Assembly (NCBI GenBank): GCA_050744245.1
Contig: JBOGGX010000027.1
Span: 1-54,725, forward strand
Direction of reading: 5' to 3'
Length of the DNA stretch: 54,725 bases
From: Acidimicrobiales bacterium
GTDB lineage: Bacteria > Actinomycetota > Acidimicrobiia > Acidimicrobiales > JBOGGX01
In this document: positions 1 to 54,725 of the stretch, in pieces
How the letters are laid out: each line of letters starts with the position of its first letter
Numbering within the stretch: the first letter of the stretch is position 1
Position numbers and translations under genes: made by a program
Notes under the pieces: generated by a model
Database searches by the model: none
The model's input: the letters and a program-made list of their open reading frames with translations, nothing else
Told to the model about the DNA's origin: nothing

Positions 1-210
1 GAGGCGGGGGTGCGGGCGATCCCCCGCGCCGGCTCGCTCCGGATCCGCCACCCCCAGTGCCCCTGCCACCGAATGCAGCTCGACCAGCTCGGCCCGGCAG
101 ACCTCGCACTGGTCGAGGTGGGCCGCCAGCGCCGTCGCTTCCGCCTCGTCGAGGCGGCCGATGGCCGCCAGCGCCAGCCGGCCCTGCTGGTCGCGGCAGG
201 CGTCAGCCAC
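1..210 (-). CDS. Anti-sigma factor, zf-HC2 type (5' part only; gene runs off the left edge)
   Basis: The minus frame starts at GTG 210, overlapping the sigma stop (GTGGCTGA). It reads VADACRDQQGRLALAAIGRLDEAEATALAAHLDQCEVCRAELVELHS... The H-x3-C-x2-C signature lies directly downstream of an ECF sigma gene. Confidence 0.6.
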   Translation of the reverse strand, partial: MADACRDQQGRLALAAIGRLDEAEATALAAHLDQCEVCRAELVELHSVAGALGVADPERAGAGDRPHPRL

Positions 211-682
211 GGTCCCACCCCATCTCGTCGAGCACCAGCCGGACCGCCTTGAGGGCGTAGAACAGCCGGCTGCGCACGGTGCCCTCGGGAACACCGAGCC
301 GCGCCGCCACCTCGGTGGCCGGGCGGCCCTCGTAGTAGGTGGCGACGAGCACGGTGCGGTGGTGTTCGGACAGGCGGGCCAGCGCCTCCTCTACCTGCCA
401 GGACCGCAACCGCCGGTCGAGCTCGTCGTCGGCGAACGGGATGTACGACTCGTCCCGTCCGGCCCTCGCCGATCGCGACCGGGCCAGGTCGACCACGACG
501 TTGCGGCAGATGGCGAACAGCCACGTCCGCACCGCGCCGATCGCCGGGTCGAACCGGGGTGCGGCCCGCCAGGCCCGCACGAACGTCTCCTGCACCGCCT
601 CCTCCGCCAGGCCTCGGTCCTCGAGTCCCCGCAGGGCGAACCCATACAGCTCGCCGGCATGGGCGTCGTAGGCCTGGGTCAT
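203..682 (-). CDS. ECF-type sigma-70 family RNA polymerase sigma factor
   Basis: ORF 203..790. Region 2 motifs ELYGFALRGL..AEEAVQETFVRAWR and RTWLFAICRNVVVDLAR are present. The region 4 HTH reads ATEVAARLGVPEGTVRSRLFYALK. Start set at ATG 682 (MTQAYDAH); ATG 790 is an alternative. Confidence 0.85.
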   Translation of the reverse strand: MTQAYDAHAGELYGFALRGLEDRGLAEEAVQETFVRAWRAAPRFDPAIGAVRTWLFAICRNVVVDLARSRSARAGRDESYIPFADDELDRRLRSWQVEEALARLSEHHRTVLVATYYEGRPATEVAARLGVPEGTVRSRLFYALKAVRLVLDEMGWDRG

Positions 683-803
683 GGCGGCCTCGTTGTCCAG
701 CCGGTCGGATGGGTAGCCGTTACGGGTCTCGCCGTACCGGCCACCCATCACGAGCCGAGCGCGGGGGCGCATGCCCTGGATACGGGCCATCCCCCGGATT
801 CCT

Positions 804-1217
804 TCACCCGCCCTGGTTGACGAGGTGGGTCGACGCCGCCTCGAAGTACTCGACGAACCGGGCCTCGGTCGCCGGGTCGAGACCGGACTCGCGGACGGCG
901 GCGGCCATGTGCCCGAACCAGGCGTCCCGTTCGGCGGGGCCGATGGCGAACGGGAAGTGGCGTCGACGCAGCATCGGGTGGCCGCGCTGCTCGCTGTACG
1001 CGCTCGGCCCGCCCCAGTACTGGCCGAGGAACAGGGCGAGGTGGGCCTTGGGGCCCGACAGGTCGGCCGGGTAGAGCGGCCGCAGGACGGGGTCGCCCTC
1101 GACCCGGGCGTAGAAGCGCTCGACCAGGTCGTCGAAGAAGGCCTGCCCGCCGACGGCCCGGTACACGCCGAGCTCCACGCCGTTCGAGGCTAGCGACGCG
1201 TTCGCACCCGAGGACAC
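804..1217 (-). CDS. glbO: Group 2 truncated hemoglobin (GlbO-like)
   Basis: 137 aa. FFDDLVERFYARVEGDPVLRPLYP...LFLGQYWGGPSAYSEQRGHPMLRRRHFPFAIGPAERDAWFGHM is the classical trHbO core. Confidence 0.8.
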   Translation of the reverse strand: MSSGANASLASNGVELGVYRAVGGQAFFDDLVERFYARVEGDPVLRPLYPADLSGPKAHLALFLGQYWGGPSAYSEQRGHPMLRRRHFPFAIGPAERDAWFGHMAAAVRESGLDPATEARFVEYFEAASTHLVNQGG

Positions 1218-1304
1218 CCCGGACGCGCCGTTCTGTGGCGACTTGCGCTCGCTCTACGTGTCCCCGACGACACAGAGGAGGTTTTTTGGCGGGGTTTGGG
1301 GGGG

Positions 1305-5867
<4,563 letters not shown>

Positions 5868-5980
5868 GAGCGGTCGTCCCTTTGCTGGTGTCTGGTCGTT
5901 GTGGGCGACCGGGACGACGCTGGCCCGGCAGGTGGCTCACCAGACTACCGCGGCGGGCGAGGCCTCCTAGCATCCCAGGG

Positions 5981-7285
5981 GTGACCGCAACGGTGGCCAG
6001 CAGCCTCATCGAGTTCGTCGACGCATCGCCGTCACCGTTCCACGCCTGCGCCGAGGCCGCAGCCCGGCTGGAGGCGGCCGGGTCCACCGAGATGGCCGAG
6101 GCCGACGCCTGGCCCGGGGGCGGGCGCCACCACATCCGCCGGGGCGGCACCCTGGTCGCGTGGGCCGTCCCCGACGATGGCGTCCCGGCGACCACGCCGT
6201 TCCGCATCGTCGGCGCCCACACCGACAGCCCCAACCTCCGCGTCAAGCCCAGGCCCGACACGGGCCGGGCCGGCGCCCGGCAGCTGGGCGTCGAGGTCTA
6301 CGGCGGCCCGCTCCTCAACTCATGGCTCGGGCGCGACCTCGGGCTGTCCGGCGGGGTCGCGATCCAATCGGAGGGCGAGGGCCGGCCCATCGAGACCCGA
6401 ATGGTCAGGGTCGACCGCCCGCTGCTGTTCGTTCCCCAGCTCGCCATCCATCTCGACCGCGAGATCAACGTCAACGGGCTGAAGCTCAACCCGCAGGAGC
6501 ACCTCAACCCCGTGTGGGGCATCGGTCCGCCCGACGAGGGCGGGTTCGCCCGCTTCCTGGCCAAGGAGCTCGGGATCGACGACACCGCGGTCAGGGGGTG
6601 GGACGTCATGGCCCACGACCTCACGCCCGCGACCCTGCTCGGGCCGGACGACGAGTTGCTCGCGGCACCGAGGCTCGACAACCTGTGTTCCGCGTTCGCC
6701 GCGGTGACGGCCATGGTCGGCGCCGGCCGCGAGCCGGGCGACGCGCCGATGCCGATCCCCGTCATCGCCCTGTTCGACCACGAGGAGGTGGGGAGCACCA
6801 CCGCCCAGGGCGCCGGCGGCCCGGTGCTGGCCACCGTGCTCGAGCGCCTGGTGCTGGGCCGGGGCGGCACCCGCGACGACCTGCACCGGGCCGTGGCCGG
6901 CTCGGTCTGCGTCTCGGCCGACATGGCCCACGCCACCCACCCCAACTACGCCGAGCGTCACGACCCGGCCCACTGGGTCACCCTGAACGGCGGACCGGTG
7001 ATCAAGACCAACGTCAGCCAGCGCTACGCCACCACCGCGGCGACCGCGGCCGTCTTCCATGAGGCCTGTGACCGGGCGGGCGTGCCGGTGCAGCACTATG
7101 TCCATCGCAACGACATGCCCTGCGGATCGACCATCGGACCCGTCACCGCAGCCGAGCTCGGGGTGGCGGTGGTCGACGTGGGCGCCCCGATGCTCGCCAT
7201 GCACTCGGCCCGCGAGCTCATGGGCTCGGCCGATGCCGGTTGGCTCGCCGACGCGTTGACCGCCTTCCTGTCGCCGCCGGCCTGA
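5981..7285 (+). CDS. M18 family (aspartyl) aminopeptidase
   Basis: Tail of ORF 5882..7285, starting at in-frame GTG 5981. FVDASPSPFHAC..., GAHTDSPNL, LFDHEEVGS and DMAHATHPN are typical M18 blocks. Confidence 0.85.
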   Translation: MTATVASSLIEFVDASPSPFHACAEAAARLEAAGSTEMAEADAWPGGGRHHIRRGGTLVAWAVPDDGVPATTPFRIVGAHTDSPNLRVKPRPDTGRAGARQLGVEVYGGPLLNSWLGRDLGLSGGVAIQSEGEGRPIETRMVRVDRPLLFVPQLAIHLDREINVNGLKLNPQEHLNPVWGIGPPDEGGFARFLAKELGIDDTAVRGWDVMAHDLTPATLLGPDDELLAAPRLDNLCSAFAAVTAMVGAGREPGDAPMPIPVIALFDHEEVGSTTAQGAGGPVLATVLERLVLGRGGTRDDLHRAVAGSVCVSADMAHATHPNYAERHDPAHWVTLNGGPVIKTNVSQRYATTAATAAVFHEACDRAGVPVQHYVHRNDMPCGSTIGPVTAAELGVAVVDVGAPMLAMHSARELMGSADAGWLADALTAFLSPPA

Positions 7286-7297
7286 GCCCCAAGCATC

Positions 7298-8523
7298 ATG
7301 GCCGTCCCCCACCTCAGGGTCGCGGTGGTCGGCTGCGGCACCGGGGGCCCGGCCGCGGCCCGATTCCTCGGCCGGCTCGGCCACGAGGTCACGGTGTTCG
7401 AGCGGTTTCCCGACCCGCAGCCCGTCGGGGCCGGCATCCTGCTGCAGCCCACCGGCCAGGGCGTGCTGCGCCGGCTCGGGCTGTTCGACCGGGTGGCGGC
7501 CGGCAGCTCGGTGATCGACCGGGTCTACGCCGTCTCCCACCGGGGCCGGCCGGTCATGGACTTCGGCTACGGCGACGTGACGCCCGGTCAGCACGCCCTC
7601 GGGGTCCACCGCGGTCTCCTGTTCCACACCCTCGTCGATGGCCTCGGCATCGCTCCCGAGATCGAGCTCAGGCTCGGCGTCGAGGTCACGGTGGCCGCGG
7701 GGAATCGTCCAGGTGCTGGCTGGGCGACGTGGCCGGCCGGCGGCACGGCCCGTTCGATCTCGTGGTGGCGGCCGATGGCGCCCGCTCGCAGGTCCGACGG
7801 TCGACCGACCTGGTCCGTCGGGACAAGGAGCATCCATGGGGCGCGATCTGGGCCATCGTCGACGACACCCGTGATCGACACTCCACAGTGCTCTATCAAC
7901 ACTACCGGGGCACCAGGGTCACGTTCGGGCTGCTGCCGACCGGATCGGCCGCCGACGGGCCGCGGCGCGTGTCGTTGTACTGGTCGGTCGAGAACCGCAG
8001 GGTCGACGAGCTCGACCGGCGCGGGCTCGACGGGTTCAAGGACGAGATCCGGCGCCTGACGCCCGAAGGCGACGAGGTGCTCGATCAGATCACCGAACCC
8101 GGCCAGCTGGTCCACGCCGAGTACCGCGACGTGGTGCTGCGGCGACTCCATGCCGACGACCGGCTGGTGTTCGTCGGCGACGCGGCCCATGCCATGAGCC
8201 CGCAGCTGGGCCAGGGCGCCAACCTCGCCCTGCTCGACGCGGCGGCGCTGGCCGATGCGATCGAAGGGGCGGCCGACCTGCGCGCCGCGCTGGCCGCGTA
8301 CCAGGCCGCCCGGCGGGCCCACGTGTGGTTCTACACCTGGATGAGCCGGATGATGACGCCGCTCTTCCAGTCGAACCTGGTGTTCCTCGGCCCGCCCAGG
8401 GACCTGCTCCTCGAACCGGTGTCACGCCCCCGCATGGTGCGGCGGTTGATGGTCGAGCTGCTCGCCGGCCGGGTCCTCGCCGGTGGAAGCTTCAGGCGAC
8501 GACCCACGGGTGGTCGTGGGTGA
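7298..8523 (+). pseudogene. FAD-dependent monooxygenase (UbiH/VisC-type fold) with a broken reading frame
   Basis: The N-terminal part, in the frame of ORF 7298, reads VAVVGCGTGGPAAARFLGRLGHEVTVFER (GxGxxG). The C-terminal part, in the frame of ORF 7240, reads FDLVVAADGARSQVR ... FVGDAAHAMSPQLGQGANLALLDA. The frame must change at about 7685-7715; a GGGG run sits at 7699-7702. Confidence 0.7.
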
Positions 8524-9781
8524 AGGTCCTGAAGATGTCGGCCTGGGTCAGCGGCCCGTACGTGCGGTGGTCGAGGGCAGAATCGCGCCGCAGCCCCTGC
8601 AGGTCGTCCGGGCTGAACCGGCACGGCACCGTCGTCGGCTCGACGCCGTAGAGCCTGGCCGCGTTCCCCCCGAGGATCTTCGCCTTCACGTCGGGGGTGA
8701 GCGCGGGATAGCCGAACTGGTCCTGGAACTGCTCGGTGATCTCGAACGCCCTGAACGCCTGGATCTGGTCCTGGGGCGAGCCGTACCAGATCGAGTCGGT
8801 CCCCCAGAGCACGTTGTCGGCCCCGAACGCGGCGAGCAGCTTGCCGAGGAGATGGGCCGCCTCGTCGGGCGAGCCCATCACGCTGCGCCACGTCGAGCCG
8901 AGCTCGGCGTAGACATTGCCGCCGGGCCCGATGCCGGCGTCCTGCGCGCTGCGCACCAGCCGGTCGACGCCTTGGCCGTCCGGGTCGTACGGCCCCTCGG
9001 CGACGCCGCTCTCGAAGCCGGAGTGGTACACGAGGAACTGGATCCCGGGGTGGTTGACCGCGGCCGGGCCGATGTCGACGGGTGAGGCGAACGTCGCGCC
9101 CCCTGACAGTCCCTTGTGGACGGCGACGACCGGCACACCGATCTCCTCGACCTTCTCGAGGAAGGCGTCGCCCACCGGCAACCCTTCCGGGTCGCGGTCG
9201 TCGAAGAACCAGCCGTTGGGCGAGTGGGTGTACACCTTCCACGCCGCGATCGGATGGGTCGACGCGATCTGCTGCATCTGGAGCAGGGCGGCCTCGACCG
9301 GTCCGACGTCGGGGACGGCGTGGCCCTGTATCAGCACCCGCCCGTCGTCGCACAACTCGTTGGCCGTGCGGAGGGCCTGGGCCATGATCTCGATCGAGAG
9401 GGGGTCGGCCTCGCCCACGACCGGAATGGCCGAGATCACGGCCATGGTCGTGTCGCTGCGGAGGAAGACCTCCTCCATCCAGTGCTCGACGCTGAAGCAG
9501 TCGCGCGCATCGGCCTCGCCGCAGCCGGCCTGGGGGAAGCCGGCGCCGAAGAAGTTCGACGACGGCGGGATGGCGTCGAACTCGAGGAAGTGGGTCTGGA
9601 CGTCGAAGACGAACTCAGGTGTTCCGAGCGCCTCCTCGGCCACCGTCGGTTCGGTGGTGGCTTCGGGCGGGACGGTGATCCGGCCGCCCTCGCCGCCCCC
9701 GGACTCGCGCGAGCAGGCGGCCAGGGCGAACAGCCCGGTGGCCGCGCCGGCCGCCGAGAGCAGGAACTCGCGCCGGCTCAT
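8492..9781 (-). CDS. Amidohydrolase-family metal-dependent hydrolase with Tat signal and lipobox
   Basis: Tail of ORF 8492..10243. MSRREFLLSAAGAATGLFALAACS has a twin-arginine motif plus an LAAC lipobox. An amidohydrolase_2-like body follows (FVFDVQTHF..., VAVHKG, LWGTDSIWYG). ATG 9853 is an alternative start. Confidence 0.75.
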   Translation of the reverse strand: MSRREFLLSAAGAATGLFALAACSRESGGGEGGRITVPPEATTEPTVAEEALGTPEFVFDVQTHFLEFDAIPPSSNFFGAGFPQAGCGEADARDCFSVEHWMEEVFLRSDTTMAVISAIPVVGEADPLSIEIMAQALRTANELCDDGRVLIQGHAVPDVGPVEAALLQMQQIASTHPIAAWKVYTHSPNGWFFDDRDPEGLPVGDAFLEKVEEIGVPVVAVHKGLSGGATFASPVDIGPAAVNHPGIQFLVYHSGFESGVAEGPYDPDGQGVDRLVRSAQDAGIGPGGNVYAELGSTWRSVMGSPDEAAHLLGKLLAAFGADNVLWGTDSIWYGSPQDQIQAFRAFEITEQFQDQFGYPALTPDVKAKILGGNAARLYGVEPTTVPCRFSPDDLQGLRRDSALDHRTYGPLTQADIFRTFTHDHPWVVA

Positions 9782-9971
9782 GCCGATCCGCCGGGCGTTG
9801 TCGTCGCTCAGGCGCCGGGCCCGGCGCATCGCCTGACGGGCGACCTCGCTCATCGGCCTGGGGACGTACTCGCCGTTCGAGCAGGGCTGGAGCTTGATCG
9901 GCAGCCCTGGGTCCCGCTCCCGGTCGTCCCGCAACGACATCGCCCGCAGCGTAGGACGGCACAATGGCCCC

Positions 9972-10382
9972 ATGGACATCACCAAGGCGCAGGAGTTCCT
10001 GCGACAGCACCACCGTGCGTTGTTGGCCACCCGCCGGCGCGACGGCTCGCCCCAGATGTCGCCCGTGCTCGCCGTCGTCGACGCCGAGGGCCGGGCGGCG
10101 GTGAGCAGCCGGGAAACCGCGATCAAGACCAAGAACATCAGGCGCGACCCCAGGGTGTCGCTGTGCGTGGTCGCCGACGGCTGGTACGGCGAGTGGATCC
10201 AGGTCGACGGCACGGCCGAGGTCGTCTCGCTGCCCGAGGCCATGGAGCCGCTCGTCGACTACTACCGCCGGGACGCGGGCGAGCACCCCGACTGGGACGA
10301 GTACCGGACCGCCATGGAGCAGGAGCGCCGGGTGCTGCTGCGGGTCGCGATCGAGCGGGCCGGCCCCGACCGCTCGGGCTAG
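9972..10382 (+). CDS. PPOX-class (pyridoxamine 5'-phosphate oxidase-like / F420-binding) split-barrel protein
   Basis: MDITKAQEFLRQHHRALLATRRRDGSPQMSPV...RDPRVSLCV...WIQVDGTAEV. Start is ATG 9972 inside ORF 9894..10382. Confidence 0.75.
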   Translation: MDITKAQEFLRQHHRALLATRRRDGSPQMSPVLAVVDAEGRAAVSSRETAIKTKNIRRDPRVSLCVVADGWYGEWIQVDGTAEVVSLPEAMEPLVDYYRRDAGEHPDWDEYRTAMEQERRVLLRVAIERAGPDRSG

Positions 10383-10387
10383 CGCAA

Positions 10388-10430
10388 CTCGACGCATCTA
10401 CGGTCGAAATTCGACCATGGCTGCGTCGAG
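10388..10430. repeat. Nested palindromic element, copy A
   Basis: Outer arms CTCGACGCA (10388-10396) and TGCGTCGAG (10422-10430) enclose the inner palindrome GGTCGA-AAT-TCGACC (10402-10416). The outer arms are shared with copy B at 29723-29769. The element lies between the PPOX stop and the DtxR-family gene. Confidence 0.8.
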
Positions 10431-10441
10431 AATGGGCGGCT

Positions 10442-10471
10442 TTGACTTTTCGCGGCACCGAAAAATACGTT
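10442..10471 (+). promoter_or_regulatory. Candidate sigma-70-type promoter for the DtxR-family gene
   Basis: TTGACT (10442-10447), an 18-nt spacer, then TACGTT (10466-10471, fits TAnnnT). It sits about 10 nt upstream of ATG 10481, which would imply a very short or absent leader. Confidence 0.35.
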
Positions 10472-10480
10472 GCTGCCGGC

Positions 10481-11164
10481 ATGGAGCCCAAGCTGACCAG
10501 GTCCGAGCGCGAGACGCTCAAGGCCATCTACCGGCTGACCGCGGGTGACGCGTCGGCCCAGACCGGCGGGCTGGCCGACCGGCTCCACGTGAGCCCGAGC
10601 ACGATCACCACCACCGTGAAGCGGCTCGCCGACCGGGGCCTGGCCGAGCACGAGCTCTACAAGGGCGTCCGCCTGACCCAGGCCGGGCGGCGGGCCGCGG
10701 TGGCCACGATCCGCCGGCACCGGATCGTCGAGCGCTTCCTGTCCGACATGCTCGGCTACAAGTGGAACGAGGCCGACCGGCTGGCCACCACGTTCGAACA
10801 CGACCTGCCCCAGGAGGTCGAGGACCGCATCTACCTGGCCCTCGACCGGCCCGAGACCTGCCCCCACGGCTTCCCGATCCCCGAGCCGGAGACGGCAGAC
10901 CTGCCCGAACTGCCGCCGCTCTACGACCTCGAACCGGGCGACGTGGCGGTGGTCGCGGTGCCAGGGTCGACCGACCCAGAGGTCGTCTCGTTCCTCGACC
11001 GGCTCGGCCTCCGCCCCGGCGGGCGGGTCGAGGTGCGCGAGAAGCACCCGTTCGACGGGCCCATGGTGCTGTCGGTCGACGGCCACGACCGCACCGTCGG
11101 TCGCACGGTGGCCACTCAGGTGTTCGTCCAGCGGATGAAGTCGAACGGCGCCGACGACCCGTAG
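10481..11164 (+). CDS. DtxR/IdeR/MntR-family metal-dependent transcriptional regulator
   Basis: MEPKLTRSERETLKAIYRL...STITTTVKRLADRGL (wHTH). IRRHRIVERFLSDMLGYKWNEADRLATTFEHDL is the metal-binding/dimerisation domain. A C-terminal FeoA/SH3-like domain is present (LEPGDVAVV...GLRPGGRVEV). Confidence 0.9.
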   Translation: MEPKLTRSERETLKAIYRLTAGDASAQTGGLADRLHVSPSTITTTVKRLADRGLAEHELYKGVRLTQAGRRAAVATIRRHRIVERFLSDMLGYKWNEADRLATTFEHDLPQEVEDRIYLALDRPETCPHGFPIPEPETADLPELPPLYDLEPGDVAVVAVPGSTDPEVVSFLDRLGLRPGGRVEVREKHPFDGPMVLSVDGHDRTVGRTVATQVFVQRMKSNGADDP

Positions 11165-11180
11165 GAGACCTGGTCGTCGC

Positions 11181-12419
11181 TCAGTCGAACAACGGATCGG
11201 GCACGGTCTCGTCCACCAGCTCCGCCTCGTCCTCGGTGATCGGGCCCACCCCCGGCGCCACGTTGCGGCGCAGGATCACCACCGCAACCACGGCCAGCAC
11301 GGCCGAGGCGGCGAACGCGGCCCGTTCCCCCGAGAGGGCGACGAGCACGCCGAGGACGGCGGCCCCGACCCCCTGGGCCACGTCGAAGAACAGGGTGAAC
11401 GTAGCCACCGCGTGGCTCCGCTCCCGCTCGGGGGCGGCGTCGACCACCAGGCGCATCAGCGACGGGAAGTGCAGCGCAACGCCCAAGGCATAGACCACCG
11501 TGCCGGCGTACAGGCCGGCGACGCTCGGGACCGCGGCGAGCACGACGAAGCCGACGGCCTGGAGGACCAGGGCGATGGTGGAGGCGCGGATGGGCCCGAG
11601 CCGATCGGGCAGCCGGCCGCCCAGGATCCGCACGGCCAACACGAGGACCGAGTAGACGGCGAACACCGTGCCCGACGTGGCCAGGCCGACCTGGTCGACA
11701 TACAACGGCAGGAAGGCCGCGAAGGCGGCGAACCCGGTGGTCGCGAGGGCCAGGACGAAACCGGGACGGATCGCCGCCGGGTGCAGATAGCGCCGCCAGA
11801 ACGAGCCGCCGGCGGTGTGCTCGAGCGATCCATCGGGCGCACCGGCCTCGGCCCCACCGAGGCCCGACGGGATGCCGATCGCGAGGACGGCGGCCAGCAG
11901 GCAGAAAACGGCGGACACGAGCCATACCTCCGACGGACCGGCCGCGTGCCGGACGGTCTCGCCCAGCACCGGGCCGATGGCCAACCCTCCGTAGATGGCG
12001 ATGGAGAAGTAGGAAGCGGCCTCACCCCGCCGTTCCCTGGGGGCCAGGTCCTGGGCCGCGGTGGCCGCCCCGACGAACACCGCGGCCTCGCCGACACCGC
12101 TCAACAGCCGCATCACGATGAGCCAGGCCAGGCTCTCGACCACCCCATAGAGCAGGACCGAGGCGCCGACGATGAGCGCCCCGCCAACGATCAGTGGCCG
12201 ACGGCCCCGCCGGTCGCCGATCCGGCCGACGAGCGGCCGGAGGACGGCTGCGGTCACCGCGAACGCCCCCACCGCGACGCCGACGGCGAAGGCGCTCCCG
12301 TCGAGGTCGCCCTCGACATACAGCGGAAGGACGGGGATGAGCGCCCCCAACCCGATGAAGTACGACAGGGCCGACGCGGTGACCAGCGCGAACGCGGGCG
12401 TGATCAGCCGCCCCCGCAC
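11181..12419 (-). CDS. MFS transporter
   Basis: 412 aa with about 12 hydrophobic segments. MFS motif A reads GRIGDRRGRRPLIVGG. GTG start at 12419 lies 2 nt after the gltD stop. Confidence 0.85.
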   Translation of the reverse strand: MRGRLITPAFALVTASALSYFIGLGALIPVLPLYVEGDLDGSAFAVGVAVGAFAVTAAVLRPLVGRIGDRRGRRPLIVGGALIVGASVLLYGVVESLAWLIVMRLLSGVGEAAVFVGAATAAQDLAPRERRGEAASYFSIAIYGGLAIGPVLGETVRHAAGPSEVWLVSAVFCLLAAVLAIGIPSGLGGAEAGAPDGSLEHTAGGSFWRRYLHPAAIRPGFVLALATTGFAAFAAFLPLYVDQVGLATSGTVFAVYSVLVLAVRILGGRLPDRLGPIRASTIALVLQAVGFVVLAAVPSVAGLYAGTVVYALGVALHFPSLMRLVVDAAPERERSHAVATFTLFFDVAQGVGAAVLGVLVALSGERAAFAASAVLAVVAVVILRRNVAPGVGPITEDEAELVDETVPDPLFD

Positions 12420-12421
12420 GG

Positions 12422-13894
<1,473 letters not shown>

Positions 13895-13992
13895 CTCTCC
13901 TCACGGCGGCTCGGTGGTGGACCGACGGGCGACGCATGCGAGCCGCCGTTGGCTCGCGAACAGGTCAGCCTAGCTCTTGACCCCCCGGCGCC

Positions 13993-14901
13993 TCACAGGC
14001 CGACGTCGGCCGACCGCGAGAACGTGTCGCACTCGTCGACCTGGCCGCGCTCGTAGCCGGTAGTGAACCACCGTTGGCGCATCTCGGAGCTGCCGTGGGT
14101 CCAGGTCTCCGGATTGATCTGGCCCCTGCCCTGGCTCTGGATCCGGTCGTCGCCGACGGCCGCGGCCGCCTCGAGCCCCTCTTCGACGTCGCCGGGCTCG
14201 AGGAGCTGGTCGCCGAAGGCGGTGTTGGCCCAGATGCCGGAATAGCAGTCGGCCTGGAGCTCGAGCCGGACCGACAGCTCATTCGCCACCGAAGGGCTGG
14301 CCTGCTGCTCCGCCCTGACCTGGTCGCTCGTGCCCAGGACGTTCTGGACGTGATGGCCGAACTCGTGGGCGATCACGTACGCCTGGGCGAAGTCGCCCGG
14401 CGCGCCGAACCGGTCGGACAGCTCGTTGAAGAACCCGGTGTCGACGTAGACCTTCCCGTCGGCCGGGCAGTAGAACGGACCGACCGCCGAGCTGGCGAAC
14501 CCGCACCCCGTCTGGACCTGGCCCTCGAAGCGGACGAGGGTCGTGGCCTGGTAGGCGTTGCCCGTCTGGTCCGGCAGGATCTCGGTCCACTCGTCCTGGA
14601 TGTCGTCGACGATGAACCCCATGAACTCGCCGATCTCGTCCGGCTCGGGCGAACCCTCGGGCAGGAGCGCGTTGCCCCCACCAAGTCCGCCCCGGAGGAG
14701 GAAGAAGCCGACGACCACGACGACGACCAGCCCGACGACGCCGCCGCAGCCGCCCTTGCCGGTCGGCATCGGGATCGGCAGCCGGGACCCTCCCGTGCCG
14801 CCCGCCTGGCCGGTCGGGAAGGGGAACCCGAGCCCGCCGCCCCCCTGGCCGCGTCGATCCTCGATCTGGTCCTGACCCACCCCCCGTTTCCACTTGACCA
14901 A
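13993..14901 (-). CDS. YpfJ-like neutral zinc metallopeptidase (membrane anchored)
   Basis: KWKRG..QIEDRRG N-terminus, Gly-rich linker plus TM segment, then the zinc motif VIAHEFGHHVQN and ELQADCYSG. Start set at TTG 14901. ATG 14949 would overlap the divergent gene's start. Confidence 0.8.
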   Translation of the reverse strand: MVKWKRGVGQDQIEDRRGQGGGGLGFPFPTGQAGGTGGSRLPIPMPTGKGGCGGVVGLVVVVVVGFFLLRGGLGGGNALLPEGSPEPDEIGEFMGFIVDDIQDEWTEILPDQTGNAYQATTLVRFEGQVQTGCGFASSAVGPFYCPADGKVYVDTGFFNELSDRFGAPGDFAQAYVIAHEFGHHVQNVLGTSDQVRAEQQASPSVANELSVRLELQADCYSGIWANTAFGDQLLEPGDVEEGLEAAAAVGDDRIQSQGRGQINPETWTHGSSEMRQRWFTTGYERGQVDECDTFSRSADVGL

Positions 14902-14947
14902 TCTCTGCCACCCCCCTCCGGAGCGAGTCAGCCAACATGGGTGGCTC

Positions 14948-16393
14948 ATGCAGGACCGGCCGCCCCCCCGACGACGACTGCTGCGGCTGCGGCGGTGGTT
15001 TCGGGCCAAGAGTCTGACCCGCGCCGGGCGGCTTGTCACGATCGCCGCCCTTGGCGCGGTCGCCGCCGTGGTCCTCCTCGGCGTCACCTCGCGCTCGACC
15101 GGCACGGTCGGGCCGGGGACGATCGAGCTGACGGCCCGCGTCGGCCCGCCGAGGACCGTCCTGCGCCTGCCGCCCTTCGGGGCGGTGTCCGCGCCGACCC
15201 ACGGCGCACCCGTGACTCTCACGGCACGGGTCGATCGCATCGACATCGACGCCGCCCAGGACCTGGCCAGCCAGCCCCGGCTGCGGGAGCGGATCGAGGC
15301 GACGGTCCGGTCCGACCTGACCCCGCTGGTGCGGCGGTTCGTCCTCCAGACCCTCGGGGTCTCCGCGGTCGTCGGCGCCGCCGTCGGCGCGGTCATCCCG
15401 AGGCGGCGTTGGAGCTTCGTGGCCGCCGGCGCGGGCGGCGCCCTGCTCGCCACCGGGGTCCTCGTGGGGCTGGCCTGGCTGCGGTTCGACCCGGAGGCGT
15501 TCGCCGACCAGCCCCGCTTCGAAGGCCCGCTGGAGCGGGCGCCGGGATTGATCGAGACGGCCCAGAAGTACGTCGAGGATTTCGAGGCGGTCCGCAACCG
15601 CATCGACGTGCTGTCGGCCCAGCTCAGCGACCTCTATGCCAGCGCAACGACCGAGGAGATCGCCCGCGGCCCGGGCACGGTGCACATCCTCCACGTGAGC
15701 GACATCCACCTCAACCCGGTCGGGCTCGAGGTCACACGCGACCTGGCCGAGCGGTTCGACGTCGACGCCATCGTCGACACCGGCGACTTCACCACGTTCG
15801 GTCTGCCCCCGGAGGCCAGGTTCTCCGACCAGCTGGCCGGCATGCCGGCGCCCTACTACCTCATCCCCGGCAACCACGACTCCTTCGGCATCCGCCAGGC
15901 CCTGGCCGACAGCGGACAGCTCGTGCTCGTCGACGGCTCGGTGTTCACCGTCGGCAACGTCGACATCCTGGGCGTCGGCCACCCCGTGTTCACCGCCAGC
16001 AACGAGGTGAGCGACGAGGTGCTCGACGAGGCCCTCGCCCGCCAGGGCGCCGAGACGGAGTCGCTCGCCGCCGAGCTCGAGCCCGACGTGGTGGCCGTCC
16101 ACGATCCGGCCCAGGCGGACGGGGTCGATGTCCCGCTGGTGATCGCCGGGCACACCCACGAGACCACCTTCACCGAACGCGACGACGGTGCCATCGTGCT
16201 GACCGTCGGCTCGACCGGCGCCACCGGGCTCGGTTCGTTCACGGTCGAGACCGGCCTGCCGTACGAGGCCCAGGTGCTGCACTTCTCCGGCGGACGCCTG
16301 GTCGGCATCGACGCCGTCTCGCTGCGGACCACCGGTGAGTTCGAGATCGAACGCCGCCTCCCCCCCGAGCCACCGGAACCCGACGCAAATTGA
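14948..16393 (+). CDS. Membrane-anchored metallophosphoesterase (calcineurin-like)
   Basis: TM helices in the N-terminal half, then HVSDIHLN, DTGDFTTFG, PGNHDS and AGHTHE. ATG 14948 lies inside ORF 14894..16393. Confidence 0.8.
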   Translation: MQDRPPPRRRLLRLRRWFRAKSLTRAGRLVTIAALGAVAAVVLLGVTSRSTGTVGPGTIELTARVGPPRTVLRLPPFGAVSAPTHGAPVTLTARVDRIDIDAAQDLASQPRLRERIEATVRSDLTPLVRRFVLQTLGVSAVVGAAVGAVIPRRRWSFVAAGAGGALLATGVLVGLAWLRFDPEAFADQPRFEGPLERAPGLIETAQKYVEDFEAVRNRIDVLSAQLSDLYASATTEEIARGPGTVHILHVSDIHLNPVGLEVTRDLAERFDVDAIVDTGDFTTFGLPPEARFSDQLAGMPAPYYLIPGNHDSFGIRQALADSGQLVLVDGSVFTVGNVDILGVGHPVFTASNEVSDEVLDEALARQGAETESLAAELEPDVVAVHDPAQADGVDVPLVIAGHTHETTFTERDDGAIVLTVGSTGATGLGSFTVETGLPYEAQVLHFSGGRLVGIDAVSLRTTGEFEIERRLPPEPPEPDAN

Positions 16394-16546
16394 CCTTTAG
16401 GGGCACTGGGGTCGGTAGATGAGACCTAAACGCGCGCAAACGGGGACGGGCGGGCCAGGTCCGCTCCGGCGCGCTCGGCCAGGGCGATGAAGCGCTCGGC
16501 GTTCCTGGGGGCACAGGCGCCCGGGTCGTTGCTGAAGCTACCCGAC

Positions 16547-17077
16547 TCACGACCTACGGCTGAGAGCGGGGCACAACGCGCACCACACCCGTTTCCCTCC
16601 ATCGGGAAGCCGCAACCAACCCCATCGGTGCACCAGCCGGTCGACGATGACGAGGCCCCGGCCGGACAGGGCGGTGGGCGCCCCTCGATCGGCGATGACC
16701 GGCTCGCCCCCGCCCTCGTCGTCGACCTCGAGCAGGACGCAGTCACCGTCGCGGCTGATCCGAAGACCGGTCAGCGAGCTGTGGCGCACGGCGTTGGTGA
16801 CCAGCTCGCTCGTCACCAGCTGAAGGTCGTCCCCCACTCTGGATCCCGATGCGTCGCCCAACCACCGGTCGACGAACCGTCGCGCCAGTCGGGCGCTGGC
16901 CGGCTCGGACCGGAGCGCCAGGGCCGCCGGCTGGCCGTCCTCATACCCGCCGTCACCATCGCCGAGGACGGGCAGGGACCGGACCGGGGTGGTCAGGGAA
17001 CCACCCTCGGTTGCCGCGCCCGCCTGATCCCCGGTTTCCTCCACTTCGGTACTCGAGTGCGACGACTGGTCTCGCAC
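16547..17077 (-). CDS. ATP-binding protein, RsbW/SpoIIAB-like anti-sigma kinase fold (HATPase_c_2)
   Basis: ARLARRFVDRWLG...DDLQLVTSELVTNAVRHS...LLEVDDEG...GRGLVIVDRLVHRWGW...GKRVWCAL. The true start is probably internal to the ORF. Confidence 0.6.
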   Translation of the reverse strand: MRDQSSHSSTEVEETGDQAGAATEGGSLTTPVRSLPVLGDGDGGYEDGQPAALALRSEPASARLARRFVDRWLGDASGSRVGDDLQLVTSELVTNAVRHSSLTGLRISRDGDCVLLEVDDEGGGEPVIADRGAPTALSGRGLVIVDRLVHRWGWLRLPDGGKRVWCALCPALSRRS

Positions 17078-17147
17078 CGTCGAGCCCTACCCGACCTCTA
17101 CCACGATCAACCTCGGCCACCGTCGAATGGGGCGGCGCACCAACCCT

Positions 17148-17498
17148 TCACGACGGTCGGTCGTCCTCCACTGCGTCCAGCACGGCCTGTTCCGCCTCGG
17201 TACTGCCCGGCCCGTACTTGACCACCACCGTGCCCTTGGCCCCGCAGTCGGGGCAGACCAGGGCGAGGGCGGCCACCATGTCGTCTGGGTCCGAGGCGCC
17301 CTCGAGCCGACGGATGGCGACCATCGACATGTCGGCCGGGTCGTCGACGTGGCCGCAACGGCTGCAGCGGATCTTGCCATTCGGGGTCACGGTGAAGTTC
17401 TCGACGAACCCGTCCTCTGCCAGCTCGGCCAGGATCTCGACCAGCGTCGTGTAGTCGGAGGGCGCGCCCGGCTCGGGTGGCGTGAAGGCTTCGCTCAC
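17148..17498 (-). CDS. Conserved hypothetical protein with CxxC...CxxC zinc-ribbon-like motif
   Basis: 116 aa with good GC3 bias. Contains CSRCGH ... CPDCGA. No enzymatic motif recognised. Confidence 0.55.
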   Translation of the reverse strand: MSEAFTPPEPGAPSDYTTLVEILAELAEDGFVENFTVTPNGKIRCSRCGHVDDPADMSMVAIRRLEGASDPDDMVAALALVCPDCGAKGTVVVKYGPGSTEAEQAVLDAVEDDRPS

Positions 17499-17552
17499 CG
17501 GATGCTGCCTCCTTGCGTGATTTCGGCCACCGTTTCGGGTAGACGTGCGGGG

Positions 17553-18014
17553 GTGCGCGCCATCTGGAGCGGCTGCGTCAGCTTCGGCCTCGTGAACCTA
17601 CCGGTCAAGCTGTACCGGGCCACCGCCCCGCAGACCGTCCGATTCCACCAGCTCGATCGCCGATCGGGCGCCAGGGTCCGCAACAGAAGAGTCTCGGAGA
17701 AGAGCGGACGCGAGGTGCCGTACGAGCAGATCGTGAAAGGCTACGAGCTGGACGGCGATCAATTCGTGATCGTCGAGCCGGACGAGCTCGAAACCATCGA
17801 ACCGTACGGACCGTACGGACCCAAGGTGATCGGCATCGAGGAGGTCGTCCACCTCGACGAGATCGATCCGCGTCAGTTCGACCGGGCCTACTGGCTGGCC
17901 CCGGCGGACGAGCGAGCATCTGACCGCAATCAGGCGCTCGACCACGCGCTGGCGATCCACACCATGCTCTTCGCGACGAGTTGGTCGCCCAGGCCGAGCA
18001 GGAGCACCGCGTGA
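17553..18014 (+). pseudogene. ku: Ku (NHEJ DNA-end-binding protein) remnant
   Basis: GTG 17553 opens VRAIWSGCVSFGLVNLPVKLYRATAPQTVRFHQLD...FDRAYWLAPAD, a canonical Ku N-terminus. The text then jumps to ...LAIHTMLFA(DELV, +1 frame) and stops at 18014. That leaves about 150 codons against roughly 250-320 for intact bacterial Ku. Confidence 0.7.
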
Positions 18015-18097
18015 GCGAGCGAAACGAGCGAGCGACGGGCCGGTGCGGGAGTGCCAGCGACCCTGGGGGCATGGCCACCAGCAGGAGCACCGCGTGA
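17997..18097 (+). repeat. Perfect 18-nt direct repeat (period 83 nt) at the Ku/LigD junction
   Basis: AGCAGGAGCACCGCGTGA occurs at 17997-18014 and again at 18080-18097. Copy 1 contains the Ku-remnant stop; copy 2 contains the LigD GTG start. Confidence 0.95.
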
Positions 18098-19158
18098 CCG
18101 ACCCAGGCCCGCCGCTCGAGCGCTACCACGCCAAGCGCGATTTCGCCCGCACGCCGGAGCCCTCGGGTGCCGAGCCGTCCGAGGCGCCGGAGGGGGCGCC
18201 CCGCTTCACCGTCCAGCAGCACGACGCCACCCGGCTGCACTGGGACCTCCGGCTCGAACGCGACGGCGTCCTCGCCTCGTGGGCGCTGCCGCGGTGCCTG
18301 CCGTTGCGCCCAGACGACAACCATCTGGCGGTCCACACCGAGGACCACCCGATCGAGTACCTGAGCTTCGAGGGCGACATCCCCGAGGGGGAGTACGGCG
18401 CCGGCCACATGTTCGTGTGGGACACCGGGTGGTACCAGACCGAGAAGTGGGAGCCGAAGAAGGCGGTCGTGGTGCTGCACGGCGAGCGGGCCCGAGGGCG
18501 CTATGCGCTGTTCGAGACCAGGGGCCGGGACTGGATCATCCACCGGATGGATCCGCCCGAGGACCCGACCCGCGAGCCGGTGCCGACCGATCTGCGCCCC
18601 ATGCTCGCCACGCCCGGTCCTGCGCCGGAGGACGACGCATGGGCCTGGGAGGTCGGTTGGTCCGGGCTGCGCACGATCATCGCCGCCTCCACCGGGGCGG
18701 TCGACCTGTTCGACGCGGACGGGCGCACCGTTTCGCAGGCGTTTCCCGAGGTGCGCAGGATCGGCCGGGCGCTCGGCTCGGTCGAGGTCGTGCTCGACTC
18801 GCTGCTCGTTCCCACGAACGGCGACCGGGCGTCGATCGATCGCCGTTTGGCGGCGGCCAGCGAAAGCGCCGTGCGCCGGCTGGCTCGCGACCAACCGGCC
18901 GCCGCCGTCCTCTTCGATGTGCTCTGGTTCGACGGCCATCCCATCCTCGAGGCGCCGTGGACCGACCGTCGGGAACAGCTCGAGGACCTCAAGCTGGACG
19001 GTCCGGCATGGCGCACCCCGTCGGCCCACCCCGGTGACGGCCAGGCGCTCCTGGCCGCAGCGCGCCTGCAGGGACTCGACGGCCTGATCGCCAAGCGCCT
19101 GGACTCCCCGTACCGGCCGGGCGAAGCGTCACCCGACTGGGTCGAGGTCACGCCCTAG
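18094..19158 (+). CDS. ligD: LigD-like protein: 3'-phosphoesterase (PE) domain plus a truncated, motif-degenerate ATP-dependent ligase domain (no POL, no OB)
   Basis: The PE domain looks intact: LERYHAKRDFARTPEP, FTVQQHDATRLHWDLRLE, HTEDHPIEY, GAGHMFVWDTG. In the ligase part, motif I reads WEVGWSGLR where E-x-K-x-D-G-x-R is expected. Motif III reads LDSLLV (expected LDGE..V). The motif V region reads DWVEVTP-stop (expected W.K.K). Confidence 0.75.
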   Translation: MTDPGPPLERYHAKRDFARTPEPSGAEPSEAPEGAPRFTVQQHDATRLHWDLRLERDGVLASWALPRCLPLRPDDNHLAVHTEDHPIEYLSFEGDIPEGEYGAGHMFVWDTGWYQTEKWEPKKAVVVLHGERARGRYALFETRGRDWIIHRMDPPEDPTREPVPTDLRPMLATPGPAPEDDAWAWEVGWSGLRTIIAASTGAVDLFDADGRTVSQAFPEVRRIGRALGSVEVVLDSLLVPTNGDRASIDRRLAAASESAVRRLARDQPAAAVLFDVLWFDGHPILEAPWTDRREQLEDLKLDGPAWRTPSAHPGDGQALLAAARLQGLDGLIAKRLDSPYRPGEASPDWVEVTP

Positions 19159-19183
19159 CCGGGCCGGCAAACTGGTCGCCGGC

Positions 19184-19372
19184 TCACGGCTCGTCGTCGA
19201 GCGGGACCTCCTGCTCGTCGGCCGGGAGGTCGGCGCCCGCCTCCAGGACCTCCTCCACGTCGGGATCGGCCGGCCGATCGTCGTCGAGCGCCGGCACCCG
19301 CGCCGACGGACGGCGGGTCGGCACCGCTTCGGTTCGTTCACCGTCGACATCGAGGTCGAGCCGCTCGGACAT
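19184..19372 (-). CDS. Small acidic hypothetical protein (62 aa)
   Basis: High GC3. An AAAGGGGA Shine-Dalgarno-like sequence lies about 6 nt upstream of the ATG. No recognisable domain. Confidence 0.4.
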   Translation of the reverse strand: MSERLDLDVDGERTEAVPTRRPSARVPALDDDRPADPDVEEVLEAGADLPADEQEVPLDDEP

Positions 19373-19431
19373 GGCGTTCCCCTTTCGCCGGCACCGATCC
19401 CATCCGCTGCGTTCGTACCCTTCCTACCCCC

Positions 19432-20094
19432 TCAGCCGGCAACGAGCACGACGTCGACCGTGGTCGGCCCGTGGACGCCGGTGACGAGCAGCTGCTCGAT
19501 GTCGGCCGACCGGCTGGGCCCGGTGACGAACACGACGTTCGAGGACTCGCCCTCGTCGGCCACCCACCGGATGGCATCGCGGGTGGTGGCCACCAGCTGC
19601 TCCTCTCTGATCACGCACAGGTGAGCGGTGGGCAGCAGGCTGGCCGTCCGGCCGCCGCTCGGCGCCGACGCCTGCACCAGTGAGCCGGTGGCGGCGATGC
19701 CGATCGTCGCGCCGGTGACGCCGAGATCGGCCTCGGCCGCGTCGGCGACGCGCAGCGGCTTGACCTCGACACCGAACACCTCGAGCATCTCGCCCGCGGC
19801 CCGGGCGTCGGCGTCGGCCGAGACCACCGCCGTTCTGATCTGCCGATCCTCGACCATGGCGGCCAACAGGGGCACCAGCTCGTCGAACGGGGCGATGCGA
19901 TGGACCTGCATCCCGACCCTCGTGGCCATGGCCGCGAACGTGCCCGGCAGATCCTCGGGATCGAGGTTGGTCGGTGTGATCACGGGGACGTCGGTGACCG
20001 GCGGAGGCAGCGGGTGCACCATGTTCTCGGGGACGCCGTCGGCCAGCCGAGCCCGCAGCCGGTCGAGGAACGCCACCCGGTCGCCGGTCTCCAC
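19432..20094 (-). CDS. lutC: Lactate utilisation protein C (LUD domain)
   Basis: 220 aa, last gene of the lutABC-type cluster. GTG start lies 2 nt after the lutB stop. Contains ...GVTGATIGIAATGSLV...LPTAHLCVI... Confidence 0.85.
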   Translation of the reverse strand: METGDRVAFLDRLRARLADGVPENMVHPLPPPVTDVPVITPTNLDPEDLPGTFAAMATRVGMQVHRIAPFDELVPLLAAMVEDRQIRTAVVSADADARAAGEMLEVFGVEVKPLRVADAAEADLGVTGATIGIAATGSLVQASAPSGGRTASLLPTAHLCVIREEQLVATTRDAIRWVADEGESSNVVFVTGPSRSADIEQLLVTGVHGPTTVDVVLVAG

Positions 20095-20096
20095 GC

Positions 20097-21494
20097 TCAG
20101 ACCTCGCCCGCTTCCCAGAGGTCATGGAAGCTGCGCCGGGCCGGCTTCGGCATGGTCCGCCCCTCGGCCCATCGGCGGCCCCCGGGCAGGAAGGCCCCGA
20201 GTCCCGACAGCGGACGGCCCCATGCGCCCGCCTTGATCGAGGCCCGGTAGCGGGTCGGGCTCGACCAGGCGGCGGCCCAGGCCTTCCATGCCGCCCGCGT
20301 CGTGACCGGGGCCGAGGGCCGGTTGCGCCGGCGCAGCGTCAGCAGCAGGTCCTGCAGGGGGATCCCGACCGGGCAGGCGTCCATGCACGCGGCGCACAAC
20401 GACGAGGCGTTGGCCACCTCGGCGGCATGGCCTGCTCCCCGCTCGAGCAGCGGGGTGAGGACGGCACCGACCGGACCGGAGTAGACGCCGCCGTAGGCGT
20501 GCCCGCCCACCTGGCGGTAGACCGGGCACACATTGAGGCAGGCGCCGCAGCGGATGCAGGCCAGGATCTCGTGCAGCTCCCCGCCGAGGATGTCGCTGCG
20601 GCCGTTGTCGAGGATGACGAGGTGGAGCTCGTCCGGCCCGTCGGCCTCGCCCGGGCGGCGGGGCCCGCGCAGGATGCTGGTGTACGAGCTGAGCACCTGG
20701 CCCGTGGCCGAGGCCACGAGCAGGTTGAGCAGGAGGTCGAGCTGGTCCCAGGTGGCCACGACCCGCTCCATGCCCATCACGGCCACGTGCACCTTGGGCA
20801 GCGACGTGCACATCCGACCGTTGCCCTCGTTGGTGACCAGCACCAGCGAGCCACCCTCGGCCACGCCGAAGTTTATTCCTGAGATCCCGAGGTCGGCGGC
20901 CAGGAACTCTCGCCGCAACCGGTCACGGGCGAAGGTGGCCAGCTCCTCCGGGACCGGCTCGAGCCGGTCGCCACCGGGCAGCGCCGCGAACAGGTCGTGC
21001 ACCTGGTAGCGGTCGCGGTGGACGGCAGGAGCGATGATGTGGCTGGGCCGCTCCTTGGCGAGCTGGATGATCCACTCCCCGAGGTCGGTCTCGACCACCC
21101 GGGCACCGATCGCTTCGATGGCCTGGTTGAGGTGGATCTCCTCCGAAGCCATCGACTTCGACTTGACGACGGTCTTGGCGCCGATGCGGCGGGCGACGCC
21201 GGTGATGTAGTCGGTCGCGTCGGCCGAGGTCGAGGCCCAGCACACCTGGCCGCCGTGCTTCTCGACGTTGTCGGCCAGCTCGCCCAGGAGGTCGGGCAGG
21301 CGGGTCAGGATGTCGGCCCGCACGGCCCGGGCCGCCCGCCGCAGCGAGTCCGCGTCGCCCAGCTCGGGCAGGCGGGCCATGCGATGGCTGGCGAAGCGGT
21401 CGACGGCGTTGGCCAGCGAGGTCCTGAGCCGACCGTCGTCGACGGCGATGCGGGTCCGGTGACGGAGCGTGGTGTCGTCGAGCGGGTTGCTCAC
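20097..21494 (-). CDS. lutB: Lactate utilisation protein B (4Fe-4S, LUD domain)
   Basis: CIRCGACLNVCPVY and CAACMDACPV ferredoxin motifs. GTG start at 21494 overlaps the lutA stop (GTGA). Confidence 0.9.
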   Translation of the reverse strand: MSNPLDDTTLRHRTRIAVDDGRLRTSLANAVDRFASHRMARLPELGDADSLRRAARAVRADILTRLPDLLGELADNVEKHGGQVCWASTSADATDYITGVARRIGAKTVVKSKSMASEEIHLNQAIEAIGARVVETDLGEWIIQLAKERPSHIIAPAVHRDRYQVHDLFAALPGGDRLEPVPEELATFARDRLRREFLAADLGISGINFGVAEGGSLVLVTNEGNGRMCTSLPKVHVAVMGMERVVATWDQLDLLLNLLVASATGQVLSSYTSILRGPRRPGEADGPDELHLVILDNGRSDILGGELHEILACIRCGACLNVCPVYRQVGGHAYGGVYSGPVGAVLTPLLERGAGHAAEVANASSLCAACMDACPVGIPLQDLLLTLRRRNRPSAPVTTRAAWKAWAAAWSSPTRYRASIKAGAWGRPLSGLGAFLPGGRRWAEGRTMPKPARRSFHDLWEAGEV

Positions 21495-22246
21495 CGGTCC
21501 ATCGATTCGGCGACGACCTCGGCGATGTGCTTGGCCACGACCGGACGGCCCTCGTGCTCGGCCCGCGCCGCTAGGTGCAGAAGGCACGAGGTGTCGGCGC
21601 CGACGAGAACCTCGGCCCCGGACTCCTCGATCGATCGCAGCTTGTCGTCGGCCATTGCCGTCGAGGTTTCGGGGAGCTTGATCGAGAACGTGCCCCCGAA
21701 GCCGCAGCAGCGGTCGTCGGCCGACCAGCGCATCCGCTCACAGCCCACCGCGTCGAGTACGGCCTCGGGCTGCTGCTTGATCCGCAGCTCCCTGAGCATG
21801 TGGCAGGAGTGGTGGTAGGCCACCCGCGGGGAGGCCGCGTCCGGTGGGCGCCGGGCCGCCTCCGGCAGGCCCTCATCGGCGAGGAACTCGCTGAACTCGG
21901 TCACTCGGGCGCCGACCGCCCTGGCCCGCGCACCCGCGTCGTGATCGCCGACCACCTCGAACAGCTCGGGCCAGAACACCCGCACCATCGCCGTGCACGA
22001 CCCGGCCAGCCCGACGATGCGGTCGACCCCGGCGTCGAGGGCCTGGTCGAGCGAGGCGAGGGTCGTCCTCGCCACCTGGGCCGCCTCCTCGGCAAAGCCG
22101 GCGTTCCACGCCGGCTGGCCGCAGCACGTCTGGTCACGGGGCACAGAGACGTCGTGGCCCGCGGCCCGCAGCACCCTGACGGCCGCGACCGCGGCGTCGG
22201 GCGCGACGACGTCGGCGACACAGGTGACGAACAGCCCGACCTTCAT
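21491..22246 (-). CDS. lutA: Lactate utilisation protein A (CCG-domain Fe-S oxidoreductase)
   Basis: MKVGLFVTCVADVVAPDAAVAAVRVLRAAGHDVSVPRDQTCCGQP... and a second CCG repeat (CCGFGG). The ATG at 22246 overlaps the upstream stop (ATGA). Confidence 0.9.
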   Translation of the reverse strand: MKVGLFVTCVADVVAPDAAVAAVRVLRAAGHDVSVPRDQTCCGQPAWNAGFAEEAAQVARTTLASLDQALDAGVDRIVGLAGSCTAMVRVFWPELFEVVGDHDAGARARAVGARVTEFSEFLADEGLPEAARRPPDAASPRVAYHHSCHMLRELRIKQQPEAVLDAVGCERMRWSADDRCCGFGGTFSIKLPETSTAMADDKLRSIEESGAEVLVGADTSCLLHLAARAEHEGRPVVAKHIAEVVAESMDR

Positions 22247-23022
22247 GCCGGTCGGCCGTCGCCCTCGACGACGCCGAGGACGGCGGCCAGGACCTCCCGG
22301 CAGACCGCCGGATCGCTCTCGTCCGGGTGCCACGTGCAGCCGATCGAGGTCGTGACCAGCCGGCCGGTGTTCACGACCGCGGCCGCCGCCCCCAGCACTG
22401 CGTCGAGGTCGGCGCCCCCGGCCGCGGGGAACAGCAGCCCGGGAAAGATCGACGGGTCGATGACGTCGAGGTCGATGTGCAGGAACAGCGGACCGGTCGG
22501 CAACGCTACCCGCAGCACGGCCTCGACCTCGTCGAGCGCAACTCGACGGACCTCGGTCGAGGCGATGAGCTCGGCTTCGGCCGGATCGAGGTCGCGGCCG
22601 TCGACCAGCACAACACGTTCGTCGGGCACCGGCGTCAGCCCGAGTCGCGCTCCTACGCCATCGTCGTCGCCCCGGCCGGTGATGAACGCCAACACCATCC
22701 CGCCCACGTAGCCGGAGATCGTGGTCGCCGGCGTGTTGAAGTCGCCGTGGGCGTCGATCCACACCACTCCGGGCTCGAGACCTCCCCGACGCAGCCCGGC
22801 CAGCACACCGACCGAGGCACAGCAGTCGCCTGAGAACACGGTGAGCGGCCCGTCGCCGTTGACGCGCTCGACGACCGCCGCCAATTCCTCATACAGCGGC
22901 AGGAGTGCGCGCCAGGTGGGCTCGGCGGGCACCGGCTCGTGCAGCACGAGCTCGGGTTCGACCGGCAGCGTCAGCACGTCGCGGTGCTCGTTCAGGTGGA
23001 ACGGGACGGCGATGCGGGCCAT
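22243..23022 (-). CDS. Arginase/agmatinase/formiminoglutamase-family ureohydrolase
   Basis: The metal-binding blocks WIDAHGDFNTP, GGMVLAF and LHIDLDVIDP are present. 259 aa. Confidence 0.8.
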   Translation of the reverse strand: MARIAVPFHLNEHRDVLTLPVEPELVLHEPVPAEPTWRALLPLYEELAAVVERVNGDGPLTVFSGDCCASVGVLAGLRRGGLEPGVVWIDAHGDFNTPATTISGYVGGMVLAFITGRGDDDGVGARLGLTPVPDERVVLVDGRDLDPAEAELIASTEVRRVALDEVEAVLRVALPTGPLFLHIDLDVIDPSIFPGLLFPAAGGADLDAVLGAAAAVVNTGRLVTTSIGCTWHPDESDPAVCREVLAAVLGVVEGDGRPA

Positions 23023-23057
23023 CGAGGAACGCTACCGCGGCGTCGTAAGTTGACAGG

Positions 23058-24062
23058 GTGCGAACGATCGACTGGCGCGACGGACGCGTCGTGATCATCG
23101 ACCAGACGCTGCTGCCGCACGAGCTGCGAACGCTCGAGCTCGACTCGGTCGACGAGCTCGTCGCGGCCATCGGTCGCCTCGCGGTGCGGGGCGCGCCGGC
23201 GCTCGGTGCGGCCGGCGCCCTCGGTGTCGCCCTGGCCGTCCGGCAGGCCGAGCGGGAGGAGTGGGACGAGGCCAGGCTGGCGTCGACGTTGCAGCGTCTC
23301 CGGACGGCACGGCCGACTGCGGCCAACCTGGCGTGGGGGGTCGACCGGGTCGCGGCCCGGCTCACGCAGCCGTGGGACGAGGCCGCCGTGCTCGGCGAGG
23401 CGCTCGCCGTCGTCGACGAGGACGTCGCGGCCAATCGCGCCATCGGCGAACGCGGCGCCGACCTCCTGCGCGAGCTGGTCGGCGCGGCGCCGCCCGGCAT
23501 CAGGCTCCACACGCACTGCAACGCCGGCAGCCTGGCCACCGTCGAGTGGGGGACGGCCCTCGGCGTCGTCCGGTCGCTCCATCAACGCCGCCAGCTCGGC
23601 ATGGTCTACGTCGACGAGACCCGGCCGTTGCTCCAGGGCAGCCGGCTCACCGCGTGGGAGCTCGAGGAGCTCGGCGTCGACTACCGGGTGGTGGTCGACG
23701 GCGCCGGGCCGACGGTCATCGCCCGGCGGCTGGTCGACGCGGTGGTGGTGGGCGCCGACCGGATCGCTTCCAACGGCGATGTGGTCAACAAGATCGGCAC
23801 CTACCCCTTGGCCCTGGCCGCGGCCCGGGCGGGCGTCCCGTTCGTCGTCGCCGCGCCGGAGTCGACCGTCGACGGGGCCACGGCCACGGGGGCCGATGTC
23901 GAGATCGAAGCCCGAGCCGACGACGAGGTGTTCGAGTGGTCGGGCGTGCGGGCCGCCCCGCCCGGAGCCCGGGCGCTCAACCTGGCCTTCGACGTCACGC
24001 CGTCCGACTTGGTGACCGCGATCGTCACCGAGGACCGCGTCATTCGGCAGCAGGGGGCCTGA
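23058..24062 (+). CDS. mtnA: S-methyl-5-thioribose-1-phosphate isomerase
   Basis: IDQTLLPHE, AVRGAPALG, THCNAGSLATVEWGTALGV, VDETRPLLQGSRLTAWEL and GADRIASNGDVVNKIGTY are present. Confidence 0.9.
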   Translation: MRTIDWRDGRVVIIDQTLLPHELRTLELDSVDELVAAIGRLAVRGAPALGAAGALGVALAVRQAEREEWDEARLASTLQRLRTARPTAANLAWGVDRVAARLTQPWDEAAVLGEALAVVDEDVAANRAIGERGADLLRELVGAAPPGIRLHTHCNAGSLATVEWGTALGVVRSLHQRRQLGMVYVDETRPLLQGSRLTAWELEELGVDYRVVVDGAGPTVIARRLVDAVVVGADRIASNGDVVNKIGTYPLALAAARAGVPFVVAAPESTVDGATATGADVEIEARADDEVFEWSGVRAAPPGARALNLAFDVTPSDLVTAIVTEDRVIRQQGA

Positions 24063-24065
24063 CCC

Positions 24066-24698
24066 GTGGGTGACTCCGTCGCGCACGGGATGGTAGCGCT
24101 CGGCCGGCGGGTGGTGGCCGCCGGACTCGTCGTGGCGGCCGGCGGAAACCTCGCCGCCCGGCGCCCAGGCGCCGACCAGCTGCTGGTGACCCCCATGGGA
24201 TGGGCCCTCGACGAGCTCGATCCGTCCACCCTCGTTGGCGTGAGGACGGACGGGACCGTCGTCGGCGGGTGCGAGCGGCCGACGAGCGAACTGCCCCTCC
24301 ACCTGGCGGCGTTCACGGCTCGTCCCGATGCCGATGTCTGCGTGCACCTGCACCCACCCATGGCGACGCTCCTCCATGCCCTCGGGCTACCCATACGCCG
24401 GATCACGACCGACCACGCCTACTACCTCAGCCGGCTGGGGGAGGTCGCGTTCCTGCCCCCCGGCTCCGCCGAGCTGGCCGACGCCGTGGCGGCCGAACTC
24501 GCCGGCGCCGATGTCGTCCTGCTGGCCCACCATGGCTGCGTGGTCGTCGCCGACTCGTTCGATCTCGCCTTCAGTCGGGCGGCCAACCTCGAGGCCGCCG
24601 CCGTCGCCACCTACCGGGCGGTCACGCTGGGCGTGCCCGTGCAGGAGGCGTCGGGCGTCGTCTACGGCACGTCGGCCGGCTCGGCCGAGGGGCTGTAG
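24066..24698 (+). CDS. Class II aldolase/adducin-family protein (MtnB-like dehydratase candidate)
   Basis: GGNLAAR..., SELPLHLAAF, VCVHLHPP and LLAHHGCVVVA are present. The gene immediately follows mtnA. Confidence 0.7.
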   Translation: MGDSVAHGMVALGRRVVAAGLVVAAGGNLAARRPGADQLLVTPMGWALDELDPSTLVGVRTDGTVVGGCERPTSELPLHLAAFTARPDADVCVHLHPPMATLLHALGLPIRRITTDHAYYLSRLGEVAFLPPGSAELADAVAAELAGADVVLLAHHGCVVVADSFDLAFSRAANLEAAAVATYRAVTLGVPVQEASGVVYGTSAGSAEGL

Positions 24699-25111
24699 AT
24701 GACCGCGTCGACCAGGCTGGCGATGGCCGAGGCATCGTCGAGCCGATCTCGGCGGTAGGTGCGGCCGGCCACGACCTCGGCCCCCTTGCCCTCCACCAAC
24801 CGGGCCAGCTTCCGCAGCCCCTTGCCCGGGTTGACGGCATAGGTGAGGAAGACACCGACCTGCTTGCCGTCGAGCACGGGGAGGTGCCGGTCGAGCTGGC
24901 GGGCGCTCCCGGGCCGGTGTCCGACGACGATGAGACCGTCACACCAGGTGCCGATGAACACGGCGTCGGCCAGGGCCAGTTCCTTGAAGTCGAAGTCGCG
25001 CACCCGGTACACCCCGACCGCGTGGCCGCGAGCCCCGGCCGCGCCCCCGAGGAGCTCGGCGGCCCTTCGGGTGTTGCCCGTCCGGCTCTCGTAGAGCACC
25101 ACGACCCTCAC
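24662..25111 (-). CDS. Flavodoxin-family protein
   Basis: MRVVVLYESRTGNTRRAAE...AVFIGTW... 149 aa. Convergent 37-nt overlap with the aldolase gene. Confidence 0.7.
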   Translation of the reverse strand: MRVVVLYESRTGNTRRAAELLGGAAGARGHAVGVYRVRDFDFKELALADAVFIGTWCDGLIVVGHRPGSARQLDRHLPVLDGKQVGVFLTYAVNPGKGLRKLARLVEGKGAEVVAGRTYRRDRLDDASAIASLVDAVIYSPSAEPADVP

Positions 25112-25215
25112 CGGGCCGGAGTTGTAGCAGATCCCGTCGATCCCCCGGCAGAAGTCACATCAACTCTGCGTCAACCGACGCAATCGCCGAGGCCGTGCGA
25201 GCGGACCGTTCGGGC

Positions 25216-25757
25216 ATGGTCGGCCACCGCATCACCGTCGCCCTCCTGTTCCTCACGATCCTCGCGCGGTCATCGAGTGGGCGCTCGAGCTCTTCGACCA
25301 AGCCGACCTTCCGCTCCCCGGCATCGACTTCGCCCATCACGAGTCGAGGCGTGACTGCAACGGCAAGCCCGGGTGGCACCTTCGCCGCGAAGCCCGATCC
25401 ACGATCGACATCTGCACCCCGCGCACCGACGAGGTCCTCGAGTTCCTCATCCTCCACGAACTGGGCCACGCGTGGGACAGCCACCACCTCGCCGGTCGCG
25501 AGCGGGCCGCCTTCCTGGATGTCCGCAGGCTGACCGACTGGTGGGGCTCTGACCCCGACCGCTGGCACCAGTACGGCGCCGAGCAGCCGGCCGAGGTCGT
25601 GGTCTGGGCGCTCATGGACCGGCCCATCCGGTCGTCGTACATCCCCGCGCCGTGCAACGAGTGCTCAAATCTCCTCGCCGGCTACCGCGCCCTGACCGGA
25701 CGGCCGCCGTTGCACGGCTACACCGACCTCTGCGGCTCGGGGTCGAGGTGGCCATGA
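25216..25757 (+). pseudogene. Small HExxH metalloprotease-like protein; signal/TM start and catalytic body lie in different frames
   Basis: The frame of ATG 25216 gives MVGHRITVALLFLTILAR (a TM/signal-like segment). The body runs to stop 25755-25757: ...IEWALELFDQADLPLPGIDFAHHES...EFLILHELGHAWDSHHL...YGAEQPAEVVVWALMD... It lies in another frame that is open from 25128 but has no ATG/GTG/TTG before codon about 140. The frame break is near 25260-25272. Confidence 0.5.
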
Positions 25758-25775
25758 CGCCGCTACGTTGGCGTG

Positions 25776-26843
25776 ATGGCCGAGGACGTGGGGCGACATC
25801 AGCCGACCGGTCGATTTTCGATCGTCAGGCTGCCCCGCCACTGGTACGTCGCCTGCCTGTCGACCGAGCTCGACACTACGCCGATCGGCCGGATCGTCCT
25901 CGGCCTGCGCCTCGCCCTGTTCCGGGGACGCGACGGGCGGGCGGTGGCCGTGCTCGACCGCTGCCCGCACCGCAACATGCCGCTCTCCCTCGGCACGGTG
26001 CGGGCCGGAGAGCTCGAGTGCCGGTATCACGGTTGGCGGTTCGACGACGACGGCTTGTGCGTCGCCGTGCCCGGATTGACCGATGACGGGGTCGACAAGC
26101 CCGCCCGCCGGGTCGAGACCTTCCCGATCCTCGAGCGCGACGGTTTCGTGTGGGTCGTCCCCACCCACGATCCGCCGGTCGGCGACGCACCGCTCGCCCT
26201 GCCCAACGTCGACGACGCCGGCTACTCGACCGTCCGCCGCAGCCTCACCGTCGATGCGACCCTTCACGCCGCCCTCGAGAACACCCTCGACGTGCCCCAC
26301 ACCGCCTACCTCCACCGCGGCCTGTTCCGGGGCGGACGGGACCCGGTGCCGATCGAGGTCACCGTCCGCCACGCCGACGACCGGGTCGAAGCCGTCTTCG
26401 TCGGCGAGCCCCGCCCAGAAGGCGCGGCGGCCCGGCTGCTGGCACCCGAGGGCGGCGAGGTCGAGCACGTCGACCGGTTCATCCTTCCGTCGATCGCCCA
26501 GGTCGAGTACCGGCTGGGCGACAACCACCTCGTGATCACGACCGCGTACACGCCGATCGGCGACTTCGAGACCGCGCTGCACGCCGCGGTCACCTTCCGA
26601 TCGCGCCTGCCGGCCGGGCTCGTCCGGGCCCTGGTGACGCCGATCGCGGGCTACATCCTGCGCCAGGACGCCTGGGTGCTGCGCCACCAGACCGCGAACA
26701 TCAGGCGCTTCGGCGGTGAGCAGTTCAGCAGCACCCGCATCGACCTCCTCGGACCGCACATCCTTCGGCTGCTGCGCCGGGCCGAGCGGGGCGAGCCCGC
26801 GGCCGAGCCGCGGCGCGAGGAGCGACTCACGATCCGGCTCTGA
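25776..26843 (+). CDS. Rieske [2Fe-2S] non-heme-iron oxygenase (PaO/KshA-like alpha subunit)
   Basis: Rieske motif CPHRNMPLS...CRYHGWRF, then a mononuclear iron region (NTLDVPHTAYLH). GTG 25773 is an alternative start. Confidence 0.85.
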   Translation: MAEDVGRHQPTGRFSIVRLPRHWYVACLSTELDTTPIGRIVLGLRLALFRGRDGRAVAVLDRCPHRNMPLSLGTVRAGELECRYHGWRFDDDGLCVAVPGLTDDGVDKPARRVETFPILERDGFVWVVPTHDPPVGDAPLALPNVDDAGYSTVRRSLTVDATLHAALENTLDVPHTAYLHRGLFRGGRDPVPIEVTVRHADDRVEAVFVGEPRPEGAAARLLAPEGGEVEHVDRFILPSIAQVEYRLGDNHLVITTAYTPIGDFETALHAAVTFRSRLPAGLVRALVTPIAGYILRQDAWVLRHQTANIRRFGGEQFSSTRIDLLGPHILRLLRRAERGEPAAEPRREERLTIRL

Positions 26844-26849
26844 ACCGGT

Positions 26850-27854
26850 TCAGGCGCGGACAGCGTCGACGACCCTCAGGTAGTTGGCGCCGAGCAGCTT
26901 GGCGACCGCACCCCGACCCACGCCGCGGTCGAGCATGGCCTCGACGAGGCGGGGCAGGGCAAGCACGTCGGCCAGATCGGGTGGAGGCACGATCGTCCCG
27001 TCGAAGTCGCTGCCGATGGCCGCGCAGTCCTCGCCGCCGACCCGGACGACATGTTCGACGTGGCGGGCGACGTCGGCGGCGCGGGCCAGGCGGGCCGGGC
27101 GGGCGAGGAAGCCGCGGTGGAACATGACCCCGACCACGCCGCCCCGGTCGGCGACGGCTCGGATCTGGTCGTCGTCGACGTTGCGCCAGGACGGTTGCTG
27201 GGCCGAGGCACCGGTGTGCGACACGATCACCGGGCGGTCGGGCGGGTGGACGTCGAGCGCGTCCCAGAAGGTGCGGGGGCTGGCGTGGGCCAGATCGAGG
27301 ATGATCGACCGCTCGGCCATGGCCTCGACGACCCGCCTGCCCTCGGCCGTCAGGCCGCCCCGCCCCCCGCTCGGGGCGCTGGTCGATCCGAGCTTCGAAC
27401 GGGTCAGATGGACGAGCGTGATGCGCGACACGTCGGCGAGCTCGGGCCGGCCGAGATCGTCGGCGGTGGTGGCGTTGCCGCCCTGGAGCGCGAGAAAGCA
27501 CGCCAGCCGTCCGTCGGCCCGGGCCCGCCGGTACCCGGCCGTGTCGGACACCACCGCGGCGTCGTTGCCCGCGAGCAGCCGGCGCAGCTGGGCCAGGTTG
27601 CGTTCGAGCGCCGACCTCCGGCCGGTGACCGACCGGAACGGATTGGTCGCGATGCTCATCACCAGACCGGTCACGCCCGCGGCCCGGGCGCGGGGCAGGT
27701 CGGCGTGGCCGAAGTAGCGGTCGCCGAGTGGCGTCCGCTCGTGGGCCACGCCGATCTGGTAGCCGAACAGCCGGGTCCAGATGAAGGACTCGACGTGCAG
27801 GTCGATCAGATCGCTCTCGGCGATGAGCGCGGCGACGTCGTCGCGGACGGTCAA
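26850..27854 (-). CDS. Membrane dipeptidase (peptidase M19 family)
   Basis: IDLHVES..., VIVSHTGASA..WRNVDDDQIRAVADRGGVVGV and GEDCAAIGSDFDG match M19 blocks. Confidence 0.85.
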   Translation of the reverse strand: MTVRDDVAALIAESDLIDLHVESFIWTRLFGYQIGVAHERTPLGDRYFGHADLPRARAAGVTGLVMSIATNPFRSVTGRRSALERNLAQLRRLLAGNDAAVVSDTAGYRRARADGRLACFLALQGGNATTADDLGRPELADVSRITLVHLTRSKLGSTSAPSGGRGGLTAEGRRVVEAMAERSIILDLAHASPRTFWDALDVHPPDRPVIVSHTGASAQQPSWRNVDDDQIRAVADRGGVVGVMFHRGFLARPARLARAADVARHVEHVVRVGGEDCAAIGSDFDGTIVPPPDLADVLALPRLVEAMLDRGVGRGAVAKLLGANYLRVVDAVRA

Positions 27855-27895
27855 TCGAACCCGATGAACCTACCCTGCCGTGCTACGCCTGAGGG

Positions 27896-28900
27896 ATGGC
27901 AGGCATCCTCGTCGGCACCGCATCGTGGACCGACAGGACACTGGTGCGGTCGGGCTGGTATCCGAAGGGCACCACCAGCGCCGAGGACCGCCTGCGGTAC
28001 TACGCCGATCACTTCCCGCTGGTCGAGGTCGACTCGACCTACTACCTCCTGCCGACCACCGAGGTCATCCACGCGTGGATCAACCGCACGCCGGACGACT
28101 TCACCTTCAACGTCAAGGCGTTCTCGCTCCTCACCCAACACCCGACCGACCCGAAGGCACTGCCCGAGGGCGCGGCGCCGGCCGGCAAACGACGCGTCTA
28201 CCTGAGCCACCTCGATCCAGCCGACATCGATGTCGTCTGGGAGAGGTTCACCACCGTGCTCAGGCCGTTGGCTCGGGCGGGCAGGCTCGGCGCCCTGCTG
28301 TTCCAGTTCCCTCCGTGGTTCACGATCAAGCGGGCCAATCGCGACTACGTCGTCGAGTGCGCCGAACGGGCCTCGCCGCTGCCCGTCTGTGTCGAGCTCC
28401 GGAACCACACGTGGTTCGAGAAGGACAACATCGACGAGACGATCGGCCTCTTCGAGCAGCACCGCATCCCGCTGGTCAGCGTCGACACCGTCCCAGGGGA
28501 CAAGGGCTCGGTCCCCCCGCTGGCGGTCGCCACCAGACGCGAGCTCGCCGTGGTGCGGTTCCACGGTCGCGGTCGGGCCAAGCCCGGACTGACGCGCCAG
28601 GCCGCCGCCGCCGACTACTCCTACCCGATGCGCGCGCTCGCGCCATGGGTCGACCGGATCGAGCAGCTGGCCGAAGAGTCCGACACGGTGCACGTCGTCT
28701 TCCGCAACGCGGTCGGTGATCACGCCGTCCGCAACGCCCGCAGGATGACGGAGCTCCTCGCCGACGCCGGGCTCCCCGTCGTCTCACCCCGGCCGGCCGA
28801 CGACGACGAGGAGGAGGACCGAGAGCAGGGCGGCGACCACCACGCCCGCCGCCAGCACGGCGGGGAGTCGGTCGTGCAGCAGCGGCTGCCCGGCACGTAG
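27896..28900 (+). CDS. DUF72 (UPF0759/YecE-like) protein with an unusually long C-terminal tail
   Basis: GTASWTDRTL...WYP...RLRYYADHFPLVEVDSTYY...FQFPPWF. The last 40 or so codons are antisense to the DUF202 gene's TM helices. Confidence 0.8.
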   Translation: MAGILVGTASWTDRTLVRSGWYPKGTTSAEDRLRYYADHFPLVEVDSTYYLLPTTEVIHAWINRTPDDFTFNVKAFSLLTQHPTDPKALPEGAAPAGKRRVYLSHLDPADIDVVWERFTTVLRPLARAGRLGALLFQFPPWFTIKRANRDYVVECAERASPLPVCVELRNHTWFEKDNIDETIGLFEQHRIPLVSVDTVPGDKGSVPPLAVATRRELAVVRFHGRGRAKPGLTRQAAAADYSYPMRALAPWVDRIEQLAEESDTVHVVFRNAVGDHAVRNARRMTELLADAGLPVVSPRPADDDEEEDREQGGDHHARRQHGGESVVQQRLPGT

Positions 28901-29164
28901 CGCCCGCACGTTGTGGCCCCAGCGCCGGTACGAGACCATGGCCACCAGACCGCCGAACGCGACCAGGGGGAGGCCGAGCACCTGTCCCCCGCCGGGCACG
29001 TCGAACTCGGGCAGGAAGGCGGCGACGGCCAACCCCCCGCCGATGAGGGCGAGCGAGGTGCGAATCCAGGCGAGGAACGTCCGCTCGTTGGCCAGGGTGA
29101 AGCGCGGATCGGGCTCCCGGTCGACGTCGGCCGGCGGCGGTTGCTCGGCCCCGGTCCCGGTCAT
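28784..29164 (-). CDS. DUF202 (YidH-like) small membrane protein
   Basis: Starts at ATG 29164 (MTGTGAEQ). RFTLANERTFLAWIRTSLALIGGG is followed by two further TM helices. Confidence 0.7.
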   Translation of the reverse strand: MTGTGAEQPPPADVDREPDPRFTLANERTFLAWIRTSLALIGGGLAVAAFLPEFDVPGGGQVLGLPLVAFGGLVAMVSYRRWGHNVRALRAGQPLLHDRLPAVLAAGVVVAALLSVLLLVVVGRPG

Positions 29165-29187
29165 CGGGAGCCGAGCGTAGGCCGCCG

Positions 29188-29723
29188 GTGCGAACGCAGA
29201 TCGCATCTCCAGGCTGGGATCCACGGCGGAACCTGCGGGGTGACAGACGGCTGAGTGAGTTGGACGACGTCGAATCGATCGAACGCGCCATCGCCGCGCT
29301 CGAGGCGCAGCGACCATCGCTTGGCGACGACGTCGTCGACACGGCGACCGCGCCGTTGCGGGAGAAGCGGGCCACGCTCGTGGCCCGCATGACCGGTGAG
29401 CAGCGCAAGCTGGTCACCGTGGTTTCGAGGCCCGGGCCTTCTGGGTCGGGGCCTCGCCATGCTCCGAGCGTCTGGGACAGAACCGTGAAGTCGACCAGCT
29501 CGAAGGGCAGGCACGCGAGGGAGGGCTCCGGCCCGGCGACGTGTTGTTGACCTGCTGGCAGATCTTGGCCGAGGCCGGCGACCTGCGGGCGGCCGATGCC
29601 CTGGCGGCCGGGCCCGCCTACCTCGACGACTTCGCCGGCCGGATCGACGAGCCCGACCTGCGGTCCGGCTTCCTGCATGACGTCGCGGCCCACGCCGCCC
29701 TGGCCGCGGCCCGGAAGAGCTGA
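29188..29723 (+). pseudogene. Remnant of a large adenylate-cyclase/AAA-ATPase/TPR-type regulator (N- and C-terminal ends only)
   Basis: The N-terminal piece reads IERAIAALEAQRPSLGDDVVDTATAPLREKRATL...GEQRKLVTVV and breaks where the cyclase fold (VTVLFADxxGFT) should continue. The C-terminal piece is in another frame: ...GDVLLTCWQILAEAGDLRAADALAAGPAYLDDFAGRIDEPDLRSGFLHDVAAHAAL. That leaves about 170 codons against more than 1000 in the intact family. Confidence 0.5.
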
Positions 29724-29769
29724 ACTCGACGCACCCAGCACCGGTATGCGGTGCCCAGTGCGTCGAGTT
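29723..29769. repeat. Nested palindromic element, copy B
   Basis: The structure is AACTCGACGCAC (29723-29734), CCA, GCACCG, GTATG, CGGTGC, CCA, GTGCGTCGAGTT (29758-29769). That gives a 12-bp outer stem and a 6-bp inner stem. It starts at the last base of the upstream stop codon. Confidence 0.85.
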
Positions 29770-29789
29770 TGCGTGGTAGTGATGCGTTC

Positions 29790-31325
29790 GTGAAGGTACC
29801 GGTCAGCGTTCTCGACTTCTTGTATCGGGCCGAGCGGGTGTACGGCGATCGGGTGGCCGTCGTCGACGAGCCGGACCAGCCGGCCGAGCCGTGGGGATCG
29901 GTCAGCTACGCCGACATGGCCGAGCGGGCCCGGGCCCAGGCCGCCGGGCTCGACGACCTCGGGGTGGCCCAGGGCGAGCGGGTGGCCGTCGTCAGCCACA
30001 ATTCGGCCCGTCTCCTCACCTCCTTCTTCGGCGTGAGCGGCTGGGGCCGCATCCTGGTGCCGGTCAACTTCCGCCTCAACGCGGCCGAGATCGCGTACAT
30101 CGTCGACCACTCGGGCGCCACCGTCCTGCTCGTCGACCCTGAGCTCCGGGAGGCCCTCGTCGGCGTCCAGGCCAAGCGCACCTTCGTCCTCGGGGCCGAG
30201 AGCGACGAGCGGCTGTACCGCTTCGGCGTCGAGCCGCAGCCGTGGGCGCCGGACGAGGACGCCACGGCCACGGTCAACTACACGAGCGGCACCACGGCCC
30301 GGCCCAAGGGTGTGCAGATGACCTACCGCAATCTCTGGATGAACGCCGTCCAGTTCGGGTGGCACCTCGGCGTGTCGGACCGCGACGTGTACCTGCACAC
30401 GCTCCCGATGTTCCACTGCAACGGCTGGGGCATGCCGTACGCGATCACCGGGATGGGCGCCCGCCACATCGTCCTGCGCAAGGTCGACGGCGCCGAGATC
30501 CTCCGCCGGGTCGAGGCCCACGGGGTCACCCTGCTGTGCGGCGCTCCTGCGGTGTGCGCCGCCATCCTCGACGTGGCGGCGACGTGGGACGGCCCGATCC
30601 CCGGTGCCGGAAGGGTGCGCATCGCCGTCGCCGGCGCACCGCCACCGACCCGCACCATCGAGCGGATCGAGGCCGAGCTGGGATGGGAGTTCATCCAAGT
30701 CTACGGGCTCACCGAGACCTCGCCCATCCTCACCATGGCTCGCCGGCGCGAGGAGTGGGACGAGTTGGACCCGACCGAGCGGGCCAAACGGCTGGCCCGG
30801 GCCGGAGCACCGGTGCTCGGCGCCCGGGTGGCGACGAGCGACGAGGCCGAGGTGACGGCCAGGGCCAACGTCGTGTTCGACGGCTACTGGAACCAGCCAG
30901 ACGAGACGGCCAAGGCCATCAGGGACGGGTGGTTCTACACGGGCGACGGCGGCCACATCGACGACGACCACTACCTGCACATCGAGGACCGCAAGAAGGA
31001 CGTCATCATCTCGGGCGGCGAGAACATTTCGTCCATCGAGGTGGAGGACGTCCTGTTCTCGCACCCGGCGGTGGCCGAGGTGGCGGTGATCGGCGTGCCC
31101 GACGAGAGGTGGGGCGAGACGGTCAAGGCGCTGGTGGTGCGCACCCAGGGATCCGAAGTCGACGAGGCCGAGCTCATCGCCCACTGCCGGGCCCGGCTGG
31201 CCCACTTCAAGTGCCCGACGACGGTCGAGTTCCGAAGCGAGCTGGCCCGCACCGCCACCGGCAAGCTCCAGAAGTTCAAGCTCAGGGCGCCGTACTGGGA
31301 GGGCAGGACCCGTCAGGTCAACTAG
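29790..31325 (+). CDS. AMP-dependent acyl-CoA synthetase/ligase
   Basis: YTSGTTARPKGV, VYGLTETSP, YTGDGGHIDDDHYLHIEDRKKDVIISGGENI and GKLQKFKLR are present. Start set at GTG 29790 because GTG 29751 lies inside the palindrome. Confidence 0.9.
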   Translation: MKVPVSVLDFLYRAERVYGDRVAVVDEPDQPAEPWGSVSYADMAERARAQAAGLDDLGVAQGERVAVVSHNSARLLTSFFGVSGWGRILVPVNFRLNAAEIAYIVDHSGATVLLVDPELREALVGVQAKRTFVLGAESDERLYRFGVEPQPWAPDEDATATVNYTSGTTARPKGVQMTYRNLWMNAVQFGWHLGVSDRDVYLHTLPMFHCNGWGMPYAITGMGARHIVLRKVDGAEILRRVEAHGVTLLCGAPAVCAAILDVAATWDGPIPGAGRVRIAVAGAPPPTRTIERIEAELGWEFIQVYGLTETSPILTMARRREEWDELDPTERAKRLARAGAPVLGARVATSDEAEVTARANVVFDGYWNQPDETAKAIRDGWFYTGDGGHIDDDHYLHIEDRKKDVIISGGENISSIEVEDVLFSHPAVAEVAVIGVPDERWGETVKALVVRTQGSEVDEAELIAHCRARLAHFKCPTTVEFRSELARTATGKLQKFKLRAPYWEGRTRQVN

Positions 31326-31411
31326 TGCCAGCCGGACGGCGGCGAGGGATGCCTCCACGCTGGTCGACGGACCGGGCCCGTGGTTGGGTAGCGGCCGGGA
31401 AGGCGGATGCG

Positions 31412-32175
31412 ATGACGGGGATCGGGATGAGCGGGAGGCACGCGCCCGCCGATCGGGGGCTGGCGGCCCTCTCGATCGTCCTTCGGCGCGCCTGGCGGAC
31501 GCAGTGGCGGACGCTCGGCGTCCTGGCCCTCATGGTCGGCCTGACCGGTGGGCTGGCGGTCGCCGGGCTGGCCGGTGCTCGTCGGTCGGCGTCGAGCATC
31601 GATCGCTTCGGCGACGCGGCCAAGACGCTCGACGTGTTCGTCGCCGGCGACCTCGCCGCGCCCGAGCCCGCCGCGCTGAATGAGCTCCTCGATGGTCCGC
31701 TGGTTGAGAGCTACAACGACCTGGTCTTCCTGTTCGTCCACACCGAAACGGTCGGGTTCTTCTTTGCGGCCACCTCACGGCGAGGCCTCGACGTCGAGCA
31801 GGGGGTGCTGCTCGGTCGGCGAGCCAGCTGGTGCGGCTGATCGACGGGCCCGAGGCGGTCGACGAGTTCACCGACGCCGTCGCCGAGGCCTACGGAGGCG
31901 AACACCTCCCGAGCATCAACGTCGGTCAGGGCGAGGAGTCCGTCCGCGACTCGATCTCGGTCGTTACCGGAGCGGCCGTCCTGCTCTACGACGAACAGGT
32001 CACGTTCAACGGCGTCGAGGCCATCACCATGACACGCGACCCGTGAAGAGCGCCATCGCGCCCACCATCATCGAGGGCCGCGAGCCGCGGGCCCCGACGA
32101 GATCGCCGTGGGCCGCGACACCCTCGTCGCCGTCGCCGTGCCCCTCGGCACGACCGTGAGCGTCGGCTCCAGGAG
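31412..32175 (+). pseudogene. FtsX/MacB-like ABC permease, fragmented 5' remnant
   Basis: Frame a reads LRRAWRTQWRTLGVLALMVGLTGGLAVAGLAGARRSASSIDRF (typical N-terminus plus TM1) and stops at 31840. Frame b (31831-32046) and frame c ([29 protein letters not shown]) carry further extracytoplasmic-domain-like pieces. No FtsX TM bundle follows. Confidence 0.5.
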
Positions 32176-32178
32176 CAA

Positions 32179-32682
32179 GACGAACCGGCGGACGCCGTCG
32201 GAGTGGCGTCCGTCGAAGTTGACGGCGCTGCCCCACAGCGTCCGATGGACGTCGCTGAGGTAGGGACCGAACTCCGCCAGATGGGCCCCATCCGGGCCCA
32301 GGTGGTTGTAGACGACGTCGAGCACGACGCCCAGCCGCCGCCGATGGCACGCGGCGACCAGCCGCTTGAGCCCGGCCGGACCGCCGTAGCCATCGTGCGG
32401 GGTGAACAGGTCGACGCCGTCGTAGCCCCATCCCCGGTCGCCCGGGAATTGCGCCACCGGCATGATCTCGACCGCGTCGACGCCGAGGTCGACCACCCGC
32501 GACGGGCCGTGGACGCCATGTGGTTGCCATGGGGACCGCGAGGCGATGGTCGGTCCCCTCGCCCGCGTCGTCGACGTGGATCGTCCACCAGCCCCGATAG
32601 TCGTCCTGGCTCATCGGTACCACGCGGCCGAGGGCCTCGACCCTCGCGCGCTCGGCCCCGGGCGACCACAGGCGGAACCGGG

Positions 32683-32686
<4 letters not shown>
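32179..32686 (-). pseudogene. treZ: Malto-oligosyltrehalose trehalohydrolase remnant
   Basis: The GTG at 32686 overlaps the glgX stop (GTGA) and opens [49 protein letters not shown]. After a frame change the text reads [13 protein letters not shown] joined directly to [28 protein letters not shown]...[12 protein letters not shown]...[14 protein letters not shown]. Homology ends at about 32179. About 170 codons are recognisable against roughly 580 in intact TreZ. Confidence 0.7.
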
Positions 32687-34808
<2,122 letters not shown>

Positions 34809-34809
<1 letters not shown>

Positions 34810-37367
34810 CAGCCCGCCCGCGCCAGCACGCCCACGGGGAACCGGGTTAGCAGATCCGCAACCGGTCTTCGACCACCCTCGACCTCTACCTGAGCGAGAA
34901 GGTTGACCCAGCGGCCGGGCGGGAGCAGAACCGAGGTGTCGTCCCAGCCGTCGTCGAGCCCGACGACGAGCCGGGGCACGACTACGGCCAGCGCGTCGTC
35001 GCGGGTGAACGGCACCACGTGGTCTCGTCCGGGGCCCTCGGCCGGTACCGGCTGGTAGTCACACGTGCGGTAGAGGTCGGGATGGCGGCGCCGGTGATCG
35101 AGTAGCCGGTGGATCAGCCACAGCTTGGGCCCGCCGTCGTCCTGGCGGACGATGGCGTCGTCGACGCTCCCCCGCGCCAGCACCCGCAGCAGGCGCCGAC
35201 GGCGCTCGTAGTCGACCGGTCGCCGGTTGTCCGGGTCGACCAGGCTCAGGTCCCAGACCTCGGTGCCCTGGTAGAGGTCGGGCACGCCCGGGCAGGTGAG
35301 CAGCAGCGCGGTCTGGGCCAGCGAGTTGACCCGGCCCCTGGCCACCATGCGGTGGTCGACGATGAACCGCTCGACGTCGGCCATCAGCTCGTCGTCGTCG
35401 AGGACGCCACGGGCGAAGCCCTGCACCGCCTCGTCGTAGTCGGCGTCGGGTCTGATCCACGACGTCTCGAGCCTTGCCTCCCTGGTCGCCTTCTCCGCGT
35501 AGGCGCCGAGCCGGTGGTGGTCGATCGGCCAGGCGCCGACGATCGTCTGGTAAAGCAGGTACTCGACGGCCCGGTCGGGGCGACCGTCGCGGCGGTGGCG
35601 ATGGGCCAGGTCGCGCCAACGCGAGGTCGCCTCGGCCCACGCCCCCGGCAGCTCGGACAGCAGGTTGATGCGGGCCCGCACGTCGGCCGATCGCTTGGTG
35701 TCGTGGGTCGACAGGGTGAGCATGGTCGCCGGCCCGCGGGCCGCCGTGGCCTGGCACCAGCGGTGGAACGACTCGACCGACGCCCCGAAGCGGCCCGGGT
35801 CGCCGCCGACCTCGTTCGTCGACACCAACCGGTGGTAGCGGTAGAACGCGGTGTCCTCGACCCCCTTCGCCATGACGGGTGCGCTCGTCTGCTGGAATCG
35901 CAGCGCGAACTCGGTCTCGGCCGCACCCGCGTGCTCGAGCCGCAGGAGCTCGCCGATGAACGCCATGAGCTCGGGGTCGAGCGTCCCGTCGCGGCGCGTG
36001 GCCGAGCGGACGGTGTGCGCCACGACGGCCCGGTCGGCCTCGCCCACCGGCCGGCCCGGGGCGACGTAGGTGCGGTAGACGGGGCAGGCCGCGAGCACCG
36101 CCCGGCAGGCCCGGCGGAGGTCGCGCTGGGTGTGGTCACGGTGGCGCCGGTGCCGGTCACAGGCCTCCCGCAGGAGGTGGGTCAGGCGGTCGACCTCGGC
36201 CACCAGCTCCTCCTGCATGATCTGCTGCTTGGCCTCGTGGGCGATTTCGGCGAAGGCGGTGGTGTCGCCGGTGAACCGCTCCCAGACGCTGGTGAGCGCC
36301 GACTCGTTGGCCCGGTCGACGAACAGCTCGTTCACCCGGTTCAGGAAGTCGTAGCCGGACGTGCCCCCGACGGGCCAACCGGCGGGCAGCTCCTCGTCGT
36401 GCTCGAGGATCTTCTCGACCACGACCCAACTCCCACGCGACCGGTCCTGGAGCCGGGCCAGGTACGCCGCCGGGTCCCGCAGGCCGTCGACGTGGTCGAC
36501 CCTGAGCCCGTCGACCACGCCGTCGGCGACGAGCCCGAGCACCAGCCGATGGGTGTCGTCGAAGACCGCCTCGTCCTCGGTGCGCAAGCCGACCAGCGAC
36601 TCGATGTTGAAGAACCGGCGGTAGTCGAGCTCCTCGCGGGCGGCGCGCCAGAACGCCAGCCGGTAGTTCTGCCCCAGCAGGAGGTCGTCGAGCCGGTCGA
36701 CGTCGGCGTTGAGGTCGTCCAGCTCGGCGTCGACCGCGGCGGCCACGTCTGGCCGCGCCAGACCAGCGGCGATGTCGGCGACCCCTGGATCGCGGATCCT
36801 CCTGCCCGCCGCGGCCACGACCGCGTCGACGGTCGCGGGCGACACCGGCAGCACGTGGTCGTGGTAGCGGACGACGAGCGAGCCGCCGTCGCGCTCGACG
36901 GCGATCTCGCCGGCGTCGAGCACCCGGCCGTAGTGGTCGCCGAGGATCGGCACCAGAACCCGCGCCGCGTGTTCGGGCGCGCCCCAGTCGATGTCGAAGT
37001 AGGGGGCGTAGCGGCTGGACGGACCGTTCTCGAGCACGTCCCACCACCATCGGTTCGCCGACCCGTCGGTGGCCATGTGGTTGGGCACGATGTCGAGGAC
37101 CTGGTTGAGCCCGCATCGCTCGAGCGCGGCGACGAGACGGGCGTGGCCGGTCGGTCCGCCCAGCTCGTGGTTGAGCCGGCGGTGGTCGACCACGTCGTAG
37201 CCGTGGGTGCTGCCCGTCTCGGCCTGGAGGTAGGGCGAGCAGTAGAGGTGGGTGACGCCGAGCTCCGACAGGTAGTCGGCCAGGCCGGCGGCGTCGTCGA
37301 ACGTGAAACCGGGGTGCAGCTGCACCCGATAGGTCGAGCAGGGAACGACGCCGGACGACGCGGTCAA
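34809..37367 (-). CDS. treY: Malto-oligosyltrehalose synthase
   Basis: STYRVQLHPGFTFDDAAGLADYLSELGVTHLYCSPYLQAETGSTHGYDVVDH...DIVPNHMA. Start is TTG 37367, overlapping the upstream stop (TTGA). The stop overlaps the glgX ATG by 1 nt. Confidence 0.9.
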
Positions 37368-39190
37368 GGAGCGACGAGCTCGGACTGGATGGCCTGGGCC
37401 AGCACCGTGCGTCCCGCGGTCGTCGGGTGCACGTGGTCGTCGATCAGCAGCCCGGGGCTGGCGGCGACGATGGCGTTCCAGTCGACGAAGCCGACGTTGG
37501 GATGGCGTTCGACCGCGGCTCGCAGCTCGTTGTTCACCGGCTCCACCCACCGGCGCGGGACCGACGCGTTGACCAGGACCAGCCGCCGGTCCAAGCCGGC
37601 CATCTGGATGACGGTTTCGACGTCGGAGGCGAGGATCGGACCGTTGCTCCCGAGGTGGACGACGATCGGTCCGTTCTGACCGGCCGCGATCCACGCCTGG
37701 ATGATCGGAATCGCCTCGTGGAAGTCGCGACTCACGACGGCGTCGACCACCGTGCCGGGACCGAGGGTGCCGACGATGGCGGCGGCGCTTCCGAGCACCA
37801 CCGAATCGCCGACGACGAGCGGGGGGCCTTGCGGCACCGGCGTGACCGGCGGGGCGGCCGGGGCGGTCGGCGGCGCGGTCGTGGGCGGCGGTGCGGCCAC
37901 GTCGACGGCCGCGGGTGAAGGACCGACAATCGTCGCCGGCAGCCCGGACTCCGAGGCCAGCGCCGACGTGTCGTTCGTCGGCGCGGGGACCACCAGCACC
38001 ACGCCCATGGCCAGGAGCGGCACGGCGAAGGCGGCGCCGATCACGATCGCCCTGGCCTTGGTCTCGTCACGGTTGCCGTTCCACATGCGGCCCAGCGCAC
38101 CGTTGCGGACCGGCAGCTCGATGAGCCGGTACGACAGGGCGGCGACCGCCAGCGTCGCGGTCACCCGGAAGAGGTTCACGAACACCGGCCAGTCGGGGAC
38201 GTCGAAACCGGGCCGGGTGAGCATGAAGATCGGGAAGTGCCACAGGTAGATCCCATAGGAGCGGAGGCCGATCCAGACCAGGGGCGCGGCGCCCAGGTAG
38301 CGCCGGAGGTCGGCGCCCGGGTGAACCGCGACGGCGATGGCCACCGCGCTGAGCAGCGACACGACCAGGAACCCGCCCTGGTACAGGCCGAGGTCGAACT
38401 CGGACGTCAGCACCAGCGCCACCACCACAGCGCCAACGGCGGCCGCGCCGATGCCGTTGAGCACCCAGCGGCCGGACCGGGCGACCGACGGCTGCAGCCG
38501 ACCGGGCGCCCACCACATGGCCAGCGCCGCCCCGAGGAGGAAGCCGGCCGCCCGGGTGTCGGTGCCGTAGTAGACCCGGTTCGGATCGATCGGGTTCACC
38601 AGGACCGCCATCCAGACCGCCGAGGCGAGGATCCCGATGACCGCGACGACCGCCGCCGCCCGCCGCCCTCCGACGAACAGGGCGCCGATGAGCAGCAGCG
38701 GCCACAGCAGGTAGAACTGCTCCTCGACCCCGAGCGACCAGATGTGAAGGAACAGCGACGGCCGGCCGAAGGTCTCGAAGTAGGGGACGTCGCTGAAGAC
38801 GAGGTGCCAGTTCGACACATAGCCGAGCGATGCCAGGGCATCGTCGCGGAGCGACCGCACCTCGTCGGGCACGAGCAGGAACGCGGCGAACAGGGTGACG
38901 ACGACACACGCCACCAGCGCCGGGAGCAGGCGTCGGGCCCGCCGCAGGTAGAACCGACGCACGCTGATCCGTCCCCGGCGCCGGCGCTCGTTGAGCAGGA
39001 TGACGGTGATGATGTAGCCGCTGATGACGAAGAACACCTCGACCCCGAGGAAGCCTCCTGGCATCCAGCTCACCTCGGCGTGGTAGGCGAGCACGGCCAT
39101 GACCGCGAACGCCCGCAGCCCGTCGAGACCGGGGAGGTAGGTCAGCGAGGACTGGCGCGTGTCGGTGAGGGCGCTGTGAGTGGTCAACAC
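37364..39190 (-). CDS. Acyltransferase family 3 (OafA-like) membrane protein with C-terminal SGNH hydrolase domain
   Basis: LPGLDGLRAFAVMAVLAYHA...GFLGVEVFFVISGYIIT and about 10 TM helices. SGNH blocks VVGDSVVLGS, HLGSNG and DDHVHPT follow a Pro/Ala linker. Start set at GTG 39190. Confidence 0.85.
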   Translation of the reverse strand: MLTTHSALTDTRQSSLTYLPGLDGLRAFAVMAVLAYHAEVSWMPGGFLGVEVFFVISGYIITVILLNERRRRGRISVRRFYLRRARRLLPALVACVVVTLFAAFLLVPDEVRSLRDDALASLGYVSNWHLVFSDVPYFETFGRPSLFLHIWSLGVEEQFYLLWPLLLIGALFVGGRRAAAVVAVIGILASAVWMAVLVNPIDPNRVYYGTDTRAAGFLLGAALAMWWAPGRLQPSVARSGRWVLNGIGAAAVGAVVVALVLTSEFDLGLYQGGFLVVSLLSAVAIAVAVHPGADLRRYLGAAPLVWIGLRSYGIYLWHFPIFMLTRPGFDVPDWPVFVNLFRVTATLAVAALSYRLIELPVRNGALGRMWNGNRDETKARAIVIGAAFAVPLLAMGVVLVVPAPTNDTSALASESGLPATIVGPSPAAVDVAAPPPTTAPPTAPAAPPVTPVPQGPPLVVGDSVVLGSAAAIVGTLGPGTVVDAVVSRDFHEAIPIIQAWIAAGQNGPIVVHLGSNGPILASDVETVIQMAGLDRRLVLVNASVPRRWVEPVNNELRAAVERHPNVGFVDWNAIVAASPGLLIDDHVHPTTAGRTVLAQAIQSELVAP

Positions 39191-39273
39191 CTCTGGACTC
39201 TGGCCGCCGGCCGGGACCGCGGCGAGCCTAGTTCGGAGCTGGTCATGACCGACACCATCGAGTGTGCGGGGCC

Positions 39274-39559
39274 TTAGCCCGCCGGCGCGACCAGCGCCAG
39301 CTGGTCCCGGACGAAGCGGGCCAGGTTGCGGTAGCCGGTGCCGACCAGGTGGATGCCGTCCCGGCCGAACCACTCCGGATGAGCGTCGAGCACGTCCGGC
39401 CAGTTGGCGACGAGGAGTGGACCGCCCGCCCGACCCTCGGCCCGCAGCGCATCGGCCCGATCGAGGTACCAGTCGTCATCACGGTGATGGGGCGCAGGCG
39501 GCGGCGACAAGAAGAAGCACGAGCAGCGTCAACACCCGCCTTACCGGTCGGGGTGTCAC
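39274..39559 (-). pseudogene. SGNH-hydrolase lipoprotein remnant (signal peptide plus last block only)
   Basis: The GTG at 39559 opens VTPRPVRRVLTLLVLLLVAAACAPSP-stop (a lipobox signal peptide). The next frame reads HHRDDDWYLDRADALRAEGRAGGPLLVANWPDVLDAHPEWFGRDGIHLVGTGYRNLARFVRDQL, which parallels SGNH block V of the neighbouring protein. Blocks I-III are absent. Confidence 0.45.
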
Positions 39560-39834
39560 CGAGGCTCCGCGGCCAGCCGGCTCGGCACCTCGATCTCGCT
39601 CGAGAGGGCGTAGGGCGGCACCAGCTCGATCCGGTCGCCGCTCCAGAAACGGCCGGGGTCGTACAGGAGCGGGGGAAGATCGTCGATGGCGACGACCATG
39701 CCGACGTGGTTGACCGGGCTGTTGGTTGCCGTCTGGATGGCTCGGTCGGCGATGCTGCGACCACGGAACAACCAGATGTCGCCCGTCACCGCCGTCGCGA
39801 CGGCTCCATCCAGGTCCAGGGCCGAGACACGCAT
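39556..39834 (-). CDS. Hypothetical protein; N-terminal resemblance to permuted papain-like (YiiX/C92) enzymes, probably truncated
   Basis: GDIWLFRGRSIADRAIQTATNSPVNHVGMVVAI resembles the His-containing N-terminal half of that fold. No Cys-containing C-terminal half is present. The stop overlaps the next GTG (GTGA). Confidence 0.35.
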   Translation of the reverse strand: MRVSALDLDGAVATAVTGDIWLFRGRSIADRAIQTATNSPVNHVGMVVAIDDLPPLLYDPGRFWSGDRIELVPPYALSSEIEVPSRLAAEPR

Positions 39835-39854
39835 GACGGGTAGCGTACGGATCG

Positions 39855-40034
39855 GTGAGGGCGTGGAAGGTCATCGGCCTGGCCGGTCTGATCGGGGTGG
39901 CGGCGACGGGCGTGGTGGTCGCCCGGCGGCGCCGGCGTCACCGCGAGTACGAACCGGACGAGCTACCCGAACGCCTCCACCAGCGGCTGGCCGAGGTCGA
40001 CCACAGGGAACCCGGGACCGCATGGCCGGCGTGA
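39855..40034 (+). CDS. Possible small single-TM protein (59 aa)
   Basis: GTG 39855 opens RAWKVIGLAGLIGVAATGVVVARRRRRHREYEPDELPERL... It is below the ORF-track length cutoff, was found by hand, and overlaps the next gene by 13 nt. Confidence 0.3.
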   Translation: MRAWKVIGLAGLIGVAATGVVVARRRRRHREYEPDELPERLHQRLAEVDHREPGTAWPA

Positions 40035-40450
40035 TCCTGTCGGAGGCGGCCAGTCAGCTGATCGAGTCCGACGCCCTGGCCCACCTGGTCACGCTCAACG
40101 ACGACGACACCCCGCAGGTGAGCCTCATCTGGGTGGGGCTCGACGGCGACGAGATCGTCAGCGCCCACCTCGACCCCAACCAGCAGAAGCTGCGCAACCT
40201 GCGTCGAGACCCTCGCGTCGTGCTGTCCCTCGAGGGGAAGGCCACCAGTGCCTACGGGCTGCGGGAGTATCTCGTGATCCATGGCCGAGCCCGGCTCACC
40301 GAGGGAGGCGGGCCCGAGCTCCTGCAACGCCTGGCCCACGTCTACATCGGGCCGGGCGTTCGCTTCCCGGCGATGGACGATCCACCGCCCGGCGTCGTCT
40401 GCCACATCACGATCGACCGACTCGTCGGCGTCGGCGACTGGTCGCGATGA
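40022..40450 (+). CDS. PPOX-class F420-dependent oxidoreductase-like protein
   Basis: MAGVILSEAASQLIESDALAHLVTLNDDDTPQVSLIWVGLDGDEIVSAH...RDPRVVLSLE...YLVIHGRARL. Confidence 0.8.
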   Translation: MAGVILSEAASQLIESDALAHLVTLNDDDTPQVSLIWVGLDGDEIVSAHLDPNQQKLRNLRRDPRVVLSLEGKATSAYGLREYLVIHGRARLTEGGGPELLQRLAHVYIGPGVRFPAMDDPPPGVVCHITIDRLVGVGDWSR

Positions 40451-41889
40451 TCACCGACGACGAGGTCGCCGCCGCGACCGTCGAGATCGTCGAGTCGGCG
40501 GCCGCTTCGACGGAACGCTCCCCGGCTGACCTGGTCCGCCTCGCCGTCGCGGCCGCGGTGGCGGCCTCCACCATGGCCCTCGAATGGCTCACCGGCGATT
40601 CCATCCCACGGTACGTGGCCGACGTGCTGCGCGGGTTCGACGTGCTCCCCGAGTGGCTGCTGCACGTCGTCTTCGGGCTGGTCCGGCTGGCCGCCGCCGC
40701 GCTGCTGGTCGCCGGTCTCGTCGCCGTGGTCCGCAACCGCCGTTGGCGGATTCTGCTCACGGTGGCCGCGGCCGCGGCGGTGGCCGCCGGCCTGACCGCG
40801 CTGACGAAGGCCCTGGCGCCCGACGCCGGGCCGTCCGTAACCGAACTCGGGTTCACCAGCGACTTCCCGACCAGCCTGGGCCTGGCCGCGGCCAGCGCGA
40901 CCGTGGCCGCCGCCGCTCCATGGCTGGCGCGTCGCTGGCGACGGATCGGCTGGGCTTCCGTGCTCGCCCTGGCCGTGGCCCAGTTCATCAGCAACCCGAT
41001 CTCGTTCGAAGCGGAGCGCGCCTTCCTGCTCGGCTGGTTGGTCGGCGCCATCTCGGTCGTCGTGCTAGGCGGGCCGAACCGTCGGCCCCGAGGCGCGGCG
41101 ATCGCGGCCGGCCTGGCCCGGGTGGGTAGTCCGTTGTCCCGGCTCGAACAGGCCAGCCTGGACGCCCGGGGCTCGACCCCGTACTTCGCCGTCGCCGCCG
41201 ATGGTCGTCGGCTGTTCGTCAAGGCCCTCGGGGAGGACGAGCGCAGCGCCGACCTCCTCTTCCGCTCCTACCGCGCCATCCTGCCGCGTGACCTGGGCGA
41301 CGAACGCCCGTTCTCGTCGCTGCGCCGAGCGGTCGAGCACGAGGCGCTGGTCGCCTTGTGGGCCAGCAGCCTCGGGGTCCGGACACCGGCCGTGGCCGCC
41401 GTGGCCACGGCCGAGCCGCACGGCTTCGTGCTGGCCTACGAGGCGATCGACGGTCGATCGCTTGACCGGCTCGAACCCTCTGGGGTCACCGACGACCTCC
41501 TACGCGCGATCTGGACGCAGGTCGACGAGCTGCGCTCGCACCGGATCGCCCATCGCGATCTCCGGCTGGCGAACATCTTCGTCGCCGCCGACGGCGCGGT
41601 CTGGATGATCGACTTCGGATTCAGCGAGCTCGCCGCCTCCGATCTTCTCCTCGCCAACGACGTGGCCGAGCTGCTCGCCTCGTCTTCGCTCCAGGTGGGT
41701 GCCGAGCGGGCGGTGGGGAACGCAGCCGCCGTCGTCGCCCCGGAAACCCTGCGGGCCGGGTTGCCTCGTCTCCACCCCTGGGCGCTGAGCGGCGCAACGC
41801 GCACTGCGCTCAAGGAGCGCCCGGCCCTCCTCCCCGACGTCCGCGAGCGGGTCGCACAGGCCGCCGCCGGCGGTGACGGACCGCGGTAG
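40447..41889 (+). CDS. Integral membrane protein with C-terminal protein-kinase-like domain
   Basis: Several TM helices in residues about 50-210. Then LFVKALGEDERSADLLFRSY, HRDLRLANIF and MIDFGFSE. ATGA overlap with the upstream PPOX gene. Confidence 0.7.
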   Translation: MITDDEVAAATVEIVESAAASTERSPADLVRLAVAAAVAASTMALEWLTGDSIPRYVADVLRGFDVLPEWLLHVVFGLVRLAAAALLVAGLVAVVRNRRWRILLTVAAAAAVAAGLTALTKALAPDAGPSVTELGFTSDFPTSLGLAAASATVAAAAPWLARRWRRIGWASVLALAVAQFISNPISFEAERAFLLGWLVGAISVVVLGGPNRRPRGAAIAAGLARVGSPLSRLEQASLDARGSTPYFAVAADGRRLFVKALGEDERSADLLFRSYRAILPRDLGDERPFSSLRRAVEHEALVALWASSLGVRTPAVAAVATAEPHGFVLAYEAIDGRSLDRLEPSGVTDDLLRAIWTQVDELRSHRIAHRDLRLANIFVAADGAVWMIDFGFSELAASDLLLANDVAELLASSSLQVGAERAVGNAAAVVAPETLRAGLPRLHPWALSGATRTALKERPALLPDVRERVAQAAAGGDGPR

Positions 41890-41900
41890 CGGGCGCCCGT

Positions 41901-42295
41901 TCAGGTCCGAGCCGTCGACCCGTCGCGGCGGGCGGCGCCGGCCCTGGCCTCGGCGGAGGGGAGGTCGGCGGCGAAGTCGTCGAACCCGGCGACACCGGCG
42001 TACACGACGGACACGTTGGCATGGTCCAGGGCGATCGGCTCCTCGCCCTCGGTAAGGCCGGGCGACCGGTTCGGGCATCATCGTGAGGAGCAGCCGTTCG
42101 TTCTCGCTCTGTTGCTCATCTATCAGGTCGGCCTTGGTGCGCAGGCTCTGGCTCATGTCGTTGAAGGCCTTCCCGAGGTCGTCGAACTCCGCCGTCCTGC
42201 TCGGTTCGACCTTGACGTCCAGATCGCCGGCGGCGACCTGGCCAACGGCGCACGCCCCGCGGGCGTTGGCGATCGTCGAGGCCGGGGCCGCGTGG
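41901..42295 (-). pseudogene. HAMP-domain adenylate/guanylate cyclase remnant (no sensor/TM part, catalytic domain cut after about 40 aa)
   Basis: The minus frame reads ...STIANARGACAVGQVAAGDLDVKVEPSRTAEFDDLGKAFNDMSQSLRTKADLIDEQQSENERLLLTMMPEPVAR (HAMP plus linker). After a frame break near 42055-42064 it reads LTEGEEPIALDHANVSVVYAGVAGFDDFAADLPSAEA and then ends. Confidence 0.55.
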
Positions 42296-42323
42296 TGACG
42301 GGCAGCGGTAGTGTCGCCGGCGC

Positions 42324-43655
42324 ATGGCGGTCGACTGCACCTACCGCGTGACGATCCCGCACCGGCCGGGCAACCTGGCCCGGGTGGCGGGCGCCATCGC
42401 CGAGGGTGACGGCCTCATCGGCGACATCGTCACCGTGGCCAGCGGGGCGACCTCGGTGCGCGACATCACCGTCGAGGTGCGGGCGTGGAGCCAAGCCGAA
42501 CACATCGCCGAGCTGATCGGCGCCCTCGATGGTGTCCGTGTCGTCTGGTTCCAGGACCGGGCCCTGCTGCGCCACGAGGGCGGCAAGCTGACCGTCGACC
42601 CCACCCGCCCGGTTCGGACCGTCCAGGAGATGCGCGACATCTACACCCCGGGCGTCTCACGGGTCTGCCTGGCCATCGCCGACCGGCCCGACCTCGCCGC
42701 TCGCTACACCATGATCGGCCGGAGCGTCGCCATCTGCACCAACGGCACCAGGGTGCTGGGGCTGGGCGACATCGGTCCGGTGGCGTCGATGCCGGTGATG
42801 GAGGGCAAGGCCATCTTCTACCGCCAGTTCGCCGGCATATCGGCCATGCCGATCCTGATCAACACCAAGGATCCGGACGTGTTCGTCGAGACGGTGATCC
42901 GGATCGCGCCGACCTTCGGCGGCATCCACCTGGAGGACATCTCGGCGCCGGACTGCTTCGACATCGAGGCCAGGCTCATCGCCGCGCTCGACAAGCCGGT
43001 GATGCACGACGACGTGCACGGCACCGCGGTGGTCTCGCTGGCCGCGGCGCTCGTCGCCTGCCGCCAGGTCGGCATCGACCCGCGGGCGGCGACCATTGGT
43101 CAGATCGGGTTGGGCGCGGCCGGCTTCGGCATCGCGGCGATGAGCGCAGACGCCGGGGCGCGAGTGCTCGCCTCCGACCCATCCCCCGCGGCATGCGAGC
43201 GAGCCGTTCGCGACCACCCGATCGAGATCGTCGACATCCCGAAGATCATGCGGGAGGCCGACGTGGTGATCGCCACCACCGGCAAGCCCGGTCTGATCGC
43301 CCCCGACATGATCCGCCCGGGCCAGGTGATCCTGGCCCTGTCCAACCCAGATCCGGAGATCGACCCCGAGGTGGCCAGGGCCGCCGGGGCCGCCTTCGCG
43401 GCCGATGGCCGCAGCGTCAACAACGTGCTCGGTTACCCAGGCATCTTCCGCGGTGCCCTTTTGGCCGGCGTCTCTGAGATCAACCTCGAGATGAAGCTGG
43501 CCGCCGCCCAGGCCATCGCCGCCCTCACCTCCGACGCCGATCTGGTGCCTGACGCGCTCGACCCCGCCGTCCATGAACGCGTCGCCGATGCCGTCCGCGA
43601 CGCCGCCATCCGCACGGGCATCGCCCATCCCGAGCGGGCGCCGCACGGCCTGTGA
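42324..43655 (+). CDS. NAD(P)-dependent malic enzyme with N-terminal ACT-like domain
   Basis: [55 protein letters not shown] and [14 protein letters not shown] are present. Confidence 0.9.
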
Positions 43656-44733
43656 CCGCACGTGTCATCAGGAATGTGCAACTAGCGTTCGAAGCCTGTC
43701 CCATCCTGACCTGCTCCCGTTCGGGTGGGGCGACCGCTGGGTTGCCCTGCTCGCCGACCTCCGGGCAACCGACCCCCGTCTCGCACCGGGCCGGGTGGTG
43801 CGCCACGACGGCTCGGCCGTGCTCGTGGCCACCGGCGGCGGCCCTCCCCGCCACCTGACCGTGTCGTCGTCGGCCGACCCGACGCCGGTCGTCGGCGACT
43901 GGGTGGCGGTCGATGCGGCCGCATCGGCCGTCGTGGCCACGTTGCCCCGCAGCTCACTCCTGCGCCGGGAGGATCCCGATGGCGGCGAGCAGGCGCTGGT
44001 GGCCAACCTCGACATGGTTCTCGTCGTGTGCGGGCTCGACCGGCCGGTGAAGTCTGGTCGCATCCACCGCTCGATCGCCCTGGCGTGGGACGCCGGTGCG
44101 GTGCCCGCCGTCGTGCTCACCAAGACCGACCTGTCCGACGACGTCACGGCCGAGATCGAGGCGGTGGCCGCCGACAATCCGGGCATCGACATCCTGGCCA
44201 CGAGCGCGCCAACGGGGGCCGGCGTCGACGACGTGCGTTCGCTGATCCAGGGGCGGACGATCGTCCTGCTCGGGGAATCGGGCGCGGGCAAGTCGACGCT
44301 CGCCAACTCGCTGCTCGGCGAGGAGGTTGCGGCCACGGGACGCGTCAGGGAAGGCGACCGTCGAGGTCGTCACACCACGTCGGCCCGGCAGCTGCACCCA
44401 TTGCCCTGCGGTGGGGTCATGGTCGACAGCCCCGGTCTCCGATCCGTCGGGCTCTGGGTCGATCCCGACGCGGTCGACGCCACGTTCGACGACGTCGACG
44501 CGGTGGCCGCCCGGTGCCGGTTCGCCGACTGTGGCCACGGGAACGAGCCCGGCTGTGCCGTGAACGCGGCCATCGTCGATGGCGACCTCGATCCGGAGCG
44601 GGTCGCGGTGTGGGCCGAGCTGCGATGGGAGGCAGAGTCCGCCGCCCGCCGGGCCGATCCCAGGGCCCGTCGGGCCGACGCCCGCCGATGGGGCCGCATC
44701 GCCCGCGAGGCACAGCAGCGCAAGCAGTCGTAG
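43573..44733 (+). CDS. rsgA: Ribosome small-subunit-dependent GTPase A (start codon uncertain)
   Basis: LLPFGWGDRW..., VVCGLDRP, VLTKTDL, LLGESGAGKSTL, RGRHTTS and the zinc knuckle CRFADCGHGNEPGCAV are present. See the finding on the missing canonical start. Confidence 0.85.
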   Translation: MNASPMPSATPPSARASPIPSGRRTACDRTCHQECATSVRSLSHPDLLPFGWGDRWVALLADLRATDPRLAPGRVVRHDGSAVLVATGGGPPRHLTVSSSADPTPVVGDWVAVDAAASAVVATLPRSSLLRREDPDGGEQALVANLDMVLVVCGLDRPVKSGRIHRSIALAWDAGAVPAVVLTKTDLSDDVTAEIEAVAADNPGIDILATSAPTGAGVDDVRSLIQGRTIVLLGESGAGKSTLANSLLGEEVAATGRVREGDRRGRHTTSARQLHPLPCGGVMVDSPGLRSVGLWVDPDAVDATFDDVDAVAARCRFADCGHGNEPGCAVNAAIVDGDLDPERVAVWAELRWEAESAARRADPRARRADARRWGRIAREAQQRKQS

Positions 44734-44742
44734 GGCGAGGGC

Positions 44743-45234
44743 TCAGCCGACGACCAGGGCGACCGTGAACACCACCGCGGCCGCCATGGGTCCCACCGTG
44801 CGCACGTGGTTCCACCTCGTCCATTCGGCGAAGTAGCGCCGCCAGTGGGCGGCCGCCTCGGGTCGAACGGGATCGATGGAGGCCAGGGCGTTGTTGCGCG
44901 GAACGTGATACGTGCCCGTGAGCACGATGGCCACGAGATAGAGCGCCGATCCGACGAGCAGGTAGATCGAGTAGGACTCGCCGAGGCGGAACAGCGCCAC
45001 CACGCCGAGCGCCAGGCAGAGCAGGGCCACGCCGAACAGGGGGAGCATGAACCGCGGCGACGGTGCGGCGACGTTGATCGACTGCATTGCCGCCATGCCC
45101 GTCTCATCCGGCAGCGCGGCGAGCCCCTTCATCACGAACGTCGAGAAGGCGAAGAAGACACCGGCCATCACGCCGGAACCGACGGCCGCCACGATGGTCA
45201 GGGTCATGATCACCGAATCGTCTGCCATGACCAC
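44743..45234 (-). CDS. DUF1772 (anthrone-oxygenase-like) membrane protein
   Basis: 163 aa with four hydrophobic helices. ...GVFFAFSTFVMKGL... and ...VPRNNAL...W..WNHVRT are typical of the family. Confidence 0.7.
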   Translation of the reverse strand: MVMADDSVIMTLTIVAAVGSGVMAGVFFAFSTFVMKGLAALPDETGMAAMQSINVAAPSPRFMLPLFGVALLCLALGVVALFRLGESYSIYLLVGSALYLVAIVLTGTYHVPRNNALASIDPVRPEAAAHWRRYFAEWTRWNHVRTVGPMAAAVVFTVALVVG

Positions 45235-45312
45235 AAGTCAACACCTCGGGCGGGAGACGGTCCATCGCCGAGGAGATCGCATCCATGCGCCAGCGTCCAG
45301 ACGCGGCCGGCC

Positions 45313-46176
45313 TCAACCGGTGAAGACGCCGGCGTGGTCGCGAGCGAAGTCAGCGAAGCTGCGGGGCTCGGCGCCGGTCAACTCCTTGACGGTGTCGGTC
45401 GTCTCGGCCGCGATGCCTTGGCGAAGGAACCCGAACACCGCGGCCACGTTGTCCGCGAACCACTCCGGCATGCCCGCGTCGACCATGCTCTGCCGCGCCG
45501 CGGCGTCGGGCACGCTGACGAACTCGACGGTGCGACCGGTGGCCTCGGAGAGGTGTCCCGCGATCTCGGCGAAGGAGATCGGATCGGGACCGGTGAGGAC
45601 GTAGGTCTTCCCGTCATGGCCGTCTTCGGTGAGAACTGCGGCGGCGCCGGTCCCGACGTCCCGCGGGTCGATCATCGCGATCCTGGCGTCGTCGGCAGGA
45701 GCGAACAGCGTGCCCATGTGCCTGACCGTCTCCGCCGATCCGACTACGTTCGTCATGTAGGTGCTGGGTTGCAGCACCACGGTCCGCAGCCCCGATGCCC
45801 ACAGATGCTGTTCGATGCGGCCGTGCGCGTCCCAGAACGCGACGGGCGAGCCGATCTCCGCGCCGAGGGCGGACAGCTTGACCACCCGTTGCACGCCCGC
45901 CGCAGCCGCCGCGTCGATCACGTTCGTCTCGTACTGCACCTTAAGGGGATGGTTGGCGCACGCGATGAACGCGTGGTCCATTCCCTTCATCGCGCGGCGC
46001 ACCGCCGCCTCGTCAGAGAGGTCGCCGGCCGCAAGCTGGACGCCCTCGCCGAGCCGTTCGGCCGCCCGGTCCGGGTCCCGTACCAAGGCACGAACGGAGT
46101 GACCCCGCGCCCTCAGCTCCCGCACCACCTGCGATCCCACGTTGCCGGTCGCCCCGGTGACCACGACGTTCGTCAT
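45313..46176 (-). CDS. NmrA-like / atypical SDR NAD(P)H-binding protein
   Basis: MTNVVVTGATGNVGSQVVRELRARGHSVRALVRD... Start is ATG 46176 within ORF 45313..46737. Confidence 0.85.
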   Translation of the reverse strand: MTNVVVTGATGNVGSQVVRELRARGHSVRALVRDPDRAAERLGEGVQLAAGDLSDEAAVRRAMKGMDHAFIACANHPLKVQYETNVIDAAAAAGVQRVVKLSALGAEIGSPVAFWDAHGRIEQHLWASGLRTVVLQPSTYMTNVVGSAETVRHMGTLFAPADDARIAMIDPRDVGTGAAAVLTEDGHDGKTYVLTGPDPISFAEIAGHLSEATGRTVEFVSVPDAAARQSMVDAGMPEWFADNVAAVFGFLRQGIAAETTDTVKELTGAEPRSFADFARDHAGVFTG

Positions 46177-46210
46177 TTTCTCGCTCCTCTGCTCGGTTTC
46201 GGGTTGGCGT

Positions 46211-46867
46211 TCATTCGGAACCAGCTCGTCGGGTCGAGGGCGGGATGGTGCGGTTGAAGCGGAAGCGGTTGTCCGGGTCGAAGCGGTCGTTGAGCTCGAC
46301 CAGGCGCTTCCAGTCCTCGGCCGAGTAGGCCGCCCGCACCCGCTCGGCGGTGGCGCCGTCGAGGTCCACAATGTTGAGGAAGGTGGTGCCGCGGGAGCTG
46401 GAATCCCGGCAGGCCGGCGAGCCCGTGGGGCGAAGCCTTGGCGGTGACGTCCGCCCACCTTGCTCCCGCATCGACGCGTGAGGTGCGCGCCTCTGGGTCG
46501 ATGTGGACGCCGTTCATACGCGAGGTGTTGATGAGGACGCCACCGGCGCACGGCGCCGCCGTCCCGTGACCGGTTGCCATCACTCGCCAAGACCCTCGTC
46601 CCGGGCGAAACGCACCGCGTCGAGAACGTCGGCCGGGCGCTCGGCCACGACCACCAGGGCCAGCCGGTGGCGTGCGTTGAGGTTCCACGTCGCATGCGCC
46701 TCGGCGTAGCCCTCGTCGACCGGCCGCAGCCGCGCACCCGACGGGCGGGCGCGCACCACGCGCACCGCGGCCACCGCCGCAGGGTCGACGTCTTGGTCGC
46801 TCACCGTCAGCAATACTCCTCGTCCGGCATAGCGGGCGACCGTCGCGCCGCCGGCCGATGGGGTCAT
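46211..46867 (-). pseudogene. FAD-linked (BBE/PCMH-type) oxidase remnant with frame break and large internal deletion
   Basis: Three pieces lie in two reading frames on the minus strand (the first and third share a frame). First, GYAEAHATWNLNARHR.ALVVVAERPADVLDAVRFARDEGL. Second, VMATGHGTAAPCAGGVLINTSRMNGVHIDPEARTSRVDAGARWADVTAKASPHGLAGLPG. Third, the C-terminal BBE tail FLNIVDLDGATAERVRAAYSAEDWKRLVELNDRFDPDNRFRFNRTIPP. About 200 codons remain against roughly 450 expected. Confidence 0.6.
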
Positions 46868-46926
46868 CCGTACCGAGTACTGATCTGCGGTTGACGACTC
46901 GAACTGGTGTTCGATAGAGTAGCGGG

Positions 46927-48203
46927 ATGGGTTTCGCTCCCGCTCCCGAGGCAGTTCGCCGTGAGGACGATGTGGCCGCGGTCGAGGAGCGGGTCGCGTC
47001 GTTGATGGGGGTGATCAACTCGGCGACGGCGCAGCTGGTCGAGGTGATCGCCGGGGTGGAGCGGACCGGGGCCTGGGAGGGGTGGGGGGTCCGCTCGTTG
47101 GAGCATTGGGTGACGTGGCGGTGCGGGGTGTCGGCCGCCCGGGCCCACCGGCTGGTGGCGATGGCTCGGGCGTTGCCCGGCCTGCCGGCGGTGCAGCAGG
47201 TGTTCGGCGCCGGGTCCCTGTCAGAGGACCAGGCCGCGGTCGTGGCCCGCCACGCCACGGCGGCCACCGACGCCACGGTGGCCGAGATGGCCCCGTTCCT
47301 GACCGTGCCCCAGTTGGGGCGGGTGGTGGCCTCGATCCCTCAACCCCCACCCGACCCTGTGGTCGAGGTCGACCAGGAAGCCCAACCGGACAACACGCTG
47401 GTTGAGCGGCGCCGGGTGAGCTTCGGTCACCGCGACGACGGCACCTGGTGGTTGCGGGCCCTGCTGCCCCCCGATGTGGGGGCGATGGTCGAACAGGCGT
47501 TGGCCGCGGGTCGCGACGCCGAGTTCCGGGATGGGGGGCCCGACCGCGAGCGGGTGTCGTGGGCCGACGGTCTGGTCCGGTTGGCCGAGACCGGGTTGGG
47601 GGCCCTCGAACGGGGCGATGACGAGGGCGACCGGGTCCGGCCGGGTGGGGGCGGTTCGAAGTGCTGGTCCATGTCGACGCCGACCGGGTCACCCCCACGG
47701 CATTGCATCTGGGGCCGTTGCTGCCGGCCGGGATCGGCCATCTGGTCACCTGTGACGCCACCGTGCGGGCCGTGATCGAACGGCTAGGTCGACCGGTGGG
47801 GTTGGGTCGGCGGCGGCGCACCGTGCCCCGCCGGGTGCGGGCCCTGGTCGAACGGCGCGACGGCGGGTGCCGCATCCCCGGCTGTGGCCGCCGTCACCGG
47901 CTCCACATCCATCACCTGGTTCACTGGGCCGCCGGGGGCGCCACCGACCTCGACAACCTGCTCGCGTTGTGTCCGGCCCACCACCGCCTCGTCCATCTGG
48001 GTCGGCTGGTGATCAGCGGCGACCCGACCCGGCCCGACGGCCTCGAGTTCACCGACCAGGACGGCCGGCGGCTCACCCCGGCCCGGGCCAGACCCACCCA
48101 CGGGCCCCCCGTCGACGCCGCCCGCCGGCTCGGCGACCCCACCCCCCGCTACCAGAACCCGACCGGCGAACCCCTCCAAACTTGGGCCATCGTCTGGAAC
48201 TGA
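46927..48203 (+). pseudogene. DUF222 / HNH endonuclease (13E12-repeat-type, mobile-element-like) with a frame break
   Basis: The DUF222 part, in the frame of ORF 46927, reads SLEHWVTWRCGVSAARAHRLVAMARAL.... The HNH part, in the frame of ORF 47661, reads RFEVLVHVDADRV...RALVERRDGGCRIPGCG...HIHHLVHWAAGGATDLDNLLALCPAHHRLVH. The break coincides with the GGGGG run at 47647-47651. Confidence 0.8.
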
Positions 48204-48235
48204 CGCGGCCAATGGTGCGCGGGCGACACTGAGCG

Positions 48236-48400
48236 TCAGGTCGCGCCCGGCGTGATGTTGTAGTTCATCCGGAAGAAATTCTCCGGGTCGTACTGCGCCT
48301 TGACCCGGCCCAGCCTGGCGTACTTCCAGGGTCCGCCGAAGGCATCGACGACCCGGGCCATCTCGTCGAAGTTGAGCATGTTGCGGTCGACGCGGATGTG
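48236..48400 (-). pseudogene. C-terminal BBE-domain fragment of a second FAD-linked oxidase
   Basis: Only the tail MLNFDEMARVVDAFGGPWKYARLGRVKAQYDPENFFRMNYNITPGAT is recognisable. The upstream frame is not protein-like. Confidence 0.5.
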
Positions 48401-48573
48401 GCTGCTGTCCGCCGCCTGCGAGGCCCACCTGGCCGCGCGAGCCGCCGGAACGGTCCATCCGCTCACGGCCGAGGAGATCGCGTCCTGGCGGGCCGTCGCC
48501 GACGAGCTCCTGCCTCGGCTGTGGGACCACCTACGCCGCCGCGTCGAGCATCCGTGACCCCAACGAGCCTGCG

Positions 48574-49401
48574 CTACAGCTCGACCGACTCCTCGTCGGC
48601 ATACGCCGCCGCCGCGCCGAGGAATCGGTAGGCCCACTCCTGGGCGAGCTGTCGGTTCTCGCAGAAGACGATGGGCACGTTCGGATACCGAACCTGGGCG
48701 GCCGCGAGCATCTCCGCCACCATCGCCGGCGCGACATACTTCAGCCTGAACACGTCCGCCCAGCGATCCTCGACCACGATCGCGGCCCTGCGGGCGGTGG
48801 CCAGCTCGCCCAGCGTCACGAGCAGGCTGCCATCGACCACGTTGCCCGCGAGCTCGGCCAGCTTCTTCCGCTCGACGACGCCGACGACGTCACCATCGAC
48901 GTCAACCGCGTAGTCGCCGATGGTGAGCGCTCGCCTGCTCGTCGATGCCTGCTGTCGTTCGAACCTCCACGCGTAGCGCTCACGACTGTCGACCACGATC
49001 TCGAGGACTCCGGCCGCGCTGCGCTTCGTCGGCAGCCGCATCCCTGGCCTCGTCTTACGGGTGGTCTTGGCCGTCTGCCAGAAGATGCCCTCGCGCCCGC
49101 CCGTGAGCGTCGTCACGACGAACTGCGAGCGGTTCTCCCGGTAGCGGTCGAGCACCAGGTCGATGGCGACCCCACGACGGGTGCAGGACCGCACCGGCGT
49201 CTCCTCGACCAGCTCGGGATCGTCGGGCCATTCGCCCCGATGGCAGTACACCTTGGCGGTGCGGGGCCACGTGTCCCGGGCCTTCAGCACCAACGGCGTC
49301 GACCCGACCGGGACCCACAGCAGGAACGGGAGCGTGCTGTCAACGTCGGGGTTGCGGGCGATCCGGAACGTCGCGGTCGAGGTCTGCGGCCCTGGCGTCA
49401 T
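48574..49401 (-). CDS. ERCC4 (XPF/Mus81/Hef-type) nuclease-domain protein with an uncharacterised N-terminal domain
   Basis: The C-terminal half has IVVDSRERYAWRF, TIGDYAV, VVERKKLAELAGNVVDGS and AIVVEDRW, which is the ERCC4 catalytic pattern. The N-terminal 130 or so aa (FRIARNPDVDSTLPFLLWVPVGS...WPRTAKVYCH) carry no motif I recognise. The ATG at 49401 overlaps the HxlR stop (ATGA). Confidence 0.75.
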   Translation of the reverse strand: MTPGPQTSTATFRIARNPDVDSTLPFLLWVPVGSTPLVLKARDTWPRTAKVYCHRGEWPDDPELVEETPVRSCTRRGVAIDLVLDRYRENRSQFVVTTLTGGREGIFWQTAKTTRKTRPGMRLPTKRSAAGVLEIVVDSRERYAWRFERQQASTSRRALTIGDYAVDVDGDVVGVVERKKLAELAGNVVDGSLLVTLGELATARRAAIVVEDRWADVFRLKYVAPAMVAEMLAAAQVRYPNVPIVFCENRQLAQEWAYRFLGAAAAYADEESVEL

Positions 49402-49808
49402 GCGCCCGCGCCCGGCTGGGCGATCGCGCATCCAACTGAGTCTTCGCCGTCCTGGATGACGCCGCCGGTGTCACGAGCCCAGGACACGCCCCATTCGTAG
49501 AGCGCGTCGACGAGAGGCTCGAGGCGGGCGCGCTCGCCTTCGGCGATGGCGTAGTCGACTCGCGGGGGCACCTGCTCGTAGACGGTGCGGACGATGACAC
49601 CGTCGGCTTCGAGCTCCCGCAGCTGCTGGGTGAGCATCTTTTGCGAGACGGTGGGCAGCAGGCGGCGCAGCTCGCCGTTGCGACGAGGTGCCTGCAGCAA
49701 GAAGTAGGCGATGAGCAGCTTCCACTTTCCGCCGAGGACGGTGAGTGGGACGTCAACCGGACAGAGATAGCTGTGCTCCTGTTGGCGTGCCGTCACTTGC
49801 ACGCACAT
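49398..49808 (-). CDS. HxlR-family winged-helix transcriptional regulator
   Basis: CPVDVPLTVLGGKWKLLIAYFLL..PRRNGELRRLLPTVSQKMLTQQLRELEADGVIVRTVYEQVPPRVDYAI. ATG 49808. Confidence 0.85.
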   Translation of the reverse strand: MCVQVTARQQEHSYLCPVDVPLTVLGGKWKLLIAYFLLQAPRRNGELRRLLPTVSQKMLTQQLRELEADGVIVRTVYEQVPPRVDYAIAEGERARLEPLVDALYEWGVSWARDTGGVIQDGEDSVGCAIAQPGAGA

Positions 49809-50072
49809 CCACGCCTCCCGAAGTCCCCGAACCTTGGTTACCAGAAAGTGCGTACTAGTCCTACGGACCTGTATAGGTTCATATGTCACCTCAATGGAGT
49901 CAAGGATTGAGGCCATCGAGGTCGACGCGTTGATCGTTGCCCCCGACCTCGGCGGGCGACCGGCCGAGCTTGCGATCGACCTCGGCTTCCGGCACGACAT
50001 CATCCGCGACACCGCGTCGTTCGTGTACGGCCCCGCGGGCGGGCGTGTCACCAACCGAGGGAGCGCACGCCC

Positions 50073-50474
50073 ATGACGCCACGCGTCGATCGCATCGAGG
50101 GCAGGGTCATGCCGGTCAACGCCTCCATCGTGCACGGGCCCGAAGGGCTCGTCGTGATCGACGGGATGCTCACCGTCTCCGACGCGGCGCTCGTCCGCCA
50201 CGCCATCACGGACACCGGCGAAAGACTCACGGGAGTCGTCATCACCCACCCCCATCCCGACCGCTACGCCGGTCTCGCGCACGTCGTCGACCAGGACGAC
50301 GTTCCCATCGTCGCGACCGGCGCAGTGGACCAGATCATCCGACGCGACGACGCGATCAAGGACGAGATCGTCGGTCCCATGATGGGCGACGAGTGGCCCA
50401 CGACCCGGATCTTCCCCAACCAAGTCGTGCACGGCGGCGACGAGCTACGTCTCGGTGGCATCACGCGCCGGTAG
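50073..50474 (+). pseudogene. MBL-fold metallo-hydrolase, 3'-truncated
   Basis: VNASIVHGPEGLVVIDG...VVITHPHPDRYAG (an HxHxDH-type motif) is present. The protein ends at 133 aa (ELRLGGITRR-stop), well short of the later metal ligands. Confidence 0.55.
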
Positions 50475-50875
50475 CCCCTCCGCACCACGAAGCAGGTCAC
50501 CGCCCACACGCCGTCGTCGTCCTCGTCCTCGTCCCGGCCGCTCCACGGGACGCGAGAGGTGCGCAGCTTGGGGTACGCCGTCCGCGGCTCGACCGCGACC
50601 CAGCCCGCCGGCTCGCCGTCGACATAGGCCACCAGCCCGCTGGTGGTCTCGGCGTTCGGGTCGCCGCAGGCGGTCTGGGCTTCGAGCATCGCCGTCCGCT
50701 GCTCCTGGGTGGAGTCACGCCAGATCCAACCGACGACCTTGAACCGCTGGCACTGGCACCGGCCGGGATAGTCGGTGGTGCCGAAGATCGCGGCGAGGTC
50801 CTTGCACGACGCCTCGTTGGCCGGGAAGATTGTCAGCTGCTCGGCCCGGATCGGTGCCGGGATCGCCGTCGTCAC
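50466..50875 (-). pseudogene. GNAT-family N-acetyltransferase, 3'-truncated
   Basis: The GTG at 50875 overlaps the DinB stop (GTGA). The text reads ...GRCQCQRFKVVGWIW...GLVAYVDGEPAGWVAVEPR...WAVTCFVVRRGYRR. The frame then runs into antisense MBL sequence instead of the acetyl-CoA-binding R/Q-x-x-G-x-G/A segment. Confidence 0.55.
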
Positions 50876-51429
50876 GGCTGGGGCGGGTCCTCTCCCACCA
50901 GACCGTCGACGGCCTCGCGGAAGAGGTCGGCGTGGCCGACGTGGCGGGCGTACTCGTCGTGCAGGTCGACCAGCGCCCGCCTGAGGTTGGGCGCCTCTCC
51001 GGAGTCGGTGGTGAACCTCGAGGGCTGGTCGAGCCCCCCGTCGGCGAGCGCCGCGACCCACGCGGCGCGAGATCGCTCCACGGCCGCGCGCCAGAGCGCG
51101 TAGAGCTCCTCGGGGGTGTCGTCGGCCGCCGAGTGCCATTCCCAGTCGGGATCGGCGTCGAAGTCGGCCTGCTTCCACGGCCCGGCCCATTGGCCGGTGA
51201 CGAAAACGGCTGTCTGCTTGTCCTCGACGAGCGCCATGTGCTTGAGCAGGCCGCCGATCGTCATCGCCGACGGAGGGTGCGCCTTCCTCAGGGCGGCGGC
51301 GTCGAGGCCGCCGCACTTCCAGGCGAACTGCGCCCGTGACCGTTCCAGCGCGAAGAGCAGCAGGTCGACCTCGGTGCCGGCCAGGGGCGGTTCTTGAATG
51401 GTGGTGTCCAGTTCGGTATCGTCGCTCAT
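50872..51429 (-). CDS. DinB-superfamily protein (DUF664 / mycothiol-transferase-like)
   Basis: LLLFALERSRAQFAWKCGGLD...TIGGLLKHMALVEDK and LHDEYARHVGHADLFREAVDG are present. Confidence 0.8.
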   Translation of the reverse strand: MSDDTELDTTIQEPPLAGTEVDLLLFALERSRAQFAWKCGGLDAAALRKAHPPSAMTIGGLLKHMALVEDKQTAVFVTGQWAGPWKQADFDADPDWEWHSAADDTPEELYALWRAAVERSRAAWVAALADGGLDQPSRFTTDSGEAPNLRRALVDLHDEYARHVGHADLFREAVDGLVGEDPPQP

Positions 51430-51485
51430 GCGCGGGCACGTTAGGGTTCATTCCGGACGTTCTACTTCCGGAATGGCGCGATGCG

Positions 51486-52369
51486 GTGATATCCGACGCG
51501 AGCCCCACGGCCCGGGCCCTGCTGGCCCTCGAACTGGTCGAGAGCAGCCCGGGCATCACCGCGGACCGAATCGCCGACAAGCTCGGCGTCTCTGAGCGGG
51601 CCGCCCGGCGGTACGTCGGCATCCTCCGCGAGGCCGGCATCCCCATCGAGTCGGTCCGCGGGCGGTATGGCGGCTACCACGTCGGCCGCGGCCTCCGGCT
51701 CCCGACGCGGTCGGCAGTGCGCTCGGCAAGATCATGCGGGCGCTCCCCGAGCCGGTGGCCGCCCAGGCCGATGCCGTTCGTCGGACCGCGGCGCCCGCCC
51801 CCGACCGCGCCGCGGCCCGGCCCGACCCCGAGACCACGACCACCCTCGTGCAGGCCTGCTCGAACCATCGACGGGTCCGCCTCGGCTACCGCTCCGAAGC
51901 CGGGCCGGAGTGGGTCATCGAGGTCGACCCGTGGGCGGTCGTCGTACGCCACGGCCGGTGGTACCTGCTGTGCGGGTCCCACACCTCGGACGCTCGGCGG
52001 GCCTACCGGATCGACCGGGTCCGCGGCGTCGAGGTGCTCCACGACACCTTCAGCCCACCCGCCGACCTCGACCCGGTCGCCGCGCTCGAGGAGCACCTCG
52101 CCGTCGGATGGGAGTACGACGTCGAGATCATCGTCGACGCGCCCGTCAACACCGTGGCCCGTTGCCTCCCCCGCACCATCGGACGTCTCGAGCCCCTCGA
52201 TGCCGAAGCGACCCGCCTGGTCGGCAGCACCAGCAGCCCGGTCTGGTACGCCGAGCAACTCGCGGCCATCCCGGCGTCGTACCGGATCGTGAGGTGCCCC
52301 GAGCTCCAGGAGGCCGCACGCGTCCTCGGGCAGCGGCTGCTGGCGGCGGGTGGGAGCACACATCGCTGA
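51486..52369 (+). pseudogene. HTH-WYL-WCX (YafY/PafBC-like) transcriptional regulator with an internal out-of-frame deletion
   Basis: The HTH part reads ARALLALELVESSPGITADRIADKLGVSERAARRYVGILREAGIPIESVRGRYGGYHVGRGLRLP. The frame then changes near 51695-51705 to DAVGSALGKIMRALPEPV.... The WYL core follows: RRVRLGYRSEAGPEWVIEVDPWAVVVRHGRWYLLCG...RAYRIDRV. About 30 residues expected after LRLPP are absent. Confidence 0.65.
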
Positions 52370-52813
52370 CCTGGTGCACGCGTCCGTCGGGAAGCTCACG
52401 GGCGAGGTCCATGCTGAGAAGGTCGTCACGGCCGTCACGCGCGGCACCGTCGACCCGCGTTGGCGCGACATCATGGACGTCGTCCGCTGGCAGCGCACCA
52501 CGCGATTGACGGCGACGACCTCGTCGCGTCTGTGCGCAAGGTGGCTCGACACCGTGGAGTCGATCTGCTCTCCCTCGATGACGTCCTCGATGGGTTCGGC
52601 GAGATCGGCCAGCAGCGATGGCCGGGCTGGCGGCGAAGGCAGCATGTTGAGGACCGCACTCCCGATCTGTTCGAGCTCTCGCGCGTGGAGGTAGCCGCCC
52701 CCAAGCACCTCGAGCGATGCTCGCACGGCGCCGACGAGGAGCCGGGACTACCAGACTCGCATGACGCGCCGACCAGCCCAGCTCCATTGGTTCGCTGACC
52801 GGCCGGCCCGCGC

Positions 52814-53149
52814 TCATTCGTCGACGAGGAACCGCGCCTCGATCGACTGCGCGCCCATGTAGTCATCGCCCGTCAGGTCGAGGAGCACGTCGAGGTACTC
52901 GATGCCCACGTCGTCGATCATGTCCTCGATCTCATCGTCGGCAACCACTGCGGCGTCGTAGAGCACCCGACCCTCGAGCGCGATGACGCGCAGGATCCGG
53001 AGCGTCGGCACCCAGTCCGCGCGGCGATGTGCCTCGCGCGCCGATCGGTACGCCTCGATCAGGTCGGCACTTGGCATCGCGAACCCCCGGTCAGCGGACA
53101 GTCCGACGGTAGGTCGAGTCGACGTCGTCGCAGTGGCTTGCGAGCTCAC
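52814..53149 (-). CDS. Small acidic hypothetical protein
   Basis: Probably starts at ATG 53077: MPSADLIEAYRSAREAHRRADWVPTLRILRVIALEGRVLYDAAVVADDEIEDMIDDVGIEYLDVLLDLTGDDY... Coding-like GC3. No known motif. Confidence 0.4.
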   Translation of the reverse strand: MSSQATATTSTRPTVGLSADRGFAMPSADLIEAYRSAREAHRRADWVPTLRILRVIALEGRVLYDAAVVADDEIEDMIDDVGIEYLDVLLDLTGDDYMGAQSIEARFLVDE

Positions 53150-53174
53150 GTTCGATCGGGTGAGCTCTTGACCG

Positions 53175-53600
53175 GTGAGCTTTCCGAGCTGGTGCTACTA
53201 CCCGACGTCGACCGCGCCGCCGGAGTGGGCCCAAGGCCTCGTGACTGTTGTCAGCGCAGCTCGGTCAGACATCGAGTCAGCCTCGAACAGCGGGCTGACG
53301 AGCGACAAGGTGCTCCTCAAGCTCCGGCCAGGGCTCGAGGCGCTCGGCTACACCGTCGAGGCCAGCAAGAAGCGCGCTGACAAGGTGCGCCGGCCGGTGC
53401 TCTTCGGTGAGAGCGGGTCCGAGCGCGTTGCCTATGAAGTGGACGCGGTGCACGACGAACTCGGGGTCCTTCTAGAGGTCGAAGCTGGCCGGGGCGCGAT
53501 GGGCAACGCCGTGTACCGCGATCTCATTCGAACGTCGCTCATCGTCGGCGCACTGCGACCGCAAGCTCGCCAATTACCGCGCCCTGCTCGACCACCATGA
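53175..53600 (+). pseudogene. PD-(D/E)xK (restriction-endonuclease-like) fragment, 3' end replaced
   Basis: ...LRPGLEALGYTVEASKKRADKVRRPVLFGESGSERVAYEVDAVHDELGVLLEVEAGRGAMGNAVYRDLIRTSLIV fits a D...E-x-E nuclease-core pattern. After about 53545 the frame carries recombinase-derived DNA read out of frame. Confidence 0.4.
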
Positions 53601-53905
53601 CGCCGTGACCGTCGCCGCCCCTGGATCGCCGACACCCAACGCGAGCACAAGAACCACGAACGGCAACTCGGCCAGCACGTCCCCGGCGACCGGCTCACCC
53701 CGAACAGGTCAAGGCCCTCGTCAACGCTCTCCGAGACATCGTCAGCGTCCTCGCCGAGGCCCAACCGGCCTCCAAGGCCGAGCTGGTCGTACAGCTCGGC
53801 ATCTCAGTCGCCTACGACCCAGACGGGACCGTCACCGTCGAGTCGCACCACCGTGGGGTACAAGTACGTGTCGGAGGGGGACTTGAACTCGTGCCGGCGG
53901 CGTGA
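53554..53905 (+). pseudogene. C-terminal tail of a large serine recombinase (remnant, two frame breaks)
   Basis: The text CDRKLANYRALLDHHDAVTVAA / PWIADTQREHKNHERQLGQHVPGDRLTP / EQVKALVNALRDIVSVLAEAQPASKAELVVQLGISVAYDPDGTVTVES is read across three frames. The breaks fall at the CCCC runs 53618-53621 and 53698-53701. This matches the conserved tail of actinobacterial large serine recombinases. Confidence 0.55.
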
Positions 53906-54060
53906 CGGCTGATGTCGGCGGGTGCCGTCCAGGCCGCTGACCTGCCGCGATGCTTGGTCGCCGCGGCCGGCTAGTCACTCGAATGACGGGGCGTGCCGGG
54001 AAGTTCGTGACCAACGCGTGACCAGCGATCCCCCTTGCCGAGCCGACGTACCCTTGCGCG

Positions 54061-54525
54061 ATGGGCATGCACTTCGGCTTCATCGTCGCCCGCGCTGAAT
54101 GGCCCGCGTTGCATGCGGCACTCGAGGCGCGATGCGGAACCCTCACGGACGCTGAGGAGATCTCGCCAGCGCAGTGGTTAGATCTGCCCGCGGGCGAGGA
54201 TGTGTTCCACGTTGCATCGGTCAACGGCACTACGTACGTGCTCGATCCGGCGATGGTGTTGAGTGCCGACGGCGACCTCGTCACTGCGGTCGCGGAGGAG
54301 CTCTCGTGCCTGGTGGTCGGTGCTGGCGACGAGACGGTGAGCGGAACGTTCTGGCTCACCGCCGCGGAAGGCAAGGACCTACGTCGCGCGTATTTCCACG
54401 TGCTCGCGACCATGACGGAGCCGTTCACTCTCGGCGATCCGTTGCCAAGCGAGGCCACAGTCGATTGGACGGACATCGACGGCGCCGGAATCGTCGCCCG
54501 CCTTAGTTACTTCGACCTGAAATAG
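54061..54525 (+). CDS. Hypothetical protein (154 aa)
   Basis: MGMHFGFIVARAEWPALHAALEARCG... Coding-like periodicity, but with visibly more A/T third positions than the core genes. No motif recognised. Confidence 0.5.
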   Translation: MGMHFGFIVARAEWPALHAALEARCGTLTDAEEISPAQWLDLPAGEDVFHVASVNGTTYVLDPAMVLSADGDLVTAVAEELSCLVVGAGDETVSGTFWLTAAEGKDLRRAYFHVLATMTEPFTLGDPLPSEATVDWTDIDGAGIVARLSYFDLK

Positions 54526-54562
54526 TCGATTCGAAAATGGCCTGTGACCTGCGGCGATGCAT

Positions 54563-54581
54563 CGCGAGGGTGCTCGCGTTT
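54563..54581 (+). terminator. Candidate intrinsic terminator
   Basis: CGCGAG-GGTG-CTCGCG followed by TTT, about 40 nt after the stop of the 54061..54525 gene. Confidence 0.35.
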
Positions 54582-54599
54582 CGGGTCGGATGACGCGAC

Positions 54600-54640
54600 G
54601 ATGGCCTCAAACCCTTGTGTGAGAAGGGATTGAGGCCATC
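54600..54640. repeat. 17-bp-stem hairpin (one mismatch) abutting the transposase ATG
   Basis: GATGGCCTCAAACCCTT-GTGTGAG-AAGGGATTGAGGCCATC. The next three bases are ATG 54641. Confidence 0.85.
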
Positions 54641-54725
54641 ATGCTGCGTACCGTGAACGATAGACCGACCACGCTGTGGGAGACGGTTCTTCCGCCGGAG
54701 TGCCGGGGGCTCCCGGCCGAGCTGG
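54641..54725 (+). mobile_element. 5' end of an IS transposase gene (IS5/IS1182-superfamily, DUF772-type N-terminus); continues beyond the window
   Basis: MLRTVNDRPTTLWETVLPPECRGLPAELA matches the ...LWE..LP.E...LP.EL(ARVD) opening of this actinobacterial transposase family. Only 28 codons are visible. Confidence 0.5.

What the first reader, a model, noticed from the sequence alone, without database searches (positions are those of the whole stretch)
7298..53905. About a quarter of the gene-sized units are remnants, and many junctions fuse two truncated genes
Reading every frame against remembered family architectures, I count about 16-18 disrupted units among about 60:
- FAD monooxygenase (7298-8523)
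- Ku (17553-18014) and LigD (18094-19158)
- HExxH protein (25216-25757)
- cyclase/ATPase/TPR regulator (29188-29723)
- FtsX permease (31412-32175) and treZ (32179-32686)
- SGNH lipoprotein (39274-39559)
- HAMP-cyclase (41901-42295)
- two BBE oxidases (46211-46867 and 48236-48400)
- DUF222-HNH (46927-48203)
- MBL (50073-50474) and GNAT (50466-50875)
- WYL regulator (51486-52369)
- PD-(D/E)xK fragment and serine-recombinase tail (53175-53905)

There are two classes of lesion. Class (a) is single frame breaks, several lying at short homopolymers: GGGG 7699-7702, GGGGG 47647-47651, CCCC 53618-53621 and CCCC 53698-53701.

Class (b) is large deletions where two truncated genes abut with essentially no spacer:
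- FtsX|treZ, convergent, about 32175
- MBL|GNAT, convergent, about 50466
- BBE|unknown, head to head, about 48400
- nuclease|recombinase, about 53550
- Ku|LigD-PE, 18014-18094

If class (b) is real, it is the footprint of strong deletional decay in a GC-rich actinobacterium that still keeps large intact housekeeping genes. Alternatively it is an assembly artefact. Either answer matters for any use of this sequence.
Basis: partly seen in the sequence, partly recalled or inferred. Interest (0 to 1): 0.7.

Follow-up and report, generated by a model that had tools for sequence, protein, structure and literature searches.

The report
Real gene remnants left by deletions
About a quarter of the genes in this stretch of an uncultured high-GC actinobacterium are genuine broken leftovers, eroded by repeated deletions and small frame slips and not by assembly error, which is a clear but ordinary example of how bacteria dispose of genes they no longer need.

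Summary
Of 58 gene-sized units, 15 are verifiably disrupted (26%) and 3 more plausibly so.

Alignment to profiles, solved structures and full-length homologues shows what survives:
- FtsX permease: five collinear pieces of an ~830-aa protein.
- Cyclase/ATPase/TPR regulator: aa 1-55 plus 1111-1175 of ~1190.
- BBE oxidase 1: aa 10-76 plus 415-467 of 468.
- TreZ: aa ~7-57 plus ~129-234 of ~580.
- Ku: its N-terminal half only.
- LigD: no OB fold or polymerase domain.
- Serine recombinase: its last 116 aa, in three frames.

Assembly artefact is rejected for all lesions but one. A separate NCBI MAG (GCA_975375135.1) covers every lesion. It differs from the window by 17 SNPs, and the 14 in intact genes are mostly synonymous. 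Logan contigs of run SRR27067772 cover several lesions. Both carry the same lesions. Only the DUF222-HNH frameshift (G5 versus G6 at 47647-47651) is private to the window.

One-base frameshifts are about 20-fold denser in already truncated genes than elsewhere. This is ordinary deletion-biased pseudogene erosion. What is notable is its local density, in a lineage most likely Acidimicrobiia.

The parts
7298..8523 (+). FAD-dependent monooxygenase pseudogene. One -1 frameshift at GGGG 7699-7702; both halves are present.
   Evidence: FAD_binding_3 3-77 and 151-343 of 349 lie in two frames. Junction reading. The same break is in the MAG, which carries a further private +1 (extra C) at window 8165.
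17502..18014 (+). Ku remnant: N-terminal half only.
   Evidence: Ku domain 1-116 of 190. Residues 17-142 of a 295-aa solved Ku. The identical 170-aa ORF is in the MAG and in a Logan contig.
18043..19158 (+). LigD remnant: complete 3'-phosphoesterase domain plus ligase nucleotidyltransferase subdomain. The OB fold and polymerase domain are absent.
   Evidence: LigD_N 1-106 of 107 and DNA_ligase_A_M 19-201 of 204. 1VS0 residues 8-186 of 310.
25195..25757 (+). HExxH-motif secreted protein, disrupted. The signal anchor (25195-~25265) is in one frame and the complete ~155-aa domain (25263-25757) in another, with about 25 linker codons missing.
   Evidence: 1083 homologues, typically ~200 aa, matching from their residue ~45 onward. 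tblastn and frame reading. No gene was called here in the Logan contig.
29260..29723 (+). Adenylate cyclase/ATPase/TPR regulator remnant: aa 1-55 and 1111-1175 of ~1190, implying an internal deletion of ~3.2 kb.
   Evidence: Homologues P0063-P0079 mapped by tblastn to 29260-29424 and 29490-29684.
31326..32178 (+). FtsX-like ABC permease remnant in five collinear pieces. Internal deletions of 283 and 699 bp, two one-base frameshifts (~32040, ~32085), and 3' truncation.
   Evidence: tblastn of ~800-833-aa homologues. blastn against relative L167 gives blocks 31326-31825, 31814-31974 and 31972-32178. Imperfect ~12-bp direct repeat at the first junction.
32176..32689 (-). TreZ remnant: aa ~7-57 and ~129-234 of ~580. 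It abuts the FtsX remnant tail to tail at 32176-32179.
   Evidence: CBM_48 10-61 of 83 and Alpha-amylase 30-95 of 446. tblastn of TreZ from related loci. The identical junction is in MAG contig CDIKJD010000138.1.
39274..39559 (-). Probable SGNH lipoprotein remnant: a lipobox signal peptide followed by stop codons, then a C-terminal ~70 aa with a DGIH motif in another frame.
   Evidence: Frame reading only. No Pfam or homologue hit. Unverified.
41901..42297 (-). HAMP-adenylate cyclase remnant: part of HAMP plus the first ~40 aa of the cyclase domain, with a +1 frameshift at ~42052. Both gene ends are missing, and it is wedged between two intact genes.
   Evidence: HAMP 17-53 of 53. Weak match to adenylate cyclase 4P2F residues 29-99. 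Junction reading. In relative L174 the two flanking genes abut with no remnant.
46211..46867 (-). BBE/FAD-linked oxidase remnant 1: aa ~10-76 and ~415-467 of ~468, implying an internal deletion of ~1 kb.
   Evidence: BBE domain 2-45 of 45. Two-part match to EncM.
46927..48203 (+). DUF222-HNH endonuclease gene, frameshifted in the window only at GGGGG 47647-47651.
   Evidence: DUF222 6-182 in one frame, 233-306 plus HNH in another. The MAG has GGGGGG and an intact 425-aa gene.
48236..48409 (-). BBE oxidase remnant 2: C-terminal ~52 aa only.
   Evidence: BBE domain 4-44 of 45 at the end of the frame. The same ORF is in the MAG.
50073..50474 (+). Metallo-beta-lactamase-fold gene truncated at the 3' end.
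   Evidence: Lactamase_B 3-118 of 196, ending at the stop codon.
50465..50875 (-). GNAT acetyltransferase truncated at the 3' end within the acetyl-CoA motif. It abuts the MBL remnant tail to tail.
   Evidence: Acetyltransf_1 7-73 of 116. aa ~10-139 of 300-336-aa homologues. In syntenic relative L168 homology stops at window 50465 while the gene continues ~60 aa further.
51486..52369 (+). HTH-WYL regulator split by an 82-bp deletion at ~51705.
   Evidence: HTH_11 and WYL lie in different frames. blastn against L168 leaves 75 bp unaligned plus a 7-bp overlap, with a CGG microhomology.
53175..53552 (+). Nuclease-like module, probably truncated at the 3' end.
   Evidence: Matches aa 1-126 of a 334-aa protein, but it sits at other positions in other proteins. 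No Pfam hit. Partly supported.
53530..53905 (+). Large serine recombinase tail: aa 431-546 of 547 in three frames, with one-base shifts at CCCC 53618-53621 and 53698-53701.
   Evidence: Homologues P0231-P0254 mapped by tblastn to 53536-53619, 53622-53699 and 53702-53881.

Best explanation
These are genuine pseudogenes and gene remnants in the chromosome of an uncultured, 72% GC actinobacterium, most likely of the class Acidimicrobiia. Genes that stopped being needed were inactivated and are being removed piecemeal. The affected functions are NHEJ repair (Ku and LigD), TreZ, two adenylate cyclases, an FtsX permease, two BBE oxidases, an FAD monooxygenase, an MBL hydrolase, a GNAT, a WYL regulator, and the leftovers of an integrated element.

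Two mutational processes are visible:
- One-base slips, mostly at G or C runs of 4-6 bases.
- Deletions from ~75 bp to more than 3 kb, some flanked by short direct repeats.

Where a single deletion spanned the ends of two adjacent dispensable genes, it left two truncated genes abutting with no spacer. This explains FtsX|treZ, MBL|GNAT and nuclease|recombinase.

Shown here: the lesions, their reproducibility across assemblies, and intact or longer versions in relatives.

Inferred: relaxed selection, the slippage or microhomology mechanism, and the order of events.
For: **Coverage deficits**
These were measured against Pfam profiles, solved structures and full-length homologues.

**Multi-lesion collinear remnants**
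FtsX carries 5 lesions, TreZ 2, HAMP-cyclase 3, and the recombinase tail 3.

**Reproducibility**
- The same lesions occur in three contigs of MAG GCA_975375135.1. These contigs differ from the window by 17 SNPs.
- They also occur in Logan contigs of SRR27067772.
- The SNPs in intact genes are 10 synonymous to 4 nonsynonymous (P about 0.002 against a 30% synonymous expectation). The two sequences are therefore real, selected strain variants.
- Both indel differences between the assemblies lie in already disrupted or selfish genes.

**Distribution of frameshifts**
There are 5 one-base frameshifts in 5.7 kb of truncated units, against 2 in 44.5 kb of other coding sequence (P = 3e-4).

**Relatives**
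- L167 has the intact 833-aa FtsX gene.
- Syntenic L168 has an unsplit HTH-WYL gene and a longer GNAT.
- L174 has lost the HAMP-cyclase spacer entirely.

**Junctions and literature**
- Short direct repeats flank the FtsX and WYL deletion junctions.
- No repeats of 40 bp or more occur in the window.
- The pattern matches published descriptions of deletional bias and of microhomology-flanked deletions in bacterial pseudogenes (PMC2817411, PMC2916853, PMC6054270).
Against: - No reads were examined.
- The MAG and the Logan contigs may come from the same or related samples as the window, so independence is at the level of assembler and strain, not of study.
- GC3 of the remnants (length-weighted 0.905) is barely below that of intact genes (0.927). 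Substitutional decay is therefore slight and the lesions are not ancient.
- Three units (SGNH, nuclease-like, 54022-54525) rest on weak evidence.
- A crude control found 8% of 63 other high-GC loci with as many short coding-like fragments. The density is high but not unique, and some of those controls may themselves be error-prone long-read assemblies.
- Microhomology was inferred from relatives only 75-89% identical.
Confidence: 0.88

Rival explanations
1. Assembly or sequencing artefact. The frame breaks would be homopolymer miscalls, and the abutting truncated genes would be chimeric joins or collapsed strain variants.
For: - Four one-base shifts sit in G or C runs.
- The DUF222-HNH shift is absent from the MAG, which has G6 where the window has G5.
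- The MAG has its own private extra C at window 8165.
- The window and the MAG diverge completely after 54507.
Against: - All other lesions are identical in a MAG that differs by 17 mostly synonymous SNPs, and in Logan contigs.
- Frameshifts are about 20-fold enriched in already truncated genes, while 44.5 kb of other coding sequence, including a 4.5-kb gltB, carries only two.
- The window has no repeats that could cause mis-joins.
- Single remnants carry up to five collinear lesions.
Confidence: 0.05
2. The decay is local. The window would cover a flexible region or the wreck of an integrated mobile element, and it would say nothing about the genome as a whole.
For: - The last 9 kb holds element-type genes: DUF222-HNH, an ERCC4 nuclease, a serine recombinase tail, a nuclease-like module, and a possible transposase start at the window end.
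- The two strains diverge at 54507.
- Most decayed genes are accessory.
Against: - Lesions are spread from 7.3 kb to 54 kb.
- They are interleaved with core genes: gltB, gltD-like, lutABC, mtnA, ideR, glgX, treY, malic enzyme and rsgA.
- They include chromosomal functions such as Ku/LigD and TreZ.
Confidence: 0.45
3. Some of the truncated or split ORFs are still functional. Examples would be a phase-variable DUF222-HNH switch, or stand-alone Ku, PE-ligase or WYL fragments.
For: - The G5/G6 length polymorphism in DUF222-HNH.
- The LigD phosphoesterase domain is complete.
- Codon-position GC bias is retained in the remnants.
Against: - The cuts pass through catalytic or fold cores. Ku is halved. 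The ligase lacks its OB fold. The GNAT is cut in the acetyl-CoA motif. The MBL stops at profile position 118 of 196.
- Many pieces lack start codons.
- One strain adds a further frameshift to the FAD gene.
- A G5/G6 tract is short for a contingency locus.
Confidence: 0.07

Closest known systems
Deletion-biased pseudogene erosion in bacteria (Kuo & Ochman 2009, PMC2817411; Kuo & Ochman 2010, PMC2916853)
   Same: Inactivated genes are shortened by deletions that outnumber insertions. Remnants sit between intact genes and eventually vanish, as the HAMP-cyclase spacer has in relative L174.
   Different: Those studies rest on whole-genome comparisons of cultured species. Here the evidence is a single 55-kb window of an uncultured lineage with a locally very high density (26% of units), and no genome-wide figure.
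Microhomology-flanked deletions in pseudogene-rich genomes such as the leaf-nodule Candidatus Burkholderia (PMC6054270)
   Same: Deletions occur between short direct repeats (FtsX about 12 bp imperfect, WYL 3-5 bp). This happens in a genome where Ku and LigD are non-functional, as in 6 of 8 of those symbiont genomes.
   Different: That paper found almost no slippage at homopolymers. Here four of the five precisely placed one-base shifts are in G/C runs. Only three junctions could be examined here, and only against relatives 75-89% identical.
Reductive genome evolution with mass pseudogenisation (Mycobacterium leprae, Sodalis glossinidius; PMC7067036 for Sodalis)
   Same: The pseudogene fraction is in the tens of percent locally. 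A repair pathway has been lost. Core metabolism remains intact.
   Different: There is no evidence that the fraction holds genome-wide. No host association is known. IS expansion is not seen, apart from one possible transposase start at the window edge.

Membership tests
Bacterial pseudogene / gene remnant | Clear homology to a protein family, but with a substantial part of the family's length missing or the frame broken. | tested here: met
   15 units.
Bacterial pseudogene / gene remnant | The lesion is reproducible in independent sequence data. | tested here: met
   Identical in the MAG GCA_975375135.1 contigs and in Logan SRR27067772 contigs. The exception is the DUF222-HNH G5/G6 site.
Bacterial pseudogene / gene remnant | An intact counterpart exists in relatives, ideally at the same locus. 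| tested here: met
   - FtsX is intact in L167, though not syntenic.
- HTH-WYL is unsplit and GNAT is longer in syntenic L168.
- TreZ is intact next to glgX/treY in many loci.
- No syntenic relative was available for Ku/LigD, BBE or MBL.
Bacterial pseudogene / gene remnant | Relaxed selection on the remnant (dN/dS near 1, further lesions accumulating). | tested here: inconclusive
   Extra frameshifts are concentrated in truncated units, and there is a strain-private extra indel in the FAD gene. However, dN/dS was not computed, and GC3 is only slightly reduced.
Bacterial pseudogene / gene remnant | No functional product. | not testable with these tools
   This needs transcript or protein data.
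Assembly artefact (chimeric join or homopolymer miscall) | Not reproduced by other assemblies of the same organism. | tested here: not met
   All junctions are reproduced. Only 47647-47651 differs.
Assembly artefact (chimeric join or homopolymer miscall) | Repeat or shared sequence at the join that could mislead an assembler. | tested here: not met
   A self-blastn search of the window (E-value cut-off 1e-5) returned no non-self matches.
Assembly artefact (chimeric join or homopolymer miscall) | Indel errors scattered regardless of gene function. | tested here: not met
   5 one-base shifts in 5.7 kb of truncated units against 2 in 44.5 kb elsewhere, P = 3e-4.
Genome-wide reductive evolution (M. 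leprae type) | Pseudogenes make up a large fraction of the whole genome. | not testable with these tools
   Only this window and its copies could be retrieved. Locally the figures are 26% of units and 17.7% of bases.
Genome-wide reductive evolution (M. leprae type) | Loss of DNA repair or recombination functions. | tested here: met
   Ku and LigD are both remnants. Other repair genes were not surveyed.
Phase-variable contingency locus (DUF222-HNH) | Homopolymer tract within the ORF whose length varies between strains and switches the frame. | tested here: inconclusive
   G5 in the window against G6 in the MAG. The tract is short, only two sequences were compared, and sequencing error is not excluded.

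The most novel reading that the evidence does not exclude
The window may be a fair sample of the whole genome. In that case this uncultured Acidimicrobiia-like lineage would be in an early, genome-wide phase of reductive evolution. A fifth or more of its genes would be decaying, and it would have lost Ku-LigD end joining, so that breaks are now repaired by microhomology-mediated deletion. That would make it a rare high-GC, environmental counterpart of Mycobacterium leprae-type decay, caught while codon bias is still intact.
Probability: 0.2. Interest if true: 0.6.

Novelty: new member of a known kind. Interest (0 to 1): 0.33.

Why it matters
**For users of this sequence**
- The broken genes should be annotated as pseudogenes. 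They should not be 'repaired' and should not be counted as functions. This population most likely lacks NHEJ and the TreY-TreZ trehalose route, despite partial hits to both.
- The contig itself can be trusted, apart from one G5/G6 site and the last 218 bases.

**For genome evolution**
The window gives unusually legible snapshots of multi-step erosion: up to five lesions in one gene, single deletions that clip two neighbouring genes, and complete removal in a relative. All this is in a lineage with no cultured representative.

If the density proved genome-wide, it would be a notable case of ongoing genome reduction in a high-GC environmental actinobacterium.

Tried and rejected
**Searches that did not find a close relative**
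- Two scans of one-genome-per-species contigs, with GlgX and the AMP-binding enzyme, reached only 72-77% amino-acid identity. Synteny was limited to the glgX/treY/treZ genes, so no whole-window comparison was possible.
- The single metagenome scan gave one useful relative, L174.
- Exact-protein look-ups failed for GlgX, the AMP-binding enzyme and the second DUF222 ORF, because of single residue or start-codon differences.
- A literature search for the accession numbers found nothing.

**Units that stayed unresolved**
- Pfam found nothing for the FtsX pieces, the cyclase/TPR pieces, HExxH, SGNH, the nuclease-like module or the recombinase tail. All but SGNH were resolved by homologue searches with concatenated queries.
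- SGNH, the 87-aa ORF at 52814-53077 and the 92-aa ORF at 39556-39834 remain unresolved.

**Ideas considered and dropped**
- I first suspected a broken gltD at 1-1250. It is in fact three intact small genes: an anti-sigma factor, an ECF sigma factor and a globin.
- I suspected a truncated arginase-family gene at 22243-23022. Its length is normal against solved structures.
- I considered that DUF222-HNH had inserted into one BBE gene. This is rejected because both flanking BBE fragments are C-terminal ends.
- A GC3 test for old decay showed only a slight drop.

Full report
**What the window is**

The window is 54.7 kb at 68-73% GC with strong third-position GC bias. Its conserved proteins find their best matches at 71-77% amino-acid identity. 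These matches are in metagenome-assembled Actinomycetota, mostly Acidimicrobiia or Acidimicrobiales. I therefore infer that it comes from an uncultured lineage of that group with no close species representative.

I located coding stretches in all six frames with a codon log-likelihood segmentation trained on the long genes. I then scanned essentially every unit against Pfam.

**Inventory**

I count 58 gene-sized units, not counting one cut by the window edge. Forty look intact. They include:
- gltB (1520 aa)
- a gltD-like gene
- an M18 aminopeptidase
- ideR
- lutABC
- mtnA and a class II aldolase
- a Rieske oxygenase
- an AMP-binding enzyme
- glgX and treY
- an acyltransferase
- malic enzyme
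- rsgA

Fifteen units are verifiably disrupted (26% of units, 17.7% of bases). Three more are plausible.

**What is left of each disrupted gene**

| Unit | What survives |
|---|---|
| FAD monooxygenase | FAD_binding_3 positions 3-77 and 151-343 in two frames. The reading across 7699-7702 (GGGG) fits loss of one base. |
| Ku | Residues 17-142 of a 295-aa solved Ku |
| LigD | Complete phosphoesterase domain. The ligase part stops at residue 186 of the 310-residue M. tuberculosis ligase domain, so the OB fold is gone. No polymerase domain. |
| HExxH protein | Complete domain (homologues are ~200 aa and match from residue ~45). No in-frame start: the signal anchor is in another frame and about 25 linker codons are missing. 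|
| Cyclase/ATPase/TPR regulator | aa 1-55 and 1111-1175 of ~1190, an internal loss of ~3.2 kb |
| HAMP-cyclase | Part of HAMP and the first ~40 residues of the cyclase domain, with a +1 shift. Squeezed between two intact genes. |
| BBE-1 | EncM residues 10-76 and 415-467 of 468 |
| BBE-2 | A 52-aa C-terminal stub |
| MBL | Stops at profile position 118 of 196 |
| GNAT | Stops at 73 of 116, inside the acetyl-CoA motif |
| HTH-WYL regulator | 82 bp lost between its two domains |
| Serine recombinase | aa 431-546 of 547 in three frames. Residue numbering is continuous across shifts that fall exactly at CCCC 53618-53621 and 53698-53701. |

**The FtsX|treZ junction in detail**

Full-length FtsX-like permeases of 800-833 aa map onto the window as five collinear pieces. 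At the DNA level a relative with the intact gene (L167) aligns in three blocks: 31326-31825, 31814-31974 and 31972-32178.

From this alignment the window's copy has:
- lost 283 bp and 699 bp internally
- two one-base gaps
- no equivalent of the last 721 bp

TreZ on the other strand keeps residues ~7-57 and ~129-234 of ~580, and ends at 32176-32179. One deletion that removed the 3' ends of both convergent genes explains the spacer-free abutment.

The same logic fits two other junctions:
- MBL|GNAT at 50465-50474. The syntenic relative L168 loses homology exactly at 50465, while its GNAT runs about 60 residues further.
- Nuclease|recombinase at about 53530-53552.

**Real or artefact**

Exact-protein look-ups found the same region elsewhere:
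- Three contigs of an NCBI MAG (GCA_975375135.1), covering window 2423-23894, 27575-37866 and 37886-54507.
- Contigs that the Logan project assembled from run SRR27067772.

The MAG differs from the window by 17 SNPs and 2 one-base indels over about 47.5 kb. Of the 14 SNPs in intact genes, 10 are synonymous. That is the signature of real strain variation under purifying selection, not of consensus noise.

Every junction and every frame break is identical in the MAG, with one exception. DUF222-HNH is G5 in the window and G6 in the MAG, where the gene is an intact 425-aa ORF. The MAG in turn has a private extra C at window 8165, inside the already broken FAD gene.

Further points argue against artefact:
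- One-base frameshifts number 5 in the 5.7 kb of units classed as truncated on independent grounds, against 2 in 44.5 kb of other coding sequence (P = 3e-4).
- The window contains no internal repeats that could cause mis-joins.
- Single genes carry up to five collinear lesions.

Together these results reject the artefact reading for all but the 47647 site.

**Homopolymers**

G or C runs of 4 or more are common (9.25 per kb), so loose proximity to one means little. However, four of the five one-base shifts that can be placed to within a codon lie in such runs (P about 4e-4). This fits polymerase slippage as the mutational source. Because these shifts are shared between the two strains, it does not indicate sequencing error.

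**Mechanism and stage**

- Deletion junctions compared with relatives show short direct repeats: about 12 bp, imperfect, at the first FtsX deletion, and CGG at the WYL deletion. This is as reported for bacterial pseudogenes generally (PMC6054270).
- In relative L174 the kinase-like gene and the malic enzyme gene abut directly where the window keeps a 396-bp HAMP-cyclase remnant. This shows the end point of the process.
- Remnants keep nearly normal third-position GC, 0.905 against 0.927. Indels and deletions have therefore outrun substitutions, and the lesions are not ancient, although they predate the split of the two strains.
- From the missing portions I estimate that at least ~14 kb have been removed from this stretch.

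**How unusual**

The window has 2.2 short coding-like fragments per 10 kb, against a median of 0.6. Eight percent of the controls were as high.

The control is crude. The codon model was trained on the window, and some controls are long-read assemblies with their own frame errors (L168 shows several).

The phenomenon itself is deletion-biased erosion of pseudogenes, which is well established (PMC2817411, PMC2916853). What is new is the instance and its local density. Whether the density holds genome-wide could not be tested.

**Verdict**

The finding is a clear, useful, but conceptually ordinary example.

Noticed in passing
window 54507-54725: The window and MAG contig CDIKJD010000125.1 are collinear up to 54507 and unrelated after it. 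Homology to a 262-aa relative (P0230) stops at the same point, near its residue 184. The window's tail has lower GC and an 11-bp-stem hairpin at 54600-54640. It also holds an ORF start (MLRTVNDRPTTLWETVLPPECRGLPAELA) with a weak tblastn hit (E 0.6) under an 'ISNCY family transposase' annotation. This may be an insertion sequence or a strain-variable insertion point, and it may be why the contig ends here.
   Followed up: partly
window 24237-24308 (-): ARAGORN calls a tRNA-Ala (CGC) inside an intact class II aldolase ORF (24066-24698; Aldolase_II 3-179 of 183). This is probably a false positive.
   Followed up: partly
window 32683-37367 (-): GlgX (708 aa) and TreY (852 aa) are intact while TreZ next to them is a remnant. 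The gene order treY-glgX-treZ differs from the treY-treZ-glgX order in the closest related loci.
   Followed up: partly
window 39556-39834 (-): A 92-aa ORF matches only internal segments of much larger proteins: residues 86-183 of a 518-aa protein and 611-706 of an 822-aa protein. It may be a further remnant next to the SGNH one.
   Followed up: partly
window 8165: The MAG carries an extra C here (CCC where the window has CC), inside the already frameshifted FAD monooxygenase. One strain has therefore added a second lesion to the same pseudogene.
   Followed up: yes
L168 10100-11100 and L168 generally: The related ENA contig (ERZ25039565 contig_12417) reads its MST-GNAT region in three frames and has other oddly short genes, such as a 105-aa aromatic lyase. 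This suggests that assembly has its own indel errors or its own decay. It should be used with care as an 'intact' reference.
   Followed up: no
window 26300-27575 and 37866-37886: The MAG's contigs break at these positions while the window runs through them. A SNP at 37892 suggests strain variation is what fragments the short-read assembly there.
   Followed up: no
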